A stretch of DNA of 43,995 bases, taken from an uncultured Mycoplasmatota bacterium (GTDB lineage: Bacteria > Bacillota_I > Bacilli_A > RF39 > UBA660). The notes beneath the pieces are model-generated. The model ran no database searches. It was not told where the DNA came from and saw only the letters and a program-made list of their open reading frames with translations. The position numbers and the translations under genes are program-made. The number at the start of each line of letters is the position of its first letter. Positions within the stretch are counted from its first letter, which is position 1. Shown here piece by piece: positions 1-43,995 of the stretch. The stretch covers positions 1-43,995 of the forward strand of contig CAMYTM010000001.1 in assembly GCA_947297555.1 (NCBI GenBank), written 5' to 3'.

Positions 1-209
1 AACAGAATTAATGAAAAGATAGAGAATGTGTTGTAAAAAATCTTGCCGTTATGGTGAGATTTTTATTGTTTTATTGGAAAGTTTTGTTTATACTATTTTT
101 TAATTTAATGAAGTTAAAACTATTTCTTAGATGTGAGAAATGTTTAAACGTATTATGAAAATATAAACTGGGAATTTCTAAAAGTTTTAAAAAAAATGAA
201 GAATTACAA

Positions 210-1046
210 ATGAAAATGGTAAAGCAGTTAGGAAGTGGTGAAATGAATAGTTTGTATGTTGAAAATCTAGGTATTATTTTAACGGAGAAATGTAATTTAA
301 ATTGTGCTCATTGTTTTAGAGGAAATAAACAATGTAGGGATATTTCTCCTGAAGTTATAGACGCTATCTTTGCTCAAGTTAGAGTAATTGGCATTTTAAA
401 TATATGTGGAGGAGAGCCCACAATGGCTATAGATAAAATAGAATATCTTTTTAATAAAATTATAGAGAAAAAGATTTTGGTAGGGAATATTTGTATTACA
501 ATTAATGGAACAATTTATAGTTCGAAACTTATTAAGTTGTGTGAGTGTATATATGGGTATATTAAGGATTTTAATCCGAAGGGGTTTATTGGGATTTACG
601 TATCTTATGACAAATATCATTTAGAAGAAATGAAAAGAGAAAATATTTGTTTTTGCAAAGAAAATTTTAATAATCCTTTTTTTGCTGGAATAAGAGAACT
701 TGGTAATAATTTAAAATTATTTAGAGAAGGAAATGGGAAGTCTTTGGATAGTAATTTAACTATTCCTCTTAGACCTATGCGTTTTTTTGTTTTGGATTAT
801 TCTGCTAAAGAAGGAATTATTACTCATAAAGTTGGGCCTTTTATTACTATAAATATAGATGGAACCATTACAGAAGATAATACTACTTATGAAAATCAAC
901 AAACAATTTATAATTATGGAAATATTTTGACGGATAATTTAGTAGATTCTTTGATAGACAATGGTGCAAAAGTAGTAAAAAAAGAAATTATGTATAGGAT
1001 TTTAAGTAAAAAAGAAGTGAATAAATTTCTTTCTTATAATGAATAA
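210..1046 (+). CDS. radical SAM domain protein (small, no obvious SPASM extension)
   Basis: 278-aa ORF. CxxxCxxC motif 'CNLNCAHC' lies near the N-terminus, followed by a 'CGGEPT' glycine-rich SAM-binding-like motif. Confidence 0.7.
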   Translation: MKMVKQLGSGEMNSLYVENLGIILTEKCNLNCAHCFRGNKQCRDISPEVIDAIFAQVRVIGILNICGGEPTMAIDKIEYLFNKIIEKKILVGNICITINGTIYSSKLIKLCECIYGYIKDFNPKGFIGIYVSYDKYHLEEMKRENICFCKENFNNPFFAGIRELGNNLKLFREGNGKSLDSNLTIPLRPMRFFVLDYSAKEGIITHKVGPFITINIDGTITEDNTTYENQQTIYNYGNILTDNLVDSLIDNGAKVVKKEIMYRILSKKEVNKFLSYNE

Positions 1047-1084
1047 AAATGTTATATTAATTTTAGTTAGTTAGTGAGGTTATT

Positions 1085-2155
1085 ATGCAAATTAGTTATA
1101 ATGTAAGAAAAATTGATTATCGTAATAGATTACGAAATTTAGACGTACAAGCACAAAGTAATTTAAAAAGTGATAAATTTTTTCCTGTGTTTTATATAGA
1201 TGGAAAGGAAAAGATATTTAAACCACTTTCTAAAACAAAACCGTTATCTACACCATATTTTGCTTATAGTGAAGTAGTATGGTCAACTATTCTTAATCGT
1301 TTTTTTGATTCTTCTACTCCAGTTTATGAACTTGCTATTATTGAGCATATTGAAGATGATTTTGAAAGTAAATATCATCATGGAGTTTTAGTGGATAATA
1401 TAAGACAGAAAAACGAAGATTTAGTAAATTTATATGAATATTTTCGTGATTATCCAGAAGATGTATTTAATATTAAAGACTATATTAATTATGCATTAGA
1501 ATTTTATGATTATAGAGATTTATTTGAAACAAAGTTTATGAAGTCAAATCTGGTGGTAGCAGAAAGGTTTGTTTATCAATTGTTGTTGTCTTATTTAAAA
1601 TGTGATTTGAATTATCATTATGAAAATCCTTTGTTTAAAAGTGTAAATGGAAAGGTTATAGATATTGCTCCTATGATTGATCATGAGTTTTCAGGAATGT
1701 TTTTATTTATAGATGATTCTCTTCTTCATAATCTTTATTTTGGAAAATCAATTCGTTCTTTGTTTTCACATCATTTGGTTGTCTCAAATTATCCTATTGA
1801 TCAACAAAGATTTTTTAGTACCATTTCGCAGAATTTAGATGTTATTTCAAAGAAGTATCCTAATGTTTGTAAGTTTTTTTTGAGTAAGTTAAGAGTATTT
1901 TTAAACCATTTAGAAGAAAACCCAATTTTTTTAGAAGATAATGGATATTTAGTTCCTTTTCATAGTTTTAATTATGAGATTGGAGAACAACTTTATAAAA
2001 AACATAATTTAGAAGAAGCAGAAAGATTAAGAGTAGAAAAATCTTCAAAACAGTTTGTTTCTAATATACAGGAAGTATCTAATATACTAAATAAAGAAAT
2101 ATATGTTTATGGAAACTGTTTAGAGAAAGAGATAACAAGAAAATTACAAAAATAG
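1085..2155 (+). CDS. hypothetical protein, possibly HipA/PI3-4-kinase-like fold
   Basis: 356-aa ORF with SD 'gtgagg' upstream. 'DLNYHYENPLF' and 'IDHEFS' weakly resemble the catalytic loop (DxHxxN) and IDHG/DFG-like motif of HipA/PI-kinase-like proteins. The functional call is weak. Confidence 0.35.
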   Translation: MQISYNVRKIDYRNRLRNLDVQAQSNLKSDKFFPVFYIDGKEKIFKPLSKTKPLSTPYFAYSEVVWSTILNRFFDSSTPVYELAIIEHIEDDFESKYHHGVLVDNIRQKNEDLVNLYEYFRDYPEDVFNIKDYINYALEFYDYRDLFETKFMKSNLVVAERFVYQLLLSYLKCDLNYHYENPLFKSVNGKVIDIAPMIDHEFSGMFLFIDDSLLHNLYFGKSIRSLFSHHLVVSNYPIDQQRFFSTISQNLDVISKKYPNVCKFFLSKLRVFLNHLEENPIFLEDNGYLVPFHSFNYEIGEQLYKKHNLEEAERLRVEKSSKQFVSNIQEVSNILNKEIYVYGNCLEKEITRKLQK

Positions 2156-2197
2156 AACTGCTTTTCTTATTTCTATTTTATTTGCATATAGTTTACT

Positions 2198-2857
2198 ATG
2201 AAGAAATATTTTATGAAAGTTAGTATTTTATTTGTTATTGCAATATTATGTTTTGCAAATCATATTGTTTTAGCCAGTCTTCCTTTGACAGGAAAGTTAA
2301 TTGTAATTGATGTTGGACATGGTGGTGCAGATCCAGGTACTATGTATGGAGATATCTATGAAAAAGATATTAATCTTGCCATATCTTTGGATTTGGAGAG
2401 TGAACTTTCTAATCTTGGAGCCAGTGTGATTTTAATTCGTAATGAAGATTATGATTTATCAAAACCAAATGCTTCTTGGAGAAAGAAAAGTGACTTTGAC
2501 AATCGAATAAAATTGATAAATGGGAGTGGAGCAGACTATTATTTTTCGATTCATTTGAATTATTTAGAGGATACAAGTTATTATGGGCCGCAAGTTTTCT
2601 ATAATACAAAAAGTGAAAAAAATAAAATAATAGCAGAACAAATTCAAAGTGAATTGAATAAGGAAATTAAAACAGATAGGGAAGTAAAATTAATTCCTAG
2701 TACTACTTACATGTATAAAGAATTAAATATTGAGGGTGTATTAATTGAATGTGGTTTTTTGTCAAATGCTCATGAGCGAAGTTTGTTAGTAACGGAAGAA
2801 TATCAAAAAAAACTTGCAAAAACAATTGCAAGTGCTGTTGGAAATTTAAAATTCTAA
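2198..2857 (+). CDS. cwlD: N-acetylmuramoyl-L-alanine amidase, CwlD-like (germination-specific type)
   Basis: 219 aa. N-terminal hydrophobic anchor, then Amidase_3 motifs 'VIDVGHGGADPGT', 'SIHLN' and 'ECGFLSN'. Size and architecture match CwlD. Confidence 0.7.
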   Translation: MKKYFMKVSILFVIAILCFANHIVLASLPLTGKLIVIDVGHGGADPGTMYGDIYEKDINLAISLDLESELSNLGASVILIRNEDYDLSKPNASWRKKSDFDNRIKLINGSGADYYFSIHLNYLEDTSYYGPQVFYNTKSEKNKIIAEQIQSELNKEIKTDREVKLIPSTTYMYKELNIEGVLIECGFLSNAHERSLLVTEEYQKKLAKTIASAVGNLKF

Positions 2858-3814
2858 ATATTTCATATCCTTTTTAATATGCCAATATAGTCCAGTAGCA
2901 TAGGATTTATCTTTTAGAACTTTTTTGTATTCCTCTTCTGTCATTTTGTTCTGTATAAATGTATGAGTTGCTTCAAATAAAATGGTACACTCTTTTAATG
3001 CTCTGTTGTATAAATCAAAGAAAGATTCATTACTAGTAATAGTTTTATCAAAGGGGTTATTCCATGGGTGGTGGTCGTTATTAAAAATAGAGGAATCAAT
3101 ATTTGTAATATGCGAACTATAATTTGCATAGACACCTTCCTTTTTGGGTGTTATTTTGTCAAAAATTTTATAAAAAAATTTTTTGATTCCTGTTTGATCG
3201 ACAATTAAAAATTTATAAGCATAGTACATATATTGGCATCCTTTTTGGTATTTGTTTCCACCATTTTCTATGGAAAAAGTTTCTTTATAAGTTTTGTTTA
3301 AAAGATTGATTAATTCTTTATCTAATTTTTCTTTAGTGATTAGATGTTTGTGGATTTTAAAGTTTTTGAAAGGTTTCTTTTCTTTTTGTTTATATAAAAA
3401 TGCGTCGATTTCCATTTCCATTTTATTGTGTAAACCATTGTATTTAATTGTTTCTGGTTTTTCTTTTTTGTATTCTCCAGTTTTGTAGATAATATAAGGG
3501 TGTGTTGTACTATCTAAAATATAATGGGTAAGATGTCCATAAAGGCTTGCTAATACAGTTGGATTCTTTTGTAATTTATTTATTTTTATATATTTAATAA
3601 AGTTTAGGAAAAAAGTATCCGTGTTATTGTAATGACAATATTCTTGTAAATCGTATTTTTTAATTTTAAAAAATTCATAGAAAATAAAGGGATCAAACCC
3701 TTGAGCAAAAAGTTCGTATAAATTTTTTTTCTCTTTAAAAGTATTGGTGATTTTTTTGGTACAATTATTAAAAACATCTTTGGCAAAGTAATTATGTGTG
3801 GTAATTAAGGGCAT
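2846..3814 (-). CDS. zinc-dependent phospholipase C family-like protein
   Basis: ORF on the minus strand. The ATG at 3814 has SD 'aaaggaaa' about 9 nt upstream, whereas the track start at 3823 is a GTG abutting the SD. The N-terminus 'MPLITTHNYFA...FAQGFDPFIFY' resembles the conserved start of Zn_dep_PLPC family proteins. Convergent with cwlD, overlapping its 3' end by 12 bp. Confidence 0.5.
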   Translation of the reverse strand: MPLITTHNYFAKDVFNNCTKKITNTFKEKKNLYELFAQGFDPFIFYEFFKIKKYDLQEYCHYNNTDTFFLNFIKYIKINKLQKNPTVLASLYGHLTHYILDSTTHPYIIYKTGEYKKEKPETIKYNGLHNKMEMEIDAFLYKQKEKKPFKNFKIHKHLITKEKLDKELINLLNKTYKETFSIENGGNKYQKGCQYMYYAYKFLIVDQTGIKKFFYKIFDKITPKKEGVYANYSSHITNIDSSIFNNDHHPWNNPFDKTITSNESFFDLYNRALKECTILFEATHTFIQNKMTEEEYKKVLKDKSYATGLYWHIKKDMKYLEF

Positions 3815-3910
3815 AAATTTCACTTTCCTTTCACATTATTATAACATAATCCTCATGTAAAAAATATATACTGATTTTAGGCGTTATGATATAATGTCTA
3901 TGGTGATGAT

Positions 3911-4840
3911 ATGAATAAGATATTCAAAACTTTAGATGAGCAAATTTCTATTTTAGAAAGTAAAGGGATGATTATAGAGGATGTTTTGGCCGCTAAAGAA
4001 ATTCTTTTGCGTGAAAATTATTTCTTTATTAGTGGATATCGTCTTTTATTTATGAAGTCGATGAATGATAAAACATTTGTTCCAGGAGCAAGTTTTCGTG
4101 AACTGTATGGGGTGTTTAATTTTGATCGTCAAGTTCGAAATATTTTATTTAAAAATTTGCTTATTATTGAGAATAATTTAAAGAGTATATTATCTTATCA
4201 TTTATCTAAAACGTATGGAATTCGAGAGAATGATTATTTGAACCCTAATAATTTTAATAATCAACCAGAAAAGAAAAGGCAGATTAATGACTTAATTCAG
4301 AAAATGAAAAGACAAATTCGTTCAAATGCTGATAGTCATACGGCAACATCTCATTATAATACAAGGTACGGATATATTCCTTTGTGGATAGCCGTTAAAG
4401 TTTTATCTTTTGGGATTGTGAGTGAACTTTATTTAATTTTAAAACCAAGTGATCAAAAATCTGTCGCAGAATTTTTTGATGTGGACGCAGATGATTTAGC
4501 CACTTATTTACCAGTCCTTGCTAATTATCGTAATTTGTGTGCACATGAAGAAATTTTGTTTGACCATCGTGTACAAAGGAAAATAGAGGATACTCGTTTT
4601 CATGAGTTATTGGAAATACCAAAGATAGGTGATGAATATATTTATGGTAAAGATGATTTATTTGCACTTATTATTATTTTGAAACAAATGCTTCGTAAAG
4701 ACGATTTTAATTCTTTAATTCGAGAATTAGATTATGAGATAAATAAGTTGAATGGAAAATTAGAAAGTATTAGTATTGGAAAAGTTTTAGAAAAGATGGG
4801 ATTTCCTATCAATTATATAGAAATAGAAGGGATGAATTAG
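3911..4840 (+). CDS. Abi_2 family (AbiD/AbiF-like) abortive infection protein
   Basis: 309 aa. 'ISGYRLLF', 'LYGVFNFDRQVRNILFKNLLIIENNLKS' and 'YRNLCAHEE' match the characteristic Abi_2 (AbiD/F) pattern. Confidence 0.75.
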   Translation: MNKIFKTLDEQISILESKGMIIEDVLAAKEILLRENYFFISGYRLLFMKSMNDKTFVPGASFRELYGVFNFDRQVRNILFKNLLIIENNLKSILSYHLSKTYGIRENDYLNPNNFNNQPEKKRQINDLIQKMKRQIRSNADSHTATSHYNTRYGYIPLWIAVKVLSFGIVSELYLILKPSDQKSVAEFFDVDADDLATYLPVLANYRNLCAHEEILFDHRVQRKIEDTRFHELLEIPKIGDEYIYGKDDLFALIIILKQMLRKDDFNSLIRELDYEINKLNGKLESISIGKVLEKMGFPINYIEIEGMN

Positions 4841-4842
4841 AA

Positions 4843-5934
4843 ATGCAAGATTTTAAAGTGAATAAAAATGTAAGATATGCAGTTATTTTAATGGTGGTGT
4901 TCTTTTTAGGGGCTTTGGGGATGTTTGCACTAGTTAAGTATTCTCCAATGAATGTTATAGAAAATATAACGAAAACAGTAAAAGATGTGACGGTTACGGA
5001 TACAGGAATTGCTGATGCTGTTGAGAAAGTATATGATTCTGTTGTGACGATTGAAACATATAAAAAAGATAAGTTGTATGCAACAGGTACAGGTTTTGTT
5101 TATAAAAATGAAAATGGGAAAGGCTATATTTTAACTAATAATCATGTAATAGAAAGTGCTGATGCCGTTCGTGTTGTATTTACAAATAATAATTCAGTAG
5201 ATGCTAAAATTGTAGGCAGTGATAAGTATGCTGATATTGCTGTGTTAACTGTTGATAGCAAAAATGTTTTAAGTGTTGCATCACTTGGCAATAATTCTAA
5301 TTCTCGTATTGGAGATACTGTATTTGCAGTAGGTGCTCCTATTGATAGTAGTGCTTATTCCTGGACTGTTACAAGAGGAATTTTATCTGGTAAGGATAGA
5401 ATGGTAGAAGTAAGTCTAAATAATTCTTCTGTCAGTGACTGGGTGATGAGTGTATTGCAAACGGATGCTGCGATTAATTCTGGAAATAGTGGAGGTCCTT
5501 TATCTAATTCTAATGGAGAGGTTGTAGGAATTACTTCTATGAAACTTGCTAGTAGTCAAATTGAGGGTATGGGCTTTGCTATTCCAATAGAAGATGCCTT
5601 ATGGTATGCTGAAAAGTTTGAGAATGGGGAAAGTATTGTAAGACCTTATTTAGGAGTTTCTATGTATAATTTATCAGATATCCTAATCCGAGTAGATGCA
5701 CCTGTATCTAGTGGGGTGTATATTGATCGTGTAGAAGATGGAAGTCCAGCAAGTGAAGCAGGATTAAAAAGTGGTGATATTATTGTAAAATTAGGAAATG
5801 AAAATATTCCAAGTGTAGCATTTTTGAAGTATCAACTTTATAAACATACTGTTGGAGAAACTGTCGAAATTAGTTACTATCGCGGAGAGGAATTAAAAAC
5901 TACTTCTATACATCTAACAAAAGCAGCGAGTTGA
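4843..5934 (+). CDS. htrA: HtrA/DegP-family serine protease (S1C) with C-terminal PDZ
   Basis: 363 aa. N-terminal TM segment, trypsin-like core ('LTNNHV', 'DIAVL', 'GNSGGPL') and a PDZ-like tail ('GSPASEAGLKSGDIIVKLG'). Confidence 0.85.
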   Translation: MQDFKVNKNVRYAVILMVVFFLGALGMFALVKYSPMNVIENITKTVKDVTVTDTGIADAVEKVYDSVVTIETYKKDKLYATGTGFVYKNENGKGYILTNNHVIESADAVRVVFTNNNSVDAKIVGSDKYADIAVLTVDSKNVLSVASLGNNSNSRIGDTVFAVGAPIDSSAYSWTVTRGILSGKDRMVEVSLNNSSVSDWVMSVLQTDAAINSGNSGGPLSNSNGEVVGITSMKLASSQIEGMGFAIPIEDALWYAEKFENGESIVRPYLGVSMYNLSDILIRVDAPVSSGVYIDRVEDGSPASEAGLKSGDIIVKLGNENIPSVAFLKYQLYKHTVGETVEISYYRGEELKTTSIHLTKAAS

Positions 5935-5971
5935 ACTAGTTAAGTAAAAGTAGACAAGTAAAAAAAAATAG

Positions 5972-6009
5972 AACCCTGATTCAATTTTATATTGAATGGG
6001 GGTTTTTAT
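5972..6009 (+). terminator. rho-independent terminator after htrA
   Basis: Hairpin 'ccctgattcaat-tttat-attgaatggggg' followed by 'tttttatttt'. Confidence 0.6.
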
Positions 6010-6212
6010 TTTAAAGTATAAGAAGGTCTCTTATTATAGTAATTAATATATTTTTTTATAAATTCTGGGACATCTTCCTAATGTTTTATATCAAAATCAA
6101 TTTTTATTGTATCACTTCAAGTTAGTCTGCTTTTTTGTTTATAAAATTACGATAGTTAAGGTATAGTCTATGTTATAATAGAATAACAAGTATTTTGATT
6201 GGAGGAATGAAT

Positions 6213-7418
6213 ATGAATGAAATTAAGTGTCCTAAGTGTGGAACTATTTTTCAAATAAGTGAAACAGATTATGAATCCATTGTGAAACAAATAAGAGATA
6301 CGGAATTTGAACATGAATTGTCTATTAGAGAAACACAGTTTAATAAAGAAAAGGAAAGTGCAATTAAGTTAGCAGAAGCCAATTTAGAAAGGACATTAAA
6401 GGATAACTTAAGTAAGAAAGATTTAGAAATAGTAGAATTAAATCATCAATTAAAATTAGAACAGACTGAAAAAGAATTAGCAATTAAAATGGCGATTCAT
6501 GAAAGGGATAAAACAATTAATGAATTAAATAATAAATTAGAGTTGAATCAAGCCGATTTTTTATTAAGAGAAAAAAATTTAAAAGAAAACTATGAAGAAA
6601 AAATGAAAAATAAAGATGAACAAATTGCTTATTACAAAGATTTTAAAGCCAAACAATCTACGAAGATGATAGGGGAATCTTTAGAACAACATTGTAATAA
6701 TGAATTTAATAAGTTAAGACCTTTATTTAAAAATGCTTATTTTGAAAAAGATAATGATATTAAAACTGGCTCTAAAGGGGATTTTATTTTTAAGGATTAT
6801 GATGAAGATGGAACGGAAATTATTTCGATTATGTTTGAGATGAAAAATGAGGCCGATGAAACTTCTACTAAGCATAAGAATGAAGATTTTTTTAAAGAAT
6901 TAGATAAGGATAGAAGAGAAAAACGTTGTGAATATGCTGTTTTAGTATCATTGTTAGAAATTGATAATGAATATTATAATGGAGGTATTGTAGATGTATC
7001 TCATAAATATGAAAAGATGTATGTCATTCGTCCTCAATTTTTTATTCCTTTGATTACGTTGATACGTGGCTTTGCTATGAATTCGTTAGCATATAAAAAA
7101 GAGTTGCAAGTAGTTAAAAATCAAAATATAGATATTTCTCATTTTGAAGAAAATATGAATGCTTTTAAGGAAGGATTTGGAAGAAATTATAGGTTGGCTA
7201 GTGAAAAATTTAAGAAAGCAATTGACGAGATTGATAAAACTATTGATCATTTACAAAAAACGAAAGAGGCATTGTTATCAAGTGAGAATAATTTAAGACT
7301 TGCAAATAATAAAGCAGAAGAATTGACGATTAAAAAATTGACGCATAATAGTCCTACTATGGCAGTTAAGTTTGAAGAATTAGACAAGGCATCAAAAGTA
7401 GAAATGGTGACAGAATAA
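6213..7418 (+). CDS. DUF2130-like protein (N-terminal zinc ribbon + long coiled coil)
   Basis: GGAGG at 6201-6205 favours the ATG at 6213. '[25 protein letters not shown]' is the typical DUF2130 N-terminus. The central region is coiled-coil rich. Confidence 0.65.
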
Positions 7419-7573
7419 AAGTTACTAATTCATAGAATAGTTACATTCTTTTTCTTTTTTTCTTAATAGGGATTTATTTCTCTTTTTTTAGTTTTTCTAA
7501 AATAGAGACAGTTTGTATGATAAAATTAAGTAAACGCACAATTTATGAATGTTAAAAATATAAGGAGTTTTAT

Positions 7574-9874
7574 ATGTTAGATCAGTTACGAAACAATGAT
7601 TTGGTTATAACAAATAATAAAGATGCTATTTTAGATTATTTAGATAAAAAAAAACAATTATTAAATATTAAGATAATGACACAGCAAGAATTTATAAATC
7701 ATTATTTTGGATATACAGATACATCAGCGCTTTATTATTTAGTAGATAAGTATCATTATAAATATGATGTTGCCAAAATGTATTTAGATAATTTTTTGTT
7801 TGATGAAAAATTGTTTAAAGAATTGGAAGAAAATCACTTTATTTTTAGAACACCATTATTTAAGATGAGAATATCTCGTATTGTTATTATTGATATTGAG
7901 ATTGAGCCTTTTTTGAAAAAAGAAATAGAAAAGTATGATTATTTATATTTGAAAAGAGATAAACAAAAATTTGTACCTCAAGTTACTTTTTTTTCTACAT
8001 TAGAAGATGAAGTAGAGTATGTTGCGAACAGAGTGAGAGAGTTATTAAAAATGATGCCTACTTCTAAAATTGCAATTGTTTTAGAAAGTGGAGAGTATTT
8101 CAATACATTAAAAAGAGTATTTAAATTATACGGGATTCCTATAAATACGTATGAACCTAAAGGTATATATGGCACTTATTCTGTACATAAATTTTTGCAT
8201 ACACTAAAGGATACAAAAGATTTTTCCATGGCTTTGAATTGTATTCGAAAAGATGCTATTTATGATGCGATATTAAAGGTCTGTAATCAATATCAGTTTA
8301 CAGGAATAGATGATACAATTCTTTATTTAGTAGAAGAGGAATTAAAGCAAAAAAATATTCCTTATCAGGAAAAGAAAGAAGCCGTTCGTGTTATCAATAT
8401 GAACAAAATGGTTGATGAAGAAGATTATTATTTTATTCTTTCTTTTAATGAAGGTATTTTTCCTAAAATCTATAAAGATGAAGATTATTTAAATGATTTT
8501 CAAAAGCAAAAGATTGGTTTATTTACATCTTTTGAGAAAAATAAAAATGAGAAAGAAAAAGTAATTCGTAAAATTATGAGTTTTAAAAATGTAGTGATTA
8601 CGTATAAATTGAGTTTTCAAGGACAAAAATATTATCCTTCTTCCTTGTTAGCGGAGTTGGGTTTAGAAGGAATAGAGGGAAGTAATCATGAATATTCCTT
8701 TTCTGATTCTTATAATCAATTAAAATTAGCAAGTATGTTAGATCAATTTATTAAATACAATAAAGTTCATGAAGATTTAGGTCTTCTTATGTATAATTAC
8801 CAAGAGATTCCTTATTTAACTTATGATAATCAATTTCAAAACATTGAAATTCCTACTTTTAGAAGTTATATTCATGAAAGGTTAACTTTGTCTTATTCTA
8901 GTTTGGATACATTTTATCATTGTAGTTTTCGCTTCTTTTTGGCTAATATTTTAAATTTAGATAAGCATGAAGAAACGTTTATGAAAGTGATTGGGACTAT
9001 GTTTCATTCTATTTTATCTGTTGCTTTTCAAGAGGATTTTGATTTTGAAAGTGCATTTTCTAAATTTGTTAGTACTAATAAATTTAGCCCAAAAGAAGAT
9101 TTTTTTGTTTCAAAGTTAAAAATAAAATTATGGGAGGCAATTGAAATTATTAAAGAACAAAATCAAAATAGTGAACTAGTGCATGGGTTGTACGAAAAAA
9201 AAGTTATTATTCATAAGAAAAAGGATATTGATGTAAATTTTGTTGGTATTATAGATAAAATAAAATATAATGAATTTAATGGAAAAAAAGTTGTGTCAGT
9301 TATTGATTATAAAACGGGGGTACCTTATATTGAACTTAATCATTTATATTATGGGTTGTCTATGCAACTTCCTATTTATTTGTATTTGTTGCATTCTTTA
9401 TTTTTAGAAGATGTAGAGATTGCAGGATTTTATTTGCAAAAAGTAGTTCATGAAAATTTGTCTTTTCAAAAGGGGCATGATTATGTTAAAGAGATGAAAA
9501 AACTTTATCGTTTGGAAGGGTTTAGTACTGATAATGAAGAAATATTAAAATTAAATGATTCTCATTATGTTGATAGTAAAATGATTAAGGGAATGAGGGT
9601 TTCTTCAAAAGGATTTTATCCTTATACAAAAGTTTTAAGTGCAGAACAAATGAAAAAATTGGTAAAATTAGTGGATACGAAAGTAGAAGAAGCCATTGTG
9701 GATATTCAAAATGCTCGCTTTAGGATTAATCCAAAAATGATTGATAATGAAATTATTGGTTGTGCTTTTTGTAAATTTAAAGATATCTGTTACTGTAGTA
9801 CTAAAGATTTTGTTTTGTTAAAGAAGATGAGTTATGAAGAATTTTTGGGAAAAAGAGAAATAAATGAAAGTTAG
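7574..9874 (+). CDS. addB: helicase-exonuclease AddAB, subunit AddB
   Basis: 766 aa, immediately upstream of addA. C-terminal PD-(D/E)XK-like 'VIDYKTG' with flanking cysteines ('FYHCSFRFF', 'GCAFCKFKDICY') typical of the AddB Fe-S nuclease domain. Confidence 0.8.
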   Translation: MLDQLRNNDLVITNNKDAILDYLDKKKQLLNIKIMTQQEFINHYFGYTDTSALYYLVDKYHYKYDVAKMYLDNFLFDEKLFKELEENHFIFRTPLFKMRISRIVIIDIEIEPFLKKEIEKYDYLYLKRDKQKFVPQVTFFSTLEDEVEYVANRVRELLKMMPTSKIAIVLESGEYFNTLKRVFKLYGIPINTYEPKGIYGTYSVHKFLHTLKDTKDFSMALNCIRKDAIYDAILKVCNQYQFTGIDDTILYLVEEELKQKNIPYQEKKEAVRVINMNKMVDEEDYYFILSFNEGIFPKIYKDEDYLNDFQKQKIGLFTSFEKNKNEKEKVIRKIMSFKNVVITYKLSFQGQKYYPSSLLAELGLEGIEGSNHEYSFSDSYNQLKLASMLDQFIKYNKVHEDLGLLMYNYQEIPYLTYDNQFQNIEIPTFRSYIHERLTLSYSSLDTFYHCSFRFFLANILNLDKHEETFMKVIGTMFHSILSVAFQEDFDFESAFSKFVSTNKFSPKEDFFVSKLKIKLWEAIEIIKEQNQNSELVHGLYEKKVIIHKKKDIDVNFVGIIDKIKYNEFNGKKVVSVIDYKTGVPYIELNHLYYGLSMQLPIYLYLLHSLFLEDVEIAGFYLQKVVHENLSFQKGHDYVKEMKKLYRLEGFSTDNEEILKLNDSHYVDSKMIKGMRVSSKGFYPYTKVLSAEQMKKLVKLVDTKVEEAIVDIQNARFRINPKMIDNEIIGCAFCKFKDICYCSTKDFVLLKKMSYEEFLGKREINES

Positions 9875-9885
9875 GAGGTGAATGT

Positions 9886-12800
9886 ATGCCATTGTGGACA
9901 AAAGAACAAAGAGATGCTATACATTTTGATCATTCTAATATTATTGTAAGTGCTGGAGCAGGTAGTGGAAAGACGGCTGTTTTGTCTGAAAGGGTAATTC
10001 GTAAATTAAGGGATGGAGTGAATATTAATGAACTTTTGATTTTAACTTTTACGAAAGCAGCAGCAGAGGAGATGAAGATTAGAATTAGAAACAAGATATC
10101 AAAAGATGATTCTTTAAAAAGTCAACTTGCTTTACTGGATGCTTCTTATATTACTACTTTTGATGCCTACGCTCTTGCGATAGTTAAAAAATATAATTAT
10201 TTGTTAAATGTATCTAAAAATATTTCCATAATCGAGTCTAGTATTATTTCTATAAAAAAGGAAGAATTATTGGATAGTGTTTTTGATGAATACTATGTGT
10301 CTCGAGATGAAAAGTTTTTAAAGTTTATAGATGACTTTTGTGTTAAAGATGATGGAGTAGTTAAAGTATGTATTTTAGAGATGAATAATAAACTTGATAT
10401 GCGTTATGATAAGGCAGAGTATTTAAAAAATTATATTGTAAATTATTATAATGATAATTTTATAAACAAGTTAATTCAAGAATATGAGAATTTAATTTTA
10501 GAGAAAGTGAGTCTACTTCACGAACAGGTATTGAAGTTAGAAGAGTTTGTTTCGACTGAATATGCAGAGAAATTGAATGAATCTTTAGGGGAGTTATTGA
10601 TTGCAGATAGTTATCAAAAGGTTGTAAGTAATATAAATACTATACCTAGGTTACCTAAGAATGCAGAGGAAGAAGCAAAAGTTGTTAAAGAAAAAATAAG
10701 TGATTGCTTGAAAGAAATTGATACTTTATGTAGTTATAGAGATTTAGAAGAAATAAAAGATTCTCTTTACAAAACAAAGAATTATGTCGAAGTGATTATA
10801 GAAATCATTTTAAGGTTAGATGCGAAAGTGAATGATTATAAGTTTCAAAATGACTTATTTGAGTTTTGTGATATTGCTAAAATGGCGATTCGTGTATTAG
10901 AAGAAAACGAAGAGATTTGCATGCAATTGCGTGCTAGTCTAAATGAAATTATGATTGATGAGTATCAAGATACGAATGATTTGCAAGAGAAATTTATTTC
11001 TTTTCTGGCAAAAGACAATGTCTATATGGTGGGAGATATTAAGCAGTCTATTTATCGCTTTCGAAATGCTAATCCTAATCTTTTTAAAGAAAAGTATGAT
11101 CAGTATTCATTACATGAAGGTGGGATAAAAATTGATTTGAATAAAAATTTTCGTTCTAGAAAGGAAGTGCTACAGAATATTAATTTGATTTTTAATTTGG
11201 TAATGAGTGATTTTGTTGGAGGTGCTAGTTATAGCGCGTCTCATCAAATGTGTTATGGAAATACTTCTTATGATGAAATTGGAAGTACAGCGCATTCTAA
11301 TGATTTAGAGATATTAAATTATGTTTATGATAAAACGGCTGGTTACTCGAAAGAAGAAATTGAAATTTTTACTATTGCAACGGATATTAAGAAGAAAATG
11401 GAGGAACAATACGAAATTTTTGATAAAGATGCTCAAATCAAGCGTCCTATTCGATATGAAGATATTGTGATTTTGATGGATCGGTCTACTCATTTTTATT
11501 TGTATAAAAAAGTATTTGAATATTTAAATATTCCTATGGCAATTTATAAAGATGAATCGATTACAGATAGTGTTACTATTGCGATAGTGAAAAATATTTT
11601 GTATTTACTTTTAAATCGTTATCCCAATCAAGAATTTAAATATGCTTTTATTAGTGTTTTGCGAAGTTTTTTGTTTAGGGAAGAGGATAATGTAATTTTT
11701 TCTTATTTTGTAAATCAAAATTATGAGGATTCTTTTTTGTTAAAGATTATAGAATCTATCGATTATTTTATGTTAAATCCTAAAGAAGTAATGGAAGAGA
11801 TTATCGAAAAATTTGCTTTTTATGAAAAAATTGTTACAGTGGGAGATGTGGATAAGCATATTGCAATTTTGGATTATTTGCTTACTATTGCTGATTCTTT
11901 AGGCAAAATGGGATATACTTTGGAGGATTTTTATCATTATTTATGTGTTTTACAGGAGAAGAATTATGACATTACAATTCATTCTTTGAAACAGGAAAAT
12001 GGAGTTAAAATTATGACTATTCATAAATCTAAAGGATTAGAGTTTCATTTGTGTTATTTTAGTGGATTGTCTTCCAAGTTTAATTTGAGTGATGTAAATG
12101 CAAGGTTTTTGTATGATAAAAAGTATGGAATTGTAACCCCTTTTCTTGATAGAGGAATTAGAGGAACAATTTGTAAGGATTTGATTAAAATATCTCAATT
12201 AAAGGAAGAAATTTCTGAAAGAATTAGACTTTTTTATGTAGCGTTAACAAGGGCAAAGGAGAAGATGATTTTTGTAGCATCTTTAAAGGAAGAAAGTCCT
12301 TTTGTATTGGATAGAGTTATAGATTATCAAAAATTAGAGTATAGATCACTATTAGATATTTTAAATTCTATTAAGGGAAATTTGTCTTCTTTTATAAGGA
12401 GAGTAGATTTAGATAATATTGGACTTACTCATGATTATAATTATATTAAGGAATATAACTTTAGAGAGTTAATAGAGTATAAAAAGTGCAATTTGGATGT
12501 AGATATGCTTGTTAAAGAAGAGAATGTAGTGGAGAAGGAACGTTTTTCTAAAGTGTCTACTAAATTGATGTCTAGAGAAGAAATGGAAAATATGCGTAGT
12601 GGTGTATATTTTCACGAGATTATGGAGAATTTTGATTTTACTAATCCAAATTATAGCGGGCTGGACGATTTTGATGTAAGAAAGATTCAGGCTTTTATAG
12701 GAACTGGCATTTTAGATCGAGCCTTGCATTTATATAAGGAATATGAGTTTAAATATATAGTGAAAGACACTGTTTTGCATGGTGTGATTGATTTGTTGAT

Positions 12801-13002
12801 AGAAGAGGAAAGTGAATTTAAAATAGTTGATTATAAGTTAGTGAATACAAAAGACGAAGTGTATATTAAACAATTAAAAGGATATAAGGAATATATTGAA
12901 AAAAAATTTCAAAAAAGTGCTAGAGTATTTTTGTATTCAATAGTAAAAGAAAGTCTTGAAGAAATAAAGTTACAAGACTTGGATGTTTTAATGGAAGTCT
13001 AG
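9886..13002 (+). CDS. addA: helicase-exonuclease AddAB, subunit AddA (UvrD/Rep-type helicase + nuclease)
   Basis: 1038 aa. Walker A 'GAGSGKT', 'LTFTKAAAEEM', 'IDEYQDTN', 'NFRS', 'TIHKSKGLEF', 'LFYVALTRAKE' and C-terminal nuclease 'VIDLL...IVDYK'. Confidence 0.9.
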   Translation: MPLWTKEQRDAIHFDHSNIIVSAGAGSGKTAVLSERVIRKLRDGVNINELLILTFTKAAAEEMKIRIRNKISKDDSLKSQLALLDASYITTFDAYALAIVKKYNYLLNVSKNISIIESSIISIKKEELLDSVFDEYYVSRDEKFLKFIDDFCVKDDGVVKVCILEMNNKLDMRYDKAEYLKNYIVNYYNDNFINKLIQEYENLILEKVSLLHEQVLKLEEFVSTEYAEKLNESLGELLIADSYQKVVSNINTIPRLPKNAEEEAKVVKEKISDCLKEIDTLCSYRDLEEIKDSLYKTKNYVEVIIEIILRLDAKVNDYKFQNDLFEFCDIAKMAIRVLEENEEICMQLRASLNEIMIDEYQDTNDLQEKFISFLAKDNVYMVGDIKQSIYRFRNANPNLFKEKYDQYSLHEGGIKIDLNKNFRSRKEVLQNINLIFNLVMSDFVGGASYSASHQMCYGNTSYDEIGSTAHSNDLEILNYVYDKTAGYSKEEIEIFTIATDIKKKMEEQYEIFDKDAQIKRPIRYEDIVILMDRSTHFYLYKKVFEYLNIPMAIYKDESITDSVTIAIVKNILYLLLNRYPNQEFKYAFISVLRSFLFREEDNVIFSYFVNQNYEDSFLLKIIESIDYFMLNPKEVMEEIIEKFAFYEKIVTVGDVDKHIAILDYLLTIADSLGKMGYTLEDFYHYLCVLQEKNYDITIHSLKQENGVKIMTIHKSKGLEFHLCYFSGLSSKFNLSDVNARFLYDKKYGIVTPFLDRGIRGTICKDLIKISQLKEEISERIRLFYVALTRAKEKMIFVASLKEESPFVLDRVIDYQKLEYRSLLDILNSIKGNLSSFIRRVDLDNIGLTHDYNYIKEYNFRELIEYKKCNLDVDMLVKEENVVEKERFSKVSTKLMSREEMENMRSGVYFHEIMENFDFTNPNYSGLDDFDVRKIQAFIGTGILDRALHLYKEYEFKYIVKDTVLHGVIDLLIEEESEFKIVDYKLVNTKDEVYIKQLKGYKEYIEKKFQKSARVFLYSIVKESLEEIKLQDLDVLMEV

Positions 13003-13069
13003 CATAGATTGATTTTGATATTATTTGCTCTAAAAAGTGGTGGTTTGATGGTGTGAAATGATTATTTTA

Positions 13070-13097
13070 ACCAATTTTGTATTTTTTTCATACTTTA
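13070..13097 (+). promoter_or_regulatory. possible sigma-K/sigma-E-type (mother-cell) promoter of the split amidase gene
   Basis: 'AC' (13070-13071), 17 nt, then 'CATACTTTA' (13089-13097) fits AC-N17-CATAnnnTA. Caveat: the predicted transcript start would fall at or inside the SD (13102-13108), so the leader would be extremely short. Confidence 0.25.
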
Positions 13098-13114
13098 TAC
13101 TAGAGGTGAAAAAC

Positions 13115-13158
13115 ATGTCTATAAGAGCGACTAAAAAAGTAGTAATAGATCCTGGTCA
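13115..13158 (+). CDS. split Amidase_3/LysM gene, segment 1 of 4 (MSIRATKKVVIDPG-H)
   Basis: SD 'agaggtg' then ATG at 13115. It encodes the start of an Amidase_3 domain ('IDPGH') and then runs into element sequence. It continues in frame at 24908. Confidence 0.8.
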
Positions 13159-13244
13159 CCCGAGTTATTTGTTCCCCAACAATAATATGTTTTGGTAAAC
13201 GATAAATCTATAAGTTAAGGTACTTTGATAGAGAAGTATCTTTT
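13155..13244 (+). repeat. direct repeat copy A (element-1 left end: att half-site + terminator-like hairpin)
   Basis: 90 bp with 85/90 identity to 15231-15320. Its 3' tail (13236-13259) also matches 17040-17063 at 23/24. Confidence 0.85.
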
Positions 13245-13397
13245 ATTATGGAAAAATTTATTTAGGATGTTGTTATGATGACTAGTGAAATCATTTACTC
13301 AGGTTATATAGAAAAATAAAAAAGACTTATGAGAAAATGGGATATGAAATAATTGATGTATAAATTTAAAATTTAAAATGAGACAAATATTTTTAAA

Positions 13398-15104
13398 ATG
13401 TATGTTACAATTGATTTAAGAGGTGAGATACTTTTGAATAAAACTTATGAAGAATTAAAAGAAATCGTGTTAGAACTTATTAAGAATGAAGAGAATGAAT
13501 GTGTAGAATTTAAAAGAGCAGAAAATGATTTTGATATAGATAAATTAGGAAAGTATTTCTCTGCTATTGGAAATGAAGCTACTTTAAAAAATAAACAATA
13601 TGGCTGGATAATTTTTGGAATTGATGATAAAACTCATGAGTTTATTAACACTAAATATCATTATGATGATAATTTTAATAATGTTAAAAAACAAATTTCA
13701 GATAATACTACTGATAATATAACTTTTATTGAGGTGTATTCTATTAAAATTTATGAAAATAGAGTTGTTATGTTTCAAGTCCCTGCTGCATCTGGAACTC
13801 CTATTAATTGGAAGGGCTTTCCTTATGGAAGAAATGGTGAATTATTAGTACCTTTGGCTTTAAATAAGATTGAACAAATTAAAGCAACGGCAAATTATGA
13901 TTGGTCTAGACAAATTATAGAAGAAGCCACTATTGATAATTTGGATGTAGAGGCTATTAAAATAGCTCGAACTCAATTTAAAAGAAAATATAAGGGCACA
14001 CCAATAGCAAATGAAATAGAAAGTTTATCAGATATAGATTTTCTTAATAAAGCAAAAGTAACTATTGATGGAAAAATTACCTATGCTGCTATGTTATTAT
14101 TAGGTAAAAATGATGATGACTATTTGATGAATGGTTATAATGCTCGTATGACTTGGAAATTATATGATGAAATTAATGTGATTGATTATGAGCATTTTGG
14201 CATTCCTTTTATTATTAATGTTGAAAAAGTAAAAAATAAAATTAGGAATTTAAGATATAGATATATGGTGAATGAAAATACGTTATTTCCTAATGAGGTA
14301 GATCAGTATGATAATTACATACTTCGTGAGTTAATAAATAATTGTATAGTACACCAAGATTACAGATTAAAAGGAATTATAAATGTAATGGAATTTAAAG
14401 ATAAGTTAATTATTACAAATGAAGGGAATTTTATCCCACAAAAAATTGAGAATGTTTTAAAAGATGGTTATTCATCTCCTTATTACCGAAATCAGTTTCT
14501 TGCCAGTGCAATGGTGAATTTAAATATGATTGATACAGTTGGGAGTGGAATAAGAAGAATCTATAATATTCAAAAAGAAAAATATTTTCCGCTACCAGAT
14601 TATGATTTGAGTGAGGATAATAGAGTAAAAGTTACATTATATGGAAAAATAATAGATGAAAATTATAGTAAAATATTATTTGAAAAAACGAATCTTGATA
14701 TAGATAAAGTCATATTATTAGATAGAGTTCAAAAGTCTTACTCTATAACTAAAGAACAAAGTGATTATTTAAAGAAAGATGATTTAATTGAAGGTAGGTA
14801 TCCCAATATTTATATTTCATCTGATATTGCAAAAATAACTAATAAGAAAGTAGATTATATTGAAAATAAAGGCTTAGATAATGCTTATTATATGGATTAT
14901 ATAATAGCTTACATAAAAAAATTTGGTAGTGCGAGTAGACAAGAAATTAATGATTTAATAAAACCAAAACTTCCTAGTAATTTATCTTCTGCACAATTAG
15001 ATAATAAAGTTCGCTATTTGTTAAGAAAAATGCGTGAAGATGGGAAAATATATAATGCTGGTAATGATACTAAGCCAGTTTGGAAAATAAAAAATGATAT
15101 TTAG
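13398..15104 (+). CDS. AlbA_2 (Schlafen-like) + HATPase_c_4 putative DNA-binding/ATP-binding regulator
   Basis: The N-terminal 'ECVEFKRAEN...GWIIFGIDD' fits the AlbA_2 pattern. 'LRELINNCIVHQDYRLKG...LIITNEG' fits the HATPase_c_4 pattern. The start is probably the in-frame TTG at 13434, which has SD 'aagaggtg' 8 nt upstream. Confidence 0.7.
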   Translation: MYVTIDLRGEILLNKTYEELKEIVLELIKNEENECVEFKRAENDFDIDKLGKYFSAIGNEATLKNKQYGWIIFGIDDKTHEFINTKYHYDDNFNNVKKQISDNTTDNITFIEVYSIKIYENRVVMFQVPAASGTPINWKGFPYGRNGELLVPLALNKIEQIKATANYDWSRQIIEEATIDNLDVEAIKIARTQFKRKYKGTPIANEIESLSDIDFLNKAKVTIDGKITYAAMLLLGKNDDDYLMNGYNARMTWKLYDEINVIDYEHFGIPFIINVEKVKNKIRNLRYRYMVNENTLFPNEVDQYDNYILRELINNCIVHQDYRLKGIINVMEFKDKLIITNEGNFIPQKIENVLKDGYSSPYYRNQFLASAMVNLNMIDTVGSGIRRIYNIQKEKYFPLPDYDLSEDNRVKVTLYGKIIDENYSKILFEKTNLDIDKVILLDRVQKSYSITKEQSDYLKKDDLIEGRYPNIYISSDIAKITNKKVDYIENKGLDNAYYMDYIIAYIKKFGSASRQEINDLIKPKLPSNLSSAQLDNKVRYLLRKMREDGKIYNAGNDTKPVWKIKNDI

Positions 15105-15203
15105 AAAGTGCAGAGAAAGTGCAGAGATTTGTATAAAAAGTGCAGTAAAAATGTTGCAAACTCCCTAAATAAGCCAAAAATTAGTGTAGCAAAAGTGCAG
15201 AGA
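15105..15203 (+). repeat. array of four AAAGTGCAG(A/T)(G/A)A motifs
   Basis: Copies at 15105-15116, 15116-15127, 15137-15148 and 15192-15203, plus degenerate copies (about 15150-15161 and 15181-15191). The array starts right after the stop codon of the AlbA_2 gene. Confidence 0.7.
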
Positions 15204-15230
15204 TTATTTTTAAATAAAGTATTGCGTAAT

Positions 15231-15320
15231 GTCACCCAAGTTATTTGTTCCCCAACAATAATATGTTGTGGTAAACGATAAATCTATAAGTTAAGGTACT
15301 TTGTTAGGAAAGTATCTTTT
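15231..15320 (+). repeat. direct repeat copy B (internal duplicate of element-1 left end)
   Basis: 85/90 identical to 13155-13244, including the CA core, the 13-nt spacer and the TTCCCCAA half-site. Confidence 0.85.
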
Positions 15321-15322
15321 TT
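15293..15322 (+). terminator. rho-independent terminator-like hairpin inside repeat copy B
   Basis: Stem 'aaggtactt'/'aagtatctt' (one G-U pair) followed by T6. The same hairpin occurs in copy A at 13217-13247. Confidence 0.45.
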
Positions 15323-15354
15323 GGTGATATAATATTAAATAGAGAGGTCTTTCT

Positions 15355-16314
15355 ATGAACAATGTAAAAAATGAACATTATATTCCTAGATTTTATTTGA
15401 AAAGATTTTCTACAGAAAGAATAAAAAGTGCTTATATGATTGATGTATATAATAAAAAGGCTCATAAGAAATTATTAAAACAAAATGTTAAAAATTTTGC
15501 TTGTATTAATAAATTTTATGATATTGATAATAATGAAATAAGAGAACAATTAGATATTCTTTTTAAATTTCCTAATATTAGTAATGATGATAAGATTAGA
15601 ATCTTAAATGACCGACAATTGATAGAACATTATTTTGCAAATGTAGAAAATCAAATAAAGCCTTTATTTGATTTAATAGAAGTCAATCATGATATAATAA
15701 ATGATATATTTTTTCGAGCTAATTTTTGTATTTTTATTAGAGATTTATCTATTAGGACTAATGGATTTCGTGAACATATGACAAAAATAGCTTCTACTTC
15801 ATTAGAACAGTTAAGAAAATTAAAAATTGAAAAAATAGGAAATTTTGATATAAGTAAATCTGCTGATGAACTAGCAAAGGTAAAACAATTACAAGCAATA
15901 GCATCTATTCCATTACTTGTAAAAGATGCAACGATTTTATTAACTGAATATAATTTTTATATTGGCATTAACAATACTAAAATTCCATTTATTATTTCAG
16001 ACCAACCTGCTTTGCCTGTCTTTGTAAAATGTAATGAGATTTGTATTCCTATTAGTTCTAAAACTGCAATTATAATGAGGGCTAAAGGGAAAAATGTTAA
16101 GTATTTAACCGATATTATTCCATTAGGTTACGAAATTGAGTTAACTGAAAAAAATGTTACATATTATAATATTGTTCAATTTAGTACCGCCAGCGAATAT
16201 TTATTTGGTAATATTAAAGAAATAGAAAGAATGATTGAATTGCAAAAATTTTCTGATACAATTCATAGTTTGGATGATAATAGTTTACATAATGAAGATT
16301 TTTATGTGAATTAA
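15355..16314 (+). CDS. DUF4238-like protein
   Basis: 319 aa. The N-terminal 'EHYIPRFYLKRFS' matches the conserved HY(V/I)PxFYLxxF start I associate with DUF4238. Confidence 0.55.
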   Translation: MNNVKNEHYIPRFYLKRFSTERIKSAYMIDVYNKKAHKKLLKQNVKNFACINKFYDIDNNEIREQLDILFKFPNISNDDKIRILNDRQLIEHYFANVENQIKPLFDLIEVNHDIINDIFFRANFCIFIRDLSIRTNGFREHMTKIASTSLEQLRKLKIEKIGNFDISKSADELAKVKQLQAIASIPLLVKDATILLTEYNFYIGINNTKIPFIISDQPALPVFVKCNEICIPISSKTAIIMRAKGKNVKYLTDIIPLGYEIELTEKNVTYYNIVQFSTASEYLFGNIKEIERMIELQKFSDTIHSLDDNSLHNEDFYVN

Positions 16315-16353
16315 TTTAAAATTATATAAAAAATAGAAATAGTTGGGTGGTAA

Positions 16354-17034
16354 ATGATAATGGAAAATAAAAAGATTGAAGAAAAACAAATTTTAGAGAA
16401 AATATATAACAATAAAAATGAAAATTTATATAAGGTAATTGATTCTATAAGTGAGAAACCTGATTTTATTTTAAAAGATTTAATTACTGATGAACTTTTT
16501 GGTGTTGAAATAACTAACATGTTTTATAATGAATTCAGTGCAAGATTACAGATTCCTGAAAATGTTAATATGATGTTGAAAAATGGTATACCAAGAAAAG
16601 CTGAAGAAGTATTAGCAAGACATAAAATGTATATTAATATTGAAAATAGTTGGCATTATATTGGGGATACAATAGGGCAATCGTTCAAAGATTATGATGA
16701 TTATATTAATGCCATTATTAATACAATAAAAGTAAAAACAGAAAAAGCAAAGAAATATAAAAAATTGGATTATATTGAATTATTTATATATGATAATGAA
16801 AATTATTTAAGATTTAAAAAAATTGAGGATTTGAAATATTTAGAGGAATCTGAAAAATTAAAAAACGCTATAAGTAATTCTCCATTCAAAAGAATATACT
16901 TTTTTACTATCATTAATAATTATTCAATGTTATTATTAAATGGTGATATTAGTTCAGGTCCTCTTGCAATATCAGATGAAAAGTTAGAAATTCATAAAAA
17001 TTATATGAAAAGTTTATTTAATCAAGATACTTAA
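16354..17034 (+). CDS. hypothetical protein (partner of the DUF4238 gene)
   Basis: 226-aa ORF, 40 bp downstream of the previous gene. SD 'gggtgg'; the start may be 16360. A terminator hairpin ('aagatac...gtatctttt') overlaps its stop codon. No recognisable domain. Confidence 0.5.
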   Translation: MIMENKKIEEKQILEKIYNNKNENLYKVIDSISEKPDFILKDLITDELFGVEITNMFYNEFSARLQIPENVNMMLKNGIPRKAEEVLARHKMYINIENSWHYIGDTIGQSFKDYDDYINAIINTIKVKTEKAKKYKKLDYIELFIYDNENYLRFKKIEDLKYLEESEKLKNAISNSPFKRIYFFTIINNYSMLLLNGDISSGPLAISDEKLEIHKNYMKSLFNQDT

Positions 17035-17086
17035 AGATGGTATCTTTTATTATGCAAAAATTTTAATAGAAAGCGAGGATTGATAA

Positions 17087-18367
17087 ATGGATTTAAATTA
17101 TGCAATTTTTAAAAGTAAACAAATAATGACTCTCAATGATTTAGCACAAATTGGTTCACACAATAAACGGGAGAAAAAAGCCTATAATTCTAACCCTGAT
17201 ATTAAGTTAGAATTAACAAAAGATAATATTGAATTAGTGCCTTTAGCAGATAAATATGTTAAAGGCTTTTATAATTTAACAAAAGAATATAAAAAAGAAC
17301 ATGATGAACGAATGGAAACAGAACGAGAAGATAGAAAAAGAAGTTTTAAACAAATGGTAGATAAATCTAAAAGTGTTGTTGCTGATGAACTCTTATTTAC
17401 AGCTACTCATGAATTTTTTAAGGATATGAATAAAGAAGAGATTAAAAAGTGAGCAGAAGTTTGTATGGATTTTGTTTATGAGGATTTGGGATATACGAAA
17501 GAGCAAGTACTACATAGTGTTATTCATTTAGACGAAAAAACACCGCATGTTCATTGTGTAGTAGTACCTTTAGTTAAAAAATATGATAAAAGAACAAATA
17601 CGGAAAGATATACGATTTCTAAAAAACAATACATTAGAGATAAAATTCATCTGTCGGAATTACAAGACTTATGCCATAAAAGATTAACTGATAATGGCTA
17701 TGATTTAGAACGAGGAATTAAACATAGTGATAATGAGAGTATTCCTATTAGAGAATATAAAAAGATAACACGAAAACTTAATCATACTTTAAGTGTTAGG
17801 AATGAAAGATTGGAAAATGCAATGACTAATTTAGAAGAACAAATGAAAAGTAATAAAGATGTGATGTTTGATAAAGAATATGTTAAAGTGAAGAAAGACA
17901 CTTTTGATACAATGAATCATGTTTTTAAAGAAACAAAAAAGGTTATGGAAATCCAACCGAAATTACAACAAGTTTTTGATGAAGTGGATAGTTATTCCCA
18001 AAATTATCTTTCTATTCAAAAGGAAAATAAAAGAATAAAGAAAGAAGTTGAAACTCTAAAAAATAAAAATAAAAAATTACAAGAAGAAAATAAAAATCTA
18101 ATTTCCTATATTAAGTTTATTTTAAAGGTTATTAAGCACTTTTTTAGAGAGTTACTACAAATTGGTAATGAGAAAACAAAAGAGGCTACTACAAATGAAA
18201 TTAAGGACTATTTTGATAATGAAGATTTTAACAAAGAAGATGTTTATGATATTGCAAAAGAAACAACTAAAGAAGATGAATTATTTGATTATGCAGATAT
18301 TTCTAGCTATTTGAAAACAAGTAAAAAGTCTTATGATAAGACAAATGATTTAGATTTAACTTTATAA
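17087..18367 (+). pseudogene. MobV-family (Mob_Pre) relaxase interrupted by one in-frame TGA
   Basis: Two track ORFs (17087-17452 and 17465-18367) share one frame and are separated only by a TGA at 17450-17452. Motifs 'HNKRE', 'NPDI' and 'HLDEKTPHVHCVVVPL' (HxDExTPHxH) are spread over both parts. The C-terminus is coiled coil. Confidence 0.7.
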
Positions 18368-18451
18368 TAAATAAAGTGATATTTTTAACAAATTTATAAG
18401 GTAAAATTTTATTTAATGCATGACAATGGTTTAACAATCTCAATGTTTGAT

Positions 18452-18479
18452 TTGACATTTATGATAATTCGTGTATAAT
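18452..18479 (+). promoter_or_regulatory. sigma-A promoter of the two-gene operon
   Basis: TTGACA (18452-18457), 16 nt, TATAAT (18474-18479), with TG immediately upstream of the -10. Confidence 0.6.
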
Positions 18480-18509
18480 AAAGTCAATTTTCGAAGGGGG
18501 AAAAGTTAT

Positions 18510-19568
18510 ATGAAATATTATTACAAGAAAAAACATGAAAAAAAGCAAGAATGGTTGGCTAGTTATTGGGTAAAACTTACTATGTTTATAATTGATAAAA
18601 TTTTAAAACAAGGAAAGGGAACTTTTAATGTAATTCATTATTTTGGAGATTTTCCAATGACAGTGAATTACGGTTTTGATACAAATTCTTTTTCTCTAGG
18701 ATTTCAAGCACAAGTTGAAGGCTGTGATAGAACTTATAGGCTTAATCCACTATATATTCTTTCTTATTTATTTGAATGTGATGATAAATGTAATTTGGAT
18801 GATTATTATGAAAGTGATGAAATAAAAGAACATGAACCTAGAATAATTCGTTTTATAAGGAAATATAATCCAAGTATTAAAGAAGTATCAAAATTTAGTT
18901 TTGCAAAACAATTACATACAGAATATAGCAATAATAAAGATGTATATTGCAAAGAAACAGGCTCGTTCATTAATACTCCTGAAAATAGAAATATTCTTCC
19001 AAGAGTTGTATATTTAAAATTTATGGCTAATTTAGAACACCAATTATATGATTTGATGTCATGGGATGCAGTTTATAAATATGCTTTAGAATTTTTAAGA
19101 GGAGATGTTGAAACTGGATTGATACCAGTAGAATTTGAACTTAATGGTGAATATAAGTATGGACATAGAAAGGCAACAATTGATTTTAATAATTTATGCC
19201 CAATTTTAACTGAAAGTGGAGAATATTTAATAGAGGAATATATGTGTTCCATTAAACCGAATGATTTTTTTTTAGATATGGTTTCAGAAAAATATCCTAG
19301 TGTCTTAAAAAATCATAGGATTACATTTGAAGAATTTCGAAAAAAAGTTATAGTTTACAATAGAGAACAAGGTAATAAACAGTTTCAAGATTGGTGGAAA
19401 GTTTTTAGGGGGGAAGGGTATCCAATCCCTGTGGGGTTGGGTGGTATTCCTCATCAAGTAATTTGCTATCCATTATTTCCACATATAGATTGTTATTTAG
19501 ATTATTGTGCAAAATTGAATATCCCATTTATAGATAGTGAAGAGAAAGAAAGGGGAAATTCGAGATGA
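18510..19568 (+). CDS. hypothetical protein, no recognisable domain (gene A of a candidate two-gene system)
   Basis: The ATG at 18510 has SD 'gaaggggg' 9 nt upstream (the track start at 18471 lacks an SD). 352 aa. Its stop overlaps the next start (ATGA at 19565-19568). Confidence 0.6.
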   Translation: MKYYYKKKHEKKQEWLASYWVKLTMFIIDKILKQGKGTFNVIHYFGDFPMTVNYGFDTNSFSLGFQAQVEGCDRTYRLNPLYILSYLFECDDKCNLDDYYESDEIKEHEPRIIRFIRKYNPSIKEVSKFSFAKQLHTEYSNNKDVYCKETGSFINTPENRNILPRVVYLKFMANLEHQLYDLMSWDAVYKYALEFLRGDVETGLIPVEFELNGEYKYGHRKATIDFNNLCPILTESGEYLIEEYMCSIKPNDFFLDMVSEKYPSVLKNHRITFEEFRKKVIVYNREQGNKQFQDWWKVFRGEGYPIPVGLGGIPHQVICYPLFPHIDCYLDYCAKLNIPFIDSEEKERGNSR

Positions 19569-21022
19569 ATTTTGATTTATATAAAGGATATCGTGGTTTA
19601 TTAGATAAGTCTTTAAATGGACAAAAAGTAACTTTAAATGAACTTAGGAAGTTTTTTCAAAAGGCTAATTTTGGTGGAAAGTTTTATCTTCAAGCCTTAG
19701 TAGTTAATCATTTAATGTTTCTAAACGGAGATAGGAATTTTAATGATTTTTCGTTGTTATATAGTTGTTTTGAAGAATCTATAAAATTTTGTTATGAAAA
19801 AGAAGATACTTTAGAAGAAATTAAAGGTTTAAAGGAGTTAAATTCTTCAAAAATAGGTAGTTTGTTTGCTGAGTTTTTATTTTCAGGATATCTTCCAATG
19901 CTATTTTATTTAGATACATACGGCATTATTTCTAAAATACCAACAAATGGTTTTATAGTAGATAATTATATGCGTCCAATAAATACAAGAGTGTTATTTG
20001 AAAATGCAACAAAAAATGATAAATCTTTGAAATTCAATGAGTTTATAAATATGATGTTTATGTATTTTTCTGAAAATCTTGATAATAGTATAATTAAAAT
20101 TAATTCTTCAGGAGAGTATCGTAATATTATACAAGTTTGTGACAAAAATTATAATTATCAAGCAACTATAAAGTCAGATGAAAAACCACCAGTTGGAACA
20201 TTTATAAAAGATAAGAAATACATTGTTAATCCTGCAGTAGGAAGAGCACAAGAAAAAAGAAGCATGGAAATTTCGCTTTTAATGCCTGAAACATCTTCTA
20301 TTTTGGTTGGGCCTGCTGGTGTAGGAAAAACTGCTATTGTTGAAGGATTGAATTATGATATTCAAAATGGTAAGATTACAAATCGCTTAAAAGATAGGCA
20401 AATATTAATGACCTCTAGTACTGAATTAGTTTCAGGCTGTTCTTTGGTAGGACAATTAGAAGATAGATTTTTAAAATTATGTCAATATGTAAAAAGACAT
20501 CCAGAAGTACTTGTGTATATTGATGAAATACACACTTTGATTGGTGGCGGTAGAGGAAGCGGCTCTACAAATGAACTTTCTAATATGATGAAACCATATC
20601 TTTCAAGTGGAGAACTACAATTAATTGGTGCTACTACTAAAGAAGAATATGAAAAATATTTTTTAGGGGAATCTGCTTTCAGAAGAAGATTTGAACCGAC
20701 TATGATAGATGAACCAGATGAAGAAACTTTAAAATGGATTTTATCAAATTGTGTTGAAAAACTTACAAAACAAACTGGAATATCTTTTGAAAGACCAGAA
20801 GAAATGGAAATATGTTTAGCAAAAATTATAGAATATTCTAATGCTGAATTTAGAAATAAAGAAGATTATCGTTATAATCCAGCACTTGCAATAAATATTT
20901 TGAAGAGAATATTTGCTACTGCTGAATATAATACTCATCAATTTATTGGAAAAGATGATATTGCTATTGGTATAAATGATTGCAGTTATACACTTGCACG
21001 AGTAGATAGCAAAAAGTTATAA
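19565..21022 (+). CDS. stand-alone Clp/Hsp100 D1-like AAA+ ATPase with unknown ~235-aa N-terminal domain (gene B)
   Basis: 'VGRAQEKRSMEISLL...ILVGPAGVGKTAIVEGL', 'VYIDEIHTLIGGG', 'LQLIGATTKEEYEKYF...AFRRRFEP' are colinear with the ClpA/ClpB/ClpC D1 module. There is no second AAA module and no Clp_N domain. Confidence 0.75.
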   Translation: MNFDLYKGYRGLLDKSLNGQKVTLNELRKFFQKANFGGKFYLQALVVNHLMFLNGDRNFNDFSLLYSCFEESIKFCYEKEDTLEEIKGLKELNSSKIGSLFAEFLFSGYLPMLFYLDTYGIISKIPTNGFIVDNYMRPINTRVLFENATKNDKSLKFNEFINMMFMYFSENLDNSIIKINSSGEYRNIIQVCDKNYNYQATIKSDEKPPVGTFIKDKKYIVNPAVGRAQEKRSMEISLLMPETSSILVGPAGVGKTAIVEGLNYDIQNGKITNRLKDRQILMTSSTELVSGCSLVGQLEDRFLKLCQYVKRHPEVLVYIDEIHTLIGGGRGSGSTNELSNMMKPYLSSGELQLIGATTKEEYEKYFLGESAFRRRFEPTMIDEPDEETLKWILSNCVEKLTKQTGISFERPEEMEICLAKIIEYSNAEFRNKEDYRYNPALAINILKRIFATAEYNTHQFIGKDDIAIGINDCSYTLARVDSKKL

Positions 21023-21126
21023 TATGTCTGAAAACTAACTTTAAGACAAGTTAGTAACACACTATGATATTGACAAGCCAATAACGAGATGTGCAAAGGG
21101 AGATACCCTTTTGAACCCCCTTTTAA

Positions 21127-21170
21127 GCAATAACTAAACAAGCTTTCGCAAGTAAAGTTATTGCCTTTTT
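21127..21170 (+). terminator. terminator-like hairpin downstream of the AAA+ gene
   Basis: Stem 'gcaataact' (21127-21135) / 'agttattgc' (21156-21164) followed by 'cttttt'. Confidence 0.4.
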
Positions 21171-21298
21171 ATTTGTATAAATACAAATAAAAAGAAAAAA
21201 GACTATCGCCAATAACACTAGCTAAAGCAACAAAACTTGCCCCGTCTTTTTTATGAAAATAACCTTAATGCTAAAGTCTAACGACTAAAGCAAAAAGG

Positions 21299-21907
21299 TT
21301 ATTTTTCTTCTTCTATAATGTTTCCTGTTAAGGTATTATATTTAACATTAGATTCAATTTTCATTTTTGGAAATACACCACTATCATATTTAGGATATTT
21401 ATCCTTATCTAATTTTTCTAAGTTAGGTCTAATTAAAGTCATAACTTCCTTTAGGTTATCTAAAATCTCATCCATAGAAATTTTTTCTCTTTTTTCAATT
21501 TTAGATAATTCTATTTTATCAATTATATCAGCTATAATGCCTTTACAAGCAAAAGCATTTTTTCTTCTTTCTTCTATATCTTCTAAAACATCAAAATAAA
21601 ATTTTTCATAAGATTTAATTTGTTCTTGATAATCAGCAGTACTTCTTTTTTCGGATAGATCCATACCCCAATTAATATCTATATCATTATATCCTGAGAG
21701 TTCCATTAATTTTACTAAACTTAAATTTAAGTTTTCAGCAATTCCTTTTAAATATAAAACATTTGGCTTTAATCTTTTTCCTGCTTCAATTCTTGATACT
21801 TCAGCACAATCCATATTAGATTTACGAGCAAGTTCTCTTTGCGAGATACCAAGTTTTTCTCTTGCTTCACTTATTGTTTTTCCAAGTTCAGTAGTATTTT
21901 TCTTCAT
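21299..21907 (-). CDS. XRE-family HTH regulator with unknown C-terminal domain
   Basis: An internal ATG at 21907 with SD 'aagaggtg' gives 202 aa beginning 'MKKNTTELGKTISEAREKLGISQRELARKSNMDCAEVSRIEAGKR' (HTH_XRE). The longer track ORF would run through the divergent promoter. Confidence 0.75.
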   Translation of the reverse strand: MKKNTTELGKTISEAREKLGISQRELARKSNMDCAEVSRIEAGKRLKPNVLYLKGIAENLNLSLVKLMELSGYNDIDINWGMDLSEKRSTADYQEQIKSYEKFYFDVLEDIEERRKNAFACKGIIADIIDKIELSKIEKREKISMDEILDNLKEVMTLIRPNLEKLDKDKYPKYDSGVFPKMKIESNVKYNTLTGNIIEEEK

Positions 21908-21989
21908 TAATAAATACACCTCTTTTTCTTTTGTTAAAGAAAGTATAACATATTGTGCTGTAAAAATCAACAATTTAGTAATTATTATG

Positions 21990-22018
21990 TTGACAAACTC
22001 AATATACGATGTTATACT
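21990..22018 (+). promoter_or_regulatory. sigma-A promoter driving the rightward module of element 1
   Basis: TTGACA (21990-21995), 17 nt, TATACT (22013-22018). A leader hairpin 'ttttgatg-taaaact-catcaaaa' follows at 22028-22050. Confidence 0.55.
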
Positions 22019-22060
22019 AGCCTCAGTTTTTGATGTAAAACTCATCAAAAGAAAGGAGGA

Positions 22061-22324
22061 ATGCTTATAAGGAAGTTTAAGATACAAGAGAGCGTTTGGA
22101 AAGATAAAAGAATTCCAAAGGAAGCCAAGTATATTTACTCTTATATTTATTCAAAAGGATTTGTGAGAATCATAACTGATATAAATATAGGAGAAATACA
22201 ACAAACTATTAAAATTAAAAACAAAGGCTTACAAAATAATCTTGAGATATTAGAGCAATACAAATATCTAATCTACCAAGAATATGCTAATGGGATGTAC
22301 ACAATAAATCTACTAGGGTGTTAA
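22061..22324 (+). CDS. small hypothetical protein (possible winged-helix)
   Basis: 87-aa ORF divergent from the XRE gene. GGAGG lies only 1 nt from the ATG, so the start is uncertain. Confidence 0.45.
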   Translation: MLIRKFKIQESVWKDKRIPKEAKYIYSYIYSKGFVRIITDINIGEIQQTIKIKNKGLQNNLEILEQYKYLIYQEYANGMYTINLLGC

Positions 22325-22530
22325 ATAACTCCTAGTAGATAAGGTACAGTAAGATTAAAGGCTTATGTTAGTACTTATTCTATAAAGAATATAGAATGAA
22401 CTTTGAAATAATCCGAAGGAAAGGATTTAAAATAATGTTCCAGGGGTTTTTATACCCAAAATTACGAATTGCTAGAGAATATTGGTATGGCTTTAAAGGC
22501 ATTTTATCGCAGTTCCTAGAATAGTATTAA

Positions 22531-22962
22531 GTGACCAAACTTGTTCGCAGGAAGGATAAATTAGTGTATGGAATCATTAATTCATTATCAAATAAGAAAG
22601 AATATTGCTATGCTAGTAATCATTATTTTTCTAAAGTGTTAGGTGTGTGTACAAAAACAATTTCTAATTCTATTCAAAATTTAGCGAGTAGGAATTATAT
22701 TTATATTAAATATGTGGATAACCAAAGACAAATTTATATAAATGAAGAGATTGTTAGAGAAGAAAATGCTAAGGTAGTAGAAAAGAAGTTCTATGATAAC
22801 ATAGAAAGAAATTGCCAATATAAAAGAAAAGAATTTATAAAAGATAATAAAAATAAGAATGATGTTCCTTATTGGTTAGAACATTCGGAAGTTTGTAAAA
22901 GTGAAGAAATGAGTTTAAACGATAAGGGAGAATTAGAAAGTATTATGAAAAAATATAAGTAA
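22531..22962 (+). CDS. helix-turn-helix protein, paralogue of 35808-36338
   Basis: 'EYCYASNHYFSKVLGVCTKTISNSIQNLASRNYIYIKY' aligns with 'GYCWATNDFFSDRFNVSKQTISKSISSLSNYGYIVLKY' in element 2. GTG start. It lacks about 20 N-terminal residues relative to the paralogue. Confidence 0.6.
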   Translation: MTKLVRRKDKLVYGIINSLSNKKEYCYASNHYFSKVLGVCTKTISNSIQNLASRNYIYIKYVDNQRQIYINEEIVREENAKVVEKKFYDNIERNCQYKRKEFIKDNKNKNDVPYWLEHSEVCKSEEMSLNDKGELESIMKKYK

Positions 22963-23040
22963 AATAAGGAGGATTGATACATGGTTAAATTTTACGGAGG
23001 ATTCTATTTATAATTAGAATAATAAAGGGGGTTATATAAT

Positions 23041-23187
23041 ATGGAGGTAAAATACAATGTAACATTTAAAACAAAAGATAATGTAATCGTAACAGATGAA
23101 GAATTAGAAAATATTATTACTAGAAAATTACTTAAGGTAATACTTAACTTGGAAAATAGCAATATACAGGCTGTAAATAATTCTTAA
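23041..23187 (+). CDS. small ORF (48 aa) upstream of recombinase 1, candidate accessory/directionality factor
   Basis: Not in the ORF track. SD 'aaggggg' then ATG at 23041. 'MEVKYNVTFKTKDN...LENIITRKLLKVILN' is similar to the small ORFs at 40933 and 36380. Confidence 0.55.
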   Translation: MEVKYNVTFKTKDNVIVTDEELENIITRKLLKVILNLENSNIQAVNNS

Positions 23188-23250
23188 GTTAGAGTATAAT
23201 ACACTTATAGATTTAGATTGTTTATTGCAACTAGAGAGTAGGTGCAGTAA

Positions 23251-24849
23251 ATGGAAAAGGTAGGTGTATATTGTAGACTATCTGATGAAGATAGAAACAA
23301 AAAAAATAAAAATGATGATAGTGAATCTATTGCTAATCAAAAAAGTATGCTTTTAAAATATGCTCTTGAACAAGGTTGGGAAATTGTTGATATTTATTCA
23401 GATGATGATTTTTCGGGAGCAGGTACCTTTAGACCTGATTTTGAAAGAATGATTAAAGATTGTGAAAATGGAAGAATTAATATAGTTCTTTGTAAAACAC
23501 AAAGTCGTTTTTCAAGAGATATGGAAGTGATTGAGAAATATCTTCATAATAAGTTTGTTGAGTGGGGTGTAAGGTTTGTTAGTATTGTAGATAATGCTGA
23601 TACTAACAATGAATCCAATAAAAAATCAAGACAAATTAATGGACTTGTAAATGAATGGTATTTGGAAGATTTATCAAATAATGTTAAGAAGTCATTAAAA
23701 AATAAACGAGATGATGGACTTTATATGGGAAGTTTTGCTCCCTATGGTTATTTGAAAGACCCAAATAATAAACACAAGTTAATGGTTGATGAAGATGTTG
23801 CTTATATTGTTAGAGAGATATTCCAAAAATATAAAGATGGGATAGGGTATCATAAAATTGCTATGGACTTAAATGCAAGAGGAATATTGTGTCCTTCACT
23901 TTATAAAAAATCAATAGGAAGTAATTTTATTTGTGCTAATCGCCAAGGTACAGGGACTTGGACTTCTGATACTATTGCTAAAATTTTAAAAAATGAAACT
24001 TATATAGGTAAGCTAGTACAGGGAAAAAGAACAAGTGTTAGTTACAAGAATCACAAGTCAAAAAAAGTGCCAAAAGATAAATGGTCGGTTACGGAAAATG
24101 CTCACGAGCCAATTATTGATAAAGAAACTTGGTATTTAGTACAAAAAAGATTAGGCAAAAATGAGTGTCCATCTAAAAATGGCGAAATTCATATGTTAAG
24201 TCAAAAAGTTTATTGTGCTGATTGTGGAAAAATTTTTATGAAAAATGTATTTAATGTAAGTAGTAAAGGAAATACAAAAGTAAAAAAGGCTTATCTTCAA
24301 TGTAAGGGACATAAAAAGTATCATGTTTGCGATAATAATAAATCTTTTCGTTTAGATATATTGGAAGAGTATTTGTTAAATGCAATTAATGAGCTACTAA
24401 AAAAATGTAATGAAGAACTTTTGAAAAATGAATTTACAAAAGAAATGGATAGGAAGTCTAATCAAGATATAAGAATCACAAATCTGAATAAAGAAAAAGC
24501 AAGTTTTGAGAAAAAATTAAGTGAGAGTAAATTGTATTTTAAGACTTTGTACGAGGATAAGTTAAAAGGTGTTATTACGGAAGAAGATTTTACAATGTTA
24601 CGAGGCGAGTACTCAAAAGATGTAGAAAGTTATCAACTAAGACTTGAAGAGATTAACATTGAACTTGATGAGATGAATACAAGAAAAGATAATTCAAAAG
24701 ACATTGAGAGCATACTTAAGAAATATAAACATATTGATAAACTTAATAAAATAATTGTAGATGAGTTTGTAGAAAAAATCTATATAGGAACTTTAGATAA
24801 AGAAACAAAATCAAGAGAAATTCGGATTGAATGGAACTTTGATTTATAA
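23251..24849 (+). CDS. large serine recombinase (element 1)
   Basis: 532 aa. Resolvase-type N-terminus 'VGVYCRLSDED' (catalytic Ser), recombinase domain 'APYGYLKDPNNKHKLMVDE', Cys-rich zinc ribbon 'YCADCG...LQCKG' and a C-terminal coiled coil. Confidence 0.9.
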   Translation: MEKVGVYCRLSDEDRNKKNKNDDSESIANQKSMLLKYALEQGWEIVDIYSDDDFSGAGTFRPDFERMIKDCENGRINIVLCKTQSRFSRDMEVIEKYLHNKFVEWGVRFVSIVDNADTNNESNKKSRQINGLVNEWYLEDLSNNVKKSLKNKRDDGLYMGSFAPYGYLKDPNNKHKLMVDEDVAYIVREIFQKYKDGIGYHKIAMDLNARGILCPSLYKKSIGSNFICANRQGTGTWTSDTIAKILKNETYIGKLVQGKRTSVSYKNHKSKKVPKDKWSVTENAHEPIIDKETWYLVQKRLGKNECPSKNGEIHMLSQKVYCADCGKIFMKNVFNVSSKGNTKVKKAYLQCKGHKKYHVCDNNKSFRLDILEEYLLNAINELLKKCNEELLKNEFTKEMDRKSNQDIRITNLNKEKASFEKKLSESKLYFKTLYEDKLKGVITEEDFTMLRGEYSKDVESYQLRLEEINIELDEMNTRKDNSKDIESILKKYKHIDKLNKIIVDEFVEKIYIGTLDKETKSREIRIEWNFDL

Positions 24850-24907
24850 AATATAACCTATAATTTTAGCAAAAGAAGTAATTTTTGGGGAATTCAGTTT
24901 CAAGCCA

Positions 24908-25139
24908 TGGTGGTACTGACCCTGGGACTATTGCAAATGGAATAACAGAAAAAGAATATACATTAAAGATAAGTGAATATATTCATAATCGTTTGGATGA
25001 TTTAGGAATCGAAAATAGTATGACAAGAACTACAGATGAAACTTTATCTCCTGATGTTAGACCAGGTAGAGCACAGAGTTTTTATGGAAAGGGTAATGAT
25101 GTGATTCTTGTGTCTAATCATATAAATGCAGGAGGAGGT
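24908..25139 (+). CDS. split Amidase_3/LysM gene, segment 2 of 4
   Basis: 'GGTDPGTIANGITEKEYTLKISEYIHNRLDDLGIENSMTRTTDE...VILVSNHINAGGG' is the central Amidase_3 domain. The track ORF 24885-25169 is this segment plus element-derived head and tail. Confidence 0.85.
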
Positions 25140-25196
25140 AATAATCATTGTGTAACAAAGTATGTATAACAATTAAAGCCGAAAATATAATAAGAA

Positions 25197-25544
25197 ATGA
25201 GGATTAGTTATAATATGAGTTACCCAAAAGAAAATGAAATAATGAATGGAGATATATCTGATGAAGAATTTAATGAGAAATATTTGCCATTTTATGATAA
25301 TTTCAATGATTATATGGTTGGGTTTGTAATACCAGATGCAGTAGCATTTTATATTGTAAATAGCTATTTAAGAGGATGCTTAGTTGATAGTAAATTATAT
25401 AATCATATTAATTCTGCAGTAGATATTTTTAATTATAGATGTGATATAGATGTTATAATTCCATCTATAGAAAAGATATTAAACATAAAATATAATCTTA
25501 AAATTACTGGAAGAAATCCATTAAAACTAGAAAAATATTATTAA
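25197..25544 (+). CDS. hypothetical small protein
   Basis: 115-aa ORF. The ATG at 25215 has a better SD ('gagga'). No recognisable domain. Confidence 0.45.
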   Translation: MRISYNMSYPKENEIMNGDISDEEFNEKYLPFYDNFNDYMVGFVIPDAVAFYIVNSYLRGCLVDSKLYNHINSAVDIFNYRCDIDVIIPSIEKILNIKYNLKITGRNPLKLEKYY

Positions 25545-25611
25545 AAATTTAGCACTGTCAACATTGATGGTGCTTTTTTGTATGGTATAATAATTTAAGA
25601 GAGGTGGTAGT

Positions 25612-28600
25612 ATGAAACCAGAAGAATATTATAAGGTAATAAGTGATGAGCTGGCTAAAATTAAAGTGTTAATTGACACAGAAAACAGTATAAATTTGCT
25701 CGATAAAAACATTTTTTTAGAGGATATACTAGCTAATATACTAAATATCATATATGGTTTATCTCTGGTTAATACGAATTTTAATATTAGTAACTATCCA
25801 TCTATTGACTTAAAAGATGAAATTAATAAAACTGCTGTTCAAGTCACTACAAATGTTACTAGGATTAAAGTTCAAAATACGTTGGATACTTTTTTTAAAA
25901 AAGGATATGATAAAACTTTTGATAGGTTGTTTATTGTTGTGTTTGATAATCATTCTTACAGAGGAGAGTTTATTTTATCAAGTAAATTTAATTTTAACAA
26001 GGACGATAACATAATTACTTACGAAAAACTATTAAAAATTATTAAATCTTTAGCTGACGATAAATTAAAAAGAATATATGACTATATTGATATAGCATTA
26101 AAGGAAAACATTTATAATTTATACTGGATGAAAAAAAATACAATTAAATCATTAAATAATTTGGACAAAAGATACAATAGAAAGCTAAATGTTTTTAATG
26201 AAGAAACAAATAAAATTAAGATGTTTTTTTCCCAAGAAGATTGCAAAAAAGAAATAATTAACATGATAGAAGCAATAATTATCCTTATTGAAAATAATGA
26301 TATTAAAACGAATTTTAAAATTAATGAAATAGTTAATGATTTTACATTAATTACAATAAATGAAAAATTAGAAGCATTATCTAGACTAGAGAAATCAGTA
26401 TGTAAAAACTTTGAAGAGAAAGGAAATGATTATTATGATTATAATAAAATACATAATTTTGAAACAGAATATTATTTGTTACTTGAAAAATTAAACAATT
26501 TAATAGCATTATATTTTTCAAAAGTTATTATATATAGTGGAGTAGCTGGTATTGGTAAAAGCCATACATTAGCATCCTTTGTTAACGAAGACTATATCTC
26601 TAAAAATTTTCCTGCATTATTAGTATTGGGACAAGATTTTAGTGATGGTAGCAATATAGAAAACCAATTTTGTGAAATAACATCTGGGAAAAATAATTTT
26701 GATGAATTGTTATTTTATTTAAATGAGTTAGGAAGAGTAAGAAACATTATAGTACCCATAATTATTGATGGTTTAAACGAAAGTAATGATAATAGTATAT
26801 GGAAAAAGGGATTAAATAATTTTATTAATGAAGTAGTAAAATATTCAAATTTAAAATTAGTATTATCTGTTAGGGAAACATATTTTGAATTCTGTATTCC
26901 AGAAGAAGTAAAGAATAGAAATGGAATTTTGGTATATAATCATGAAGGTTTTAATGGTAATAGTATAAAAGCTATAGAGGAATTTTTTGAATTTTATGGC
27001 ATTGATATTCCTATATTTCAAATTATACATAATGAATTTAAAAATCCATTGTTTTTAACAACATATTGTAATATTGTCAGCAAGTATAATATACAGATAA
27101 ATGAAAATGAATATAAAAATTTTATACAAATATTTCAAATGTACTTATATAAAATAAATGAAATATTTGTTGAAAAGTACAATTTATTAAATAAACCTAA
27201 TATTATTAAAGAAGTTTTGAATAACTATATACAAAAATGGGTAGAAAATAATAAATCTATAACTGAGAAAGAGTTTTTAACTCTTCTTAGTGAAATTAGT
27301 GAATTATATGATATAAGTAAAAGAGAAATACTTAACTTTGTTATTGAAAATGGATTGTTTTATAAGGAGAGACGATTTAATGAAGAAATTATTGTATTCA
27401 CATATGAAAGATATGAAAAAATCTGTTTAGCAATGTATTTATTAGAATCTATAAATTCAATTGATGAATTAAAACAATCAATAAATGATGGATTATTAAA
27501 AGAATATGTTGATTCATCAGATAAATTTGATAATGGAATATTAGAGGAATTGATAAATATTATTCAGGAAGATTTTAAAGTTGATTTTGTTAGTATTATT
27601 TCTTTTGACAAAATTAAATTTGACTATTTTATTAAAAAAGATTATATAAAAAGCCTTTTATGGTTCAAGGGACAATATGACATAAATATCATTATAAATA
27701 ATATAAAAGAATTATATAAAGATGAAGATTATGCTAATGAAATTATTGATGTATTCATAAAAATGTCATATTTAGAAACTAATCCATTAAATATAAAAAT
27801 ATTAAATGAATATATGTTAAAGTTATCAATGCCACAACTAGATTATAATTGGTCTATAGTTATAGATTCTTATTATTCTGATTTTAAAAAAGAATCAATT
27901 GATAATATTATTAATTATTGCTTAAATTATGGTAGTGAATATTTGAATGATAATACTATATATTTATTATCAGTATTATTTAGTTGGCTTTTAAGTTCAT
28001 CAAATAGATATTTAAGGGATATATCAACTAAATCCTTAACTAAATTATTATTAAATAATCATAAAGTATCTGTAGAATTACTTAAGAATTTTAAAAATGT
28101 TAATGATATGTATGTGTTGGAAAGAATAGTAGCAGCAATATATGGAAGTATAATAAGAAGTTCTAATAGTAATAATATTGAAGAATTATCTCATGAACTT
28201 TATAATGTAATTTATAAAAATGAAAAACCTATTGATAATGTAGTAATAAAAGTATACTCAAGAAAAATTTTTGCTTATATGAAAGAAAAATATCAGATAA
28301 GTCTTTATGACAATATAGAAAATGAAGCCAAATCAGAATGGTATCAACATCTACCTACTAATGATGAAATTGATAAATATGATGTTGATTATAAAGATGA
28401 GAATGTTGATAAAAGAAAATATTCTAATTCTGCAATAATTCATTCTATGGTAACTGAATATGGTAGAGGAACTAGTGCTTATGGAGATTTTGGAAGATAT
28501 GTATTAGGGTATTTTTTAAATCCATTTGCGTATGTGGTAGAAGATGTACAATTATTAGCAAATAAGGCAACAGAAAGAGTTTTTGACTATGGATATGATT

Positions 28601-29655
28601 ATAAATTATTTGGTAATTATGACTCTGCTGTTAAATATAATCAACATCGTCATGAACATTCAACTGAAAGAATAGGAAAAAAGTATCAATGGATAGCAAC
28701 ATATGAATTATTATCAAAACTATATGATAACTTTATTCCACATTATGATGTATATGATGATGATATAATTGATTTTGATAATAGAGAATATTTTGACAAA
28801 GATCATAAAAGGACTTTTGATGAATCAAGTATTCGATATGTAAAATATAATTTAGAAGAGGAGTTTAATAAACTGCTAACAATTGATACAACAAATTTTA
28901 TTTTAGAACAAGGCGACAAGAAAAATTATCTTGATAATAATAATTTTGATATTAATAATGAAGAAAACTATTCTGAATATGTTGTAAAAGACATTAATAA
29001 TATTAAATATATAAGCTTATTTAATTTATTCTCAGCTGAGGATAGAAACTTTAATTTAAAAAATGTTGATAGAAATTCTTTAACTATTGCGTGTACAGCC
29101 TTTGTATATTCAGATAAAGAAAAACTAGAAAAAAGTGATTATAAATATTATTCACAAGGTACTTATAATGAGACATTTAATATACAATTATTTGATATTC
29201 CCCAATCATCAGAATATAAATTAAATTATGATAGGAAATATCAAAATCAGGATTTACAAACTAGTTATAAGACATGCTATGAAGAATACATATGGGAAAA
29301 AGAATATGATGAATCAATCAGAAATCCGATTAAAATTTTAGTTCCGCAAAAATGGATTATTGATGATTTTTGTTTAGAACATAGAAATGAAGGAGAATGG
29401 TATAGAGATAATGAACTATTATGTTTTCAGCCATTATTGAAAGATGGTGAACAAGAATTAGTTATAAAATATGATGAATTTATTAAATTTTTAAAAGGCA
29501 AAAATTTAAATTTAGGTTGGACTATTTATTGTGAAAAATCTCATAATAATAATTATGTTTCTTGGAGAGTAAATTTATTTTATGATTTTAAAAATATGAA
29601 ATTTAACAATGAAGTTTATGATAAGGAAGAATGGGAATCTCGATCCTTATGGTAA
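25612..29655 (+). CDS. 1,347-aa STAND/NACHT-like P-loop NTPase with N-terminal SMEK-like domain and long C-terminal region
   Basis: SD 'gagaggtgg'. Walker A 'GVAGIGKSHT' at about aa 310 and NACHT-style Walker B 'IIIDGLNES'. The N-terminal 'NIFLEDILANILNIIYGLSLVNTN...YPSIDLKDEINKTAVQVTT' resembles the SMEK-type N-terminal domain (from memory). The C-terminal ~900 aa has no recognised catalytic motif. Confidence 0.7.
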   Translation: MKPEEYYKVISDELAKIKVLIDTENSINLLDKNIFLEDILANILNIIYGLSLVNTNFNISNYPSIDLKDEINKTAVQVTTNVTRIKVQNTLDTFFKKGYDKTFDRLFIVVFDNHSYRGEFILSSKFNFNKDDNIITYEKLLKIIKSLADDKLKRIYDYIDIALKENIYNLYWMKKNTIKSLNNLDKRYNRKLNVFNEETNKIKMFFSQEDCKKEIINMIEAIIILIENNDIKTNFKINEIVNDFTLITINEKLEALSRLEKSVCKNFEEKGNDYYDYNKIHNFETEYYLLLEKLNNLIALYFSKVIIYSGVAGIGKSHTLASFVNEDYISKNFPALLVLGQDFSDGSNIENQFCEITSGKNNFDELLFYLNELGRVRNIIVPIIIDGLNESNDNSIWKKGLNNFINEVVKYSNLKLVLSVRETYFEFCIPEEVKNRNGILVYNHEGFNGNSIKAIEEFFEFYGIDIPIFQIIHNEFKNPLFLTTYCNIVSKYNIQINENEYKNFIQIFQMYLYKINEIFVEKYNLLNKPNIIKEVLNNYIQKWVENNKSITEKEFLTLLSEISELYDISKREILNFVIENGLFYKERRFNEEIIVFTYERYEKICLAMYLLESINSIDELKQSINDGLLKEYVDSSDKFDNGILEELINIIQEDFKVDFVSIISFDKIKFDYFIKKDYIKSLLWFKGQYDINIIINNIKELYKDEDYANEIIDVFIKMSYLETNPLNIKILNEYMLKLSMPQLDYNWSIVIDSYYSDFKKESIDNIINYCLNYGSEYLNDNTIYLLSVLFSWLLSSSNRYLRDISTKSLTKLLLNNHKVSVELLKNFKNVNDMYVLERIVAAIYGSIIRSSNSNNIEELSHELYNVIYKNEKPIDNVVIKVYSRKIFAYMKEKYQISLYDNIENEAKSEWYQHLPTNDEIDKYDVDYKDENVDKRKYSNSAIIHSMVTEYGRGTSAYGDFGRYVLGYFLNPFAYVVEDVQLLANKATERVFDYGYDYKLFGNYDSAVKYNQHRHEHSTERIGKKYQWIATYELLSKLYDNFIPHYDVYDDDIIDFDNREYFDKDHKRTFDESSIRYVKYNLEEEFNKLLTIDTTNFILEQGDKKNYLDNNNFDINNEENYSEYVVKDINNIKYISLFNLFSAEDRNFNLKNVDRNSLTIACTAFVYSDKEKLEKSDYKYYSQGTYNETFNIQLFDIPQSSEYKLNYDRKYQNQDLQTSYKTCYEEYIWEKEYDESIRNPIKILVPQKWIIDDFCLEHRNEGEWYRDNELLCFQPLLKDGEQELVIKYDEFIKFLKGKNLNLGWTIYCEKSHNNNYVSWRVNLFYDFKNMKFNNEVYDKEEWESRSLW

Positions 29656-29685
29656 AAAATAATGATTAAAATTTACTGAGTTATT

Positions 29686-29721
29686 AAAAACAAATAGGCA
29701 AAAATTTTCCTATTTGTTTTT
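29686..29721 (+). terminator. rho-independent terminator after the STAND gene
   Basis: 13-bp perfect stem 'aaaaacaaatagg'/'cctatttgttttt' with a 10-nt loop. Confidence 0.7.
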
Positions 29722-29941
29722 AAATTTAATATAAAATAAAAAGGACAAAATTGTTCTTTTATTAGAGGTAACTTAGTAGTCTTGTACAATATATCAAGCA
29801 TGGTGTCTACACACCCTAAAAGCTTGTTAGGGAGTATCCCTAAAACCCATTACAAATTAGTCTCTGAAAGTTAATAAAATTTCTAAATATAATTGTGAAA
29901 AGGACATTTACTAAAATATAAAATATTAGTATAATATTGTT

Positions 29942-30544
29942 ATGAAAGTAAATGGTGGCTTTATGAGCAATGAAGATAAAATTAAAGATTATTTAGATAA
30001 AAATTATGGTTATATAACAACTTCTGAAATATTGAGTATGAATATTAGCAAACCTTTAATTAAAAAATATGTTGAAAATGGATTATTAAGAAAAGTTTCA
30101 CATGGCTTATACATAGATAGCAATTTATTAGAAGATGATGAATACATTTTTCAAAGAAGATATCCCGAGGCAATATTTTCATATAATACAGCATTATATT
30201 TTCTTAATTTGTCTAATAGAGCTCCACATAAAATTGAAATAACTTTAAGTAATAGAAAGAGAATTAGTTGTGATTATGAAGTACATTATATTTCAGATAA
30301 ATATTATGATATTGGCATTATTGAAATAGAAAGCATGTTTGGTAACCCAATTAGAATTTATAATGCTGAAAGGTCTATTTGTGATATGTTACGAAATGGT
30401 GATTTTGAATTAGAATTACAAAATACTATTCTTAGAAATTATTTTAGAAGTAAAGATAGAGATCTTGATAAGCTTTTAGAGTATGCAAAAATATTTAAAA
30501 TTTACGATAAAGTCAATACTTTAGTTGAGTATGAAATGGGTTAG
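29942..30544 (+). CDS. AbiEi-like (type IV TA antitoxin family) wHTH protein
   Basis: 'GYITTSEILSMNISKPLIKKYVENGLLRKVSHGLY' matches the AbiEi_4 N-terminal pattern. The start may be the ATG at 29963 (SD 'ggtgg'). Confidence 0.65.
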   Translation: MKVNGGFMSNEDKIKDYLDKNYGYITTSEILSMNISKPLIKKYVENGLLRKVSHGLYIDSNLLEDDEYIFQRRYPEAIFSYNTALYFLNLSNRAPHKIEITLSNRKRISCDYEVHYISDKYYDIGIIEIESMFGNPIRIYNAERSICDMLRNGDFELELQNTILRNYFRSKDRDLDKLLEYAKIFKIYDKVNTLVEYEMG

Positions 30545-30556
30545 GAGGTTTCTTAA

Positions 30557-31393
30557 ATGAGTGAAAAAGAATTAGATTCGAGTAATGTTGAATATACAAA
30601 AGAAATTAAGCCAGAAGGTTATGTAAAACAACTACAATGGGATATGGCTATTGGTCTTCAAGAAGTTGATAATTTAAAACCTTCTAAATATTTAGAAAAA
30701 TTATTAGAAGACAATGTAAGTGGTAAACTAACTATTAAACAAGTAGAAGAAGAATTAAGAGAATACTATATTGCAAAAGATAAAAAACAGGAATTAAATC
30801 ATAATGAATTAGAATGTGATTTTGTATCAACAAGAATTGTTGAATTGTTAGATAAAAATAATTTTGAATTATCAGTAGATTATTTAAAATATGTTCATAA
30901 ATATTTATTTCAGGATGTATATGAATTTGCAGGTGAATTTAGAAATATAGATTTTTCTAAACATGAAAAAATATTGAATAATGATTCAGTTGCTTATGGA
31001 GATTGCAAGACATTAAAAGAATCATTAGAATATGATATATCTTTGGAAAAAGAAAAGAATTATAAAAATATGAGTGTTGTAGAAGTGATAAATAATATCA
31101 CTAAATTCTCATCTAGCATATGGCAAGTTCATCCATTTAGAGAAGGTAATACTAGAACAACAGCATTATTTATAGAAAAATACTTAATTAGTTTAGGTTA
31201 TGAAGTAGATAATACTCTATTTAAAGATAGATCAGTTTATTTTAGAAATGCATTGGTTAGAAGTAATTATTTTAATAATTATTTAAATATTAAAGAAGAT
31301 AGTAGTTATTTAGTTAAATTTTATGAAAATTTATTATTAGGTAAGAATAATAATTTACATTCACAGGATTTAATTGTTAAAGAGTTATTTTAG
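30557..31393 (+). CDS. Fic/DOC family protein
   Basis: 278 aa. Fic motif '[12 protein letters not shown]', a variant of HxFx(D/E)GNGRxxR. SD 'ggagg' is 13 bp after the AbiEi-like stop. Confidence 0.8.
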
Positions 31394-31409
31394 AAGTGAG
31401 GTAATAGTT

Positions 31410-33284
31410 ATGGATTTTGATCAAATGAGTAAAGATGACTTGATTAATTATATAAAATCATTAAATGAAGAAAAATCAGGAAAATTGGGACTAATATGGG
31501 ATAGAGAAAAAGTGCCAGAAGATATTGTTTTGGAGTGCAACAAGAAAATTCCTGTATTAAAAAATATATCTGAAAAGAATATTATAACTTCTAACAATAA
31601 AAGTAATGATAATAACTTATTGATTGAAGGCGATAATTTTCATAGTTTAAGTGTTTTATCATATACACATAATGAAAGTATTGATGTTATATATATTGAT
31701 CCTCCATATAATACAGGAAGTGAAGATTTTGTATATAATGATAAATATGTTAATTTAGAAGATGGATATAGACATAGTAAATGGCTAAATTTTATGGATA
31801 AAAGACTTAAAATAGCAAGAAGACTATTAAAACAAGATGGCGTCATTTTTATATCCATTGATGATAATGAATATGCACAATTAAGATTATTATGTGATGA
31901 AATTTTTGGCGAAAATAATTTGCTTTCTACACACCATATGCAAGTTAGGTATGATAATAAAAGTCTAAATGAAGACAATGATTGGCAACCAGTAATGGAA
32001 TATGTTCTAATATATGCAAAAAGTAAATATTTATTCAAAGCAAATAAACAATACGAAGAATATGATCTTTCAAAATTTCAATATAAGATTACTGAACTAA
32101 CTAAAGGTACAACTTTAAAAATAGGTAATAAAACAGTTACTATCTTTAAAGATGGTGAATGGAAGATAGAAAAATGTAAAGGAAAAATCGGATTGTTAAA
32201 AGAAACTTGGGCATCAGGGAGTATAGTTAGACAAAGCGGTACTGCTGCAGAATTTTTGTCAAAATATTTGATTAAAAGAAAAGATCAAGATGGTTTAAAT
32301 GTTTTATATAAAATTCATAATATGGGAGAAGATGGATTAGGATATAGATATGTAACTGGTCCAAAGAGATATGATGCCATTCGTGGAAAGTTTTATTCTG
32401 GTGTTCCTTTAGATCGAATAAAGGAAATTGAAAATAATGGTTTCTCAAAAAAAACAAGGCCTATTTCAAATTACTATGATTTTAGTGCTGATTTTGGAAA
32501 TATACGAAATGAAGGTGGAATACCATTTAATAATGGCAAAAAACCAATTAAGATGTTAAAAGAGTTAATTAATTATCATCCAAATAAAAATGCATTAGTA
32601 TTGGACTTTTTTGCTGGATCAGGAAGTACTGGACATGCAGTATTAGAATTAAATAAAGAAGATGGAGGAGAAAGAAGGTTTATATTATGTACTAATAACG
32701 AAATTAGCTTAAAGGATGAAAAAGAATTTAAGAAAAAAAATAATATAAATGATGAAACTCTGATTGAATATAAGAAAAAAAATAATAAAAAATGGTTGAA
32801 ATTTATTGAAAAAAGGGGAATTTGTAATTCCATAACATATCCTAGAATTAATAATGTGATTAATGGATATAGAAGCAAAAAAGGATTAGGTGGAAATTTA
32901 CTATATTTTAAAACAGAATTCGTTGAAGTTAACGGCTCAAAAGACCAATTATATTATGATTTAACTGAAAAATGCATTCCAATGTTGTGTATAAAAGAAA
33001 ATACTCATGTTTTAGTTAGAAAAGATAACGAATATTGTATATATTCTAATGAAGAAAAGACAAAATATACTTGTGTCTATTTTGATGCTTTTGGAAATAA
33101 TTATAATAAATTTATAAATGATATTGAAAATATTTATGAATTTAAGGCATTATATATATTTACTTTAGGAAATGAAATAAATCAGAATGAACTAGTCGAT
33201 GTACACAATTATGAAGTGGAACCAATTCCATATAAAATTTTAGAGTTGTATAATAAAATAATTGATTTAAGCAGGGAGATATAA
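31410..33284 (+). CDS. mod: type III restriction-modification methyltransferase (Mod), N6-adenine beta class
   Basis: The ATG at 31410 has SD 'gtgaggt'. '[10 protein letters not shown]' (motif IV) precedes '[12 protein letters not shown]' (motif I). Directly followed by res. Confidence 0.8.
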
Positions 33285-33286
33285 TT

Positions 33287-35587
33287 ATGAAAGAATTAAA
33301 AAGATATCAGGAGCAAGCAATAAAGCAGTTGATAACAGCTTCTAAAATGTTTTTTGAAACAGATAACAATGAAACTATTGTGTTTCAATCACCAACGGGC
33401 AGTGGTAAAACATTTATGATGACTAATTATATTTCTGAAATTATTAGAGATACGCAGTTGAATTTATGCTTTTTATGGGTATCAATTGGAAGTGGAAATT
33501 TACATGTTCAAAGTTATAATAGTGTTAAGAAAAATATATCATCACTTGTTGATTGTAGTTTGTTAGAAGAAGACTTTTTTGGAAAAAGAAAAAAAATTAA
33601 CAAAAATGAAATAGTGTTTTTAAATTGGGAAAAGATAAGGCAAAAGGATGGGATAACAGGACAATACACAAATAATGTTATGAAGGATAAGGATGATATA
33701 AATTTTATAGAAGTTCTTGAAAATACACGAAACAATGATACAAAAATAATATTAATTATAGATGAAAGTCACAAATCATCTAATACTATAAGAGCGAGAG
33801 AACTTAGAGATGAGATAATAAAACCTTTCCTAACAATAGAGATGAGTGCTACTCCAGTACTTACTTCAGATATGCAAATGAAAGTTACCGTAGATCCAAA
33901 CAAAGTAATAGAAGAAGGAATGATAAAGAAAGAAATTATCATAAATAAAGATATATCATCAATATCTAATGATGATATATTCTCACAAAATTTAATTTTA
34001 GAAAGTGCATATCAAAAACGTTTATATTTGAAAAAAATGTATGAAAAACAAAAAGCTAATATAAATCCATTAGTGTTAATACAATTACCAAATTCAGATG
34101 CTGGTGAAATTAAGAAAAAAGCAGTTTTAGATTTTTTGGAAAGCAAAAATATAAATATTGATAGTGGGAAAATTGGTATATGGTTGACAGAAGATAAGAT
34201 GAATATTGAAAGTGAAGAATTAACTAAAAATGACAGTAAAGTAGAATTCTTATTATTTAAGCAAGCTGTTGATACTGGATGGGATTGTCCTAGAGCACAG
34301 ATACTTGTGAAATTTAGAGAGTCAAATAGCATTATATTTGAAATTCAAACTGTTGGAAGAATACTAAGAATGCCTGAAGCAAAACATTACGATTGTGACG
34401 ATTTAAATATCGCATATGTTTATACAAATATAAAATCCATCGAAATAAAAAAAGAGGTTTATAATCCTAATATCATAAAATCTATTTGTTCCAAAAGAAT
34501 TGAAAATTATGAAAATATCAAATTGAGATCATATTATAAAAACAGAGTTGATTTTGGTGATATAACTAGTGAATATACAATGTTTTTTGAACGTGCCTTT
34601 TGTAGATTTTTCAAAATAGATTATAAAGATAATGAAATCCCAAATTACAAGGAATCATTAAAAAAATTAATGCAGAATGGAATTAAAACTAATTATGATG
34701 AAATGGATACTATCCTAAATAATATAGAGCTAGAAACAAATAATATTGACTCGGGAATGGTTGTAAGTGAAGATAGTGTAGTGTATATGAAATTATCACC
34801 AGATGACTTGGATATTAAATATAATAAAATTTTATTAAAGAATATAGGGAACTTTTCTCCTAGTAGATCTATCTCTAAATTAAAAACAGCAATATTATAT
34901 GTATTTAGAAAATATTTAAATATGAAACCTGCAGATGGCGGAATAACACTTATTCAAAATTTAATTGTTAGAAATGAGGAAATATTTGAAAAAATTTTGT
35001 CATTGGCTTTGGATGAATATAAAAGTTTTCATGAAAAAGATATTGAATTAAAAAATCCCGGCAGATATAATGATGATTGGGAAATTTTAACTAGCAAAAA
35101 TTATAATCCTGAAACTAATGTTGAGATAAAATCTAAATTATCAATTTATCAACCACTGTACTTGCCTTGTGATAATAATGGGAAGGTTGATGAACTAGAA
35201 CTAAAATTCATAGAATATTTAGAAGAAAATAATGAATTTATTAAATGGTTTTGGAAGAATGGTGACGAACATATGGAATCAAATTTTGGAATTAGGAAAG
35301 AAAATGGTTCTACTTTTCAACCAGATTTTATTATTTCATTTGTTGATGGAAGTATAGGAATATTTGATACAAAAGCAATTGGATTTAATGAAAATGATAA
35401 TATAAGTAAATCTAATGCACTATATAAATATGTATCTGATGAAAGATTTAAAGGAAAGAACATAGTTGGAGGTTTAGTTGTGTATACATCACAAGGTTTT
35501 AGATATTTCAGTGAATCACAATACAAGAGTTATAATGAATCTCCAGAAAGTTGGATGGATTTTGATGACTTTTTTAAAAAAATCTGA
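33287..35587 (+). CDS. res: type III restriction enzyme Res subunit (SF2 helicase + PD-(D/E)XK)
   Basis: 'QSPTGSGKT' and 'IIDESHK' helicase motifs, 'DTGWDCPRA' and 'QTVGRILR', and a C-terminal 'FQPDFII...GIFDTK' nuclease-like motif. Starts 2 bp after mod. Confidence 0.8.
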   Translation: MKELKRYQEQAIKQLITASKMFFETDNNETIVFQSPTGSGKTFMMTNYISEIIRDTQLNLCFLWVSIGSGNLHVQSYNSVKKNISSLVDCSLLEEDFFGKRKKINKNEIVFLNWEKIRQKDGITGQYTNNVMKDKDDINFIEVLENTRNNDTKIILIIDESHKSSNTIRARELRDEIIKPFLTIEMSATPVLTSDMQMKVTVDPNKVIEEGMIKKEIIINKDISSISNDDIFSQNLILESAYQKRLYLKKMYEKQKANINPLVLIQLPNSDAGEIKKKAVLDFLESKNINIDSGKIGIWLTEDKMNIESEELTKNDSKVEFLLFKQAVDTGWDCPRAQILVKFRESNSIIFEIQTVGRILRMPEAKHYDCDDLNIAYVYTNIKSIEIKKEVYNPNIIKSICSKRIENYENIKLRSYYKNRVDFGDITSEYTMFFERAFCRFFKIDYKDNEIPNYKESLKKLMQNGIKTNYDEMDTILNNIELETNNIDSGMVVSEDSVVYMKLSPDDLDIKYNKILLKNIGNFSPSRSISKLKTAILYVFRKYLNMKPADGGITLIQNLIVRNEEIFEKILSLALDEYKSFHEKDIELKNPGRYNDDWEILTSKNYNPETNVEIKSKLSIYQPLYLPCDNNGKVDELELKFIEYLEENNEFIKWFWKNGDEHMESNFGIRKENGSTFQPDFIISFVDGSIGIFDTKAIGFNENDNISKSNALYKYVSDERFKGKNIVGGLVVYTSQGFRYFSESQYKSYNESPESWMDFDDFFKKI

Positions 35588-35807
35588 TATAATTAAATTA
35601 GGGTACGAGGAGTGTGCTCGGAAAAGTCGACTTTATTAAAGGAAGTTTATGCAATGTTCTTAATAAGAACTTAACAAGAATGAAGTGCCAAAATTAAAGG
35701 GAAGTACTAGAGTATTTCTAGAATTGATGTACTATTCTTTGTTCAGTTCTTTTTCTTATGCTCTAAAATACTGACAAATAATAGACTATTAAGGTAATCT
35801 TATATCA

Positions 35808-36338
35808 ATGAATATGGAAAGAAATATTGAACCTTTTATTAAATTAGTTTTCCCAACAAGTTTATTGGGAGATAAGAATTTAACATCATTAGAAAGATTA
35901 CTATTAATTTACATTTTGTCACTTTGTAAGAAGTATGGATATTGTTGGGCTACTAATGATTTTTTTAGTGATAGATTTAATGTTAGTAAGCAAACAATAT
36001 CAAAAAGTATAAGTAGTTTATCTAATTATGGTTATATTGTTTTAAAGTATGATAAGAAAGAAAAGAATAATTCAAAAAGAAAAATCATGATGTCAGGGGT
36101 ATTCAAAAAAAGAATATCAGATATACAAGAAAATCTTAATACTAGTATTCAAGAAAACTTTAAACAATATAATAAAAATAATAATATAAGAAAAAATATA
36201 GGACCTGTTATAAAGTGTGATGAAGAAGGAAATATCATATCTTGGAATAATAAACCAACAATATCAGAACCTATGAGTGAAAAAGATGTTAAAGAATTAG
36301 AAGAATTAATAAATGAAATAACAAAAGGAGATGAATAA
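35808..36338 (+). CDS. helix-turn-helix protein, paralogue of 22531-22962
   Basis: See the alignment given for 22531. It holds the same position (two genes upstream of the recombinase) as in element 1. Confidence 0.6.
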   Translation: MNMERNIEPFIKLVFPTSLLGDKNLTSLERLLLIYILSLCKKYGYCWATNDFFSDRFNVSKQTISKSISSLSNYGYIVLKYDKKEKNNSKRKIMMSGVFKKRISDIQENLNTSIQENFKQYNKNNNIRKNIGPVIKCDEEGNIISWNNKPTISEPMSEKDVKELEELINEITKGDE

Positions 36339-36379
36339 TTAATTGCTTAACAAAGTCATACATTATAGAGAGGTGACTT

Positions 36380-36472
36380 ATGTTTAATATAACAGAAACA
36401 TTTAAAAAAGATTCTCCTAATTTAACTTTGTTGATAACTAATTATATAAAAAGAGTGATGGATAATGAGTAG
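36380..36472 (+). CDS. small ORF (30 aa) upstream of recombinase 2
   Basis: Not in the ORF track. SD 'agaggtga' then ATG at 36380. 'MFNITETFKKDSPNLTLLITNYIKRVMDNE' shares the FK..(D/E)..L..(L/I)IT...K pattern with the other two small ORFs. Confidence 0.4.
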   Translation: MFNITETFKKDSPNLTLLITNYIKRVMDNE

Positions 36473-36548
36473 AACAATGGTGTTATATTGTTCTTTATGG
36501 TACAATATAATTGGCTTTAATTTGTTATACAAGAAGAAAGGAGTATAA

Positions 36549-38138
36549 ATGTATAACAATATAGTAAAAGCACCAGAGTTTTACAAAGCAGGAATATATA
36601 TAAGATTATCTGAAGCAGATCAAGGAAAATCTTACGAAGCAGAAAGTGAGAGTGTCCTTAATCAAAGAAATATACTAATGAAATTTGTAAAAGATAATGG
36701 TTTTATTTTTGTAGGAGAATACGTTGATGATGGCTATTCTGGTACTGATTTTGATAGACCAGGATTTAATCTAATGATGGAAGATTTAAAAAAAGGACTT
36801 ATAAATCTTGTAATAGTTAAGGATTTATCAAGATTAGGAAGAGATCATATATTAACCGGTTATTATGTGGAAAATTATTTTCCTGAAAATGGTATACGAT
36901 TTATATCTATACAAGAAAGTTATGATAACTTTAAATTAAAATCAAGTAATGATTCTGTAATGTTTATATTTGCATGTAATGATTTTTATAGCAAACAAAA
37001 TTCAGTTAAAATTAGAAATGTATTGGAATATAAAAAAAGAAAAGGAAAATTTATTGGTAGTGCTCCAAGTTATGGGTATATGAGAGATCCTAATGATAAA
37101 GGACATTTATTACCTGATCCTGAATATGCACCCATTGTTAAGAAAATATTTGAAATGGCTAACAATGGTGTTGGTTTGTCAGAAATAACTACTTATTTAA
37201 ATGATAATAAAATTAAAACACCAAGCAGTCTCAAAAGAAAAAATCCTCGTGCGAAGAGCAAATATAATTCTATTTGGACAATATCTTCTGTAAAAAAGAT
37301 TTTAAAAAATCAAATGTATGTTGGTGATATGGTTCAGAACATTCAGTATAAAAGAGGTTACAAAACTAAAAAGAAATTGGCTGTACCTAAGGAAAATTGG
37401 ATTGTTGTTAAAAATACCCATGAGCCTCTTGTAGATAGAATGGTTTTTGAAAAAATACAGAATAATGTTAAAAGAACTAATATAACTAATATAACTAAGA
37501 GAGAAAAAAGATTATTTGAGAATTTATTATATTGTAAGGAATGTGGTAATACATTAACTATTATTTATAGAAAAAATCATAATTATTGGACAATCAATTG
37601 TAATAAATATTCAAGAGATCCAAAAAGACATTTATGTTATCCACATTTTATGCCTTATGATCAATTAGAAGAAGCATTATTAGAAGTTGTTAAAAAAACT
37701 TGCAAAAAATACTTGGATGCAATTAATGTCCCAAATCTTGCACTTGAACTAAAGGATATAAAGAAAAATAATCTTAAAATAGAAGCAAGAATATTTGATT
37801 TAGAAAAAAAAGAAAAAGAACTTCTTAATAAGTTGGATATGTTATATGAAGATAAGTTTAGGGGATTAGTATCAGATGAGATGTATAAAAGAATAGCTAA
37901 TGAAACTGAAGTATTATTAACTAAATCAAGAACTGAGGTTAAAAAGTTAAAAGCAGATGAAAAAGCAATACAAAATAAGACAGATGATTTAAAAGAATAT
38001 GAAGATAAAATAAAATCATTAATTGATCTAGAAAATCCAACTAGAGAGTTAATGCAAGCCATTATTGATAAAATAGTAATAGACAAAGATAAAAACATTG
38101 AAATAATTTATAAATTTAGTATATTAAATAGTATTTAA
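36549..38138 (+). CDS. large serine recombinase (element 2)
   Basis: 529 aa. 'AGIYIRLSEAD', 'VKDLSRLGRD', 'APSYGYMRDPNDKGHLLPD', zinc ribbon 'YCKECG' and a coiled-coil tail. Confidence 0.9.
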   Translation: MYNNIVKAPEFYKAGIYIRLSEADQGKSYEAESESVLNQRNILMKFVKDNGFIFVGEYVDDGYSGTDFDRPGFNLMMEDLKKGLINLVIVKDLSRLGRDHILTGYYVENYFPENGIRFISIQESYDNFKLKSSNDSVMFIFACNDFYSKQNSVKIRNVLEYKKRKGKFIGSAPSYGYMRDPNDKGHLLPDPEYAPIVKKIFEMANNGVGLSEITTYLNDNKIKTPSSLKRKNPRAKSKYNSIWTISSVKKILKNQMYVGDMVQNIQYKRGYKTKKKLAVPKENWIVVKNTHEPLVDRMVFEKIQNNVKRTNITNITKREKRLFENLLYCKECGNTLTIIYRKNHNYWTINCNKYSRDPKRHLCYPHFMPYDQLEEALLEVVKKTCKKYLDAINVPNLALELKDIKKNNLKIEARIFDLEKKEKELLNKLDMLYEDKFRGLVSDEMYKRIANETEVLLTKSRTEVKKLKADEKAIQNKTDDLKEYEDKIKSLIDLENPTRELMQAIIDKIVIDKDKNIEIIYKFSILNSI

Positions 38139-38187
38139 AGACTTTGTTCCTATTGGAACAAGTTAAACATAAAAATAGATAAACTAC

Positions 38188-39150
38188 TTATTGTTGAGAT
38201 TTGGTTTTAATACTATCATATATAAAGGGAATTATTATTACAGTTGATAAAAAATCAAAGCCTTTTAAAACATCCTCAGAAAATAGTGATTTATTAATTA
38301 CAGTAATTAGATAAACTATAATTAGTGCTGCTATTATTGATATATTGGTTATTTTTCTTGTAAATAGCAATTTATTAACTGTATCATTAGTTATATAATT
38401 AAATATCTTATATAATGTTAGTTTTAACTTCTTAAGAAGTTTTAGAAATGTTATATAAATTATATTTATTAGAATTGTTGGAAGACATAGCATAAAAAAT
38501 ATTATATTATCAACAATTTTAGTTAGTGTTGTTTTATATTTTTTATATAATATAAAGTCATATGATATAAATTTAATTATAGTATTGTTATTATTTTGTA
38601 TAGTATTTTTAATTTTGAAATTTTTGGATTCAAGTAAAATTGTTATATTAGATAACAAAACAGTTAAATTAATAGACAGCAAGAATACAAATGAAACAAG
38701 TTTAATTACTAAATAAAATAAAATCAAAATTTCTTTTGTAACATGATCAATGATACTAAATGAAGTTATATAAACTGGAGTCACATAAGCAGAAAGAAAT
38801 ATAATGAAAAAAATAGCTGCACCAGTATATGCGTATTTATTATCTAATGAAAAATCATTATTATCTGTATATATATTTTTAATCGATTTTATAAAAGAAA
38901 TAGATGGTATAAATAATATTGCTAAAGATAATAGAACTTTCTTGGCAAAAAATAGTATTAATAAAGAACAAATTACTAATGTTAACCATACTGAAGTTAA
39001 TTTACATTTTGTTATAGTATCTAAATTTTCTTTTTCAATTTTAGATTTTGATTCATTTTTTTCTATAAATTGTAAAAGAATAAAATTGATAGCAGCAATT
39101 CCAATAATTAAGAATTCAAAAAAATGATTATATAAAATGAATTTTAGCAT
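38188..39150 (-). CDS. polytopic membrane protein of unknown function
   Basis: 320 aa on the minus strand with SD 'agaggtg'. About 8 hydrophobic segments. It lies between recombinase 2 and the right junction. Confidence 0.55.
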   Translation of the reverse strand: MLKFILYNHFFEFLIIGIAAINFILLQFIEKNESKSKIEKENLDTITKCKLTSVWLTLVICSLLILFFAKKVLLSLAILFIPSISFIKSIKNIYTDNNDFSLDNKYAYTGAAIFFIIFLSAYVTPVYITSFSIIDHVTKEILILFYLVIKLVSFVFLLSINLTVLLSNITILLESKNFKIKNTIQNNNNTIIKFISYDFILYKKYKTTLTKIVDNIIFFMLCLPTILINIIYITFLKLLKKLKLTLYKIFNYITNDTVNKLLFTRKITNISIIAALIIVYLITVINKSLFSEDVLKGFDFLSTVIIIPFIYDSIKTKSQQ

Positions 39151-39252
39151 AAAACACCTCTATAATTTAGTTATCTATTTTATCATTTTTTTAAAATATA
39201 AACAATAGTTTGAAAAATAAGCAAAAATGTTACACTTTGATTATTGCCTGGT

Positions 39253-39593
39253 GGCGATGGTGCGGAAGTAATCTATTCCTTACGTAATAGCGATAGGTTA
39301 TCAAGGATTATTAGTGATAATTTTACTAAAGCAGGTCAAAATGTTCGTAAGTATTATCAAAGAAGGCTACCAAGTAATCCAAATCAAGATTATTATTACA
39401 TTTTAAGAAATACTCCAAATAACGAATCAATTATTGTAGAATATGGTTTTGCAGATAGTACAGGGGACGATGTTAGTCAATTGAAAAATAATTGGGAAGG
39501 TTTAGCAGAAGCCGTTGTTAAATCTTTAGCAGAATATATTGGTGTTCCTTATACTCCAGTATCTTTAGAAAATACACATATAGTAAAAAGTGG
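39253..39593 (+). CDS. split Amidase_3/LysM gene, segment 3 of 4
   Basis: 'GDGAEVIYSLRNSDRLSRII...DYYYILRNTPNNESIIVEYGFADS...' is the C-terminal half of Amidase_3 plus the start of LysM 1 ('HIVKSG'). The track ORF 39244-39624 includes element-derived ends. Confidence 0.85.
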
Positions 39594-39724
39594 GGATACA
39601 ATTTTTATGGGGAATAATGAGTAATATTTTATAATTTAATTAAAAATATATTATTATGTAAAAATAATTTGATATTTGAGTTGAAAGAATATGATATAAT
39701 GTTAGAAGAAAAGGAGTTAATATA

Positions 39725-40252
39725 ATGGACGAAGTAATAGATATTTTAGATGAAAAAACAGGTGAAAAAACAGGTAAAACTATTTCAAAGAAAAAGGCAC
39801 ATAGAATTGGAACTTGGCATGGATCAATTCATATATTAATAGTTAATTCTGAACATAATAAAACATTACTGCAAAAAAGATGTGAATTAAAAGATTTGTA
39901 TCCTAACACATGGGATATTGCAGTAGGTGGTCATATAAGTGCTGGAGAAGATGATATAACATCTGCAAAAAGAGAATTAGAAGAAGAATTAGGATTAAAT
40001 TCGTCGCAATATGAATTAAAATTTATTGAAAAAACTCAGGAAAAATTAAATAATAATGGTGTAATAAGTAATGAGTATGTTTCTATTTTTGTTGTATATG
40101 CAAATATAGATATTAACGATATTGTTCTACAAGAGGAAGAGGTTAGTGAAATAAAATGGTGTTCAAAAGAAGAATTGAATTCATTTATTAAAGATAATAA
40201 TATTATTCCTCATGTTAGAGAATATGAAATATTAAATGAACTATTGAAATAA
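39725..40252 (+). CDS. NUDIX hydrolase
   Basis: 175 aa. The Nudix box 'GGHISAGEDDITSAKRELEEELGL' fits Gx5Ex7REUxEExGU. SD 'aaggag'. Confidence 0.85.
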   Translation: MDEVIDILDEKTGEKTGKTISKKKAHRIGTWHGSIHILIVNSEHNKTLLQKRCELKDLYPNTWDIAVGGHISAGEDDITSAKRELEEELGLNSSQYELKFIEKTQEKLNNNGVISNEYVSIFVVYANIDINDIVLQEEEVSEIKWCSKEELNSFIKDNNIIPHVREYEILNELLK

Positions 40253-40296
40253 TAAAGATATTTTTGGAATTTCAATATTATAATTAATGAAAAATT

Positions 40297-40345
40297 AATC
40301 ATCCTATAAAATTTAGTGAAAACTAGAAATTAGGATGATTTTTTG
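40297..40345 (+). terminator. terminator-like hairpin after the NUDIX gene
   Basis: 10-bp stem 'aatcatccta'/'taggatgatt' (24-nt loop) followed by T5. Confidence 0.45.
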
Positions 40346-40384
40346 TGCTATAAATTATTGTTATTATTAGGTTTATCCCATATA

Positions 40385-40535
40385 TCATCCTACAAAGTAG
40401 GATGAATTTCGTAAGTACGAAATAAGAATGGTGCATATACAAATCCTTATTTTATAAGGAAAAGTGAATGTATATGCACCATCTTCTTATCCTGCTTGTG
40501 TAGAAATGTCATATTTTAATAGTTTTGTAGGATGA
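40385..40535 (+). promoter_or_regulatory. structured intergenic region: GTAGGATGA motif copies and a 13-bp inverted repeat
   Basis: Hairpin 'tcatcctac-aaa-gtaggatga' (40385-40405), palindrome 'tttcgta-ag-tacgaaa' (40407-40422), perfect 13-bp inverted repeat 'atggtgcatatac'/'gtatatgcaccat' (40428-40440 / 40470-40482) enclosing 'tccttat-ttt-ataagga', and another 'gtaggatga' at 40527-40535. Confidence 0.5.
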
Positions 40536-40616
40536 TAGACAAAACTTTCTATACTTTATGACTTGACTCTTCTTTTTAGTGGAGGTAACATGCATCATGC
40601 GAAGGAGATGGTGTAT

Positions 40617-40766
40617 ATGAGAAGGTTTAATTTTTATTTGCCTGAAGAGTTATTTGAACGAATGAAATTACTTGCAAATTACTATAACATTTCTATAACT
40701 AAATTAATGGTAGAACTACTAGAAATTGGATATATAGGTATGTTAGATACAAGAAAAAATAAATAA
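40617..40766 (+). CDS. ribbon-helix-helix (CopG/Arc-like) protein
   Basis: 'MRRFNFYLPEELFERMKLLANYYNISITKLMVELLEIGY' has the RHH beta-alpha-alpha pattern. SD 'aaggag' precedes the ATG at 40617. In-frame alternative starts are at 40590 and 40563. Confidence 0.6.
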   Translation: MRRFNFYLPEELFERMKLLANYYNISITKLMVELLEIGYIGMLDTRKNK

Positions 40767-40932
40767 ATTTATAAAAATGAGAGGGTTAGGTGAAGAATAT
40801 GAAGATAATAATTTTTAATTTAATGGAGGTTTATGATAGTAAGTAATATTGTTAGGTGTGTTATAGACATACCAAATAATATTACTAAAACAAAATTTAA
40901 AGCCATAGAATTTAATGGAGGTATTAAACTCT

Positions 40933-41112
40933 ATGGTTAAATACAAAGTTAATTTAAAATTTAAAGAAAATGGAAAATCTTTAAATGAATTAATAACTGA
41001 AGTATTAAAAATAGAACTAAATAAAAAAATAAATGAGACTTGCAATATCTTAAAAAAGGATCTACCATTCAAGAATACTCATTATTCCCAAAGTGAAGGG
41101 AGTAGTAATTAA
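40933..41112 (+). CDS. small ORF (59 aa) translationally coupled to recombinase 3
   Basis: GGAGG at 40917-40921. 'MVKYKVNLKFKENGKSLNELITEVLKIELN' is similar to the small ORF at 23041. Its stop overlaps the recombinase start (TAATG at 41110-41114). Confidence 0.55.
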   Translation: MVKYKVNLKFKENGKSLNELITEVLKIELNKKINETCNILKKDLPFKNTHYSQSEGSSN

Positions 41113-42677
41113 TGATAGGGAATAATAGTTTTAAAGTAGGAATTTATATAAGGTTATCAAGAGATGATGGAAACATTGAATCAGATAGTATTATTAGTCA
41201 AAGAAGTTTACTTAATCAATATATCAAAGAGAATAACTATAATTTAATTGATGAATATGTGGATGATGGTTTTACTGGAACAAATTTTGAAAGACCATCA
41301 TTTAAAAGAATGATTAAAGATATCGAATCCGGAAGAATTAATATGATTATTACCAAAGATATGTCAAGACTTGGTAGAGATTATATAGGTACTGGAGAAT
41401 TAATTGAAAAGTATTTTCCGAATAAAAATGTTAGATATATTGCTATTAATGATGGTATAGATACATTTATAGATAATACCAATAATGATATAGCACCATT
41501 TAAAGCAATAATGAATGATATGTATGCTAAAGATATTTCTAAAAAAGTTAAAACTAGTTTGCATTCCAGAATGAAAGAAGGATTATATGTATCTGGAAGA
41601 TGCCCTTTTGGATATATGAAAGATCCAACAAATAAGAATCATTTAGTTGTAAATAAGGAACAAGCAGAAACTGTTAAATTAATATTTGATTTAGCATTAA
41701 AGGGGAATACTTATCACTACATAGCACAATACCTAACTAAAAGGAAAATTAAAACTCCAGCATCTTATTACAACTATGTTTGGAATACAAAATGTATAAA
41801 TACAAATTGTATATCACAAGAATATGGTGTATGGGTAGATACAACAATTAAGGCAATTCTTACTAATCAAATATATGTTGGTGATACAGTTCAGGGTAAG
41901 ACTAAAAAGATTAATTATAAACTCAAAAAGACAGTTAAGAATAAACCAAATGATTTTATAATAGTCGAAAATACTCACGAAGCAATTATAGATAGAGATA
42001 TATTTAACTATGTTCAAACACTTTTGCCTAAAAATGTTAAAAGGCCAGAAAAGAAAAGTTTTTATTTACTAGATGGACTTTTATACTGTGGAGATTGCAA
42101 ACATCGTATAACCGTTAGATATCAAACTAAAACAGGAAGAAGTTATACTACTTGTGATTATTATAGAACATACTCAAAGTATCATGTTTGTACAACTCAT
42201 ACAAATAATTATGAAACACTGGAAAGAGTTATTTTAGATAATATTAGAGATGTAGGTAAAAATTATTTAGATAAGAATAAAGTAAAAGATTCTATTGGTA
42301 ATATAGAATTTGAAGACAATACTTTAAAGATTAAAAAGCAAATTGAAAGTCTAGAACTTAGTAATAATAAATTAACAGAAAATCTAGATAAGAACTATAT
42401 GAATATGTTAAAAGGTATTATTGATGAAGAACAATATATGAGAATAAGTGAAAGTCTAAAGCAAGAAATAGAAAGTAATAAATTGAGTATTGATAATCTT
42501 AAAAATGTGAATAGTGAATCTAATAAAATAGACAATAAAATGATAGAAAAATATATTAATGAATATTTATCTTTAGAAAATCCAACTAGAGAATTAATAA
42601 TTAATTTAGTTGAAAAGATTTATATCTATCAAGATAAAACGATAGATATTATATTTACATTTAAAAATGTTACATAA
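41112..42677 (+). CDS. large serine recombinase (element 3)
   Basis: 521 aa. 'VGIYIRLSRDD', 'TKDMSRLGRD', 'CPFGYMKDPTNKNHLVVN', zinc ribbon 'YCGDCKH...TCDYY' and a coiled-coil tail. Its stop codon lies inside the left arm of the attP-like palindrome. Confidence 0.9.
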   Translation: MIGNNSFKVGIYIRLSRDDGNIESDSIISQRSLLNQYIKENNYNLIDEYVDDGFTGTNFERPSFKRMIKDIESGRINMIITKDMSRLGRDYIGTGELIEKYFPNKNVRYIAINDGIDTFIDNTNNDIAPFKAIMNDMYAKDISKKVKTSLHSRMKEGLYVSGRCPFGYMKDPTNKNHLVVNKEQAETVKLIFDLALKGNTYHYIAQYLTKRKIKTPASYYNYVWNTKCINTNCISQEYGVWVDTTIKAILTNQIYVGDTVQGKTKKINYKLKKTVKNKPNDFIIVENTHEAIIDRDIFNYVQTLLPKNVKRPEKKSFYLLDGLLYCGDCKHRITVRYQTKTGRSYTTCDYYRTYSKYHVCTTHTNNYETLERVILDNIRDVGKNYLDKNKVKDSIGNIEFEDNTLKIKKQIESLELSNNKLTENLDKNYMNMLKGIIDEEQYMRISESLKQEIESNKLSIDNLKNVNSESNKIDNKMIEKYINEYLSLENPTRELIINLVEKIYIYQDKTIDIIFTFKNVT

Positions 42678-42690
42678 AAAGTGTATCTGG

Positions 42691-43276
42691 AGATACATTA
42701 TGGAGTATTGCTCGTAATAATGGAATGACTGTTGATGAATTAAAGCGTTTAAATAATTTGACGAGTAATTCTTTGTCTATTGGGCAAGTTGTAAAATTAA
42801 ACGAAGGAGAAGCTCCTACAAATAAAGATACATATATTGTTAAAAGTGGAGATACTTTGTATGGGATAGCCAATTCTTATGGAATGACTGTTGATGAATT
42901 AAAACGTATGAATAACTTAACGAGTAATGTATTGTCTATTGGGCAAGTACTTAAAGTAAGCGGAAGTACAGAACCTAGTGATGTTGATGATTATTATATT
43001 GTAAAACCTGGTGACAGTTTATATAAAATAGCGAATATGTTTAATACATCTGTAAATGAGTTAAAAAGAGTAAACAATTTAACTAGTAATTTATTAAGCG
43101 TTGGTCAAAGGTTGTTAATTCCTGGAGATACAGATTATCAGACATACACTGTAAAAAGTGGGGATACTTTATATAATATTGCAAGAAACTTTAATACAAC
43201 AGTAACTGCTATTCAAAATTTAAATAATTTGACCACTAGTACACTATCTATAGGACAACAACTTTTGATACCTTAG
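42691..43276 (+). CDS. split Amidase_3/LysM gene, segment 4 of 4 (rest of LysM 1 plus LysM 2-4)
   Basis: Four repeats of the form 'Y(I/T)VK(S/P)GD(T/S)L..IA......EL...NNLTSN.LS(I/V)GQ.L'. A terminator follows the stop at 43274-43276. Confidence 0.85.
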
Positions 43277-43302
43277 AAAACAGTCTAAACGATTGTTTTT
43301 TC
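43277..43302 (+). terminator. rho-independent terminator of the amidase gene
   Basis: Stem 'aaaacagtc'/'gattgtttt' (one G-U pair), loop 'taaac', then a T-run. Confidence 0.6.
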
Positions 43303-43391
43303 TTTGTATATAAAAAATTATTAAAAAAATTTAAAAATTTATTTTACGAAAAGTTAAAAATGTTATATAGTAATACAAAAGGAGAAATATT

Positions 43392-43952
43392 ATGCAAAAA
43401 ATGCTAATTGAAAATCAGGAATATTCTGAATATGAATATACTTCAGAAGATGAATTTGAAAAAGATTTAGTTGAAAATGCAAAAATGGTATTTGGAACGA
43501 AATCTATATATATTGATGTAAAAAAATTATTAAAAAAAAGGTTTACTAATAGTTCAGTACCGGATGGTTATTTATTAGATTATACAATAGAAGCAAGGCC
43601 AAAGTTATACTTAATAGAAAATGAGTTAAAAGGTCATTCTATTCGAGATCATATTGCTCCCCAATTAGTGCAATTTGCTTTCAACTACAAACATAATTTA
43701 TTAGAGATAAAAAATATCATTATTAATAATATGTTAGACAATAATATAGATATTGATTTGATTTCTAAAAATGCTGGATATAGGAATGCAGATGATATGA
43801 TTACAAATATAATTTCTAAAGAAAAATTAGGAATTATTATTCCTATTGATGAAGTTTCAGATGAATTGAAAGAACTAAAAAATCTTTTTAGATTTGATAT
43901 TGAATTGCTGAAGTTTAAAAAATTTGTTTATAAACAAAAGTCAGACTGTTGA
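43392..43952 (+). CDS. hypothetical protein, possible PD-(D/E)XK nuclease fold
   Basis: 186 aa with SD 'aaggag'. 'VPDGYLLDY...LYLIENELKGH' could be a D...ExK nuclease motif. The functional call is weak. Confidence 0.4.
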   Translation: MQKMLIENQEYSEYEYTSEDEFEKDLVENAKMVFGTKSIYIDVKKLLKKRFTNSSVPDGYLLDYTIEARPKLYLIENELKGHSIRDHIAPQLVQFAFNYKHNLLEIKNIIINNMLDNNIDIDLISKNAGYRNADDMITNIISKEKLGIIIPIDEVSDELKELKNLFRFDIELLKFKKFVYKQKSDC

Positions 43953-43972
43953 CAAATAAAACAGTCTTTTTA
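43943..43972 (+). terminator. rho-independent terminator
   Basis: Stem 'agactgtt'/'aacagtct' overlapping the stop codon, followed by 'ttttta'. Confidence 0.6.
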
Positions 43973-43995
43973 TTTAGAAAAAAAAGTATTATAAT

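Follow-up and report, generated by a model that had tools for sequence, protein, structure and literature searches.

Does the window analysed here, 43,995 bp of DNA from an uncultured spore-forming gut bacterium, hold one peptidoglycan hydrolase gene cut into four by mobile DNA, and if so, how was the gene cut and is it ever made whole? The four pieces lie in order on the plus strand (Table 1) and, once the DNA between them is removed, encode a single protein with an Amidase_3 domain and four LysM domains. A sequence-only reading of the locus had given the spliced gene as 1,203 nt (401 codons) with exact junctions. As first drawn, this splice is an open 400-aa frame, with Amidase_3 at residues 9-184 (profile 1-172 of 174, E 5e-29) followed by the LysM domains. 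Its junctions 1 and 3 are right, but junction 2 was drawn 3 nt (one codon) off, because it yields NAGGGGDG where all aligned homologues (9/9) read NAGGGDG; the intact allele at this position is AATGCAGGAGGTGGCGAT. The crossover at junction 2 is a GG dinucleotide, and the corrected gene is 1,200 nt long (399 aa plus stop). The same correction renders attP2 symmetric, with 4 + GG + 4 between inverted arms and 20/26 arm matches.

Table 1. Features of the split amidase locus, in window coordinates
Feature	Position	Strand	Remarks
Candidate σK-type promoter of the amidase gene	13070-13097	+	-35 'AC' 13070-13071; -10 CATACTTTA 13089-13097
Amidase RBS	13102-13109	+	AGAGGTGA, downstream of -10
Amidase segment 1	13115-13158	+	MSIRATKKVVIDPG plus CA of His15; core CA 13157-13158 = attL1; identical fragment and junction in L004
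Element 1	13159-24907	+	11,749 bp; putative integrative mobilizable element; right core CA 24906-24907
Schlafen/AlbA_2-HATPase_c_4 gene	13398-15104		element 1 cargo
DUF4238 gene	15355-16314		element 1 cargo
Mob_Pre relaxase	17087-18367		in-frame TGA at 17450-17452
365-aa ORF and ClpA-like AAA	18471-21022		element 1
HTH_3 regulator	21299-22087	-	element 1
HTH_36/Rep-like	22531-22962		element 1
48-aa small ORF	23041-23187	+	just 5' of LSR1; candidate accessory or directionality factor
LSR1, large serine recombinase	23251-24849	+	532 aa; Resolvase + Recombinase + Zn_ribbon_recom; C-terminal DUF4368 (TnpX/TndX-like)
Amidase segment 2	24908-25135	+	corrected end; core GG 25134-25135 = attL2
Element 2	25136-39251	+	14,116 bp (first drawn 14,113); predicted defence-gene island; right core GG 39250-39251
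Avs2	25612-29655		element 2 cargo
AbiEi	29942-30544		element 2 cargo
Fic/PDC-S72	30557-31393		element 2 cargo
Type III Mod	31374-33284		element 2 cargo
Type III Res	33287-35587		element 2 cargo
HTH_36/Rep-like	35808-36338		element 2
LSR2, large serine recombinase	36549-38138	+	529 aa; Resolvase + Recombinase + Zn_ribbon_recom
320-aa ORF	38188-39150	-	between LSR2 and attR2
Amidase segment 3	39252-39593	+	corrected start; core GG 39592-39593 = attL3
Element 3	39594-42690	+	3,097 bp mini-element targeting LysM motif; right core GG 42689-42690
NUDIX gene	39725-40252		element 3
Arc/RHH-like ORF	40563-40766		67 aa; element 3
Small ORF	40915-41112		element 3; overlaps LSR3 start
LSR3, large serine recombinase	41112-42677	+	521 aa; Resolvase + Recombinase + Zn_ribbon_recom
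Amidase segment 4	42691-43276	+	remainder of LysM 1, LysM 2-4, stop codon

Two checks proposed in the sequence-only reading, deletion in silico and a search for empty sites, gave positive results. The corrected protein follows uninterrupted orthologues colinearly, at 88-91% identity, and aligns with homologues without gaps at all three junctions; uninterrupted homologues include P0003 (400 aa, 88% identity) and P0013 (402 aa, 78%). The amidase gene is intact in L001, L007 and dozens of further loci. In the close relative L004, whose upstream flank is 98.9% identical, element 1 is present with both ends and junctions 2 and 3 are empty, and in P0137 the element-2 attR is accompanied by an empty junction 3. 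A 15-billion-protein collection has no exact match to the rebuilt 399-aa protein, and no empty-site allele of the source strain is recorded.

The three recombinases are full-length, carry RLS catalytic motifs and are only 28, 37 and 34% identical pairwise. The attL and attR of each element have just a 2-bp core in common (CA, GG and GG), and joining the element ends produces dyad-symmetric attP sites (arm symmetry of 13/26, 20/26 and 17/26, versus 7-9/26 for attB). LSR1-LSR3 are predicted from sequence to be active in the source strain. The earlier statement that every insert ends with a different recombinase in the same orientation holds in that the LSRs are distinct and intact, but in element 2 a minus-strand ORF follows LSR2. 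Together with the empty sites and with junctions that recur in other genomes, the 2-bp cores and symmetric attP sites uphold the earlier claim of one gene entered by three independent serine-recombinase elements with their own target sites. We consider it very probable that this is a single chromosomal Amidase_3 and 4×LysM hydrolase gene with three independent insertions and a late mother-cell role.

We propose that three unrelated integrative elements entered the gene independently. Each would have used a separate large serine recombinase, all three belonging to the TnpX/TndX-like branch, to exchange DNA conservatively at a 2-bp core (CA, GG, GG) shared by the dyad-symmetric attP of the element and an attB within the coding sequence. 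Each recombinase family would recognise DNA coding for a conserved peptide motif, namely GH·GG in the zinc site of the amidase, NAGG·GDG, and the G·D(T/S)L with which a LysM domain opens (dots mark the junctions). Because the targets would be conserved-motif DNA, the three positions would be available in many species, in which they are in fact used. Among 80 species genomes, 10 have an element at junction 1 and 4 at junction 2 (14 with either), and the LysM position is occupied in 26 metagenome loci. At least five element families use the same CA of junction 1 and at least three the same GG of junction 2. Two junctions are filled at once in several species; the index of the assembly collection lists one exact junction 1+2 fragment in 123 blocks (90 contigs), and junction 2 and LysM-site elements occur together in at least five metagenome loci. 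Since the same three positions are occupied in relatives too, mobile DNA habitually lands in the amidase gene. The arrangement, which had been thought unusual and undescribed, is less singular in view of these double interruptions and of cyanobacterial genes with up to four elements (PMC4874684).

The elements themselves appear mobile and polymorphic. LSR1 aligns with TndX along its whole length at 33% identity, and copies of LSR1 are 98-99% identical at the amino acid level in hosts whose amidases are only 62-91% identical. Their dS (0.15-0.25, with ω 0.02-0.055) is independent of host distance, and LSR1 has therefore spread horizontally. The relaxase and HTH-to-LSR modules are 91-97% conserved at the nucleotide level in L002-L005 and L060, while cargo differs. 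By these comparisons, element 1, with its relaxase, is mobilizable and moves between species, although the copy in the window may have lost mobilizability owing to the in-frame TGA in its relaxase. The 48-aa ORF before LSR1 is conserved in every locus of the LSR1 family and is similar to the small ORF preceding LSR3; searches of Pfam and PHROG gave no match. Like element 1 with its Mob_Pre relaxase, Tn4451 pairs its recombinase with a relaxase, TnpZ.

LSR2 has a 90% cluster of 293 members. Its relatives at 41-54% identity adjoin the same junction in L008, L009 and L127, and elements of this type in L164 and L165 have different cargo but the same end module. Element 2 would be a carrier of defence genes. 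Judged by gene content, it is the only clear defence island of the three (Avs2, AbiE-like, type III R-M), so that the description of all three elements as one such island applies to it but not to element 1, whose cargo gave no convincing defence matches, or to element 3, whose sole cargo gene is NUDIX.

LSR3, whose 90% cluster has 920 members, has a catalytic domain for which TnpX (2MHC) is the best PDB match. In 26 relatives of element 3, a right end reading AAAAATGTTACATAAAAATTGTATC[T/A]GG is joined to the G·D(T/S)L of LysM domains, and in the 16 of these with both ends (3.2-6.4 kb) splicing restores the LysM motif. The family also enters LysM-coding DNA of GH25 and M23 hydrolase genes, at which no σK-like promoter was seen. 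Element 3 appears to be a minimal element able to insert into the LysM-coding stretches of many different genes. In 13/13 family members a CATAGAAT box precedes the RBS of the small ORF-LSR3 operon by 5-6 nt, with variable flanks and variable spacing to the -35.

The only correctly placed match to a strict σK pattern (AC-N16/17-CATAnnnTA) in the window is the amidase promoter, and the footprint mAC-N16-CATAnnnTA is kept in 65/66 orthologues, including at positions outside the search pattern. The window also has a CwlD-like Amidase_3 gene (2198-2857), and in relatives the amidase gene neighbours a Hydrolase_2 (SleB-type) gene. Because its promoter matches the σK consensus, the amidase gene probably acts late in the mother cell, in the manner of B. 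subtilis cwlC; the footprint suggests σK dependence, although σE and σK have similar -10 boxes. The earlier label 'CwlC-like' is thus supported by the promoter footprint and the CwlD-like gene. The amidase is a candidate counterpart of CwlC; its wall-binding part is 4×LysM, whereas that of CwlC is a C-terminal repeat/SPOR-type domain. As in the amidase, a wall-binding module comes after the Amidase_3 catalytic domain in CwlC and CwlH; they are expressed from late mother-cell (σK/GerE) promoters and act in mother-cell lysis (PMC517825).

If the gene is used solely when sporulation ends, in a cell due to lyse, its interruption would cost nothing during growth, and elements would accumulate in it for that reason. 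This safe-harbour logic, which we infer, is weakened by the LSR3-family insertions in GH25 and M23 genes without a σK-like promoter, and motif conservation alone may explain the choice of target.

Precise excision of all three elements would rebuild the 399-codon ORF. If such splicing were programmed, after the model of skin in sigK or SPβ in spsM, each recombinase would, with a sporulation-controlled factor, cut out its element in the mother cell late in sporulation; the rebuilt amidase would be put to use, and the spore would keep the interrupted copy. All four pieces have open frames under purifying selection (17 synonymous versus 5 non-synonymous substitutions on the window branch), and these, the conserved σK-type promoter, the widespread and stable junction 1+2 interruption, the conserved small ORFs directly 5' of, or overlapping, LSR genes (compare sprB-sprA and skr-spoIVCA; PMC6957869) and the invariant CATAGAAT box would all fit such a programme. 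However, the strict σK motif was not found upstream of any LSR or small ORF, and at the LSR3 box the -35 spacing varies. Moreover, in the TnpX/TndX-like branch the characterised members need no directionality factor for excision or integration (PMC2475636), LSR1 is spreading horizontally, the LSR3 family enters genes that do not look sporulation-specific, and each of three independent excisions would need to be efficient. Programmed splicing is thus a possibility that we tend to doubt. Plain insertional inactivation, with a dispensable or redundant amidase, recent knock-outs unrepaired in any useful fraction of cells and fragments bound to decay, has nearly an even chance: the elements are polymorphic among close alleles, other Amidase_3 genes exist (such as the CwlD-like gene), and the σK-motif search at LSRs and small ORFs found no sporulation-controlled excision module. 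Against it, no frameshift or stop was seen in about 30 interrupted alleles examined across species, and the catalytic domain is strongly constrained (36 synonymous versus 2 non-synonymous changes between two element-1-bearing alleles), although recent insertion could also explain both. We think it rather more likely than not that the triply interrupted strain has lost its amidase or restores it only rarely.

Mobile-element repeats commonly cause misassembly, and the window is a single metagenome-assembled contig in which elements might have been interleaved with amidase pieces by chimeric assembly or binning. The same junctions, however, recur in assemblies made independently from further samples and species (L002-L005, L060, L164-L166, L084-L127), the pieces are in correct order, strand and frame, and the elements share no long repeats, with LSR proteins only 28-37% identical; an artefact is therefore very improbable. 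Gene callers annotate the pieces singly (e.g. the 94-aa 'N-acetylmuramoyl-L-alanine amidase' MCI9279457.1), as if they were separate small genes or paralogue remnants, but these pieces do not overlap, complement one another exactly and, joined codon to codon, give a protein that matches intact orthologues. No single piece has a complete Amidase_3 domain, and uninterrupted alleles exist; we give this reading almost no credence. Chance is likewise unrealistic given the order, strand, frame, 91% identity to an intact protein and recurrence of the junctions in independent assemblies.

One gene entered by three elements resembles the sporulation gene-intervening elements, which include skin/sigK, SPβ/spsM, vfbin/spoVFB, vrin/spoVR, gin/gerE and yin/yabG, some of them non-phage elements such as gin (PMC4191935, PMC5595907, PMC6957869, PMC10747680). 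In both cases an LSR element lies inside the coding sequence of a gene whose expression appears confined to the terminal mother cell, the recombinase gene adjoins one att site, and precise excision (here in silico) restores the ORF. The described genes have one element each, whereas here three lie in 1.2 kb with their own recombinases and attB sites; the Amidase_3-LysM gene is absent from the published target list, and element 1 spreads horizontally rather than being a domesticated remnant. A survey that mined att sites on a large scale found site-specific and multi-targeting LSR clusters (bioRxiv 10.1101/2021.11.05.467528); it mentions no amidase, LysM or sporulation targets and describes no stacked LSR families in a single gene. 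As in that survey, divergent LSRs here converge on one conserved coding target, and its DUF4368-containing clade uses many motif-sharing targets.

Several independent recombinase-bearing elements in a gene used solely in a terminally differentiated cell are also found in heterocyst-forming cyanobacteria, where nifD, fdxN and hupL are interrupted, nifD of Rivularia PCC 7116 has four elements, nifBHDK of Calothrix NIES-4101 is in 13 parts, and about half of the elements use serine recombinases (PMC4874684, PMC11249958). These belong to another phylum and developmental programme, and their excision during differentiation is shown or assumed and their inheritance largely vertical, in contrast to the inter-species transfer and defence cargo seen here. 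Among clostridial mobilizable or conjugative transposons with large serine 'transposases', Tn4451/Tn4453 (TnpX) and Tn5397 (TndX) (PMC2475636) are similar in the DUF4368 domain of LSR1, which is typical of the TnpX/TndX clade, in the LSR3 catalytic domain and in the 2-bp crossover. Identity is low, however (about 30-40%), the cargo here is not antibiotic resistance, and insertion is at specific motif-coding sites, whereas the transposons use loosely defined GA sites.

Joined together, the four segments read as one gene, as the sequence-only reading had proposed. Spliced as first drawn, they give 1,203 nt and an open frame of 400 aa, in which Pfam places Amidase_3 (PF01520) at residues 9-184 (profile 1-172/174, E 5e-29) and four LysM domains in the C-terminal half. 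A homologue search across 5.8 billion protein clusters returned uninterrupted homologues, among them P0003 (400 aa, 88% identical) and P0013 (402 aa, 78%), and the spliced product aligned colinearly with these two proteins and with others. In-silico removal of the three elements leaves a 399-aa protein that is likewise colinear with intact orthologues. We consider the observation of an amidase gene split by three large serine recombinase (LSR) elements to be solid. An exact-sequence look-up in a collection of 15 billion sequences found no record of the rebuilt 399-aa protein or of the 392-aa 'element-1-only' form, and there is therefore no empty-site allele on record for exactly this strain.

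One boundary had to be moved. Junction 2 was first placed between 25139 and 39253, which leaves an extra glycine relative to all homologues and an asymmetric attP (joined element ends): that splice reads NAGGGGDG, whereas all nine aligned homologues read NAGGGDG and the intact allele of the related locus L001 is AATGCAGGAGGTGGCGAT. With the crossover at a GG, the surplus glycine disappears, the gene becomes 1,200 nt (399 codons plus stop), and only this placing yields a symmetric attP2, TGTTACAC-TTT-GATTATT GCCT GG AGGT AATAATC-ATT-GTGTAACA. The crossover dinucleotides are CA for element 1 and GG for elements 2 and 3. The element-chromosome boundaries attL and attR share 2, 2 and 3 bp at elements 1, 2 and 3, respectively, the third base at element 3 being a fortuitous match beside the GG core, and intact alleles consist exactly of the left half-site, core and right half-site of attB (the empty target) without target-site duplication. 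Dyad symmetry around the core amounts to 13/26, 20/26 and 17/26 matching arm positions in the attP sites of elements 1, 2 and 3, and to 7-9/26 in the reconstructed attB sites. As far as sequence can tell, this combination of a 2-bp core, a symmetric attP and no target duplication is the signature of serine-recombinase integration.

Coordinates of the split amidase gene, its three elements and associated features
Feature	Position	Strand	Remark
CwlD-like amidase gene	2198-2857		
Amidase_3-LysM gene, in four segments	13115-43276	+	1,200 nt when spliced
Element 1	13159-24907		inserted at junction 1
Mob_Pre relaxase, first ORF	17087-17452		in-frame TGA at 17450-17452
Mob_Pre relaxase, second ORF	17465-18367		
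Small ORF upstream of LSR1	23041-23187		
LSR1	23251-24849		
Amidase segment 2, corrected	24908-25135		
Junction 2 crossover GG, left	25134-25135		
Element 2, corrected	25136-39251		14,116 bp; junction 2
Small ORF upstream of LSR2	36380-36472		
LSR2	36549-38138		
320-aa ORF	38188-39150	minus	between LSR2 and attR2
attP2 left arm	39223-39251		contains AAAAATGTTACA
Junction 2 crossover GG, right	39250-39251		
Amidase segment 3, corrected	39252-39593		
Element 3	39594-42690		inserted at junction 3
Box CATAGAAT / CCATAGAATT	40902-40911		
Small ORF upstream of LSR3	40915-41112		
LSR3	41112-42677		
attP3 left arm	42661-42690		contains AAAAATGTTACA

Each insert does carry its own, different recombinase, the three LSRs being pairwise just 28%, 37% and 34% identical. 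All three contain the Resolvase, Recombinase and zinc-ribbon domains (PF00239, PF07508 and PF13408), with RLS motifs in the alignments; DUF4368 is matched in LSR1 (E 4.8e-07) and in neither LSR2 nor LSR3. LSR1 is 33% identical to TndX, and the best PDB match of the N-terminal catalytic domain of LSR3 is TnpX; both TnpX and TndX excise and integrate without accessory factors (PMC2475636). If our reading is right, the locus offers three recombinases, divergent from one another and each with a defined attP/attB pair, as candidate orthogonal tools for genome engineering. Both attP2 and attP3 contain AAAAATGTTACA in the left arm, equidistant from the GG core, although LSR2 and LSR3 share no more than 37% identity. 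This sequence may be a common recognition motif of the zinc-ribbon domain, which raises the question of cross-reactivity between these two recombinases.

Immediately 5' of each LSR gene, or overlapping it, lies a small ORF. The three share the loose pattern VKY.V.FK....L..IIT..L.K..L, have no significant Pfam, PHROG or NCBIfam match, and such ORFs are kept across LSR1- and LSR3-family loci. Because their position mirrors that in sprB-sprA and skr-spoIVCA (PMC6957869), they are candidate directionality factors. The small ORF-LSR3 operon is further preceded, 5-6 nt 5' of its ribosome-binding site (RBS), by the box CATAGAAT / CCATAGAATT, which is invariant in the window and at the corresponding site of 12 LSR3-family loci and is kept even where the upstream 10 nt are divergent or deleted. 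This box resembles the CATAnnnT -10 element of mother-cell sigma factors and has no fixed -35 partner.

Empty sites exist in relatives. The locus L001 is fully intact, and junctions 2 and 3 are empty in L004, a close relative of the window host whose upstream flank is 98.9% identical; L004 carries a 9.4-kb relative of element 1 with both ends, and its 5' gene fragment MSIRATKKVVIDPGH is identical to that of the window. Of the near-identical alleles in the protein collection, one (P0137) combines the attR of element 2 with an empty junction 3, and another (P0143) has a different junction-2 element together with an element-3-type insertion. Since occupancy differs among these four alleles, the three insertions are evidently independent events that segregate in the population.

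Multiple occupancy of the amidase gene is also recurrent. Junction 2 and a LysM site are both occupied in five metagenome loci from different species (L084, L094, L115, L127 and L131). A further species (L164-L166, GCA_022799235.1), distinguished by the N-terminus MAKKIVIDPGH and by rplM-rpsI upstream, has the same σK-like promoter and both element-1-type and element-2-type insertions. A second assembly with all three elements at once was not found within 10-kb flanks. The window and L004 diverge in a mosaic fashion: the 98.9% identity of the upstream flank (window 11000-13158, L004 1-551) stands beside about 95% in element-1 modules, a dS of 0.37 in the amidase body and 89% identity in the downstream flank. 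This suggests homologous recombination around the amidase locus.

The three positions are real, reused attachment sites. The amidase alignment was run against one genome per species, and gene fragments were placed by tblastn in the 80 best loci. Junction 1 was occupied in 10 of these 80 species genomes, and the crossover was the CA of the GHGG His codon in the nine genomes for which the junction was read, as well as in two Logan loci, L002 and L003. Its users fall into five or more element families that differ in their right ends, and the LSRs adjoining it are 99%, 75%, 57% and 42% identical to LSR1. Junction 2 was occupied in four species genomes (L008, L009, L038 and L040), always between ...GG and TGGCGAT, by elements with at least three different ends. 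Junction 3 was occupied in none of the best 80 species loci.

A metagenome scan with LSR3 recovered 26 relatives (80-96% identical). In all 26, a conserved end, ...AAAAATGTTACATAAAAATTGTATC[T/A]GG, lies 12 nt past the LSR stop codon and joins codons of a LysM domain between G and D(T/S)L. The left end is also present in 16 of them, giving elements of 3.2-6.4 kb, and splicing these out restores 'Y.V..GD(T/S)L' exactly. The family thus inserts at the GG within the Gly codon of the LysM 'GD(T/S)L' motif, and since every relative joins LysM codons at its element end, the family can be said to target LysM-start DNA. The host genes encode many unrelated LysM proteins, of the Amidase_3, GH25-LysM, M23-LysM and LysM-only types, and different LysM repeats of one gene are used. 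The 90% cluster of LSR3 has 920 members. In this family of 3-6 kb mini-elements, the recombinase would in effect target a motif that encodes a protein domain. Separately, at about 7020 in L007, an element-1-like left end, cccaggttatttgttctccaacaaaaatat, abuts '...AGTAGTTTTGCACAGTGGCA', which resembles the VVL.SGH start of another Amidase_3 paralogue; an intact amidase-LysM gene follows 3 kb downstream. GHGG-type sites in paralogous amidases may thus also serve the LSR1 family.

The elements had been described as together forming a defence island, a label that fits element 2 only. Element 2 encodes Avs2 (E 1e-174), AbiEi (E 2e-59), PDC-S72 (Fic, E 3e-81) and a type III restriction-modification system (Mod methyltransferase, E 5e-73; Res endonuclease, E 9e-17). 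Element 1 encodes a Schlafen/AlbA_2-HATPase protein, a DUF4238 protein and a ClpA-like AAA protein, among which PADLOC gave one marginal match and none that was convincing. Element 3 has genes for a NUDIX protein, an Arc/RHH-like ORF, a small ORF and LSR3, and nothing else. Contrary to what had been stated, element 2 also does not end with its recombinase, because a 320-aa minus-strand ORF follows it. A 317-320-aa ORF of this kind also occurs in the element-2-type element of another species (19915-20285 and beyond in L164/L165); it is absent from other junction-2 elements, whose LSR ends 100-150 nt from the junction. Neither the 320-aa ORF nor a second ORF of element 2, 115 aa long and located at its left end, has a significant Pfam, PHROG or NCBIfam match.

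Cargo varies around constant modules. Element-2-type elements keep an end module of HTH_36, small ORF, LSR2 and minus-strand ORF, with the defence cargo swapped: Avs2, AbiEi/Fic and type III restriction-modification in the window, AbiEii and type I restriction-modification in L164/L165 (from L164 10286 to 20285). In element 1, the constant modules are a Mob_Pre relaxase and a block from HTH_3 to HTH_36, small ORF and LSR1, with variable cargo around both. The relaxase is cut into two ORFs by an in-frame TGA, so that mobilisation may be lost in this copy; neither element 2 nor element 3 has a Mob/Pre relaxase. Genetic code 4 was considered as the meaning of this TGA; under code 11, long ORFs, reaching 1,347 aa, are read normally. 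A prophage origin of the elements was rejected: their PHROGs matches are to integrase, replication-initiator-like and Arc-like families, and none of ten scanned element proteins matches a phage structural family.

LSR1 is 98-99% identical across hosts whose amidases are 91%, 78% and 62% identical, and five LSR1 copies compared pairwise give dS of 0.15-0.25 regardless of host distance, with ω of 0.02-0.055. This independence of dS from host distance points to movement of LSR1 between species under strong constraint. These comparisons show that the elements are mobile, horizontally spreading and polymorphic rather than domesticated relics. If our reading is right, they ferry Avs2, AbiE and restriction-modification between species.

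The target gene itself has a conserved promoter. In 65 of 66 orthologues the RBS is preceded, at a distance of 5-9 nt, by CATAnnnTA; counted from this box, position -17 is a nearly invariant C and position -18 an A. The A following the box and the upstream AC lay outside the search pattern. The σK consensus in B. subtilis is mAC-N16-CATAnnnTA. A conserved TTG is absent, which argues against σA. The strict σK motif has five matches on both strands of the window (7.4 expected), of which the amidase promoter alone is properly placed. The window also holds a CwlD-like gene (TIGR02883, E 4e-56, below the curated cut-off) whose own GHGG-type motif is intact, and a SleB-type Hydrolase_2 gene adjoins the amidase in relatives (downstream in L001 and L002). 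On the strength of the promoter, the CwlD-like gene and the SleB-type neighbour, the host is very probably an endospore-former and the target probably a late mother-cell gene. AddAB lies upstream of the amidase gene in the window and in L004. Some records label the lineage 'Tenericutes/Mycoplasma sp.'; in it, the CwlD-like gene serves as an indicator of endospore formation. That the amidase is a prophage endolysin was rejected on account of its conserved chromosomal neighbours and σK-type promoter.

The description of the gene as CwlC-like is borne out in part. It shares Amidase_3 and a σK-type promoter with the mother-cell lysis amidases cwlC and cwlH, which are under σK/GerE (PMC517825), but its wall-binding half consists of four LysM domains instead of the CwlC-type repeat and no CwlC-specific NCBIfam model matches. 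By this architecture it is not a member of the CwlC family and is functionally comparable at most.

The three elements have each integrated at their own motif-encoding attB, leaving an ORF that can be restored to the base. If the gene is silent during growth, as we infer, the insertions would be cost-free, which, combined with conserved encoded motifs, would make it a landing pad. A further reading, possible if rather improbable, is that programmed triple excision rebuilds the amidase in the mother cell. The σK promoter is consistent with it, as are the conserved small ORFs just 5' of the LSRs, reminiscent of sprB and skr (PMC6957869), and the invariant box before the small ORF-LSR3 operon. 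The amidase pieces are also intact: substitutions on the window branch are 17 synonymous to 5 non-synonymous, and the catalytic domains of two element-1-bearing alleles differ by 36 synonymous and 2 non-synonymous changes. This is a clear sign of purifying selection, although, with the element younger than the divergence of the hosts, it is not decisive for function while interrupted.

Other features argue against programmed excision. No σK-type promoter with a proper -35 precedes any recombinase module, and the scan of both strands found no strict σK motif 5' of the LSRs or small ORFs. The recombinases have TnpX/TndX affinity, the elements are evidently mobile, the LSR3-family targets do not look sporulation-specific, and the exact rebuilt protein is absent from the large collection. 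We regard as unlikely the specific model in which three orthogonal serine-recombinase units rebuild the amidase at the end of sporulation in the same mother cell, with the small ORFs as sporulation-induced directionality factors. In its stronger version, excisions would be sequential, each bringing the σK promoter adjacent to the element that follows. Were programmed excision true, such three-cut DNA splicing would be the endospore counterpart of the multiply interrupted heterocyst nif genes. If our main reading is right, the locus is also a natural setting for testing whether a single developmental window can accommodate coordination of several independent recombinase units.

Single intervening elements are known in the mother-cell genes sigK, spsM, spoVFB, spoVR, gerE and yabG (PMC4191935, PMC5595907, PMC6957869, PMC10747680). 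The present elements resemble the skin/SPβ class in lying inside the coding sequence of a probable mother-cell gene and in restoring the ORF upon precise in-silico excision. Compared with the Tn4451-type (TnpX/TndX), the picture is mixed: Mob_Pre occurs in element 1 only, as a split copy, and DUF4368 in LSR1 only. The arrangement had been thought undescribed, but heterocyst cyanobacteria do have several elements per gene, with four in nifD of Rivularia PCC 7116 and nifBHDK of Calothrix in 13 parts (PMC4874684, PMC11249958). For endospore-formers, the literature searched describes no such gene with several LSR elements, and reports neither this amidase as a target nor a LysM-motif-targeting LSR family. 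A large-scale LSR survey found divergent LSRs converging on one conserved coding target and a multi-targeting DUF4368 clade, and makes no mention of amidase, LysM or sporulation targets (bioRxiv 10.1101/2021.11.05.467528).

If our reading is right, three or more mobile-element families dock at one and the same late-sporulation cell-wall gene in many uncultured gut Bacilli, and the list of interrupted sporulation genes gains both a new gene and a several-elements-per-gene arrangement so far described just for cyanobacterial heterocyst genes. Annotation pipelines call the gene fragments as separate small 'amidase' genes, which hides the phenomenon. The 94-aa piece between the junction-1 and junction-2 elements forms a 49-member cluster, and one exact variant of it (MCI9279457.1) occurs in 90 contigs and in 123 indexed blocks of the collection.

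What the first reader, a model, noticed from the sequence alone, without database searches (positions are those of the whole stretch)
18452..21170. Candidate undescribed two-gene system: a 353-aa orphan protein translationally coupled to a stand-alone Clp-D1-like AAA+ ATPase
This is a self-contained unit with a canonical TTGACA-16-TATAAT promoter, two genes with overlapping stop/start (ATGA), and a downstream terminator-like hairpin. Gene B is colinear with the D1 ATPase module of ClpA/B/C (Walker A 'GPAGVGKTAIVEGL', Walker B 'VYIDEIHTL', sensor/arginine finger 'AFRRRFE'). It lacks Clp_N, the middle domain and D2, and instead has an unrecognisable ~235-aa N-terminus. Gene A has no domain I can name. 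I know of no described anti-phage or TA system with this composition. It sits in a mobile element among defence-type genes, which is the usual context of novel defence systems.
Basis: inference. Interest (0 to 1): 0.8.

Follow-up and report, generated by a model that had tools for sequence, protein, structure and literature searches.

The report
Orphan-plus-Clp-like ATPase defence-slot cassette
A very rare two-gene cassette, pairing a protein with no known relatives and a stripped-down Clp-type ATPase, sits in the slot of a gut-bacterial mobile element where sister copies carry McrBC restriction, so it is a reasonable but untested candidate for a new anti-phage system.

Summary
There is a perfect TTGACA-16-TATAAT promoter (18452-18479). 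Gene A runs 18510-19568 and is 352 aa, not 353. Gene B runs 19565-21022 (485 aa), with an ATGA stop/start overlap. Residues ~215-460 of B are a Clp/Hsp100 D1 module with intact ATPase motifs, but the pore-loop KYR is replaced by SLV. B has no Clp_N, M-domain or D2.

A and B's 215-aa N-domain have no detectable relatives beyond three lineages each, searched among billions of proteins. AlphaFold models were too poor to classify either.

The strongest new evidence comes from sister copies of the same serine-recombinase mobilisable element. They share the flanks, but window 18340-21030 (promoter+A+B) is replaced by McrBC, by a P-loop NTPase pair, or by an HTH+359-aa pair. Neighbours include AbiD, Avs2, type III R-M and DUF4238.

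The pair recurs once at 41%/58% identity with the same overlap. B also occurs alone, beside remnants of A and a retron. A also occurs alone.

By composition the closest named system is Dodola (DUF6414 + ClpB-like), but neither protein matches its models.

Verdict: a real, selected, swappable cargo cassette and a probable new defence candidate. Its function is untested and it is very rare.

The parts
18340..21030 (+). Swappable cargo cassette (promoter + gene A + gene B). Homology with sister elements stops at about 18318-18339 and resumes at about 21029-21051.
   Evidence: blastn of L015, L018, L021 and L024 against the window. Junction alignments.
18452..18479 (+). Sigma-70-type promoter TTGACA-16-TATAAT (12/12). 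It is conserved as ATTTGAC-N-TATAaTAA in L001, L002 and L014.
18493..18501 (+). Shine-Dalgarno GAAGGGGGA for gene A
18510..19568 (+). Gene A: 352 aa, soluble and acidic (pI 6.2), no TM segment. It is an orphan with only three lineages known. Invariant residues include H43, D57, E70, H108, E158-N159-R160, H315, H325-I326-D327 and C333.
19550..19556 (+). Shine-Dalgarno AAGGGGA for gene B, inside the 3' end of gene A. The ATGA stop/start overlap lies at 19565-19568.
   Evidence: L002 has the same 4-bp overlap.
19565..20209 (+). Gene B N-terminal domain (aa 1-215). It is predicted helical and found only in B, P0003 and P0004. No similarity was detected to Clp_N or to the N-domains of other D1-only ATPases.
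20210..21022 (+). Gene B Clp/Hsp100 D1-type AAA+ module plus a simple lid (aa 216-485). Motifs: Walker A GPAGVGKT (K255), Walker B D320/E321, GATT sensor-1, R373-R375 arginine finger. The pore-1 loop is G-C-S-L-V-G instead of K-Y-R-G. There is no M-domain and no D2.
21034..21055 (+). Backbone hairpin at the right junction of the cargo slot (ACTAACTT / AAGTTAGT). Sister elements have ACTAAAAT / ATTTTAGT, which amounts to two compensatory pair changes.
21127..21175 (+). Terminator-like hairpin plus T-run. It is backbone sequence shared by elements carrying other cargo, and presumably terminates whatever occupies the slot.

Best explanation
A-B is a self-contained accessory cargo cassette, most likely an anti-phage or anti-MGE conflict system. 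It is carried in the variable defence slot of a ~9.5-kb serine-recombinase mobilisable element of an uncultured gut Bacilli bacterium.

Shown:
- B is an ATPase-competent, single-ring Clp/Hsp100 D1-type AAA+ protein. It derives from a lineage-specific family of D1-only ClpC-like ATPases.
- B has no D2, so it has no ClpP-docking loop. It has no M-domain, so it has no DnaK or MecA handle.
- B has a non-aromatic L-V-G pore loop and a private 215-aa N-domain.
- A is a 352-aa orphan, made from the same transcript and translationally coupled to B.

Inferred:
- A and B form a complex, as with ClpC and its adaptor, McrB and McrC, or IetA and IetS.
- B's N-domain and/or A recognises an infection cue.
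- ATP-driven remodelling by the B ring then either activates A as effector or disables a phage protein that A recruits.

Each gene survives alone behind the same promoter. Neither is therefore likely to be a constitutive toxin held in check by the other.
For: Slot evidence:
- Sister elements have a recombinase at least 90% identical and flanks 91-95% identical. They replace exactly window 18340-21030 with McrB+McrC (L018/L019), a weak NB-ARC/P-loop 605-aa protein plus a 200-aa protein (L015-17), or HTH+359 aa (L021-24). The breakpoints coincide.

Neighbourhood:
- AbiD 2e-59, Avs2 1.7e-174, type III REase and a GajB-like UvrD helicase. DUF4238 is also present.
- In L001 the B homologue sits beside a retron RT (3.5e-123) and a broken PtuA-like ATPase.

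Pair conservation:
- L002 carries A (41%) and B (58%) with the same 4-bp overlap.
- The promoter and RBS are conserved in all four lineages.

Selection:
- dN/dS is 0.25 for B and 0.42 for A. B's N-domain evolves faster (0.36) than the ATPase (0.17). This fits a specificity surface.

ATPase motifs are intact.

Precedent: Dodola is an unknown protein plus a ClpB-like ATPase. It is a validated defence system in Firmicutes (PMC11514479, PMC12322248).
Against: - There is no functional data of any kind.
- No homology links either protein to a validated defence protein.
- Only two independent A+B loci exist. B occurs without A in L001, where remnants of A remain. A occurs without B in L014, in a housekeeping neighbourhood.
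- B's closest ATPase relatives are housekeeping genes.
- Extreme rarity: none were found in GTDB representative genomes, IMG/VR, JGI metagenomes, PLSDB or INPHARED.
- Structure prediction failed (pLDDT 46 and 44). No effector chemistry can be assigned to A.
- Two of the four slot occupants are themselves of unknown function.
Confidence: 0.45

Rival explanations
1. A-B is a toxin-antitoxin or addiction module that stabilises the mobile element. One partner would be a toxin and the other would neutralise it, for example the ATPase holding or unfolding the toxin, in the manner of toxin-antitoxin-chaperone systems.
For: - It is a two-gene, translationally coupled operon with a strong constitutive-looking promoter on an integrative element.
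- Chaperone-dependent TA defence systems exist (CmdTAC, PMC11618068).
- The slot also holds an HTH plus unknown pair in L021.
Against: - B persists intact with the same promoter after A decayed (L001; dN/dS 0.26).
- A persists alone with the same promoter (L014).
- Neither solo state is expected if one partner is a toxin that needs the other.
- The gene sizes (352 and 485 aa) are atypical for type II TA.
- There was no hit to any toxin or antitoxin family.
Confidence: 0.12
2. A-B is non-immune accessory proteostasis cargo: a specialised single-ring ClpC-like remodeller with its own adaptor or substrate. It would benefit the host or element under stress, as ClpK/ClpG do on heat-resistance islands, or it would back up the host's reduced ClpC.
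For: - B's ATPase core is 47-49% identical to D1-only ClpC-like proteins. These sit in housekeeping operons: ftsY-ylxM-AAA-murC, and next to gltX/cysS.
- The gene order of a ~350-aa protein followed by a Clp ATPase recalls mcsB-clpC (established knowledge).
- The A homologue P0123 lies among housekeeping genes.
Against: - B lacks D2, the M-domain and the ClpP loop needed for disaggregation or degradation.
- The pore-loop tyrosine is lost.
- A has no similarity to McsB, MecA or ClpS. Pfam gave none, and the PDB profile search gave none at E<=10.
- The cassette is interchangeable with McrBC and very rare, which is not the distribution of a useful stress trait.
- The L014 copy still carries the cassette promoter, suggesting an inserted cassette rather than a core gene.
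Confidence: 0.15
3. A-B serves the element itself or inter-MGE competition: anti-defence, exclusion of rival elements, or help with excision or transfer.
For: - It lies directly downstream of the Mob_Pre relaxase and upstream of the XRE/HTH_36/recombinase maintenance module.
- AAA+ remodellers are used by transposons (TniB/MuB/IstB-type). Faint TniB hits are recorded for relatives.
Against: - Sister elements lack it and carry unrelated cargo, so it is dispensable for the element's life cycle.
- B is Clp D1-type, not of the TniB/IstB clade: ClpA scores 7e-45 against IstB 0.054.
- The same pair occurs next to a tRNA gene, without the element, in L002.
Confidence: 0.1
4. A-B is a decaying or non-functional remnant with no current role.
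For: - The Mob gene of the element is split.
- L001 shows decay of A.
- The pair is extremely rare.
Against: - Both ORFs are intact.
- There is purifying selection across 41-58% divergence (dN/dS 0.25-0.42).
- All ATPase motifs are invariant.
- The promoter, the RBS and the overlap are conserved.
Confidence: 0.03

Closest known systems
Dodola (DolA DUF6414 + DolB ClpB-like), an anti-phage system of Firmicutes
   Same: Both are two-gene operons pairing a protein of unknown function with a short, single-module, Clp-related P-loop ATPase. Both occur in low-GC Gram-positives and act as strain-specific accessory loci. The mechanism of Dodola is unknown too (PMC11514479; bioRxiv 10.1101/2024.10.26.620412; PMC12322248).
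   Different: A has no DUF6414 hit. B, P0003 and P0004 give no hit to the PADLOC DolB model PDLC03838. That model is present in the library, and even genuine Clp proteins touch it only at the P-loop. B is an unmistakable D1 homologue (7e-45), whereas DolB is only remotely Clp-like. No sequence of DolA or DolB was available for a direct comparison.
Class I Clp/Hsp100 unfoldases (ClpC/ClpA/ClpB) with their adaptors (MecA, McsB, ClpS)
   Same: The D1 nucleotide-binding module is 38% identical to B. subtilis ClpC D1, with Walker A/B, sensor-1 and arginine fingers conserved. The upstream ~350-aa gene recalls the mcsB-clpC gene order.
   Different: B has no Clp_N, no M-domain, no D2, no ClpP-binding loop and no pore-loop tyrosine (SLV in place of KYR). 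A is unrelated to any known adaptor. The context is a mobile cargo slot, not the ctsR operon.
D1-only ClpC-like AAA+ ATPases of gut Bacilli/Mollicutes-like MAGs (297-530 aa; apparently undescribed, annotated only as 'AAA family ATPase')
   Same: This is the closest ATPase core (47-49% identity). It has the same simple lid with no M-domain and a variable or lost pore loop. The CSLVG motif is shared with P0025 and P0026.
   Different: Those genes sit in conserved housekeeping neighbourhoods and are abundant. Their N-domains are unrelated to B's. Many end in a K-[VI]-I-x-F-P tail that B lacks. They have no gene-A partner.
McrBC (type IV restriction), the occupant of the same slot in sister elements
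   Same: It has an AAA+ motor with a specificity N-domain, a partner encoded by an overlapping gene, and the same position in the same element.
   Different: McrB is an AAA_5 GTPase with a McrB lid, and McrC is PF10117. Neither family matches A or B. The gene order is reversed, with the motor second here.
IetAS (Gao_Iet) and CBASS TRIP13/Cap6
   Same: Both have a classical-clade AAA+ ATPase acting with a partner protein in defence. B gives weak PADLOC hits to IetA (0.005) and TRIP13 (0.0012).
   Different: The hits are generic to the AAA+ core and are stronger for housekeeping relatives. There is no subtilase IetS, no HORMA and no CD-NTase nearby.

Membership tests
Class I Clp/Hsp100 (ClpA/B/C) | D1 AAA+ module with Walker A, Walker B, sensor-1 and arginine finger | tested here: met
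   NCBIfam ClpA 7.4e-45 over model positions 178-414. PDB ClpC 3.4e-37 with the motifs aligned. The motifs are invariant in B, P0003 and P0004.
Class I Clp/Hsp100 (ClpA/B/C) | Second AAA+ module D2 (AAA_2 + ClpB_D2-small) with the ClpP-docking loop in ClpA/C | tested here: not met
   The protein ends 25 residues after the D1 lid. Pfam AAA_2 scores only 0.046 and lies on the same P-loop. There is no D2-small.
Class I Clp/Hsp100 (ClpA/B/C) | Clp_N N-terminal domain | tested here: not met
   No PF02861 hit at E<=1. hhalign of the N-domain profile against N-domains of relatives gave probability <1%.
Class I Clp/Hsp100 (ClpA/B/C) | Aromatic pore-1 loop in D1 (K-Y-R-G) | tested here: not met
   G-C-S-L-V-G aligns to G-T-K-Y-R-G of ClpC. 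It is invariant in the three B-clade proteins.
Class I Clp/Hsp100 (ClpA/B/C) | Coiled-coil M-domain inserted in the D1 small domain (ClpB/ClpC) | tested here: not met
   The lid region is only about 90 aa (394-485) and is continuous with the lids of D1-only relatives.
D1-only ClpC-like ATPases of gut Bacilli (family defined here) | A single D1 module plus a simple lid, closer to each other than to canonical ClpC | tested here: met
   Core identity is 47-49% against 38% to B. subtilis ClpC D1.
D1-only ClpC-like ATPases of gut Bacilli (family defined here) | Conserved chromosomal housekeeping neighbourhood | tested here: not met
   Relatives lie next to ftsY/ylxM/murC, gltX/cysS and yebC/tyrS. 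B lies in a swappable cargo slot or next to a tRNA or a retron.
Dodola | DolA = DUF6414 protein | tested here: not met
   A, P0002 and P0123 have no Pfam family above threshold, and DUF6414 is absent at E<=1. There is no PADLOC DolA hit.
Dodola | DolB matches the PADLOC/DefenseFinder DolB model | tested here: not met
   B gave no DolB hit at E<=1. P0003 and P0004 gave none at E<=0.1. Model PDLC03838 is present in the library.
Dodola | Two-gene operon: an unknown protein plus a Clp-related ATPase | tested here: met
   The composition of Dodola is taken from PMC11514479 and bioRxiv 10.1101/2024.10.26.620412.
Dodola | Protects against phage when cloned | not testable with these tools
   An experiment is required.
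McrBC | McrB AAA_5 GTPase with McrB lid, plus McrC (PF10117) | tested here: not met
   B scores AAA_5 at only 0.043. A has no McrBC hit. Genuine McrBC occupies the same slot in L018.
Type II toxin-antitoxin | The partners are mutually dependent, so the toxin is not maintained without its antitoxin | tested here: not met
   B occurs solo with the promoter retained (L001). A occurs solo with the promoter retained (L014).
Defence system (generic) | Located in a variable hotspot that holds known defence systems in related genomes | tested here: met
   McrBC occupies the identical slot. AbiD, Avs2, type III R-M, DUF4238, Hachiman and type I R-M lie on the same or the adjacent elements.
Defence system (generic) | Statistical enrichment of homologues next to defence genes across many genomes | tested here: inconclusive
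   Only five independent loci exist. Three of them are in a defence or MGE context (window/L003, L001, and L002 next to a tRNA). One is in a housekeeping context (L014).

The most novel reading that the evidence does not exclude
A-B is a mechanistically new immune module. A single-ring Clp/Hsp100 D1 unfoldase has lost ClpP coupling and its aromatic pore loop. It acts as an ATP-driven sensor or switch through a private N-domain, and it controls an effector (A) of a fold and chemistry not yet seen in any defence system. On this reading it is unrelated by descent to Dodola and evolved from a lineage-specific housekeeping mini-ClpC captured by a mobile element.
Probability: 0.25. Interest if true: 0.7.

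Novelty: new variant of a known kind. Interest (0 to 1): 0.5.

Why it matters
If the cassette protects against phage, it would add a second, independent case of Clp-type ATPases recruited to immunity, after Dodola. It would also offer a clean example of a housekeeping chaperone lineage captured by a mobile element. And it would introduce a new effector or adaptor fold (A).

The slot analysis is useful in its own right. This family of small serine-recombinase mobilisable elements in uncultured gut Bacilli works as an exchangeable defence-cargo carrier. Four different cargos sit between identical breakpoints, which could be mined for further systems.

The value is limited by the cassette's extreme rarity, the uncultured host and the absence of any structural or biochemical handle on A.

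Tried and rejected
1. Family searches of A against Pfam, NCBIfam, PADLOC and PHROGs gave nothing. The best results were sub-threshold noise.
2. A profile search of A against PDB sequences gave only V-ATPase subunit G at E about 0.5, which I rejected.
3. AlphaFold2 of A (3-sequence alignment) reached pLDDT 46, and of B reached pLDDT 44. Foldseek against the PDB then gave nothing below E=0.1. I treat these as uninformative. Only B's lid resembled AAA+ lids.
4. The search for more homologues:
   - The 1.84-billion-representative HMM search gave only P0001, P0002 and P0123.
   - GTDB genomes, IMG/VR and JGI metagenomes gave nothing with either A or B-N-domain profiles.
   - PLSDB and INPHARED tblastn gave nothing for A.
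5. The profile search of B's N-domain in the 5.8-billion-protein database returned nothing. It also failed to recover P0003 and P0004, so it is not counted as a valid negative.
6. I looked for a relation of B's N-domain or of A to the N-domains of other D1-only ATPases, to each other, or to any ORF in the fetched loci. hhalign and hmmsearch found none.
7. I considered A as McsB/MecA-like because of the mcsB-clpC gene order. There was no sequence support.
8. I considered A as a PD-(D/E)XK nuclease, on the alpha-beta-beta-beta-alpha pattern of the low-confidence model and the invariant D57/E70. There is no (D/E)xK lysine and the model is unreliable, so I do not claim this.
9. Dodola membership was tested and not met.
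10. The weak PADLOC hit to PDC-S68 (8.6e-4) covers only the P-loop region. I rejected it as generic.
11. Rfam found no family in the window, including the structured region downstream of B.
Full report
**1. Observation**

- TTGACA (18452), 16 nt and TATAAT (to 18479) form the only 12/12 promoter match in 17000-22600.
- A GAAGGGGGA ribosome-binding site precedes the ATG at 18510.
- Gene A ends at 19568 and encodes 352 aa. The GTG ORF start listed at 18471 lies inside the -10 box.
- Gene B (19565-21022, 485 aa) starts within A's stop codon (ATGA) and has its own AAGGGGA site.
- Both reading frames are real genes. Between the window and its relatives, dN/dS is 0.25-0.26 for B and 0.39-0.42 for A.

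**2. Gene B**

Residues ~215-460 align to the D1 module of ClpA/B/C.
- NCBIfam ClpA gives 7.4e-45 over model positions 178-414. ClpB gives 2e-40.
- B. subtilis ClpC structures give 3.4e-37.
- Walker A (GPAGVGKT), Walker B (VYIDEIH), GATT and the AFRRRFE arginine-finger segment align and are invariant in the three known B-clade proteins.
- Pfam sees only PF00004. There is no Clp_N, no AAA_2, no D2-small and no M-domain.

The tyrosine is replaced by leucine.

The first 215 residues match nothing. They are shared only with P0003 (84% identical overall) and P0004 (58%). hhalign gave probabilities below 1% against the N-domains of related ATPases.

**3. Where B comes from**

The database search found a large set of single-module D1-only ATPases of 297-530 aa from Bacilli and Mollicutes-like MAGs.
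- B's ATPase core is 47-49% identical to them, against 38% to ClpC D1.
- They share the simple lid.
- Their pore loops vary: MYVG, RYRG, SLVG, or deleted.
- They sit in housekeeping neighbourhoods: ftsY-ylxM-AAA-murC, MurT/GatD-AAA-gltX-cysS, and yebC-AAA-tyrS.

B therefore looks like an offshoot of a lineage-specific 'mini-ClpC' that acquired a new N-domain and moved onto mobile DNA.

**4. Gene A**

A gave no hit in Pfam, NCBIfam, PADLOC, PHROGs or PDB sequences.
- Among 1.84 billion cluster representatives, only three clusters exist: A itself, P0002 (41%) and P0123 (40%).
- It is soluble and acidic, with no TM segment.
- It has a set of invariant His, Asp, Glu and Cys residues.
- AlphaFold2 with three sequences gave pLDDT 46, and 44 for B. 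Foldseek found nothing meaningful.
- The fold and chemistry of A remain unknown.

**5. Is the pair conserved?**

| Locus | Content | Context |
|---|---|---|
| L003, L004 | Near-identical copies of the window element | Same element |
| L002 | Divergent A (370 aa) and B (481 aa), same 4-bp overlap, plus a third 146-aa gene | Downstream of tRNA-Pro |
| L001 | 84%-identical B with the same promoter and RBS; A reduced to about 230 bp of remnants | Next to tRNA-Arg, a retron RT (RT_Ec107-like, 3.5e-123) and a broken PtuA-like ATPase |
| L014 | A homologue P0123 alone | Between housekeeping genes |

The L014 copy still has the same ATTTGAC-N-TATAaTAA promoter and AAAGGGG site as all the other cassettes. 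That points to an inserted cassette rather than a core gene.

So the pair is probably ancestral, but each gene can persist alone. This argues against a strict toxin-antitoxin relationship.

Nothing related was found in GTDB representative genomes, IMG/VR, JGI metagenomes, PLSDB or INPHARED.

**6. Context: the decisive part**

The window is a contig of an uncultured 'Bacilli bacterium'. A-B lies in a ~9.5-kb element with this layout:
- cargo slot 1 (DUF4238 plus a 226-aa protein)
- Mob_Pre (split)
- cargo slot 2 (A-B)
- XRE (minus strand)
- HTH_36
- large serine recombinase

The element is followed by an amidase gene. That gene is itself split by a second recombinase element carrying Avs2, AbiEi/Fic and a type III R-M system.

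Recombinases at least 90% identical occur on many contigs. In those sister elements the flanks match the window at 91-95%, up to about 18318-18339 and again from about 21029-21051. The interval between holds other cargo:

| Sister loci | Cargo in the slot |
|---|---|
| L018/L019 | McrB (AAA_5 + McrB_lid) + McrC + two small ORFs |
| L015-17 | A 605-aa weak NB-ARC/P-loop protein + a 200-aa protein |
| L021-24 | An HTH + a 359-aa protein |

Thus window 18340-21030, which is exactly promoter+A+B, is one allele of an exchangeable cargo slot. In at least one allele that slot holds a bona fide restriction system.

The hairpins and the terminator-like stem downstream (21034-21055 and 21127-21175) belong to the backbone.

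**7. Mechanism (committed but inferred)**

- B most likely forms an ATP-hydrolysing ring.
- It has no D2, no ClpP loop and no M-domain. It therefore cannot act as a protease partner or as a DnaK-coupled disaggregase.
- Its private N-domain and the co-translated A supply specificity and output.
- I favour a defence module. An infection cue would be sensed through A and/or B's N-domain. ATP-driven remodelling would then either activate A or neutralise a recruited phage protein.
- A (dN/dS 0.42) and B's N-domain (0.36) evolve faster than the ATPase (0.17). This fits an interface under conflict.
- The evidence for a defence role is positional and by analogy. I put it at about 0.45. The rivals, with their confidence, are an addiction module (0.12), proteostasis cargo (0.15), an element or anti-defence function (0.10) and junk (0.03).

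**8. Comparison with known systems**

One exists.
- Dodola pairs DolA (DUF6414) with a ClpB-like DolB. It protects B. subtilis and S. thermophilus (PMC11514479; bioRxiv 10.1101/2024.10.26.620412; PMC12322248).
- Membership fails. A has no DUF6414 hit. B, P0003 and P0004 have no hit to the PADLOC DolB model.
- That model is in the library and is only marginally touched by real Clp proteins.
- A-B is therefore a compositional analogue, not a member.
- It is also not McrBC, IetAS or a canonical Clp (see the membership table).

**9. Verdict**

This is a real, selected, self-contained and swappable two-gene cassette in a demonstrated defence-cargo slot. It is unrecognised by current defence catalogues and is built from an orphan protein and a derived D1-only Clp ATPase.

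It is a credible candidate for a new defence system of the 'AAA+ motor plus partner' kind. It is very rare, untested and structurally opaque. I rate interest at 0.5 and class it as a new variant of a known kind.

Noticed in passing
window 17087-17452 and 17465-18367: The Mob_Pre relaxase is split into two ORFs of 121 and 300 aa. It is also split in L015 (244+176 aa) and L018 (209+219 aa), and is intact (428 aa) only in L021. Most copies of the element may no longer be mobilisable.
   Followed up: partly
window 13155-13257 and 15231-15333: A 103-nt direct repeat (89% identical) brackets the Schlafen AlbA_2/HATPase_c_4 gene (13398-15104). L018, from the same species, has one repeat copy and no Schlafen gene. 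This suggests a further gain/loss module upstream of the element.
   Followed up: partly
window 24885-25169, 25197-39243, 39244-39624: An Amidase_3/LysM gene is split by a second serine-recombinase element. That element carries Avs2 (SMEK N-domain, PADLOC 1.7e-174), AbiEi + Fic, an N6/N4 methylase and a type III REase. The amidase is intact in L003, L018 and L024. In L021 the corresponding element carries Hachiman, and in L015 a type I R-M system.
   Followed up: partly
window 21034-21055 (and L015, L018, L021 junctions): The hairpin exactly at the right junction of the cargo slot reads ACTAACTT/AAGTTAGT here and ACTAAAAT/ATTTTAGT in sister elements. Two base pairs have changed compensatorily. 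It could be a cargo terminator or a recombination signal for cassette exchange.
   Followed up: partly
window 21015-21300: The 286-nt intergenic region between B and the convergent XRE gene folds far better than shuffled controls (z = -7.4). It contains several hairpins and matches no Rfam family. It probably holds bidirectional terminators, but that was not tested.
   Followed up: partly
window 15355-16314 and 16354-17034: A DUF4238 protein (Pfam 7.8e-26) belongs to the family of the named single-gene defence system Rst_DUF4238 but has no PADLOC hit. It is followed by a 226-aa orphan. Together they occupy the element's other cargo slot, which holds a 252-aa or a 290-aa orphan in L015 and L003.
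   Followed up: partly
loci L005, L006, L010, L025 (proteins P0014-P0122): A large, apparently undescribed family of single-ring D1-only ClpC-like ATPases (297-530 aa) is a conserved housekeeping gene in gut Bacilli/Mollicutes-like MAGs (for example ftsY-ylxM-AAA-murC). The 297-aa form has the pore-1 loop deleted. Many ~500-aa forms end in a K-[VI]-I-x-F-P tail.
   Followed up: partly
L001 5434-7649: A retron RT (PADLOC RT_Ec107-like, 3.5e-123) sits with a fragmented PtuA-like ATPase (202-aa and 79-aa pieces) and a tRNA-Arg(CCT), directly upstream of the solo B homologue. This looks like a decaying defence island.
   Followed up: partly
window 3911-5934: An AbiD/Abi_2 gene (PADLOC 2.2e-59) is followed 3 bp later by a trypsin-like protease with a PDZ domain. 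This may be a two-gene Abi variant.
   Followed up: no
window 7574-13002: A PD-(D/E)XK protein (766 aa) and a UvrD/PD-(D/E)XK helicase-nuclease (1038 aa, PADLOC GajB-like 2.5e-36) form an AddAB-like pair directly upstream of the elements. Whether it acts in repair or defence is unclear.
   Followed up: no
window 42688-43258: Tandem ~159-nt repeats (4-5 copies, 68-83% identical) lie inside ORF 42725-43276, downstream of a third serine recombinase (41112-42677). They match the LysM-repeat part of the amidase in L003/L018.
   Followed up: no
L002 9456-9896: In the divergent A-B locus, a third 146-aa orphan gene follows B after 9 bp. The window cassette has no counterpart. It may be an optional third component.
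   Followed up: no

Follow-up and report, generated by a model that had tools for sequence, protein, structure and literature searches.

Three elements split one amidase gene

The window analysed here is a 43,995-nt stretch of contig CAMYTM010000001.1 (GCA_947297555.1) from an uncultured Mycoplasmatota bacterium, and all coordinates refer to its forward strand (Table 1). One Amidase_3-LysM gene, probably for a sporulation-type cell-wall amidase, is split in it into four pieces by three elements. A relative (G138) has the gene whole, and its 403-aa frame aligns to all four pieces, with aa 15–93 placed at 24906-25142 by tblastn, and many relatives hold open host-gene frames of 370–460 aa. Element 1 contains cargo, a split MobV relaxase, an XRE switch, an HTH_36 gene, the small gene S1 and the large serine recombinase (LSR) gene LSR1, and displays TTCCCCAA at both ends in inverted orientation. 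Element 2, which has AATAATCAnnGTGTAACA at both ends, likewise inverted, contains a SMEK/STAND protein, AbiEi-Fic, a type III R-M system, a second HTH_36 gene, S2, LSR2 and a 320-aa gene (cargo assigned by Pfam). Element 3 contains NUDIX, RHH and 35-aa ORFs followed by S3 and LSR3; of 80 species loci, 57 have the same LysM piece after the S3–LSR3 pair. The genome encodes Spo0A_C (141.7 bits) and SpoIVA_ATPase (350.1 bits) domains. Upstream of the host gene lies a site that is presumably of the sigmaK type, judged against the B. subtilis consensus, and CATAAAATA is found at the same position before the host gene in two relatives (L119 and L001).

Table 1. Position of the genes, elements and putative signals in the window
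Feature	Position	Strand	Description
Host gene promoter-like site	13069–13097	+	putative, sigmaK-type, read from sequence: AC, 17 nt, CATACTTTA
Host gene piece 1	13116–13160	+	15 codons, through VVIDPGH
Element 1	13161–24905	+	~11.7 kb, ends good to ~3 nt; junctions from alignment with intact amidase gene
HTH_36 gene upstream of S1	22531–22962	+	DnaD/replication-initiator-like; Pfam HTH_36 1e-11; PHROG replication-initiation families
S1	23041–23187	+	48 aa, family A; ORF with SD; strand–loop–helix pattern
LSR1	23251–24849	+	532-aa large serine recombinase, DUF4368 tail; right end of element 1
Host gene piece 2	24906–25135	+	Pfam Amidase_3 positions 6–85
Element 2	25136–39249	+	~14.1 kb; junctions from alignment with intact gene
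HTH_36 paralogue upstream of S2	35808–36338	+	Pfam HTH_36 1e-9
CATACATT box before S2	36357–36364	+	sigmaE/K-type -10-like; putative promoter
S2	36380–36472	+	30 aa, family B; SD GAGAGGTG
TGgTACAATATAAT in S2–LSR2 spacer	36498–36511	+	putative extended -10-like element
LSR2	36549–38138	+	529-aa large serine recombinase (Pfam); element 2
Host gene piece 3	39250–39606	+	aa 91–209 of intact frame; Pfam Amidase_3 positions 85–173
Element 3	39607–42688	+	~3.1 kb; host protein alignment ends at 39606, restarts at 42689
CATAGAAT box before S3	40904–40911	+	resembles the boxes of other family-B loci in placement and form
S3	40933–41112	+	59 aa, family B; translationally coupled to LSR3
LSR3	41112–42677	+	521-aa large serine recombinase (Pfam); right end of element 3
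Host gene piece 4	42689–43276	+	aa 205–402 of intact frame; Pfam LysM x4

LSR1, LSR2 and LSR3 share pairwise identities of 30–36%, and by their Pfam domains (Resolvase, Recombinase and Zn_ribbon_recom in each) all three are true large serine recombinases. The C terminus of LSR1 matches DUF4368 with 30.3 bits (cut-off 25); the match of LSR2 stays under this cut-off (16.8 bits), and in LSR3, where Pfam gives no DUF4368 match, the aligned equivalent region is residues 466–517. Orthologues of LSR2 are present in 259 of the 401 genomes of the order (E<=1e-40). The AF2 fold of LSR3 displays a predicted coiled coil (404–433/439–468) and a terminal hairpin (500–515); Foldseek matches it best to the SPbeta integrase (9dxh/9dxd, E=4e-24), and the solved sequence nearest to LSR3 is that of the TnpX catalytic domain (E=6e-29).

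A small gene lies directly upstream of each recombinase gene

An earlier reading of the sequence alone had reported a conserved small ORF with its own Shine-Dalgarno (SD) site before each recombinase, and the ORF coordinates and spacing that it gave are correct. Each small ORF lies inside its own element, immediately 5' of the LSR gene of that element: the S1 stop is 63 nt from the LSR1 start, S2 is 76 nt from the LSR2 start, and the TAA of S3 and the ATG of LSR3 share 1 nt (TAATG). The SD sites are AAAGGGGG for S1, GAGAGGTG for S2 and GGAGGT for S3, and an SD motif is found in 24 of 25 family-B and 15 of 19 family-A loci (families defined below) against a background of 9%. That two of the three ORFs were missing from the ORF track would agree with a 60-aa cut-off, which only the extended frame of S3 (40915-41112, 65 aa) passes.

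The pN/pS ratio of S3 is 0.47 in frame versus 0.95 and 1.25 in the shifted frames, close to the value of the first 59 codons of LSR3 (0.49), and at the sequence level this shows S3 to be under purifying selection like the recombinase N terminus. S1 (0.52) and S2 (0.62) are both only modestly under their shifted frames, one of which has 0.69 in the case of S2. The ORFs are still present where DNA similarity has gone, S2 for instance being kept as a 30–36-aa ORF 5' of LSR2 orthologues with LSR identity down to 59%. The 1-nt overlap of S3 with the LSR start recurs in 56 of 66 species loci, and most family members sit 50–80 nt from an LSR gene that is preceded by an SD of its own. Altogether, S1, S2 and S3 are real, conserved and LSR-linked genes.

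The small proteins fall into two families

The three peptides had been said to share one pattern. For S2 and S3 this holds beyond chance, as iterated searches with jackhmmer connect the two by way of intermediate sequences (E=6e-8 and 7e-6) in a set of 11,300 six-frame ORFs in which the families A and B matched no decoy. For S1 it holds only as a weak profile link: BLASTP of S1 against S3 gives 41% identity over 34 aa (pairwise E=0.008), and hhalign of the S1 family against the S2/S3 family gives P=0.0014 and a probability of 17.5%, in the same register. Judged by sequence, S2 and S3 are thus one family (B) and S1 is a second one (A), the link between the two being weak.

The sequence-only reading had proposed that such proteins go with LSR genes, which is what the profile searches found: 52–62 family-B and 25 family-A matches by jackhmmer are all directly 5' of LSR genes, 76 of 93 sampled LSR loci of the clade have an upstream family match (4 of the misses are without upstream DNA), and matches collected blind to context likewise adjoin serine recombinases. 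Conservation also extends past this locus. S1 has 21 near-identical clusters, and the 25 members of family A lie upstream of LSR1-clade genes at 46–80% identity. S3 has 636 clustered homologues and relatives in 134 matched stretches of a one-genome-per-species collection. Among 1.84 billion proteins the family-B profile retrieves 129 representatives (50%-identity clusters, E<=1e-3), all of 29–78 aa and mostly matched from residue 1, which keep the amino-acid pattern though DNA similarity is lost; no LSR–partner fusion was found with this profile among the 1.84 billion representatives.

S1, S2 and S3 have no match above the curated cut-off in Pfam, NCBIfam or PHROG, no known family recurs in profile searches of 30 + 22 family members, and the ESM Atlas matches are 'hypothetical protein' clusters only. 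Neither family profile gives a recombinase-associated match at E<=10 among the PDB chains, in a 2026 sequence copy that may omit the RDF (recombination directionality factor) chains of the SPbeta and phiC31 Int–RDF entries listed in the Foldseek PDB copy. Families A and B are unnamed, an RDF-type job as such being already known.

Upstream boxes and HTH genes

Of 30 family-B loci, 23 have a CATA box at -27..-22 (background 7%); of 18 family-A loci, 3 have one. Before S2, TCATA is invariant across 14 orthologous upstream regions; the box before S3, CATAGAAT, is conserved in the relative L001 too. The element in the S2–LSR2 spacer is TGnTAnAAT-like in the orthologues where this segment aligns, and it is possible from its sequence that it is a separate LSR2 promoter. 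Element 1 has a sigma-70-like promoter at 21990-22018.

The HTH genes of elements 1 and 2 had been called paralogous, and their HTH_36 products are indeed 29% identical (E=8.5e-10). The paired CTAGAG/CTAGAAT motifs noted upstream of them did not hold up: 31 CTAGAR sites were counted versus 35 expected, the pairs are chance, and the coordinates given for them had been slightly off, the sites lying at 22472-22477, 22516-22521, 35707-35712 and 35718-35723.

S3 is predicted to dock on the C-terminal part of LSR3

The coiled coil of the cognate recombinase had been proposed for complex prediction with the small protein, and a complex was modelled for the S3–LSR3 pair with alignments made for this analysis, the score expressing model confidence. 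The pair reaches an ipSAE of 0.70 versus 0.00 for the best of three controls, a score to which likeness to the existing SPbeta Int–RDF structures could contribute; in calibration, 58 of 80 solved complexes attained this mark, as did 2 of 110 mismatched pairs. At least 68% of contacts are common to the runs, with a partner pLDDT of at least 59. In the model, residues 2–29 of S3 contact LSR3 at 365–395, 477–499 and 508–520, that is, the helices flanking the coiled coil 404–468 and the terminal hairpin, regions that map to the DUF4368 matches of LSR1 and LSR2. The predicted interface is at the coiled-coil base and the C terminus. The RDF of SPbeta binds the inter-hinge segment and the extreme C terminus of its integrase (10.1101/2025.01.03.631226), and binding at the junction of DBD2 and coiled coil is predicted for every known RDF (PMC12286644). 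The model supports docking of S3 at the coiled-coil base and the C-terminal hairpin, the site of SPbeta RDF binding.

The small proteins as candidate directionality factors

The small upstream genes most likely encode helpers that let the recombinase excise its element, and the two families are best read as candidate new RDF families. In the mechanism that we infer, from binding in the cell and its effect on direction to promoter identity and timing, S1, S2 and S3 would each have a strand at the N terminus, then a short polar loop and a single amphipathic helix, and each would be the cognate partner of the LSR encoded just downstream. The strand of the partner would be added to the C-terminal beta-hairpin of the recombinase, and its helix would pack on those helices of the enzyme that link zinc-ribbon domain and coiled coil (the DUF4368 region of LSR1 and LSR2). 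With the coiled-coil base tied down in this way, integration would be switched to excision, as by SprB on SprA of SPbeta. S2/S3-type partner genes would be driven by a mother-cell-type (sigmaE/K-like) -10 box, LSR2 having a -10-like element of its own; excision is therefore expected in the sporulating mother cell, where the Amidase_3-LysM gene would be rebuilt from its four pieces. S1 would be transcribed in an operon from an XRE-controlled promoter, a setting that points to excision for transfer. We give this proposal as a whole a probability of about 0.6. The RDF idea in the sequence-only reading is supported by all that could be computed, namely real, conserved, LSR-adjacent genes, the S3 docking model and a split host gene, presumably of the mother-cell type, in a genome with sporulation genes; that the three form one demonstrable family is not. 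A bolder version is tentative and, in our view, doubtful: that RDFs of 30–60 residues form a dedicated, syntenic superfamily, with A and B as diverged members, whose docking platform is the C-terminal DUF4368 module of TndX/TnpX-like serine recombinases, and that in this lineage three orthogonal pairs become active in the mother cell and put one sigmaK-dependent amidase gene together again from its four pieces. Under this version, hundreds of LSR–RDF pairs would be ready-made and easily found for the clade. TnpX-type (DUF4368) recombinases are said in the Tn4451 literature to excise and insert without a helper, which counts against the RDF reading.

The data are also compatible with an obligate subunit or an inhibitor, the small protein then completing (or stabilising) or masking the DUF4368 module in both directions instead of setting directionality. 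The same docking model applies, and the coupling of S3 to LSR3 in most species loci implies roughly fixed co-expression, so that the partner would be hard to withhold during integration and, for this pair, an obligate subunit fits at least as well as a switch. The C-terminal extensions of some LSRs may moreover occupy the RDF site, perhaps without an RDF (PMC12286644). We nevertheless judge this reading unlikely, given that S1 and S2 lie 63–76 nt from their LSR genes with a conserved -10-like element for LSR2 alone in the spacer, that family B has its own CATA box, in resemblance to the split control of sprB and sprA, and that no fused LSR–partner turned up among the 1.84 billion representatives.

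The ORFs might instead work in cis: their translation, as that of a leader or coupling ORF, would set the amount of recombinase while the peptide is functionless. The overlap of the S3 stop with the LSR3 start, the shortness of the ORFs (just 30 aa for S2) and the small distance between the pN/pS of S2 and that of one shifted frame would suit this, but it is made highly improbable by the amino-acid pattern that outlasts DNA similarity over 129 clusters, by the match of the S3 pN/pS with the recombinase N terminus, by the 50–80-nt distance of most members from an LSR gene with its own SD and by the specificity of the complex score (0.70 vs 0.00). Least probable to us are DNA-binding regulators, Xis-like or RHH-like, that would bend att DNA or repress promoters. 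A strand plus a helix could pair as an RHH-like dimer, and the separate RHH-like gene of element 3 means that small regulators do occur in such a module; against this, none of the 52 members examined matches an RHH, HTH or Xis family, the AF2 model shows a single helix and not the second one of an RHH fold, the shortest members, with 27–30 aa, do not have the size for this fold, and characterised LSR excision factors bind the enzyme (PMC12286644).

Comparison with known systems

SprB is the 58-aa RDF of SprA, encoded in the SPbeta prophage that resides in spsM of Bacillus subtilis. The present locus resembles this in that a small protein is encoded next to a large serine recombinase, in an element that interrupts a gene (a mother-cell gene in SPbeta, a putative one here), and the best structural match of LSR3 is the SPbeta integrase. 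The SprB site, the DBD2-proximal coiled-coil segment and the extreme C terminus of the integrase (10.1101/2025.01.03.631226), is topologically that of the S3–LSR3 model, and sprB has stress and sigmaE/K promoters of its own, apart from the sprA promoter (PMC6957869). In contrast, SprB has no sequence similarity to families A and B as detected in the PDB sequence copy, where the RDF chain may be absent; SprB uses helices, a loop and strands, while S3 is modelled as a strand and one helix with beta-augmentation; and the LSR here shares only ~21% identity with SprA and ends in a DUF4368-type tail.

By gene layout only, S1–S3 can also be likened to Skr (64 aa), which pairs with SpoIVCA (skin element of B. 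subtilis) and whose gene is directly upstream of and overlaps the LSR gene (PMC6957869), to GirX (42 aa), which pairs with GirC (gin element of B. cereus) and is described, as families A and B are here, with 'no conserved motif' (PMC5595907), and to CD1234, the likewise tiny and easily missed RDF gene that goes with CD1231 in skinCd. Genes of the skr, girX and CD1234 type tend to go unannotated or overlooked and have sporulation-specific expression, and their elements interrupt sporulation genes (PMC6957869, PMC5595907). Their role was shown by genetics, for GirX also in vitro, whereas that of S1–S3 is predicted.

LSR3 and LSR1 recall TnpX and TndX (Tn4451, Tn5397), TnpX being the nearest solved sequence of LSR3 and LSR1 carrying DUF4368. 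To our knowledge, no small partner has been described for TnpX or TndX, nor an RDF for the DUF4368/TndX-like clade. Durrant et al. assigned LSRs with DUF4368 to a clade of TndX-like, multi-targeting enzymes (10.1101/2021.11.05.467528); in contrast, the elements here look site-specific, as they recur at the same three positions in one gene and the S3–LSR3 pair is at the same LysM site in most species loci.

RDF discovery is a bottleneck for the use of serine integrases as reversible genome-engineering tools, RDFs being without sequence conservation or synteny with the integrase gene (PMC12286644), whereas the candidates here are syntenic, just upstream, and belong to recognisable families. If the proposal is true, a simple rule would yield many cognate LSR–RDF pairs, and a function could be given to DUF4368. 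The locus would then extend the theme of a gene rebuilt by excision during sporulation to one gene with three cut sites. It differs from skin, gin and skinCd in that three units lie within one host gene, and in its host, an uncultured gut group with genomes of ~1–1.5 Mb.

Three serine-recombinase elements interrupt one amidase gene

The window is all of the 44-kb contig C1 of a 975-kb MAG (192 contigs, ~25% G+C), and between positions 13116 and 43276 it carries one host gene of the Amidase_3-LysM type in four pieces, interrupted by three separate serine-recombinase elements. The intact 403-aa Amidase_3-4xLysM frame of a relative aligns to 13116-13160, 24906-25142, 39250-39606 and 42689-43273, and the element limits, which are approximate, were taken from this alignment. 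Each element displays imperfect inverted repeats at its ends, and its recombinase is found at the right end or close to it. Among relatives, the host gene is intact in some (~390-410 aa) and in others cut at one or two of these sites, leaving open frames of ~316-332 aa. The same LysM piece follows the S3-LSR3 pair in 57 of 80 species loci.

The split gene is preceded, 10 kb upstream, by a second Amidase_3 paralogue, intact and 219 aa long (2198-2857). In element 1, the MobV (Mob_Pre) relaxase at 17087-18367 is divided between ORFs of 121 aa and 300 aa, the former matching the first half of the Pfam model and the latter the second half, and is probably broken or read through. Between LSR2 and the right junction of element 2, a gene of 320 aa without any family match occupies 38188-39150 on the minus strand; in genome G108 the orthologous recombinase abuts the amidase piece directly, without this gene.

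Elements and small ORFs of the window
Feature	Position	Length	Remarks
Element 1	approx. 13161-24905		from host-gene alignment
Element 2	approx. 25136-39249		from host-gene alignment
Element 3	approx. 39607-42688		from host-gene alignment
S1	23041-23187	48 aa	63 nt before recombinase gene start; SD present
S2	36380-36472	30 aa	76 nt before recombinase gene start; SD present
S3	40933-41112	59 aa	1-nt overlap with recombinase gene start; SD present

Small ORFs of two families precede the recombinases

The small ORFs S1, S2 and S3 precede the large serine recombinase genes LSR1, LSR2 and LSR3, which all encode Resolvase, Recombinase and Zn_ribbon_recom domains and share 30-36% pairwise identity. 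The coordinates, SDs and spacings that the sequence-only reading had proposed for them were confirmed. The remark that two of the three were absent from the ORF track would be explained by a 60-aa cut-off, which S3 alone, in its 65-aa extended frame, would pass.

There are 636 clustered relatives of S3, 59 aa long, and 21 near-identical ones of S1. Recombinase orthologue loci were taken from as many as 400 genomes within the same order, with S2 relatives sought through the LSR2 orthologue loci; nearly every sampled recombinase in the clade of LSR1-3 has an ORF of 27-70 aa directly 5' of it. Throughout, these ORFs encode a short strand (e.g. x-Y-K-V-N-x-x-F), then a polar loop in which E-N-G-K is frequent, and last an amphipathic helix of the form L-x-E-L-I-x-x-x-L. 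By jackhmmer, run against 11,300 six-frame ORFs of the recombinase loci, the entire MAG supplying decoys, 52 ORFs were retrieved with S3, 39 with S2 and 25 with S1 as the start, all of them immediately 5' of a recombinase and none of them a decoy. Looser inclusion gave 62, 45 and 25 matches, still all recombinase-upstream and free of decoys. A match was present in 76 of 93 loci, and 4 of the loci without one have no upstream DNA.

The sets built from S2 and S3 reach one another (E=6e-8 and 7e-6), while S1 and its relatives were not joined to them by jackhmmer even at inclusion E=0.01 and are therefore not called the same family; a profile-profile comparison of the two groups gave P=0.0014 and a probability of 17.5%, in the expected register. 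On these sequence comparisons, we place the small genes in two families, A (S1 and relatives) and B (S2, S3 and relatives). For S2 and S3, the pattern proposed as common to all three ORFs exceeds chance; for S1 the evidence is weak.

Searching 1.84 billion representative proteins with the family-B profile yielded 129 matches at E<=1e-3. All are 29-78 aa in length, most align from residue 1, and none is a fused form. Matches picked irrespective of context again adjoin serine recombinase genes. One borderline match, P0270 (E=9.9e-4), comes from an element (L106:1-3400) that carries a tyrosine integrase and an HTH_36 gene rather than a serine recombinase, and is either a false match or a sign of a module shared more widely. 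S1-S3 match no Pfam, NCBIfam or PHROG family, and these databases, together with PDB sequence profiles and the ESM Atlas, returned no name for the two families, which are unnamed; DUF7425 (E=0.022) and DUF4083 were weak candidates for family A, below cut-offs, and were set aside.

The gene 5' of the small ORF varies, being HTH_36 in several loci and other proteins elsewhere. These varying genes often share a tail, Trp-x-Gly followed by an acidic E-E-x-K-E-M-E-x-L-L (window 36200-36338; L061:1-440; L080:678-1217).

Evidence for coding

SD motifs precede 24 of 25 family-B and 15 of 19 family-A ORFs, compared to a background of 9%. For S3 orthologues sampled at one genome per species, the in-frame pN/pS of 0.47 compares with 0.95 and 1.25 in the shifted frames, values that match those of the first 59 codons of LSR3 (0.49 in frame; 1.02 and 1.47 shifted). 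The signal is weaker for S2 (0.62) and S1 (0.52).

Two neighbouring ORFs were rejected as genes. The apparent conservation of a 27-aa ORF between S2 and LSR2 is that of a -10-like box, the invariant TGTTATAC and the LSR2 SD, and the conserved I-E-F-x-G-G of a 35-aa ORF before S3 (40833-40940) spells a CATAGAAT box and a GGAGG SD. The latter ORF overlaps the S3 start and is annotated as a gene on related contigs; in some genomes its frame is fused to S3 (P0150, P0183, P0204).

S3 is predicted to dock at the base of the LSR3 coiled coil

Modelled alone, S3 has a single confident helix (17-43) between an extended N-terminus and a disordered tail, as is typical of proteins that fold upon binding to a partner. 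Complex prediction covered the LSR3-S3 pair, with alignments for both partners built in this analysis. The model scored 0.70 and the best of three controls 0.00; 58 of 80 solved complexes attained that mark, as did 2 of 110 mismatched pairs. Contact agreement between runs was at least 68% and partner pLDDT at least 59. Residues 2-29 of S3 contact LSR3 residues 365-395, 477-499 and 508-520, including strand pairing of S3 5-11 with LSR3 509-517. In the LSR3 fold model, which places zinc-ribbon strands at 324-348 and the coiled coil at 404-433/439-468, these segments are the helices into and out of the coiled coil and the terminal beta-hairpin. Complex formation with the cognate recombinase, which the sequence-only reading had suggested testing, is supported, though not shown, by the model for this pair.

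The contact segments coincide with the region of the DUF4368 match in LSR1 and LSR2, and we know of no description of a small protein docking there as predicted here. Neither family has sequence likeness to any solved chain in PDB sequence profile searches. The best structural match of LSR3 is the SPbeta integrase (E=4e-24, 21% identity), whose factor links DBD2 with the proximal coiled coil and contacts the extreme C-terminus of the integrase (10.1101/2025.01.03.631226). The modelled S3-LSR3 site is the one described for that factor, and also the one, at the DBD2-coiled-coil junction, predicted for all known recombination directionality factors (RDFs) (PMC12286644).

Promoter-like elements and sporulation context

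Spo0A and SpoIVA are encoded in the MAG. Upstream of the host gene lies AC-17-CATACTTTA, with CATAAAATA at the same place in two relatives; this fits the B. subtilis sigmaK consensus. A CATA box (CATAnAnT-like) is found 22-27 nt 5' of the start codon in 23 of 30 family-B loci, compared to a 7% background, and in 3 of 18 family-A loci. Element 1 differs: S1 belongs to an operon whose strong sigma-70-type promoter (21990-22018) faces an XRE gene.

An extended -10-like element is conserved in the S2-LSR2 spacer, and LSR2 may therefore have its own transcript. In the LSR2 leader (36513-36540), TGTTATAC is invariant across 14 aligned orthologous regions and lies within GGCTTTAATTTGTTATACAA in the window. 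It loosely resembles GTGTAACA of the element-2 ends and could be an autoregulatory site.

The small proteins as candidate directionality factors

The split-gene layout follows the logic of known sporulation gene-intervening elements, whose small partner is produced in the mother cell so that excision restores the interrupted gene, and a tiny RDF gene beside the serine recombinase of an element that splits a sporulation gene is a kind already known: Skr has 64 aa and overlaps spoIVCA (PMC6957869), and GirX, of 42 aa, was shown in vitro (PMC5595907). We favour the reading that the small proteins are directionality factors of their recombinases, with a probability of about 0.6. For family B, the partner would be made in the mother cell, and excision would then rebuild the host gene.

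The main rival, which we hold to be doubtful, is that they bind the same recombinase site as a constitutive subunit or inhibitor. It is favoured by how tightly S3 is coupled to LSR3 in translation, with the 1-nt overlap found in 56 of 66 loci, and by the report that an RDF may be dispensable for some LSRs carrying C-terminal extensions (PMC12286644). Two other readings are unlikely: that the small ORFs are pure leader ORFs, and that their products are DNA-binding regulators. As regulatory sites, the CTAGAG/CTAGAAT pairs noted upstream in the sequence-only reading were rejected, with 31 sites vs 35 expected.

Elsewhere in the MAG, ORFs of 60 aa and 50 aa precede two serine recombinases of a different clade (C89:2400-2582 and C159:2493-2645, both on the minus strand). 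Their SHOCT_2 matches are weak and below cut-off (E=0.003 and 0.05), and they make up a third type of small gene linked to recombinases.

Follow-up and report, generated by a model that had tools for sequence, protein, structure and literature searches.

Avs2 proteins are antiviral sensors that detect the ATPase domain of phage terminase and whose tetramerisation gathers their N-termini in one place. EcAvs2 of Escherichia coli, solved by cryo-EM with the PhiV-1 terminase (PDB 9o4e), is a single-protein system with an uncharacterised, non-enzymatic-looking effector. KpAvs2 of Klebsiella pneumoniae carries an N-terminal Mrr-family nuclease and aborts infection by non-specific DNA degradation; it depends on Avap2 (DUF6375) as an accessory protein, alone or together with Avap1 (radical SAM), and work on it has shown that proteins other than terminase can act as Avs2 triggers too. 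A helical extension has been described in both. EcAvs4, a portal sensor with an Mrr nuclease, and SeAvs3, a terminase sensor with a Cap4 nuclease, are also tripartite, with tetramerisation activating an N-terminal PD-(D/E)xK nuclease. SMEK is known from the literature as the Mrr-like nuclease effector of short Argonautes (pAgos) in SPARMA systems, where nuclease activity and guided DNA cleavage have been reported for the SMEK-APAZ/pAgo complex. It also occurs at the N terminus of proteins of ~905 aa with the layout SMEK-AAA_16-TPR, and of other SMEK fusions, on a STAND-like ATPase and TPR repeats. Here we describe a gene, located in a 43,995-nucleotide stretch of DNA (the window), in which a SMEK domain is joined to the ATPase and sensor of Avs2.

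An Avs2-family protein with a SMEK N terminus

The gene and its parts, in window coordinates, are:
25612–29655, + strand: SMEK-Avs2 gene encoding 1,347 aa; an antiviral STAND system made up of one protein (ORF, PADLOC, NCBIfam, PDB, homologues)
25612–26106, + strand: SMEK effector domain (Mrr-like, predicted PD-(D/E)xK type), aa 1–165 (Pfam, PADLOC, profile against 26bh, AF2, conservation)
26107–26511, + strand: helical linker or bundle between effector and ATPase, aa ~166–300 (AF2 helices, motif conservation)
26539–26568, + strand: Walker A/P-loop GVAGIGKSHT, aa 310–319 (position, conservation, EcAvs2 alignment)
26758–26784, + strand: Walker B IIIDGLNES, aa 383–391 (position, conservation, EcAvs2 alignment)
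27700–29652, + strand: helical-repeat (TPR-like) sensor and C-terminal domain (CTD), aa ~700–1347, boundary approximate (phmmer alignment to 9o4e)
28666–28698, + strand: ERIGKKYQWIA motif, aa 1019–1029, identical in EcAvs2

At the 19–26% GC of this DNA a 4 kb ORF far exceeds chance, and the motifs quoted in the preliminary description lie within it, Walker B following the P-loop by 73 residues and not the ~80 given there. The protein is a member of the Avs2 (AVAST type 2) family in both its ATPase and its sensor. Six PADLOC Avs2 models match it (E = 1e-174 to 8e-74), including PDLC02164 (E = 1.7e-174) and PDLC02162 (E = 1.1e-173), the latter aligning aa 173–1313 with model positions 205–1345 of 1,379, nearly its full length. 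The NCBIfam Avs2 model matches at E = 5.8e-153, with a score of 511 bits that falls below its equivalog cutoff of 1000 and to that extent counts against the assignment. A phmmer comparison with the EcAvs2 structure gave E = 3.8e-70, in blocks (aa 299–922, 978–1051 and 1224–1310) that run through the ATPase, TPR and CTD. Neither the Avs3 nor the Avs4 PADLOC models matched, and Pfam NACHT, NB-ARC and AAA_16 gave no match at E ≤ 0.1. The tripartite layout first proposed (effector, STAND NTPase, helical-repeat sensor) is borne out; of its 'NACHT/STAND-like' label the STAND part stands, narrowed to Avs2, whereas 'NACHT' proved too loose. Public data contain 22 homologues, full-length or nearly so, with identities of 49–98%; PF21941 is present in 22/22.

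Across 21 aligned sequences, G310, A312–K316 and H318 of Walker A and I383, I385, D386, G387, N389 and E390 of Walker B are invariant, and the two motifs align with GKAGIGKSHL and VFIDAINEG of EcAvs2, in the same context. Helices occupy aa 170–299 of an AF2 model, and the linker opens with an Avs2-wide motif, LNNL(D/G)KRYNxxLNV (aa 181–194), conserved in SMEK and canonical Avs2 alike. Sensor and CTD limits were set by analogy with VcAvs2; the repeat-like stretch RYLRDISTKSLTKLL lies at aa 799–813. The terminase and bridging-ATP contacts of EcAvs2 are partly conserved: R1132, E1362, E1364 and E1444 correspond to R1013, E1229, E1231 and E1308, whereas two ATP-contact residues are changed (T1128 to Y1009, R1130 to Q1011).

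The protein resembles EcAvs2 in its STAND ATPase, TPR-like sensor and CTD, and in working as a single protein, but differs in bearing a nuclease-type N-terminal domain; the host of EcAvs2 is Gram-negative, whereas the window is low in GC, with closest relatives that are Clostridia-like. KpAvs2 shares the order of nuclease, helical bundle, STAND module and Avs2 sensor. EcAvs4 and SeAvs3 differ in both sensor and nuclease families, and the SMEK-AAA_16-TPR proteins in having an ATPase/sensor of the TPR_12/TPR_10, NPHP3-like kind and not of Avs2.

The SMEK domain and its exchange among Avs2 proteins

The N-terminal domain is a genuine SMEK domain, as the preliminary description had suggested: Pfam SMEK_N matches aa 10–144 (E = 1.1e-32), NCBIfam SMEK_N matches at E = 3.6e-23, and the PADLOC model Aga_REase-PNTD1-PNTD2 covers aa 1–168 (E = 6e-30). 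The proviso that it might belong to a non-effector housekeeping family did not materialise, the domain mapping to the defence effector family of short pAgos. A profile built from SMEK-Avs2 N-termini matched PDB 26bh, the Mrr-APAZ protein of Kordia jejudonensis whose depositors name this part the Mrr domain, end to end (168/175 residues, E = 8e-25), with a conserved E, NxN, DLxD, Q(V/I)T(T/S) and K in both. In the present protein these are E37, N54, N56, D66, D69, Q77-V-T79 and K86. In the AF2 model of the domain (pLDDT 87) the core is alpha-beta-beta-beta-alpha-beta, and E37, D66, Q77 and K86 fall on the elements where they would be expected.

The effector activity, initially described as unknown, is predicted to be that of a PD-(D/E)xK-type nuclease, by analogy with Avs2 and SPARMA work. 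The position of the canonical (D/E)xK lysine is occupied by threonine here and across the SMEK family, the Kordia domain included, so that nuclease chemistry would need K86 or another residue. Foldseek searches with confident models returned no significant PDB match, the best being the Shedu nuclease (E = 0.019–0.027).

Of the 81 closest Avs2 N-termini, 39 have the canonical PDxGxE...QAK nuclease, the KpAvs2 type, and 7 have SMEK. No profile similarity was detected between the two domains, and the alignments of many Avs2 proteins to ours begin at query residue ~172. As the two effector domains share no profile similarity, the effector has been swapped at about residue 170, a boundary marked by the LNNL(D/G)KRYNxxLNV motif.

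Genomic setting

The neighbouring features are:
25134–25159, no strand: left end (attL) of a 14.1 kb element, imperfect terminal inverted repeat GGAGGTAATAATCATTGTGTAACA
25197–25544, + strand: 115-aa ORF adjoining Avs2, not conserved as its partner (ORF list, profile and locus comparisons)
25551–25591, + strand: terminator-like hairpin (25551–25574, then a T-run), overlapped by a promoter-like site with a TG-extended -10 (25564–25591)
36549–38138, + strand: large serine recombinase of the element (Pfam Resolvase, Recombinase and Zn_ribbon_recom)
39226–39251, no strand: right end (attR) of the element (inverted repeat, L093 alignment)

The Avs2 gene is cargo of this serine-recombinase integrative element. 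Its left repeat matches the reverse complement of 39226–39251 at 19/24 positions, and an intact lysin homologue (locus L093) aligns with the window up to 25142 and resumes at 39250. Amidase_3 profile positions 85–173 come after attR; the element has entered an Amidase_3–LysM gene that is endolysin-like. This gene has been interrupted at least twice, and in L097 a related recombinase sits at the same lysin codon. The nearest relative, L005, shares the element from exactly attL onward, its mobile module being 97.3% identical in DNA. AbiEi, Fic (PDC-S72), a type III restriction-modification system and AbiD near Avs2 give the locus a defence-island setting.

The interval first delimited runs from the start of the small ORF to 66 nt past the Avs2 stop codon, and the ORF had been suggested as part of the unit, which found no support. 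It has no match in Pfam, NCBIfam, PADLOC or PHROGs; a homologue (93% identity) stands beside Avs2 only in L005, L002 has a weak minus-strand match, and the other SMEK-Avs2 loci compared (L001, L006, L007, L009, L037, L071 and L086–L092) lack it. The hairpin between the genes (-12.9 kcal/mol, z = -3.5) is the sole terminator-like site in 25100–30000, where 0.3 are expected; taken by themselves, promoter matches stay within what chance allows (60 against 52.9). Together, hairpin and promoter-like site suggest that Avs2 has its own transcription start. Because the ORF is conserved beside the nearest relative only and is separated from Avs2 by the hairpin, we regard it, on these sequence comparisons, as not a partner. 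No conserved neighbour gene emerged across the 9 contexts compared: SMEK-Avs2 is stand-alone, independent of its neighbours, among which Avap1 and Avap2 do not figure.

Proposed activity and alternatives

We consider it highly probable that the protein is an NLR-like pattern-recognition receptor of bacteria, namely a stand-alone STAND NTPase of the antiviral Avs2 family, with a SMEK Mrr-like PD-(D/E)xK-type effector, acting as follows. In the uninfected cell it would be an autoinhibited monomer. On infection, the TPR-like/CTD sensor would bind a conserved phage protein, most likely the large terminase ATPase domain and possibly with a bridging ATP, and the ATP-bound STAND module would form a tetramer. 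Four SMEK domains would thereby be gathered and non-specific DNA cleavage switched on, destroying the cell and the phage genome before progeny release. Trigger, tetramerisation, nuclease activity and abortive outcome we infer from published Avs2 and SPARMA work. In SPARMA, too, sensor-driven oligomerisation is expected to activate the effector, but there the sensor is a guide-RNA-loaded short pAgo with APAZ that detects nucleic acid, whereas here it would be a STAND NTPase for a phage protein.

The natural trigger might instead be one or more phage proteins other than the large terminase, as with Ksap1/Ksap2 and KpAvs2. Small non-terminase proteins do activate KpAvs2 in vivo, identity to EcAvs2 is low, two bridging-ATP contacts differ and the CTD alignment is confined to aa 1224–1310. 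Yet every Avs2 protein tested to date (EcAvs2, KpAvs2, VcAvs2-trypsin) recognises terminase, the sensor type is clade-specific, and several interface residues and ERIGKKYQWIA are conserved, so that we doubt this reading while granting it some weight. It is unlikely, too, that SMEK is something other than a conventional dsDNA endonuclease, whether by acting on a different substrate (RNA, ssDNA, nucleotides) or by serving as a module for oligomerisation or as an adaptor that recruits another toxic factor. QxT replaces QxK in every SMEK sequence compared, characterised nucleases gave no significant structural match, the canonical Avs2 nuclease no profile similarity, and EcAvs2 shows that Avs2 can bear non-enzymatic or unknown effectors. 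Against this, the acidic and amide residues E37, D66, D69 and Q77, like the basic K86, show strict conservation and sit on a PD-(D/E)xK-like scaffold, guided DNA cleavage by a SMEK-APAZ/pAgo complex has been published, SMEK is treated as Mrr-like and 26bh is termed an Mrr domain, and no conserved partner gene is present to serve as downstream effector.

That Avs2 and the 115-aa ORF make up a system of two genes, in which the ORF would be an accessory factor like Avap2, is very improbable. The genes lie next to each other on one strand with 67 nt between them and are co-inherited in L005 (ORF 93%, Avs2 98% identical), and ~5% of Avs2 proteins depend on accessory proteins; but L005 simply carries the same mobile module, the ORF has no Pfam match at E ≤ 0.1, DUF6375/Avap2 included, and both its absence from the other loci and the intervening terminator- and promoter-like signals argue against a unit. 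For the stand-alone SMEK-Avs2 that we favour, the family itself is familiar ground: Avs2 is a well-studied defence family, and the window's copy is a sound, fairly ordinary example of it.

Identification of a SMEK-effector Avs2

In very AT-rich surroundings (GC 0.19–0.29), the locus comprises two open reading frames (ORFs), which together with a 66-nt spacer 3′ of the larger one make up the interval singled out in a preliminary description of this DNA:

25197..25544, 67 nt 5′ of the Avs2 gene: ORF, 115 amino acids (aa)
25612..29655, + strand: SMEK-Avs2 gene, ORF, 1,347 aa

Our analyses support reading the larger gene as an Avs2 with a SMEK effector, which would act against phages as a single-gene STAND system and is carried on a mobile defence cassette. 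The motifs on which the initial reading had been built are present in the protein (GVAGIGKSHT at aa 310–319, IIIDGLNES at aa 383–391 and RYLRDISTKSLTKLL at aa 799–813), and the antiviral STAND sensor proposed there is not only borne out by PADLOC, NCBIfam and structure-derived matches but can be assigned to Avs2. The PADLOC search advised at that stage returned six matching Avs2 HMMs (E = 1.7e-174 to 7.7e-74), with PDLC02162 aligning aa 173–1313 onto model positions 205–1345 of 1379, while PADLOC models of other Avs types gave no match to the protein. The Escherichia coli Avs2 (EcAvs2) structure 9o4e was matched at E = 3.8e-70; the three aligned stretches (aa 299–922, 978–1051 and 1224–1310) take in ATPase, TPR-like region and C-terminal domain (CTD). 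The NCBIfam Avs2 equivalog NF041813 scored 511.5 bits (E = 5.8e-153) over aa 179–966 only, under its 1000-bit cutoff because the N-terminal domain differs and the CTD is divergent; consequently, PGAP would not call the protein Avs2.

The initial label of NACHT is loose. Pfam NACHT, NB-ARC and AAA_16 gave no match on the NTPase at E ≤ 0.1, and PF05729 (NACHT) was found only in distant relatives of 20–27% identity, so that ‘STAND, Avs2 clade’ is the accurate designation. Full-length or nearly full-length homologues (n = 22, 49–98% identity) all carry an annotated PF21941, and the Walker A and Walker B residues, invariant in an alignment of 21 sequences, both align with the EcAvs2 motifs. Among GTDB species representatives, a single-protein query yielded no confirmed relative; an alignment query yielded at least 553 confirmed Avs2 relatives among the 600 pattern matches listed, spread over many phyla, the closest among those listed coming from an uncultured Clostridia MAG (50%) and then a Clostridium sp. 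MAG (34%). The genomic setting alone, a defence island on mobile elements, supports a predicted role in phage resistance.

A SMEK domain with a predicted nuclease core

The N-terminus, initially recognized as SMEK-like, is a genuine SMEK_N domain, matched by Pfam at aa 10–144 (E = 1.1e-32; 113 bits, gathering threshold 27) and concordantly by NCBIfam (81 bits, gathering threshold 30). The Argonaute-associated PADLOC model Aga_REase-PNTD1-PNTD2 additionally covers aa 1–168 (E = 6e-30). Among known structures, the single sequence matches 26bh (E = 7.8e-9), deposited under the title ‘the Mrr domain from Kordia jejudonensis Mrr-APAZ pAgo’, and a profile of ten SMEK-Avs2 N-termini extends this match over residues 6–173 of 175 (E = 8e-25). 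Published work treats SMEK as one and the same as the Mrr-like nuclease effectors that accompany short prokaryotic Argonautes (pAgos) of clade S2B, and guided DNA cleavage has been reported for the SMEK-APAZ/short-pAgo heterodimer, a system currently named SPARMA.

Using an alignment built from the window and database sequences, AlphaFold2 produced a confident model of aa 1–165 (pLDDT 87, pTM 0.84), in which the predicted order of elements (helix 36–48, strands 53–55, 65–69 and 74–79, helix 84–96, strand 105–110) fits the alpha-beta-beta-beta-alpha-beta core of PD-(D/E)xK enzymes. Residues E37, N54, N56, D66, D69, Q77 and K86 are conserved out to SMEK-Avs2 proteins of 21–32% identity and the Kordia domain; D66 and Q77 are invariant, as is K86 on the next helix, and E37 lies on the preceding one. 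Position 79, that of the canonical catalytic lysine (Q-V-T in this protein), is occupied by Thr or Ser with a single exception. The structural check suggested in the preliminary description thus delivered a confident model and no significant PDB match: Foldseek searches of the PDB with 300-aa and 165-aa models gave at best a Shedu nuclease (E of about 0.02), with further weak matches including Bax1, XisH, Kpn2I, PspGI, Cap4 and Upx; it was solely at this weak level that PD-(D/E)xK nucleases turned up. Given these non-significant hits, and a Foldseek PDB library apparently without 26bh, the fold assignment draws on sequence homology and topology.

Effector exchange and the wider SMEK family

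To place this domain among Avs2 effectors, we compared the N-termini of 81 proteins, namely that of the window and those of the nearest 80 Avs2 loci. The canonical Avs2 nuclease motif PD[GA]G.E...[WY]QAK occurs in 39 and SMEK_N in 7, with trypsin or SIR2 in a few others. One candidate explanation, that SMEK arose by divergence from the ‘Mrr-like’ domain customary in Avs2, was rejected since hhalign detected no similarity between alignments of SMEK and of the canonical nuclease (PDxGxE...QAK; probability 0.1%, E = 0.56). Many Avs2 alignments start at about query residue 172, directly followed by a motif, LNNLGKRYNxxLNV, that SMEK and canonical types have in common, which together place the module boundary near aa 170.

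SMEK itself extends well beyond Avs2, with 3,407 cluster representatives (50% identity) at E ≤ 1e-3 and 2,085 at E ≤ 1e-10. The domain is always N-terminal, in proteins falling into length classes of about 320, 525, 905 and 1,230–1,450 aa. Two of four sampled proteins of the ~905-aa class combine SMEK with AAA_16 and TPR_12/TPR_10, Avs2 accounts for just one of the seven long SMEK proteins sampled, and those sampled at ~320–365 aa and ~525 aa showed no second Pfam domain. Many uncharacterized SMEK-led systems appear to exist. The ~1,230–1,450-aa proteins were observed to be mostly not Avs2. In a literature search pairing SMEK with STAND/Avs terms, SMEK was absent from the ranked matches.

Predicted terminase sensing by homology

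Activation by the large terminase and tetramerization have been published for EcAvs2, KpAvs2 (from Klebsiella pneumoniae) and VcAvs2. In EcAvs2, the part of the large terminase that is bound is its ATPase domain; the protein contacts the terminase through E1362, E1444, E1462 and W1266, holds a bridging ATP through T1128, R1130, R1132, D981 and E1364, and tetramerizes so that its N-termini are brought together. The same behaviour is seen in an Avs2-trypsin from Vibrio. Work on KpAvs2 indicates that small non-terminase proteins also trigger Avs2 proteins. We transferred the EcAvs2 contact residues to SMEK-Avs2 through the phmmer alignment.

EcAvs2 contact residues and their SMEK-Avs2 counterparts
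R1132 to R1013: conserved
E1362 to E1229: conserved
E1364 to E1231: conserved
E1444 to E1308: conserved
T1128 to Y1009: not conserved
R1130 to Q1011: not conserved
ERIGKKYQWIA to ERIGKKYQWIA: identical

Four of the six contact residues that could be mapped are conserved, and D981, W1266 and E1462 of EcAvs2 fall outside the aligned blocks. From this sequence correspondence we reasonably infer that SMEK-Avs2 would sense terminase. On the basis of homology, the predicted course begins with recognition of a protein from the phage, probably the terminase through its ATPase domain, upon which an ATP-dependent tetramer would assemble, the tetramer would switch on the predicted SMEK nuclease and the infection would abort.

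SMEK-Avs2 as a single-gene system

The immediate neighbours of the Avs2 gene are the 115-aa ORF and an AbiEi gene. The former had been thought a possible part of the unit, a suggestion that did not survive analysis: it has no match in Pfam, NCBIfam, PADLOC or PHROGs, and it is not conserved. A counterpart of 93% identity does lie beside the 98%-identical Avs2 of L005, the locus of the nearest relative, in what is the same DNA module as in the window (97.3% identical over 6 kb). One weak relative occurs in L002 on the opposite strand, 1.3 kb upstream, and the ORF is absent at the other loci with relatives that were compared (L001, L006, L007, L009, L037, L071 and L086–L092). A hairpin with a T-run at 25551–25574 (z = -3.5), with no second terminator-like site within 4.9 kb, separates the two ORFs and is followed by a TG-extended -10 promoter-like site at 25564–25591, of a kind that this AT-rich DNA yields no more often than chance would. 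The lack of a family match and of conservation, together with the intervening hairpin, also led us to reject an accessory role like that of Avap2. Nor is there a KpAvs2-type operon, as no Avap1/Avap2 homologue (DUF6375, radical-SAM) adjoins Avs2; the sole radical-SAM gene (210..1046) is 24 kb away.

Across SMEK-Avs2 loci we found no conserved neighbour, the flanks including AbiEi/AbiEii, HicAB, restriction-modification systems, tyrosine and serine recombinases and polysaccharide genes. Fic adjoins SMEK-Avs2 in two arrangements, that of the window and L005 and that of L001–L004, where it is directly upstream; its absence in L086–L092 rules it out as a conserved partner. We regard SMEK-Avs2 as working alone, as a single-gene system. 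Downstream of it in the window lie two further pairs of genes:

29942..31393: AbiEi (PADLOC, E = 1.8e-59), then Fic protein (PDC-S72, E = 2.7e-81)
31374..35587: type III restriction-modification pair, Mod (636 aa) and Res (766 aa), inside the 14.1 kb element described below

The Fic gene begins 12 nt after AbiEi, in place of the usual AbiEii nucleotidyltransferase, and the two may form a hybrid toxin-antitoxin pair; its end overlaps the Mod start by 20 nt. Classical AbiEi-AbiEii pairs were seen downstream of the Avs2 gene in L088 and L089.

A 14.1 kb element inserted in a lysin gene

The cassette lies in an Amidase_3-LysM gene, of which three fragments remain:

24885..25169: lysin fragment, Amidase_3 profile positions 6–85
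39244..39624: lysin fragment, Amidase_3 profile positions 85–173
42688..43276: lysin fragment

Imperfect inverted repeats (19 of 24 positions matching; 25134–25157 and 39228–39251) mark the break in the Amidase_3 region. The intact homologue L093 (69% identity) aligns to 24906–25142 and then directly to 39250–39553, and NAGGGDGAEV reads through continuously in both L093 and L095. The split gene, the repeats and the L093 alignment together demonstrate the insertion of a 14.1 kb element (~25140..39249), which carries, in order, the 115-aa ORF, SMEK-Avs2, AbiEi, Fic (PADLOC PDC-S72), the type III Mod/Res pair, an HTH/DnaD_N protein, a large serine recombinase and, at its right end, one further ORF:

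38188..39150, - strand: ORF, 320 aa, in the most AT-rich stretch (GC 0.19), with no match in Pfam, PADLOC or PHROGs

An exact-pattern search of metagenomes for the empty att site found none, after which a protein-based scan recovered the intact lysin homologues. L097 has a related recombinase inserted in a related lysin gene, at the very codon used here, and L099 breaks at the same residue, from which we conclude that the insertion site is reused. At L090 (5849..18047), a SMEK-Avs2 gene of 49% identity adjoins three large serine recombinases in tandem. On its two sides lie a UDP-glucose dehydrogenase gene and another UDPG_MGDP_dh_C fragment, an arrangement that suggests a similar cassette in a different host gene.

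Repeated insertions in the same gene

The intact homologues L093–L095 span both insertion junctions in the window. The second belongs to a 3.1 kb element (~39600..42687) that is inserted at the first LysM repeat and carries another serine recombinase as well as a NUDIX gene. A third large serine recombinase (23251..24849) ends 36 nt ahead of the first lysin fragment; homology to intact lysin genes begins only at ~24903, and the window copy is without the ‘MITMNYKIVIDPG’ start. There is probably a third insertion near lysin codon 10, of an element of more than 23 kb reaching past the window’s left edge, with the lysin 5′ end outside the window. The three recombinases are only 28–37% identical to one another. 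The lysin gene has been hit by at least two, probably three, unrelated serine-recombinase cassettes, two of them with defence genes and the other with only a NUDIX gene.

To the left of the 14.1 kb element, window positions 1..23000 are likewise a defence island:

3911..4840: AbiD
7574..13002: PDDEXK_1 protein and GajB-like UvrD helicase

It also encodes a trypsin-PDZ protease, DUF2130, a Schlafen/AlbA_2-HATPase_c_4 protein, DUF4238 and an AAA ATPase; after these come a cI-like repressor, on the minus strand, and a gene resembling replication initiators.

The reconstructed lysin resembles Amidase_3 and LysM phage endolysins (33–35% identity, 98% coverage) and matches PHROG endolysin families. 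No phage signal was found among the neighbours of the intact homologue, so a prophage and a cellular lysin are both possible.

Two linked readings would take these observations further: that SMEK may be a distinct, oligomerization-gated effector chemistry, not a routine Mrr nuclease, and that the lysin gene may be a dedicated landing pad for defence cassettes, whose excision could restore the lysin, by analogy with the intervening elements of sporulation genes. A distinct chemistry is suggested by the missing canonical catalytic lysine and by about 3,400 SMEK clusters with many different C-terminal sensors, and the ‘NAGGG’ codons serve as an att site in other metagenomes too; we think these linked readings improbable. 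We retain the predicted nuclease as the effector of this Avs2.

Implications for Avs2 and for defence-island assembly

Of the bacterial NLR-like receptors that sense terminase, Avs2 is the most widespread. Its effector diversity is well documented and modular effector swapping is already established; the locus described in this study is a clean example, joining an Avs2 sensor to the SMEK module of short Argonautes, and it illustrates the sharing of effectors between protein-sensing and nucleic-acid-sensing immune systems. An NCBI-style annotation would read just ‘SMEK domain-containing protein’, without the Avs2 name, as NF041813 stays below its equivalog cutoff; PADLOC-type tools pick out the gene directly. 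SMEK-Avs2 could be a protein-triggered system in which to learn how SMEK is activated and whether it is a nuclease, and if SMEK did have a distinct chemistry, it would be a tractable, protein-triggered model. The stacking of serine-recombinase cassettes in one lysin gene is the more unusual feature of the region, and it may matter more, for what it says about the assembly of defence islands in low-GC Firmicutes.
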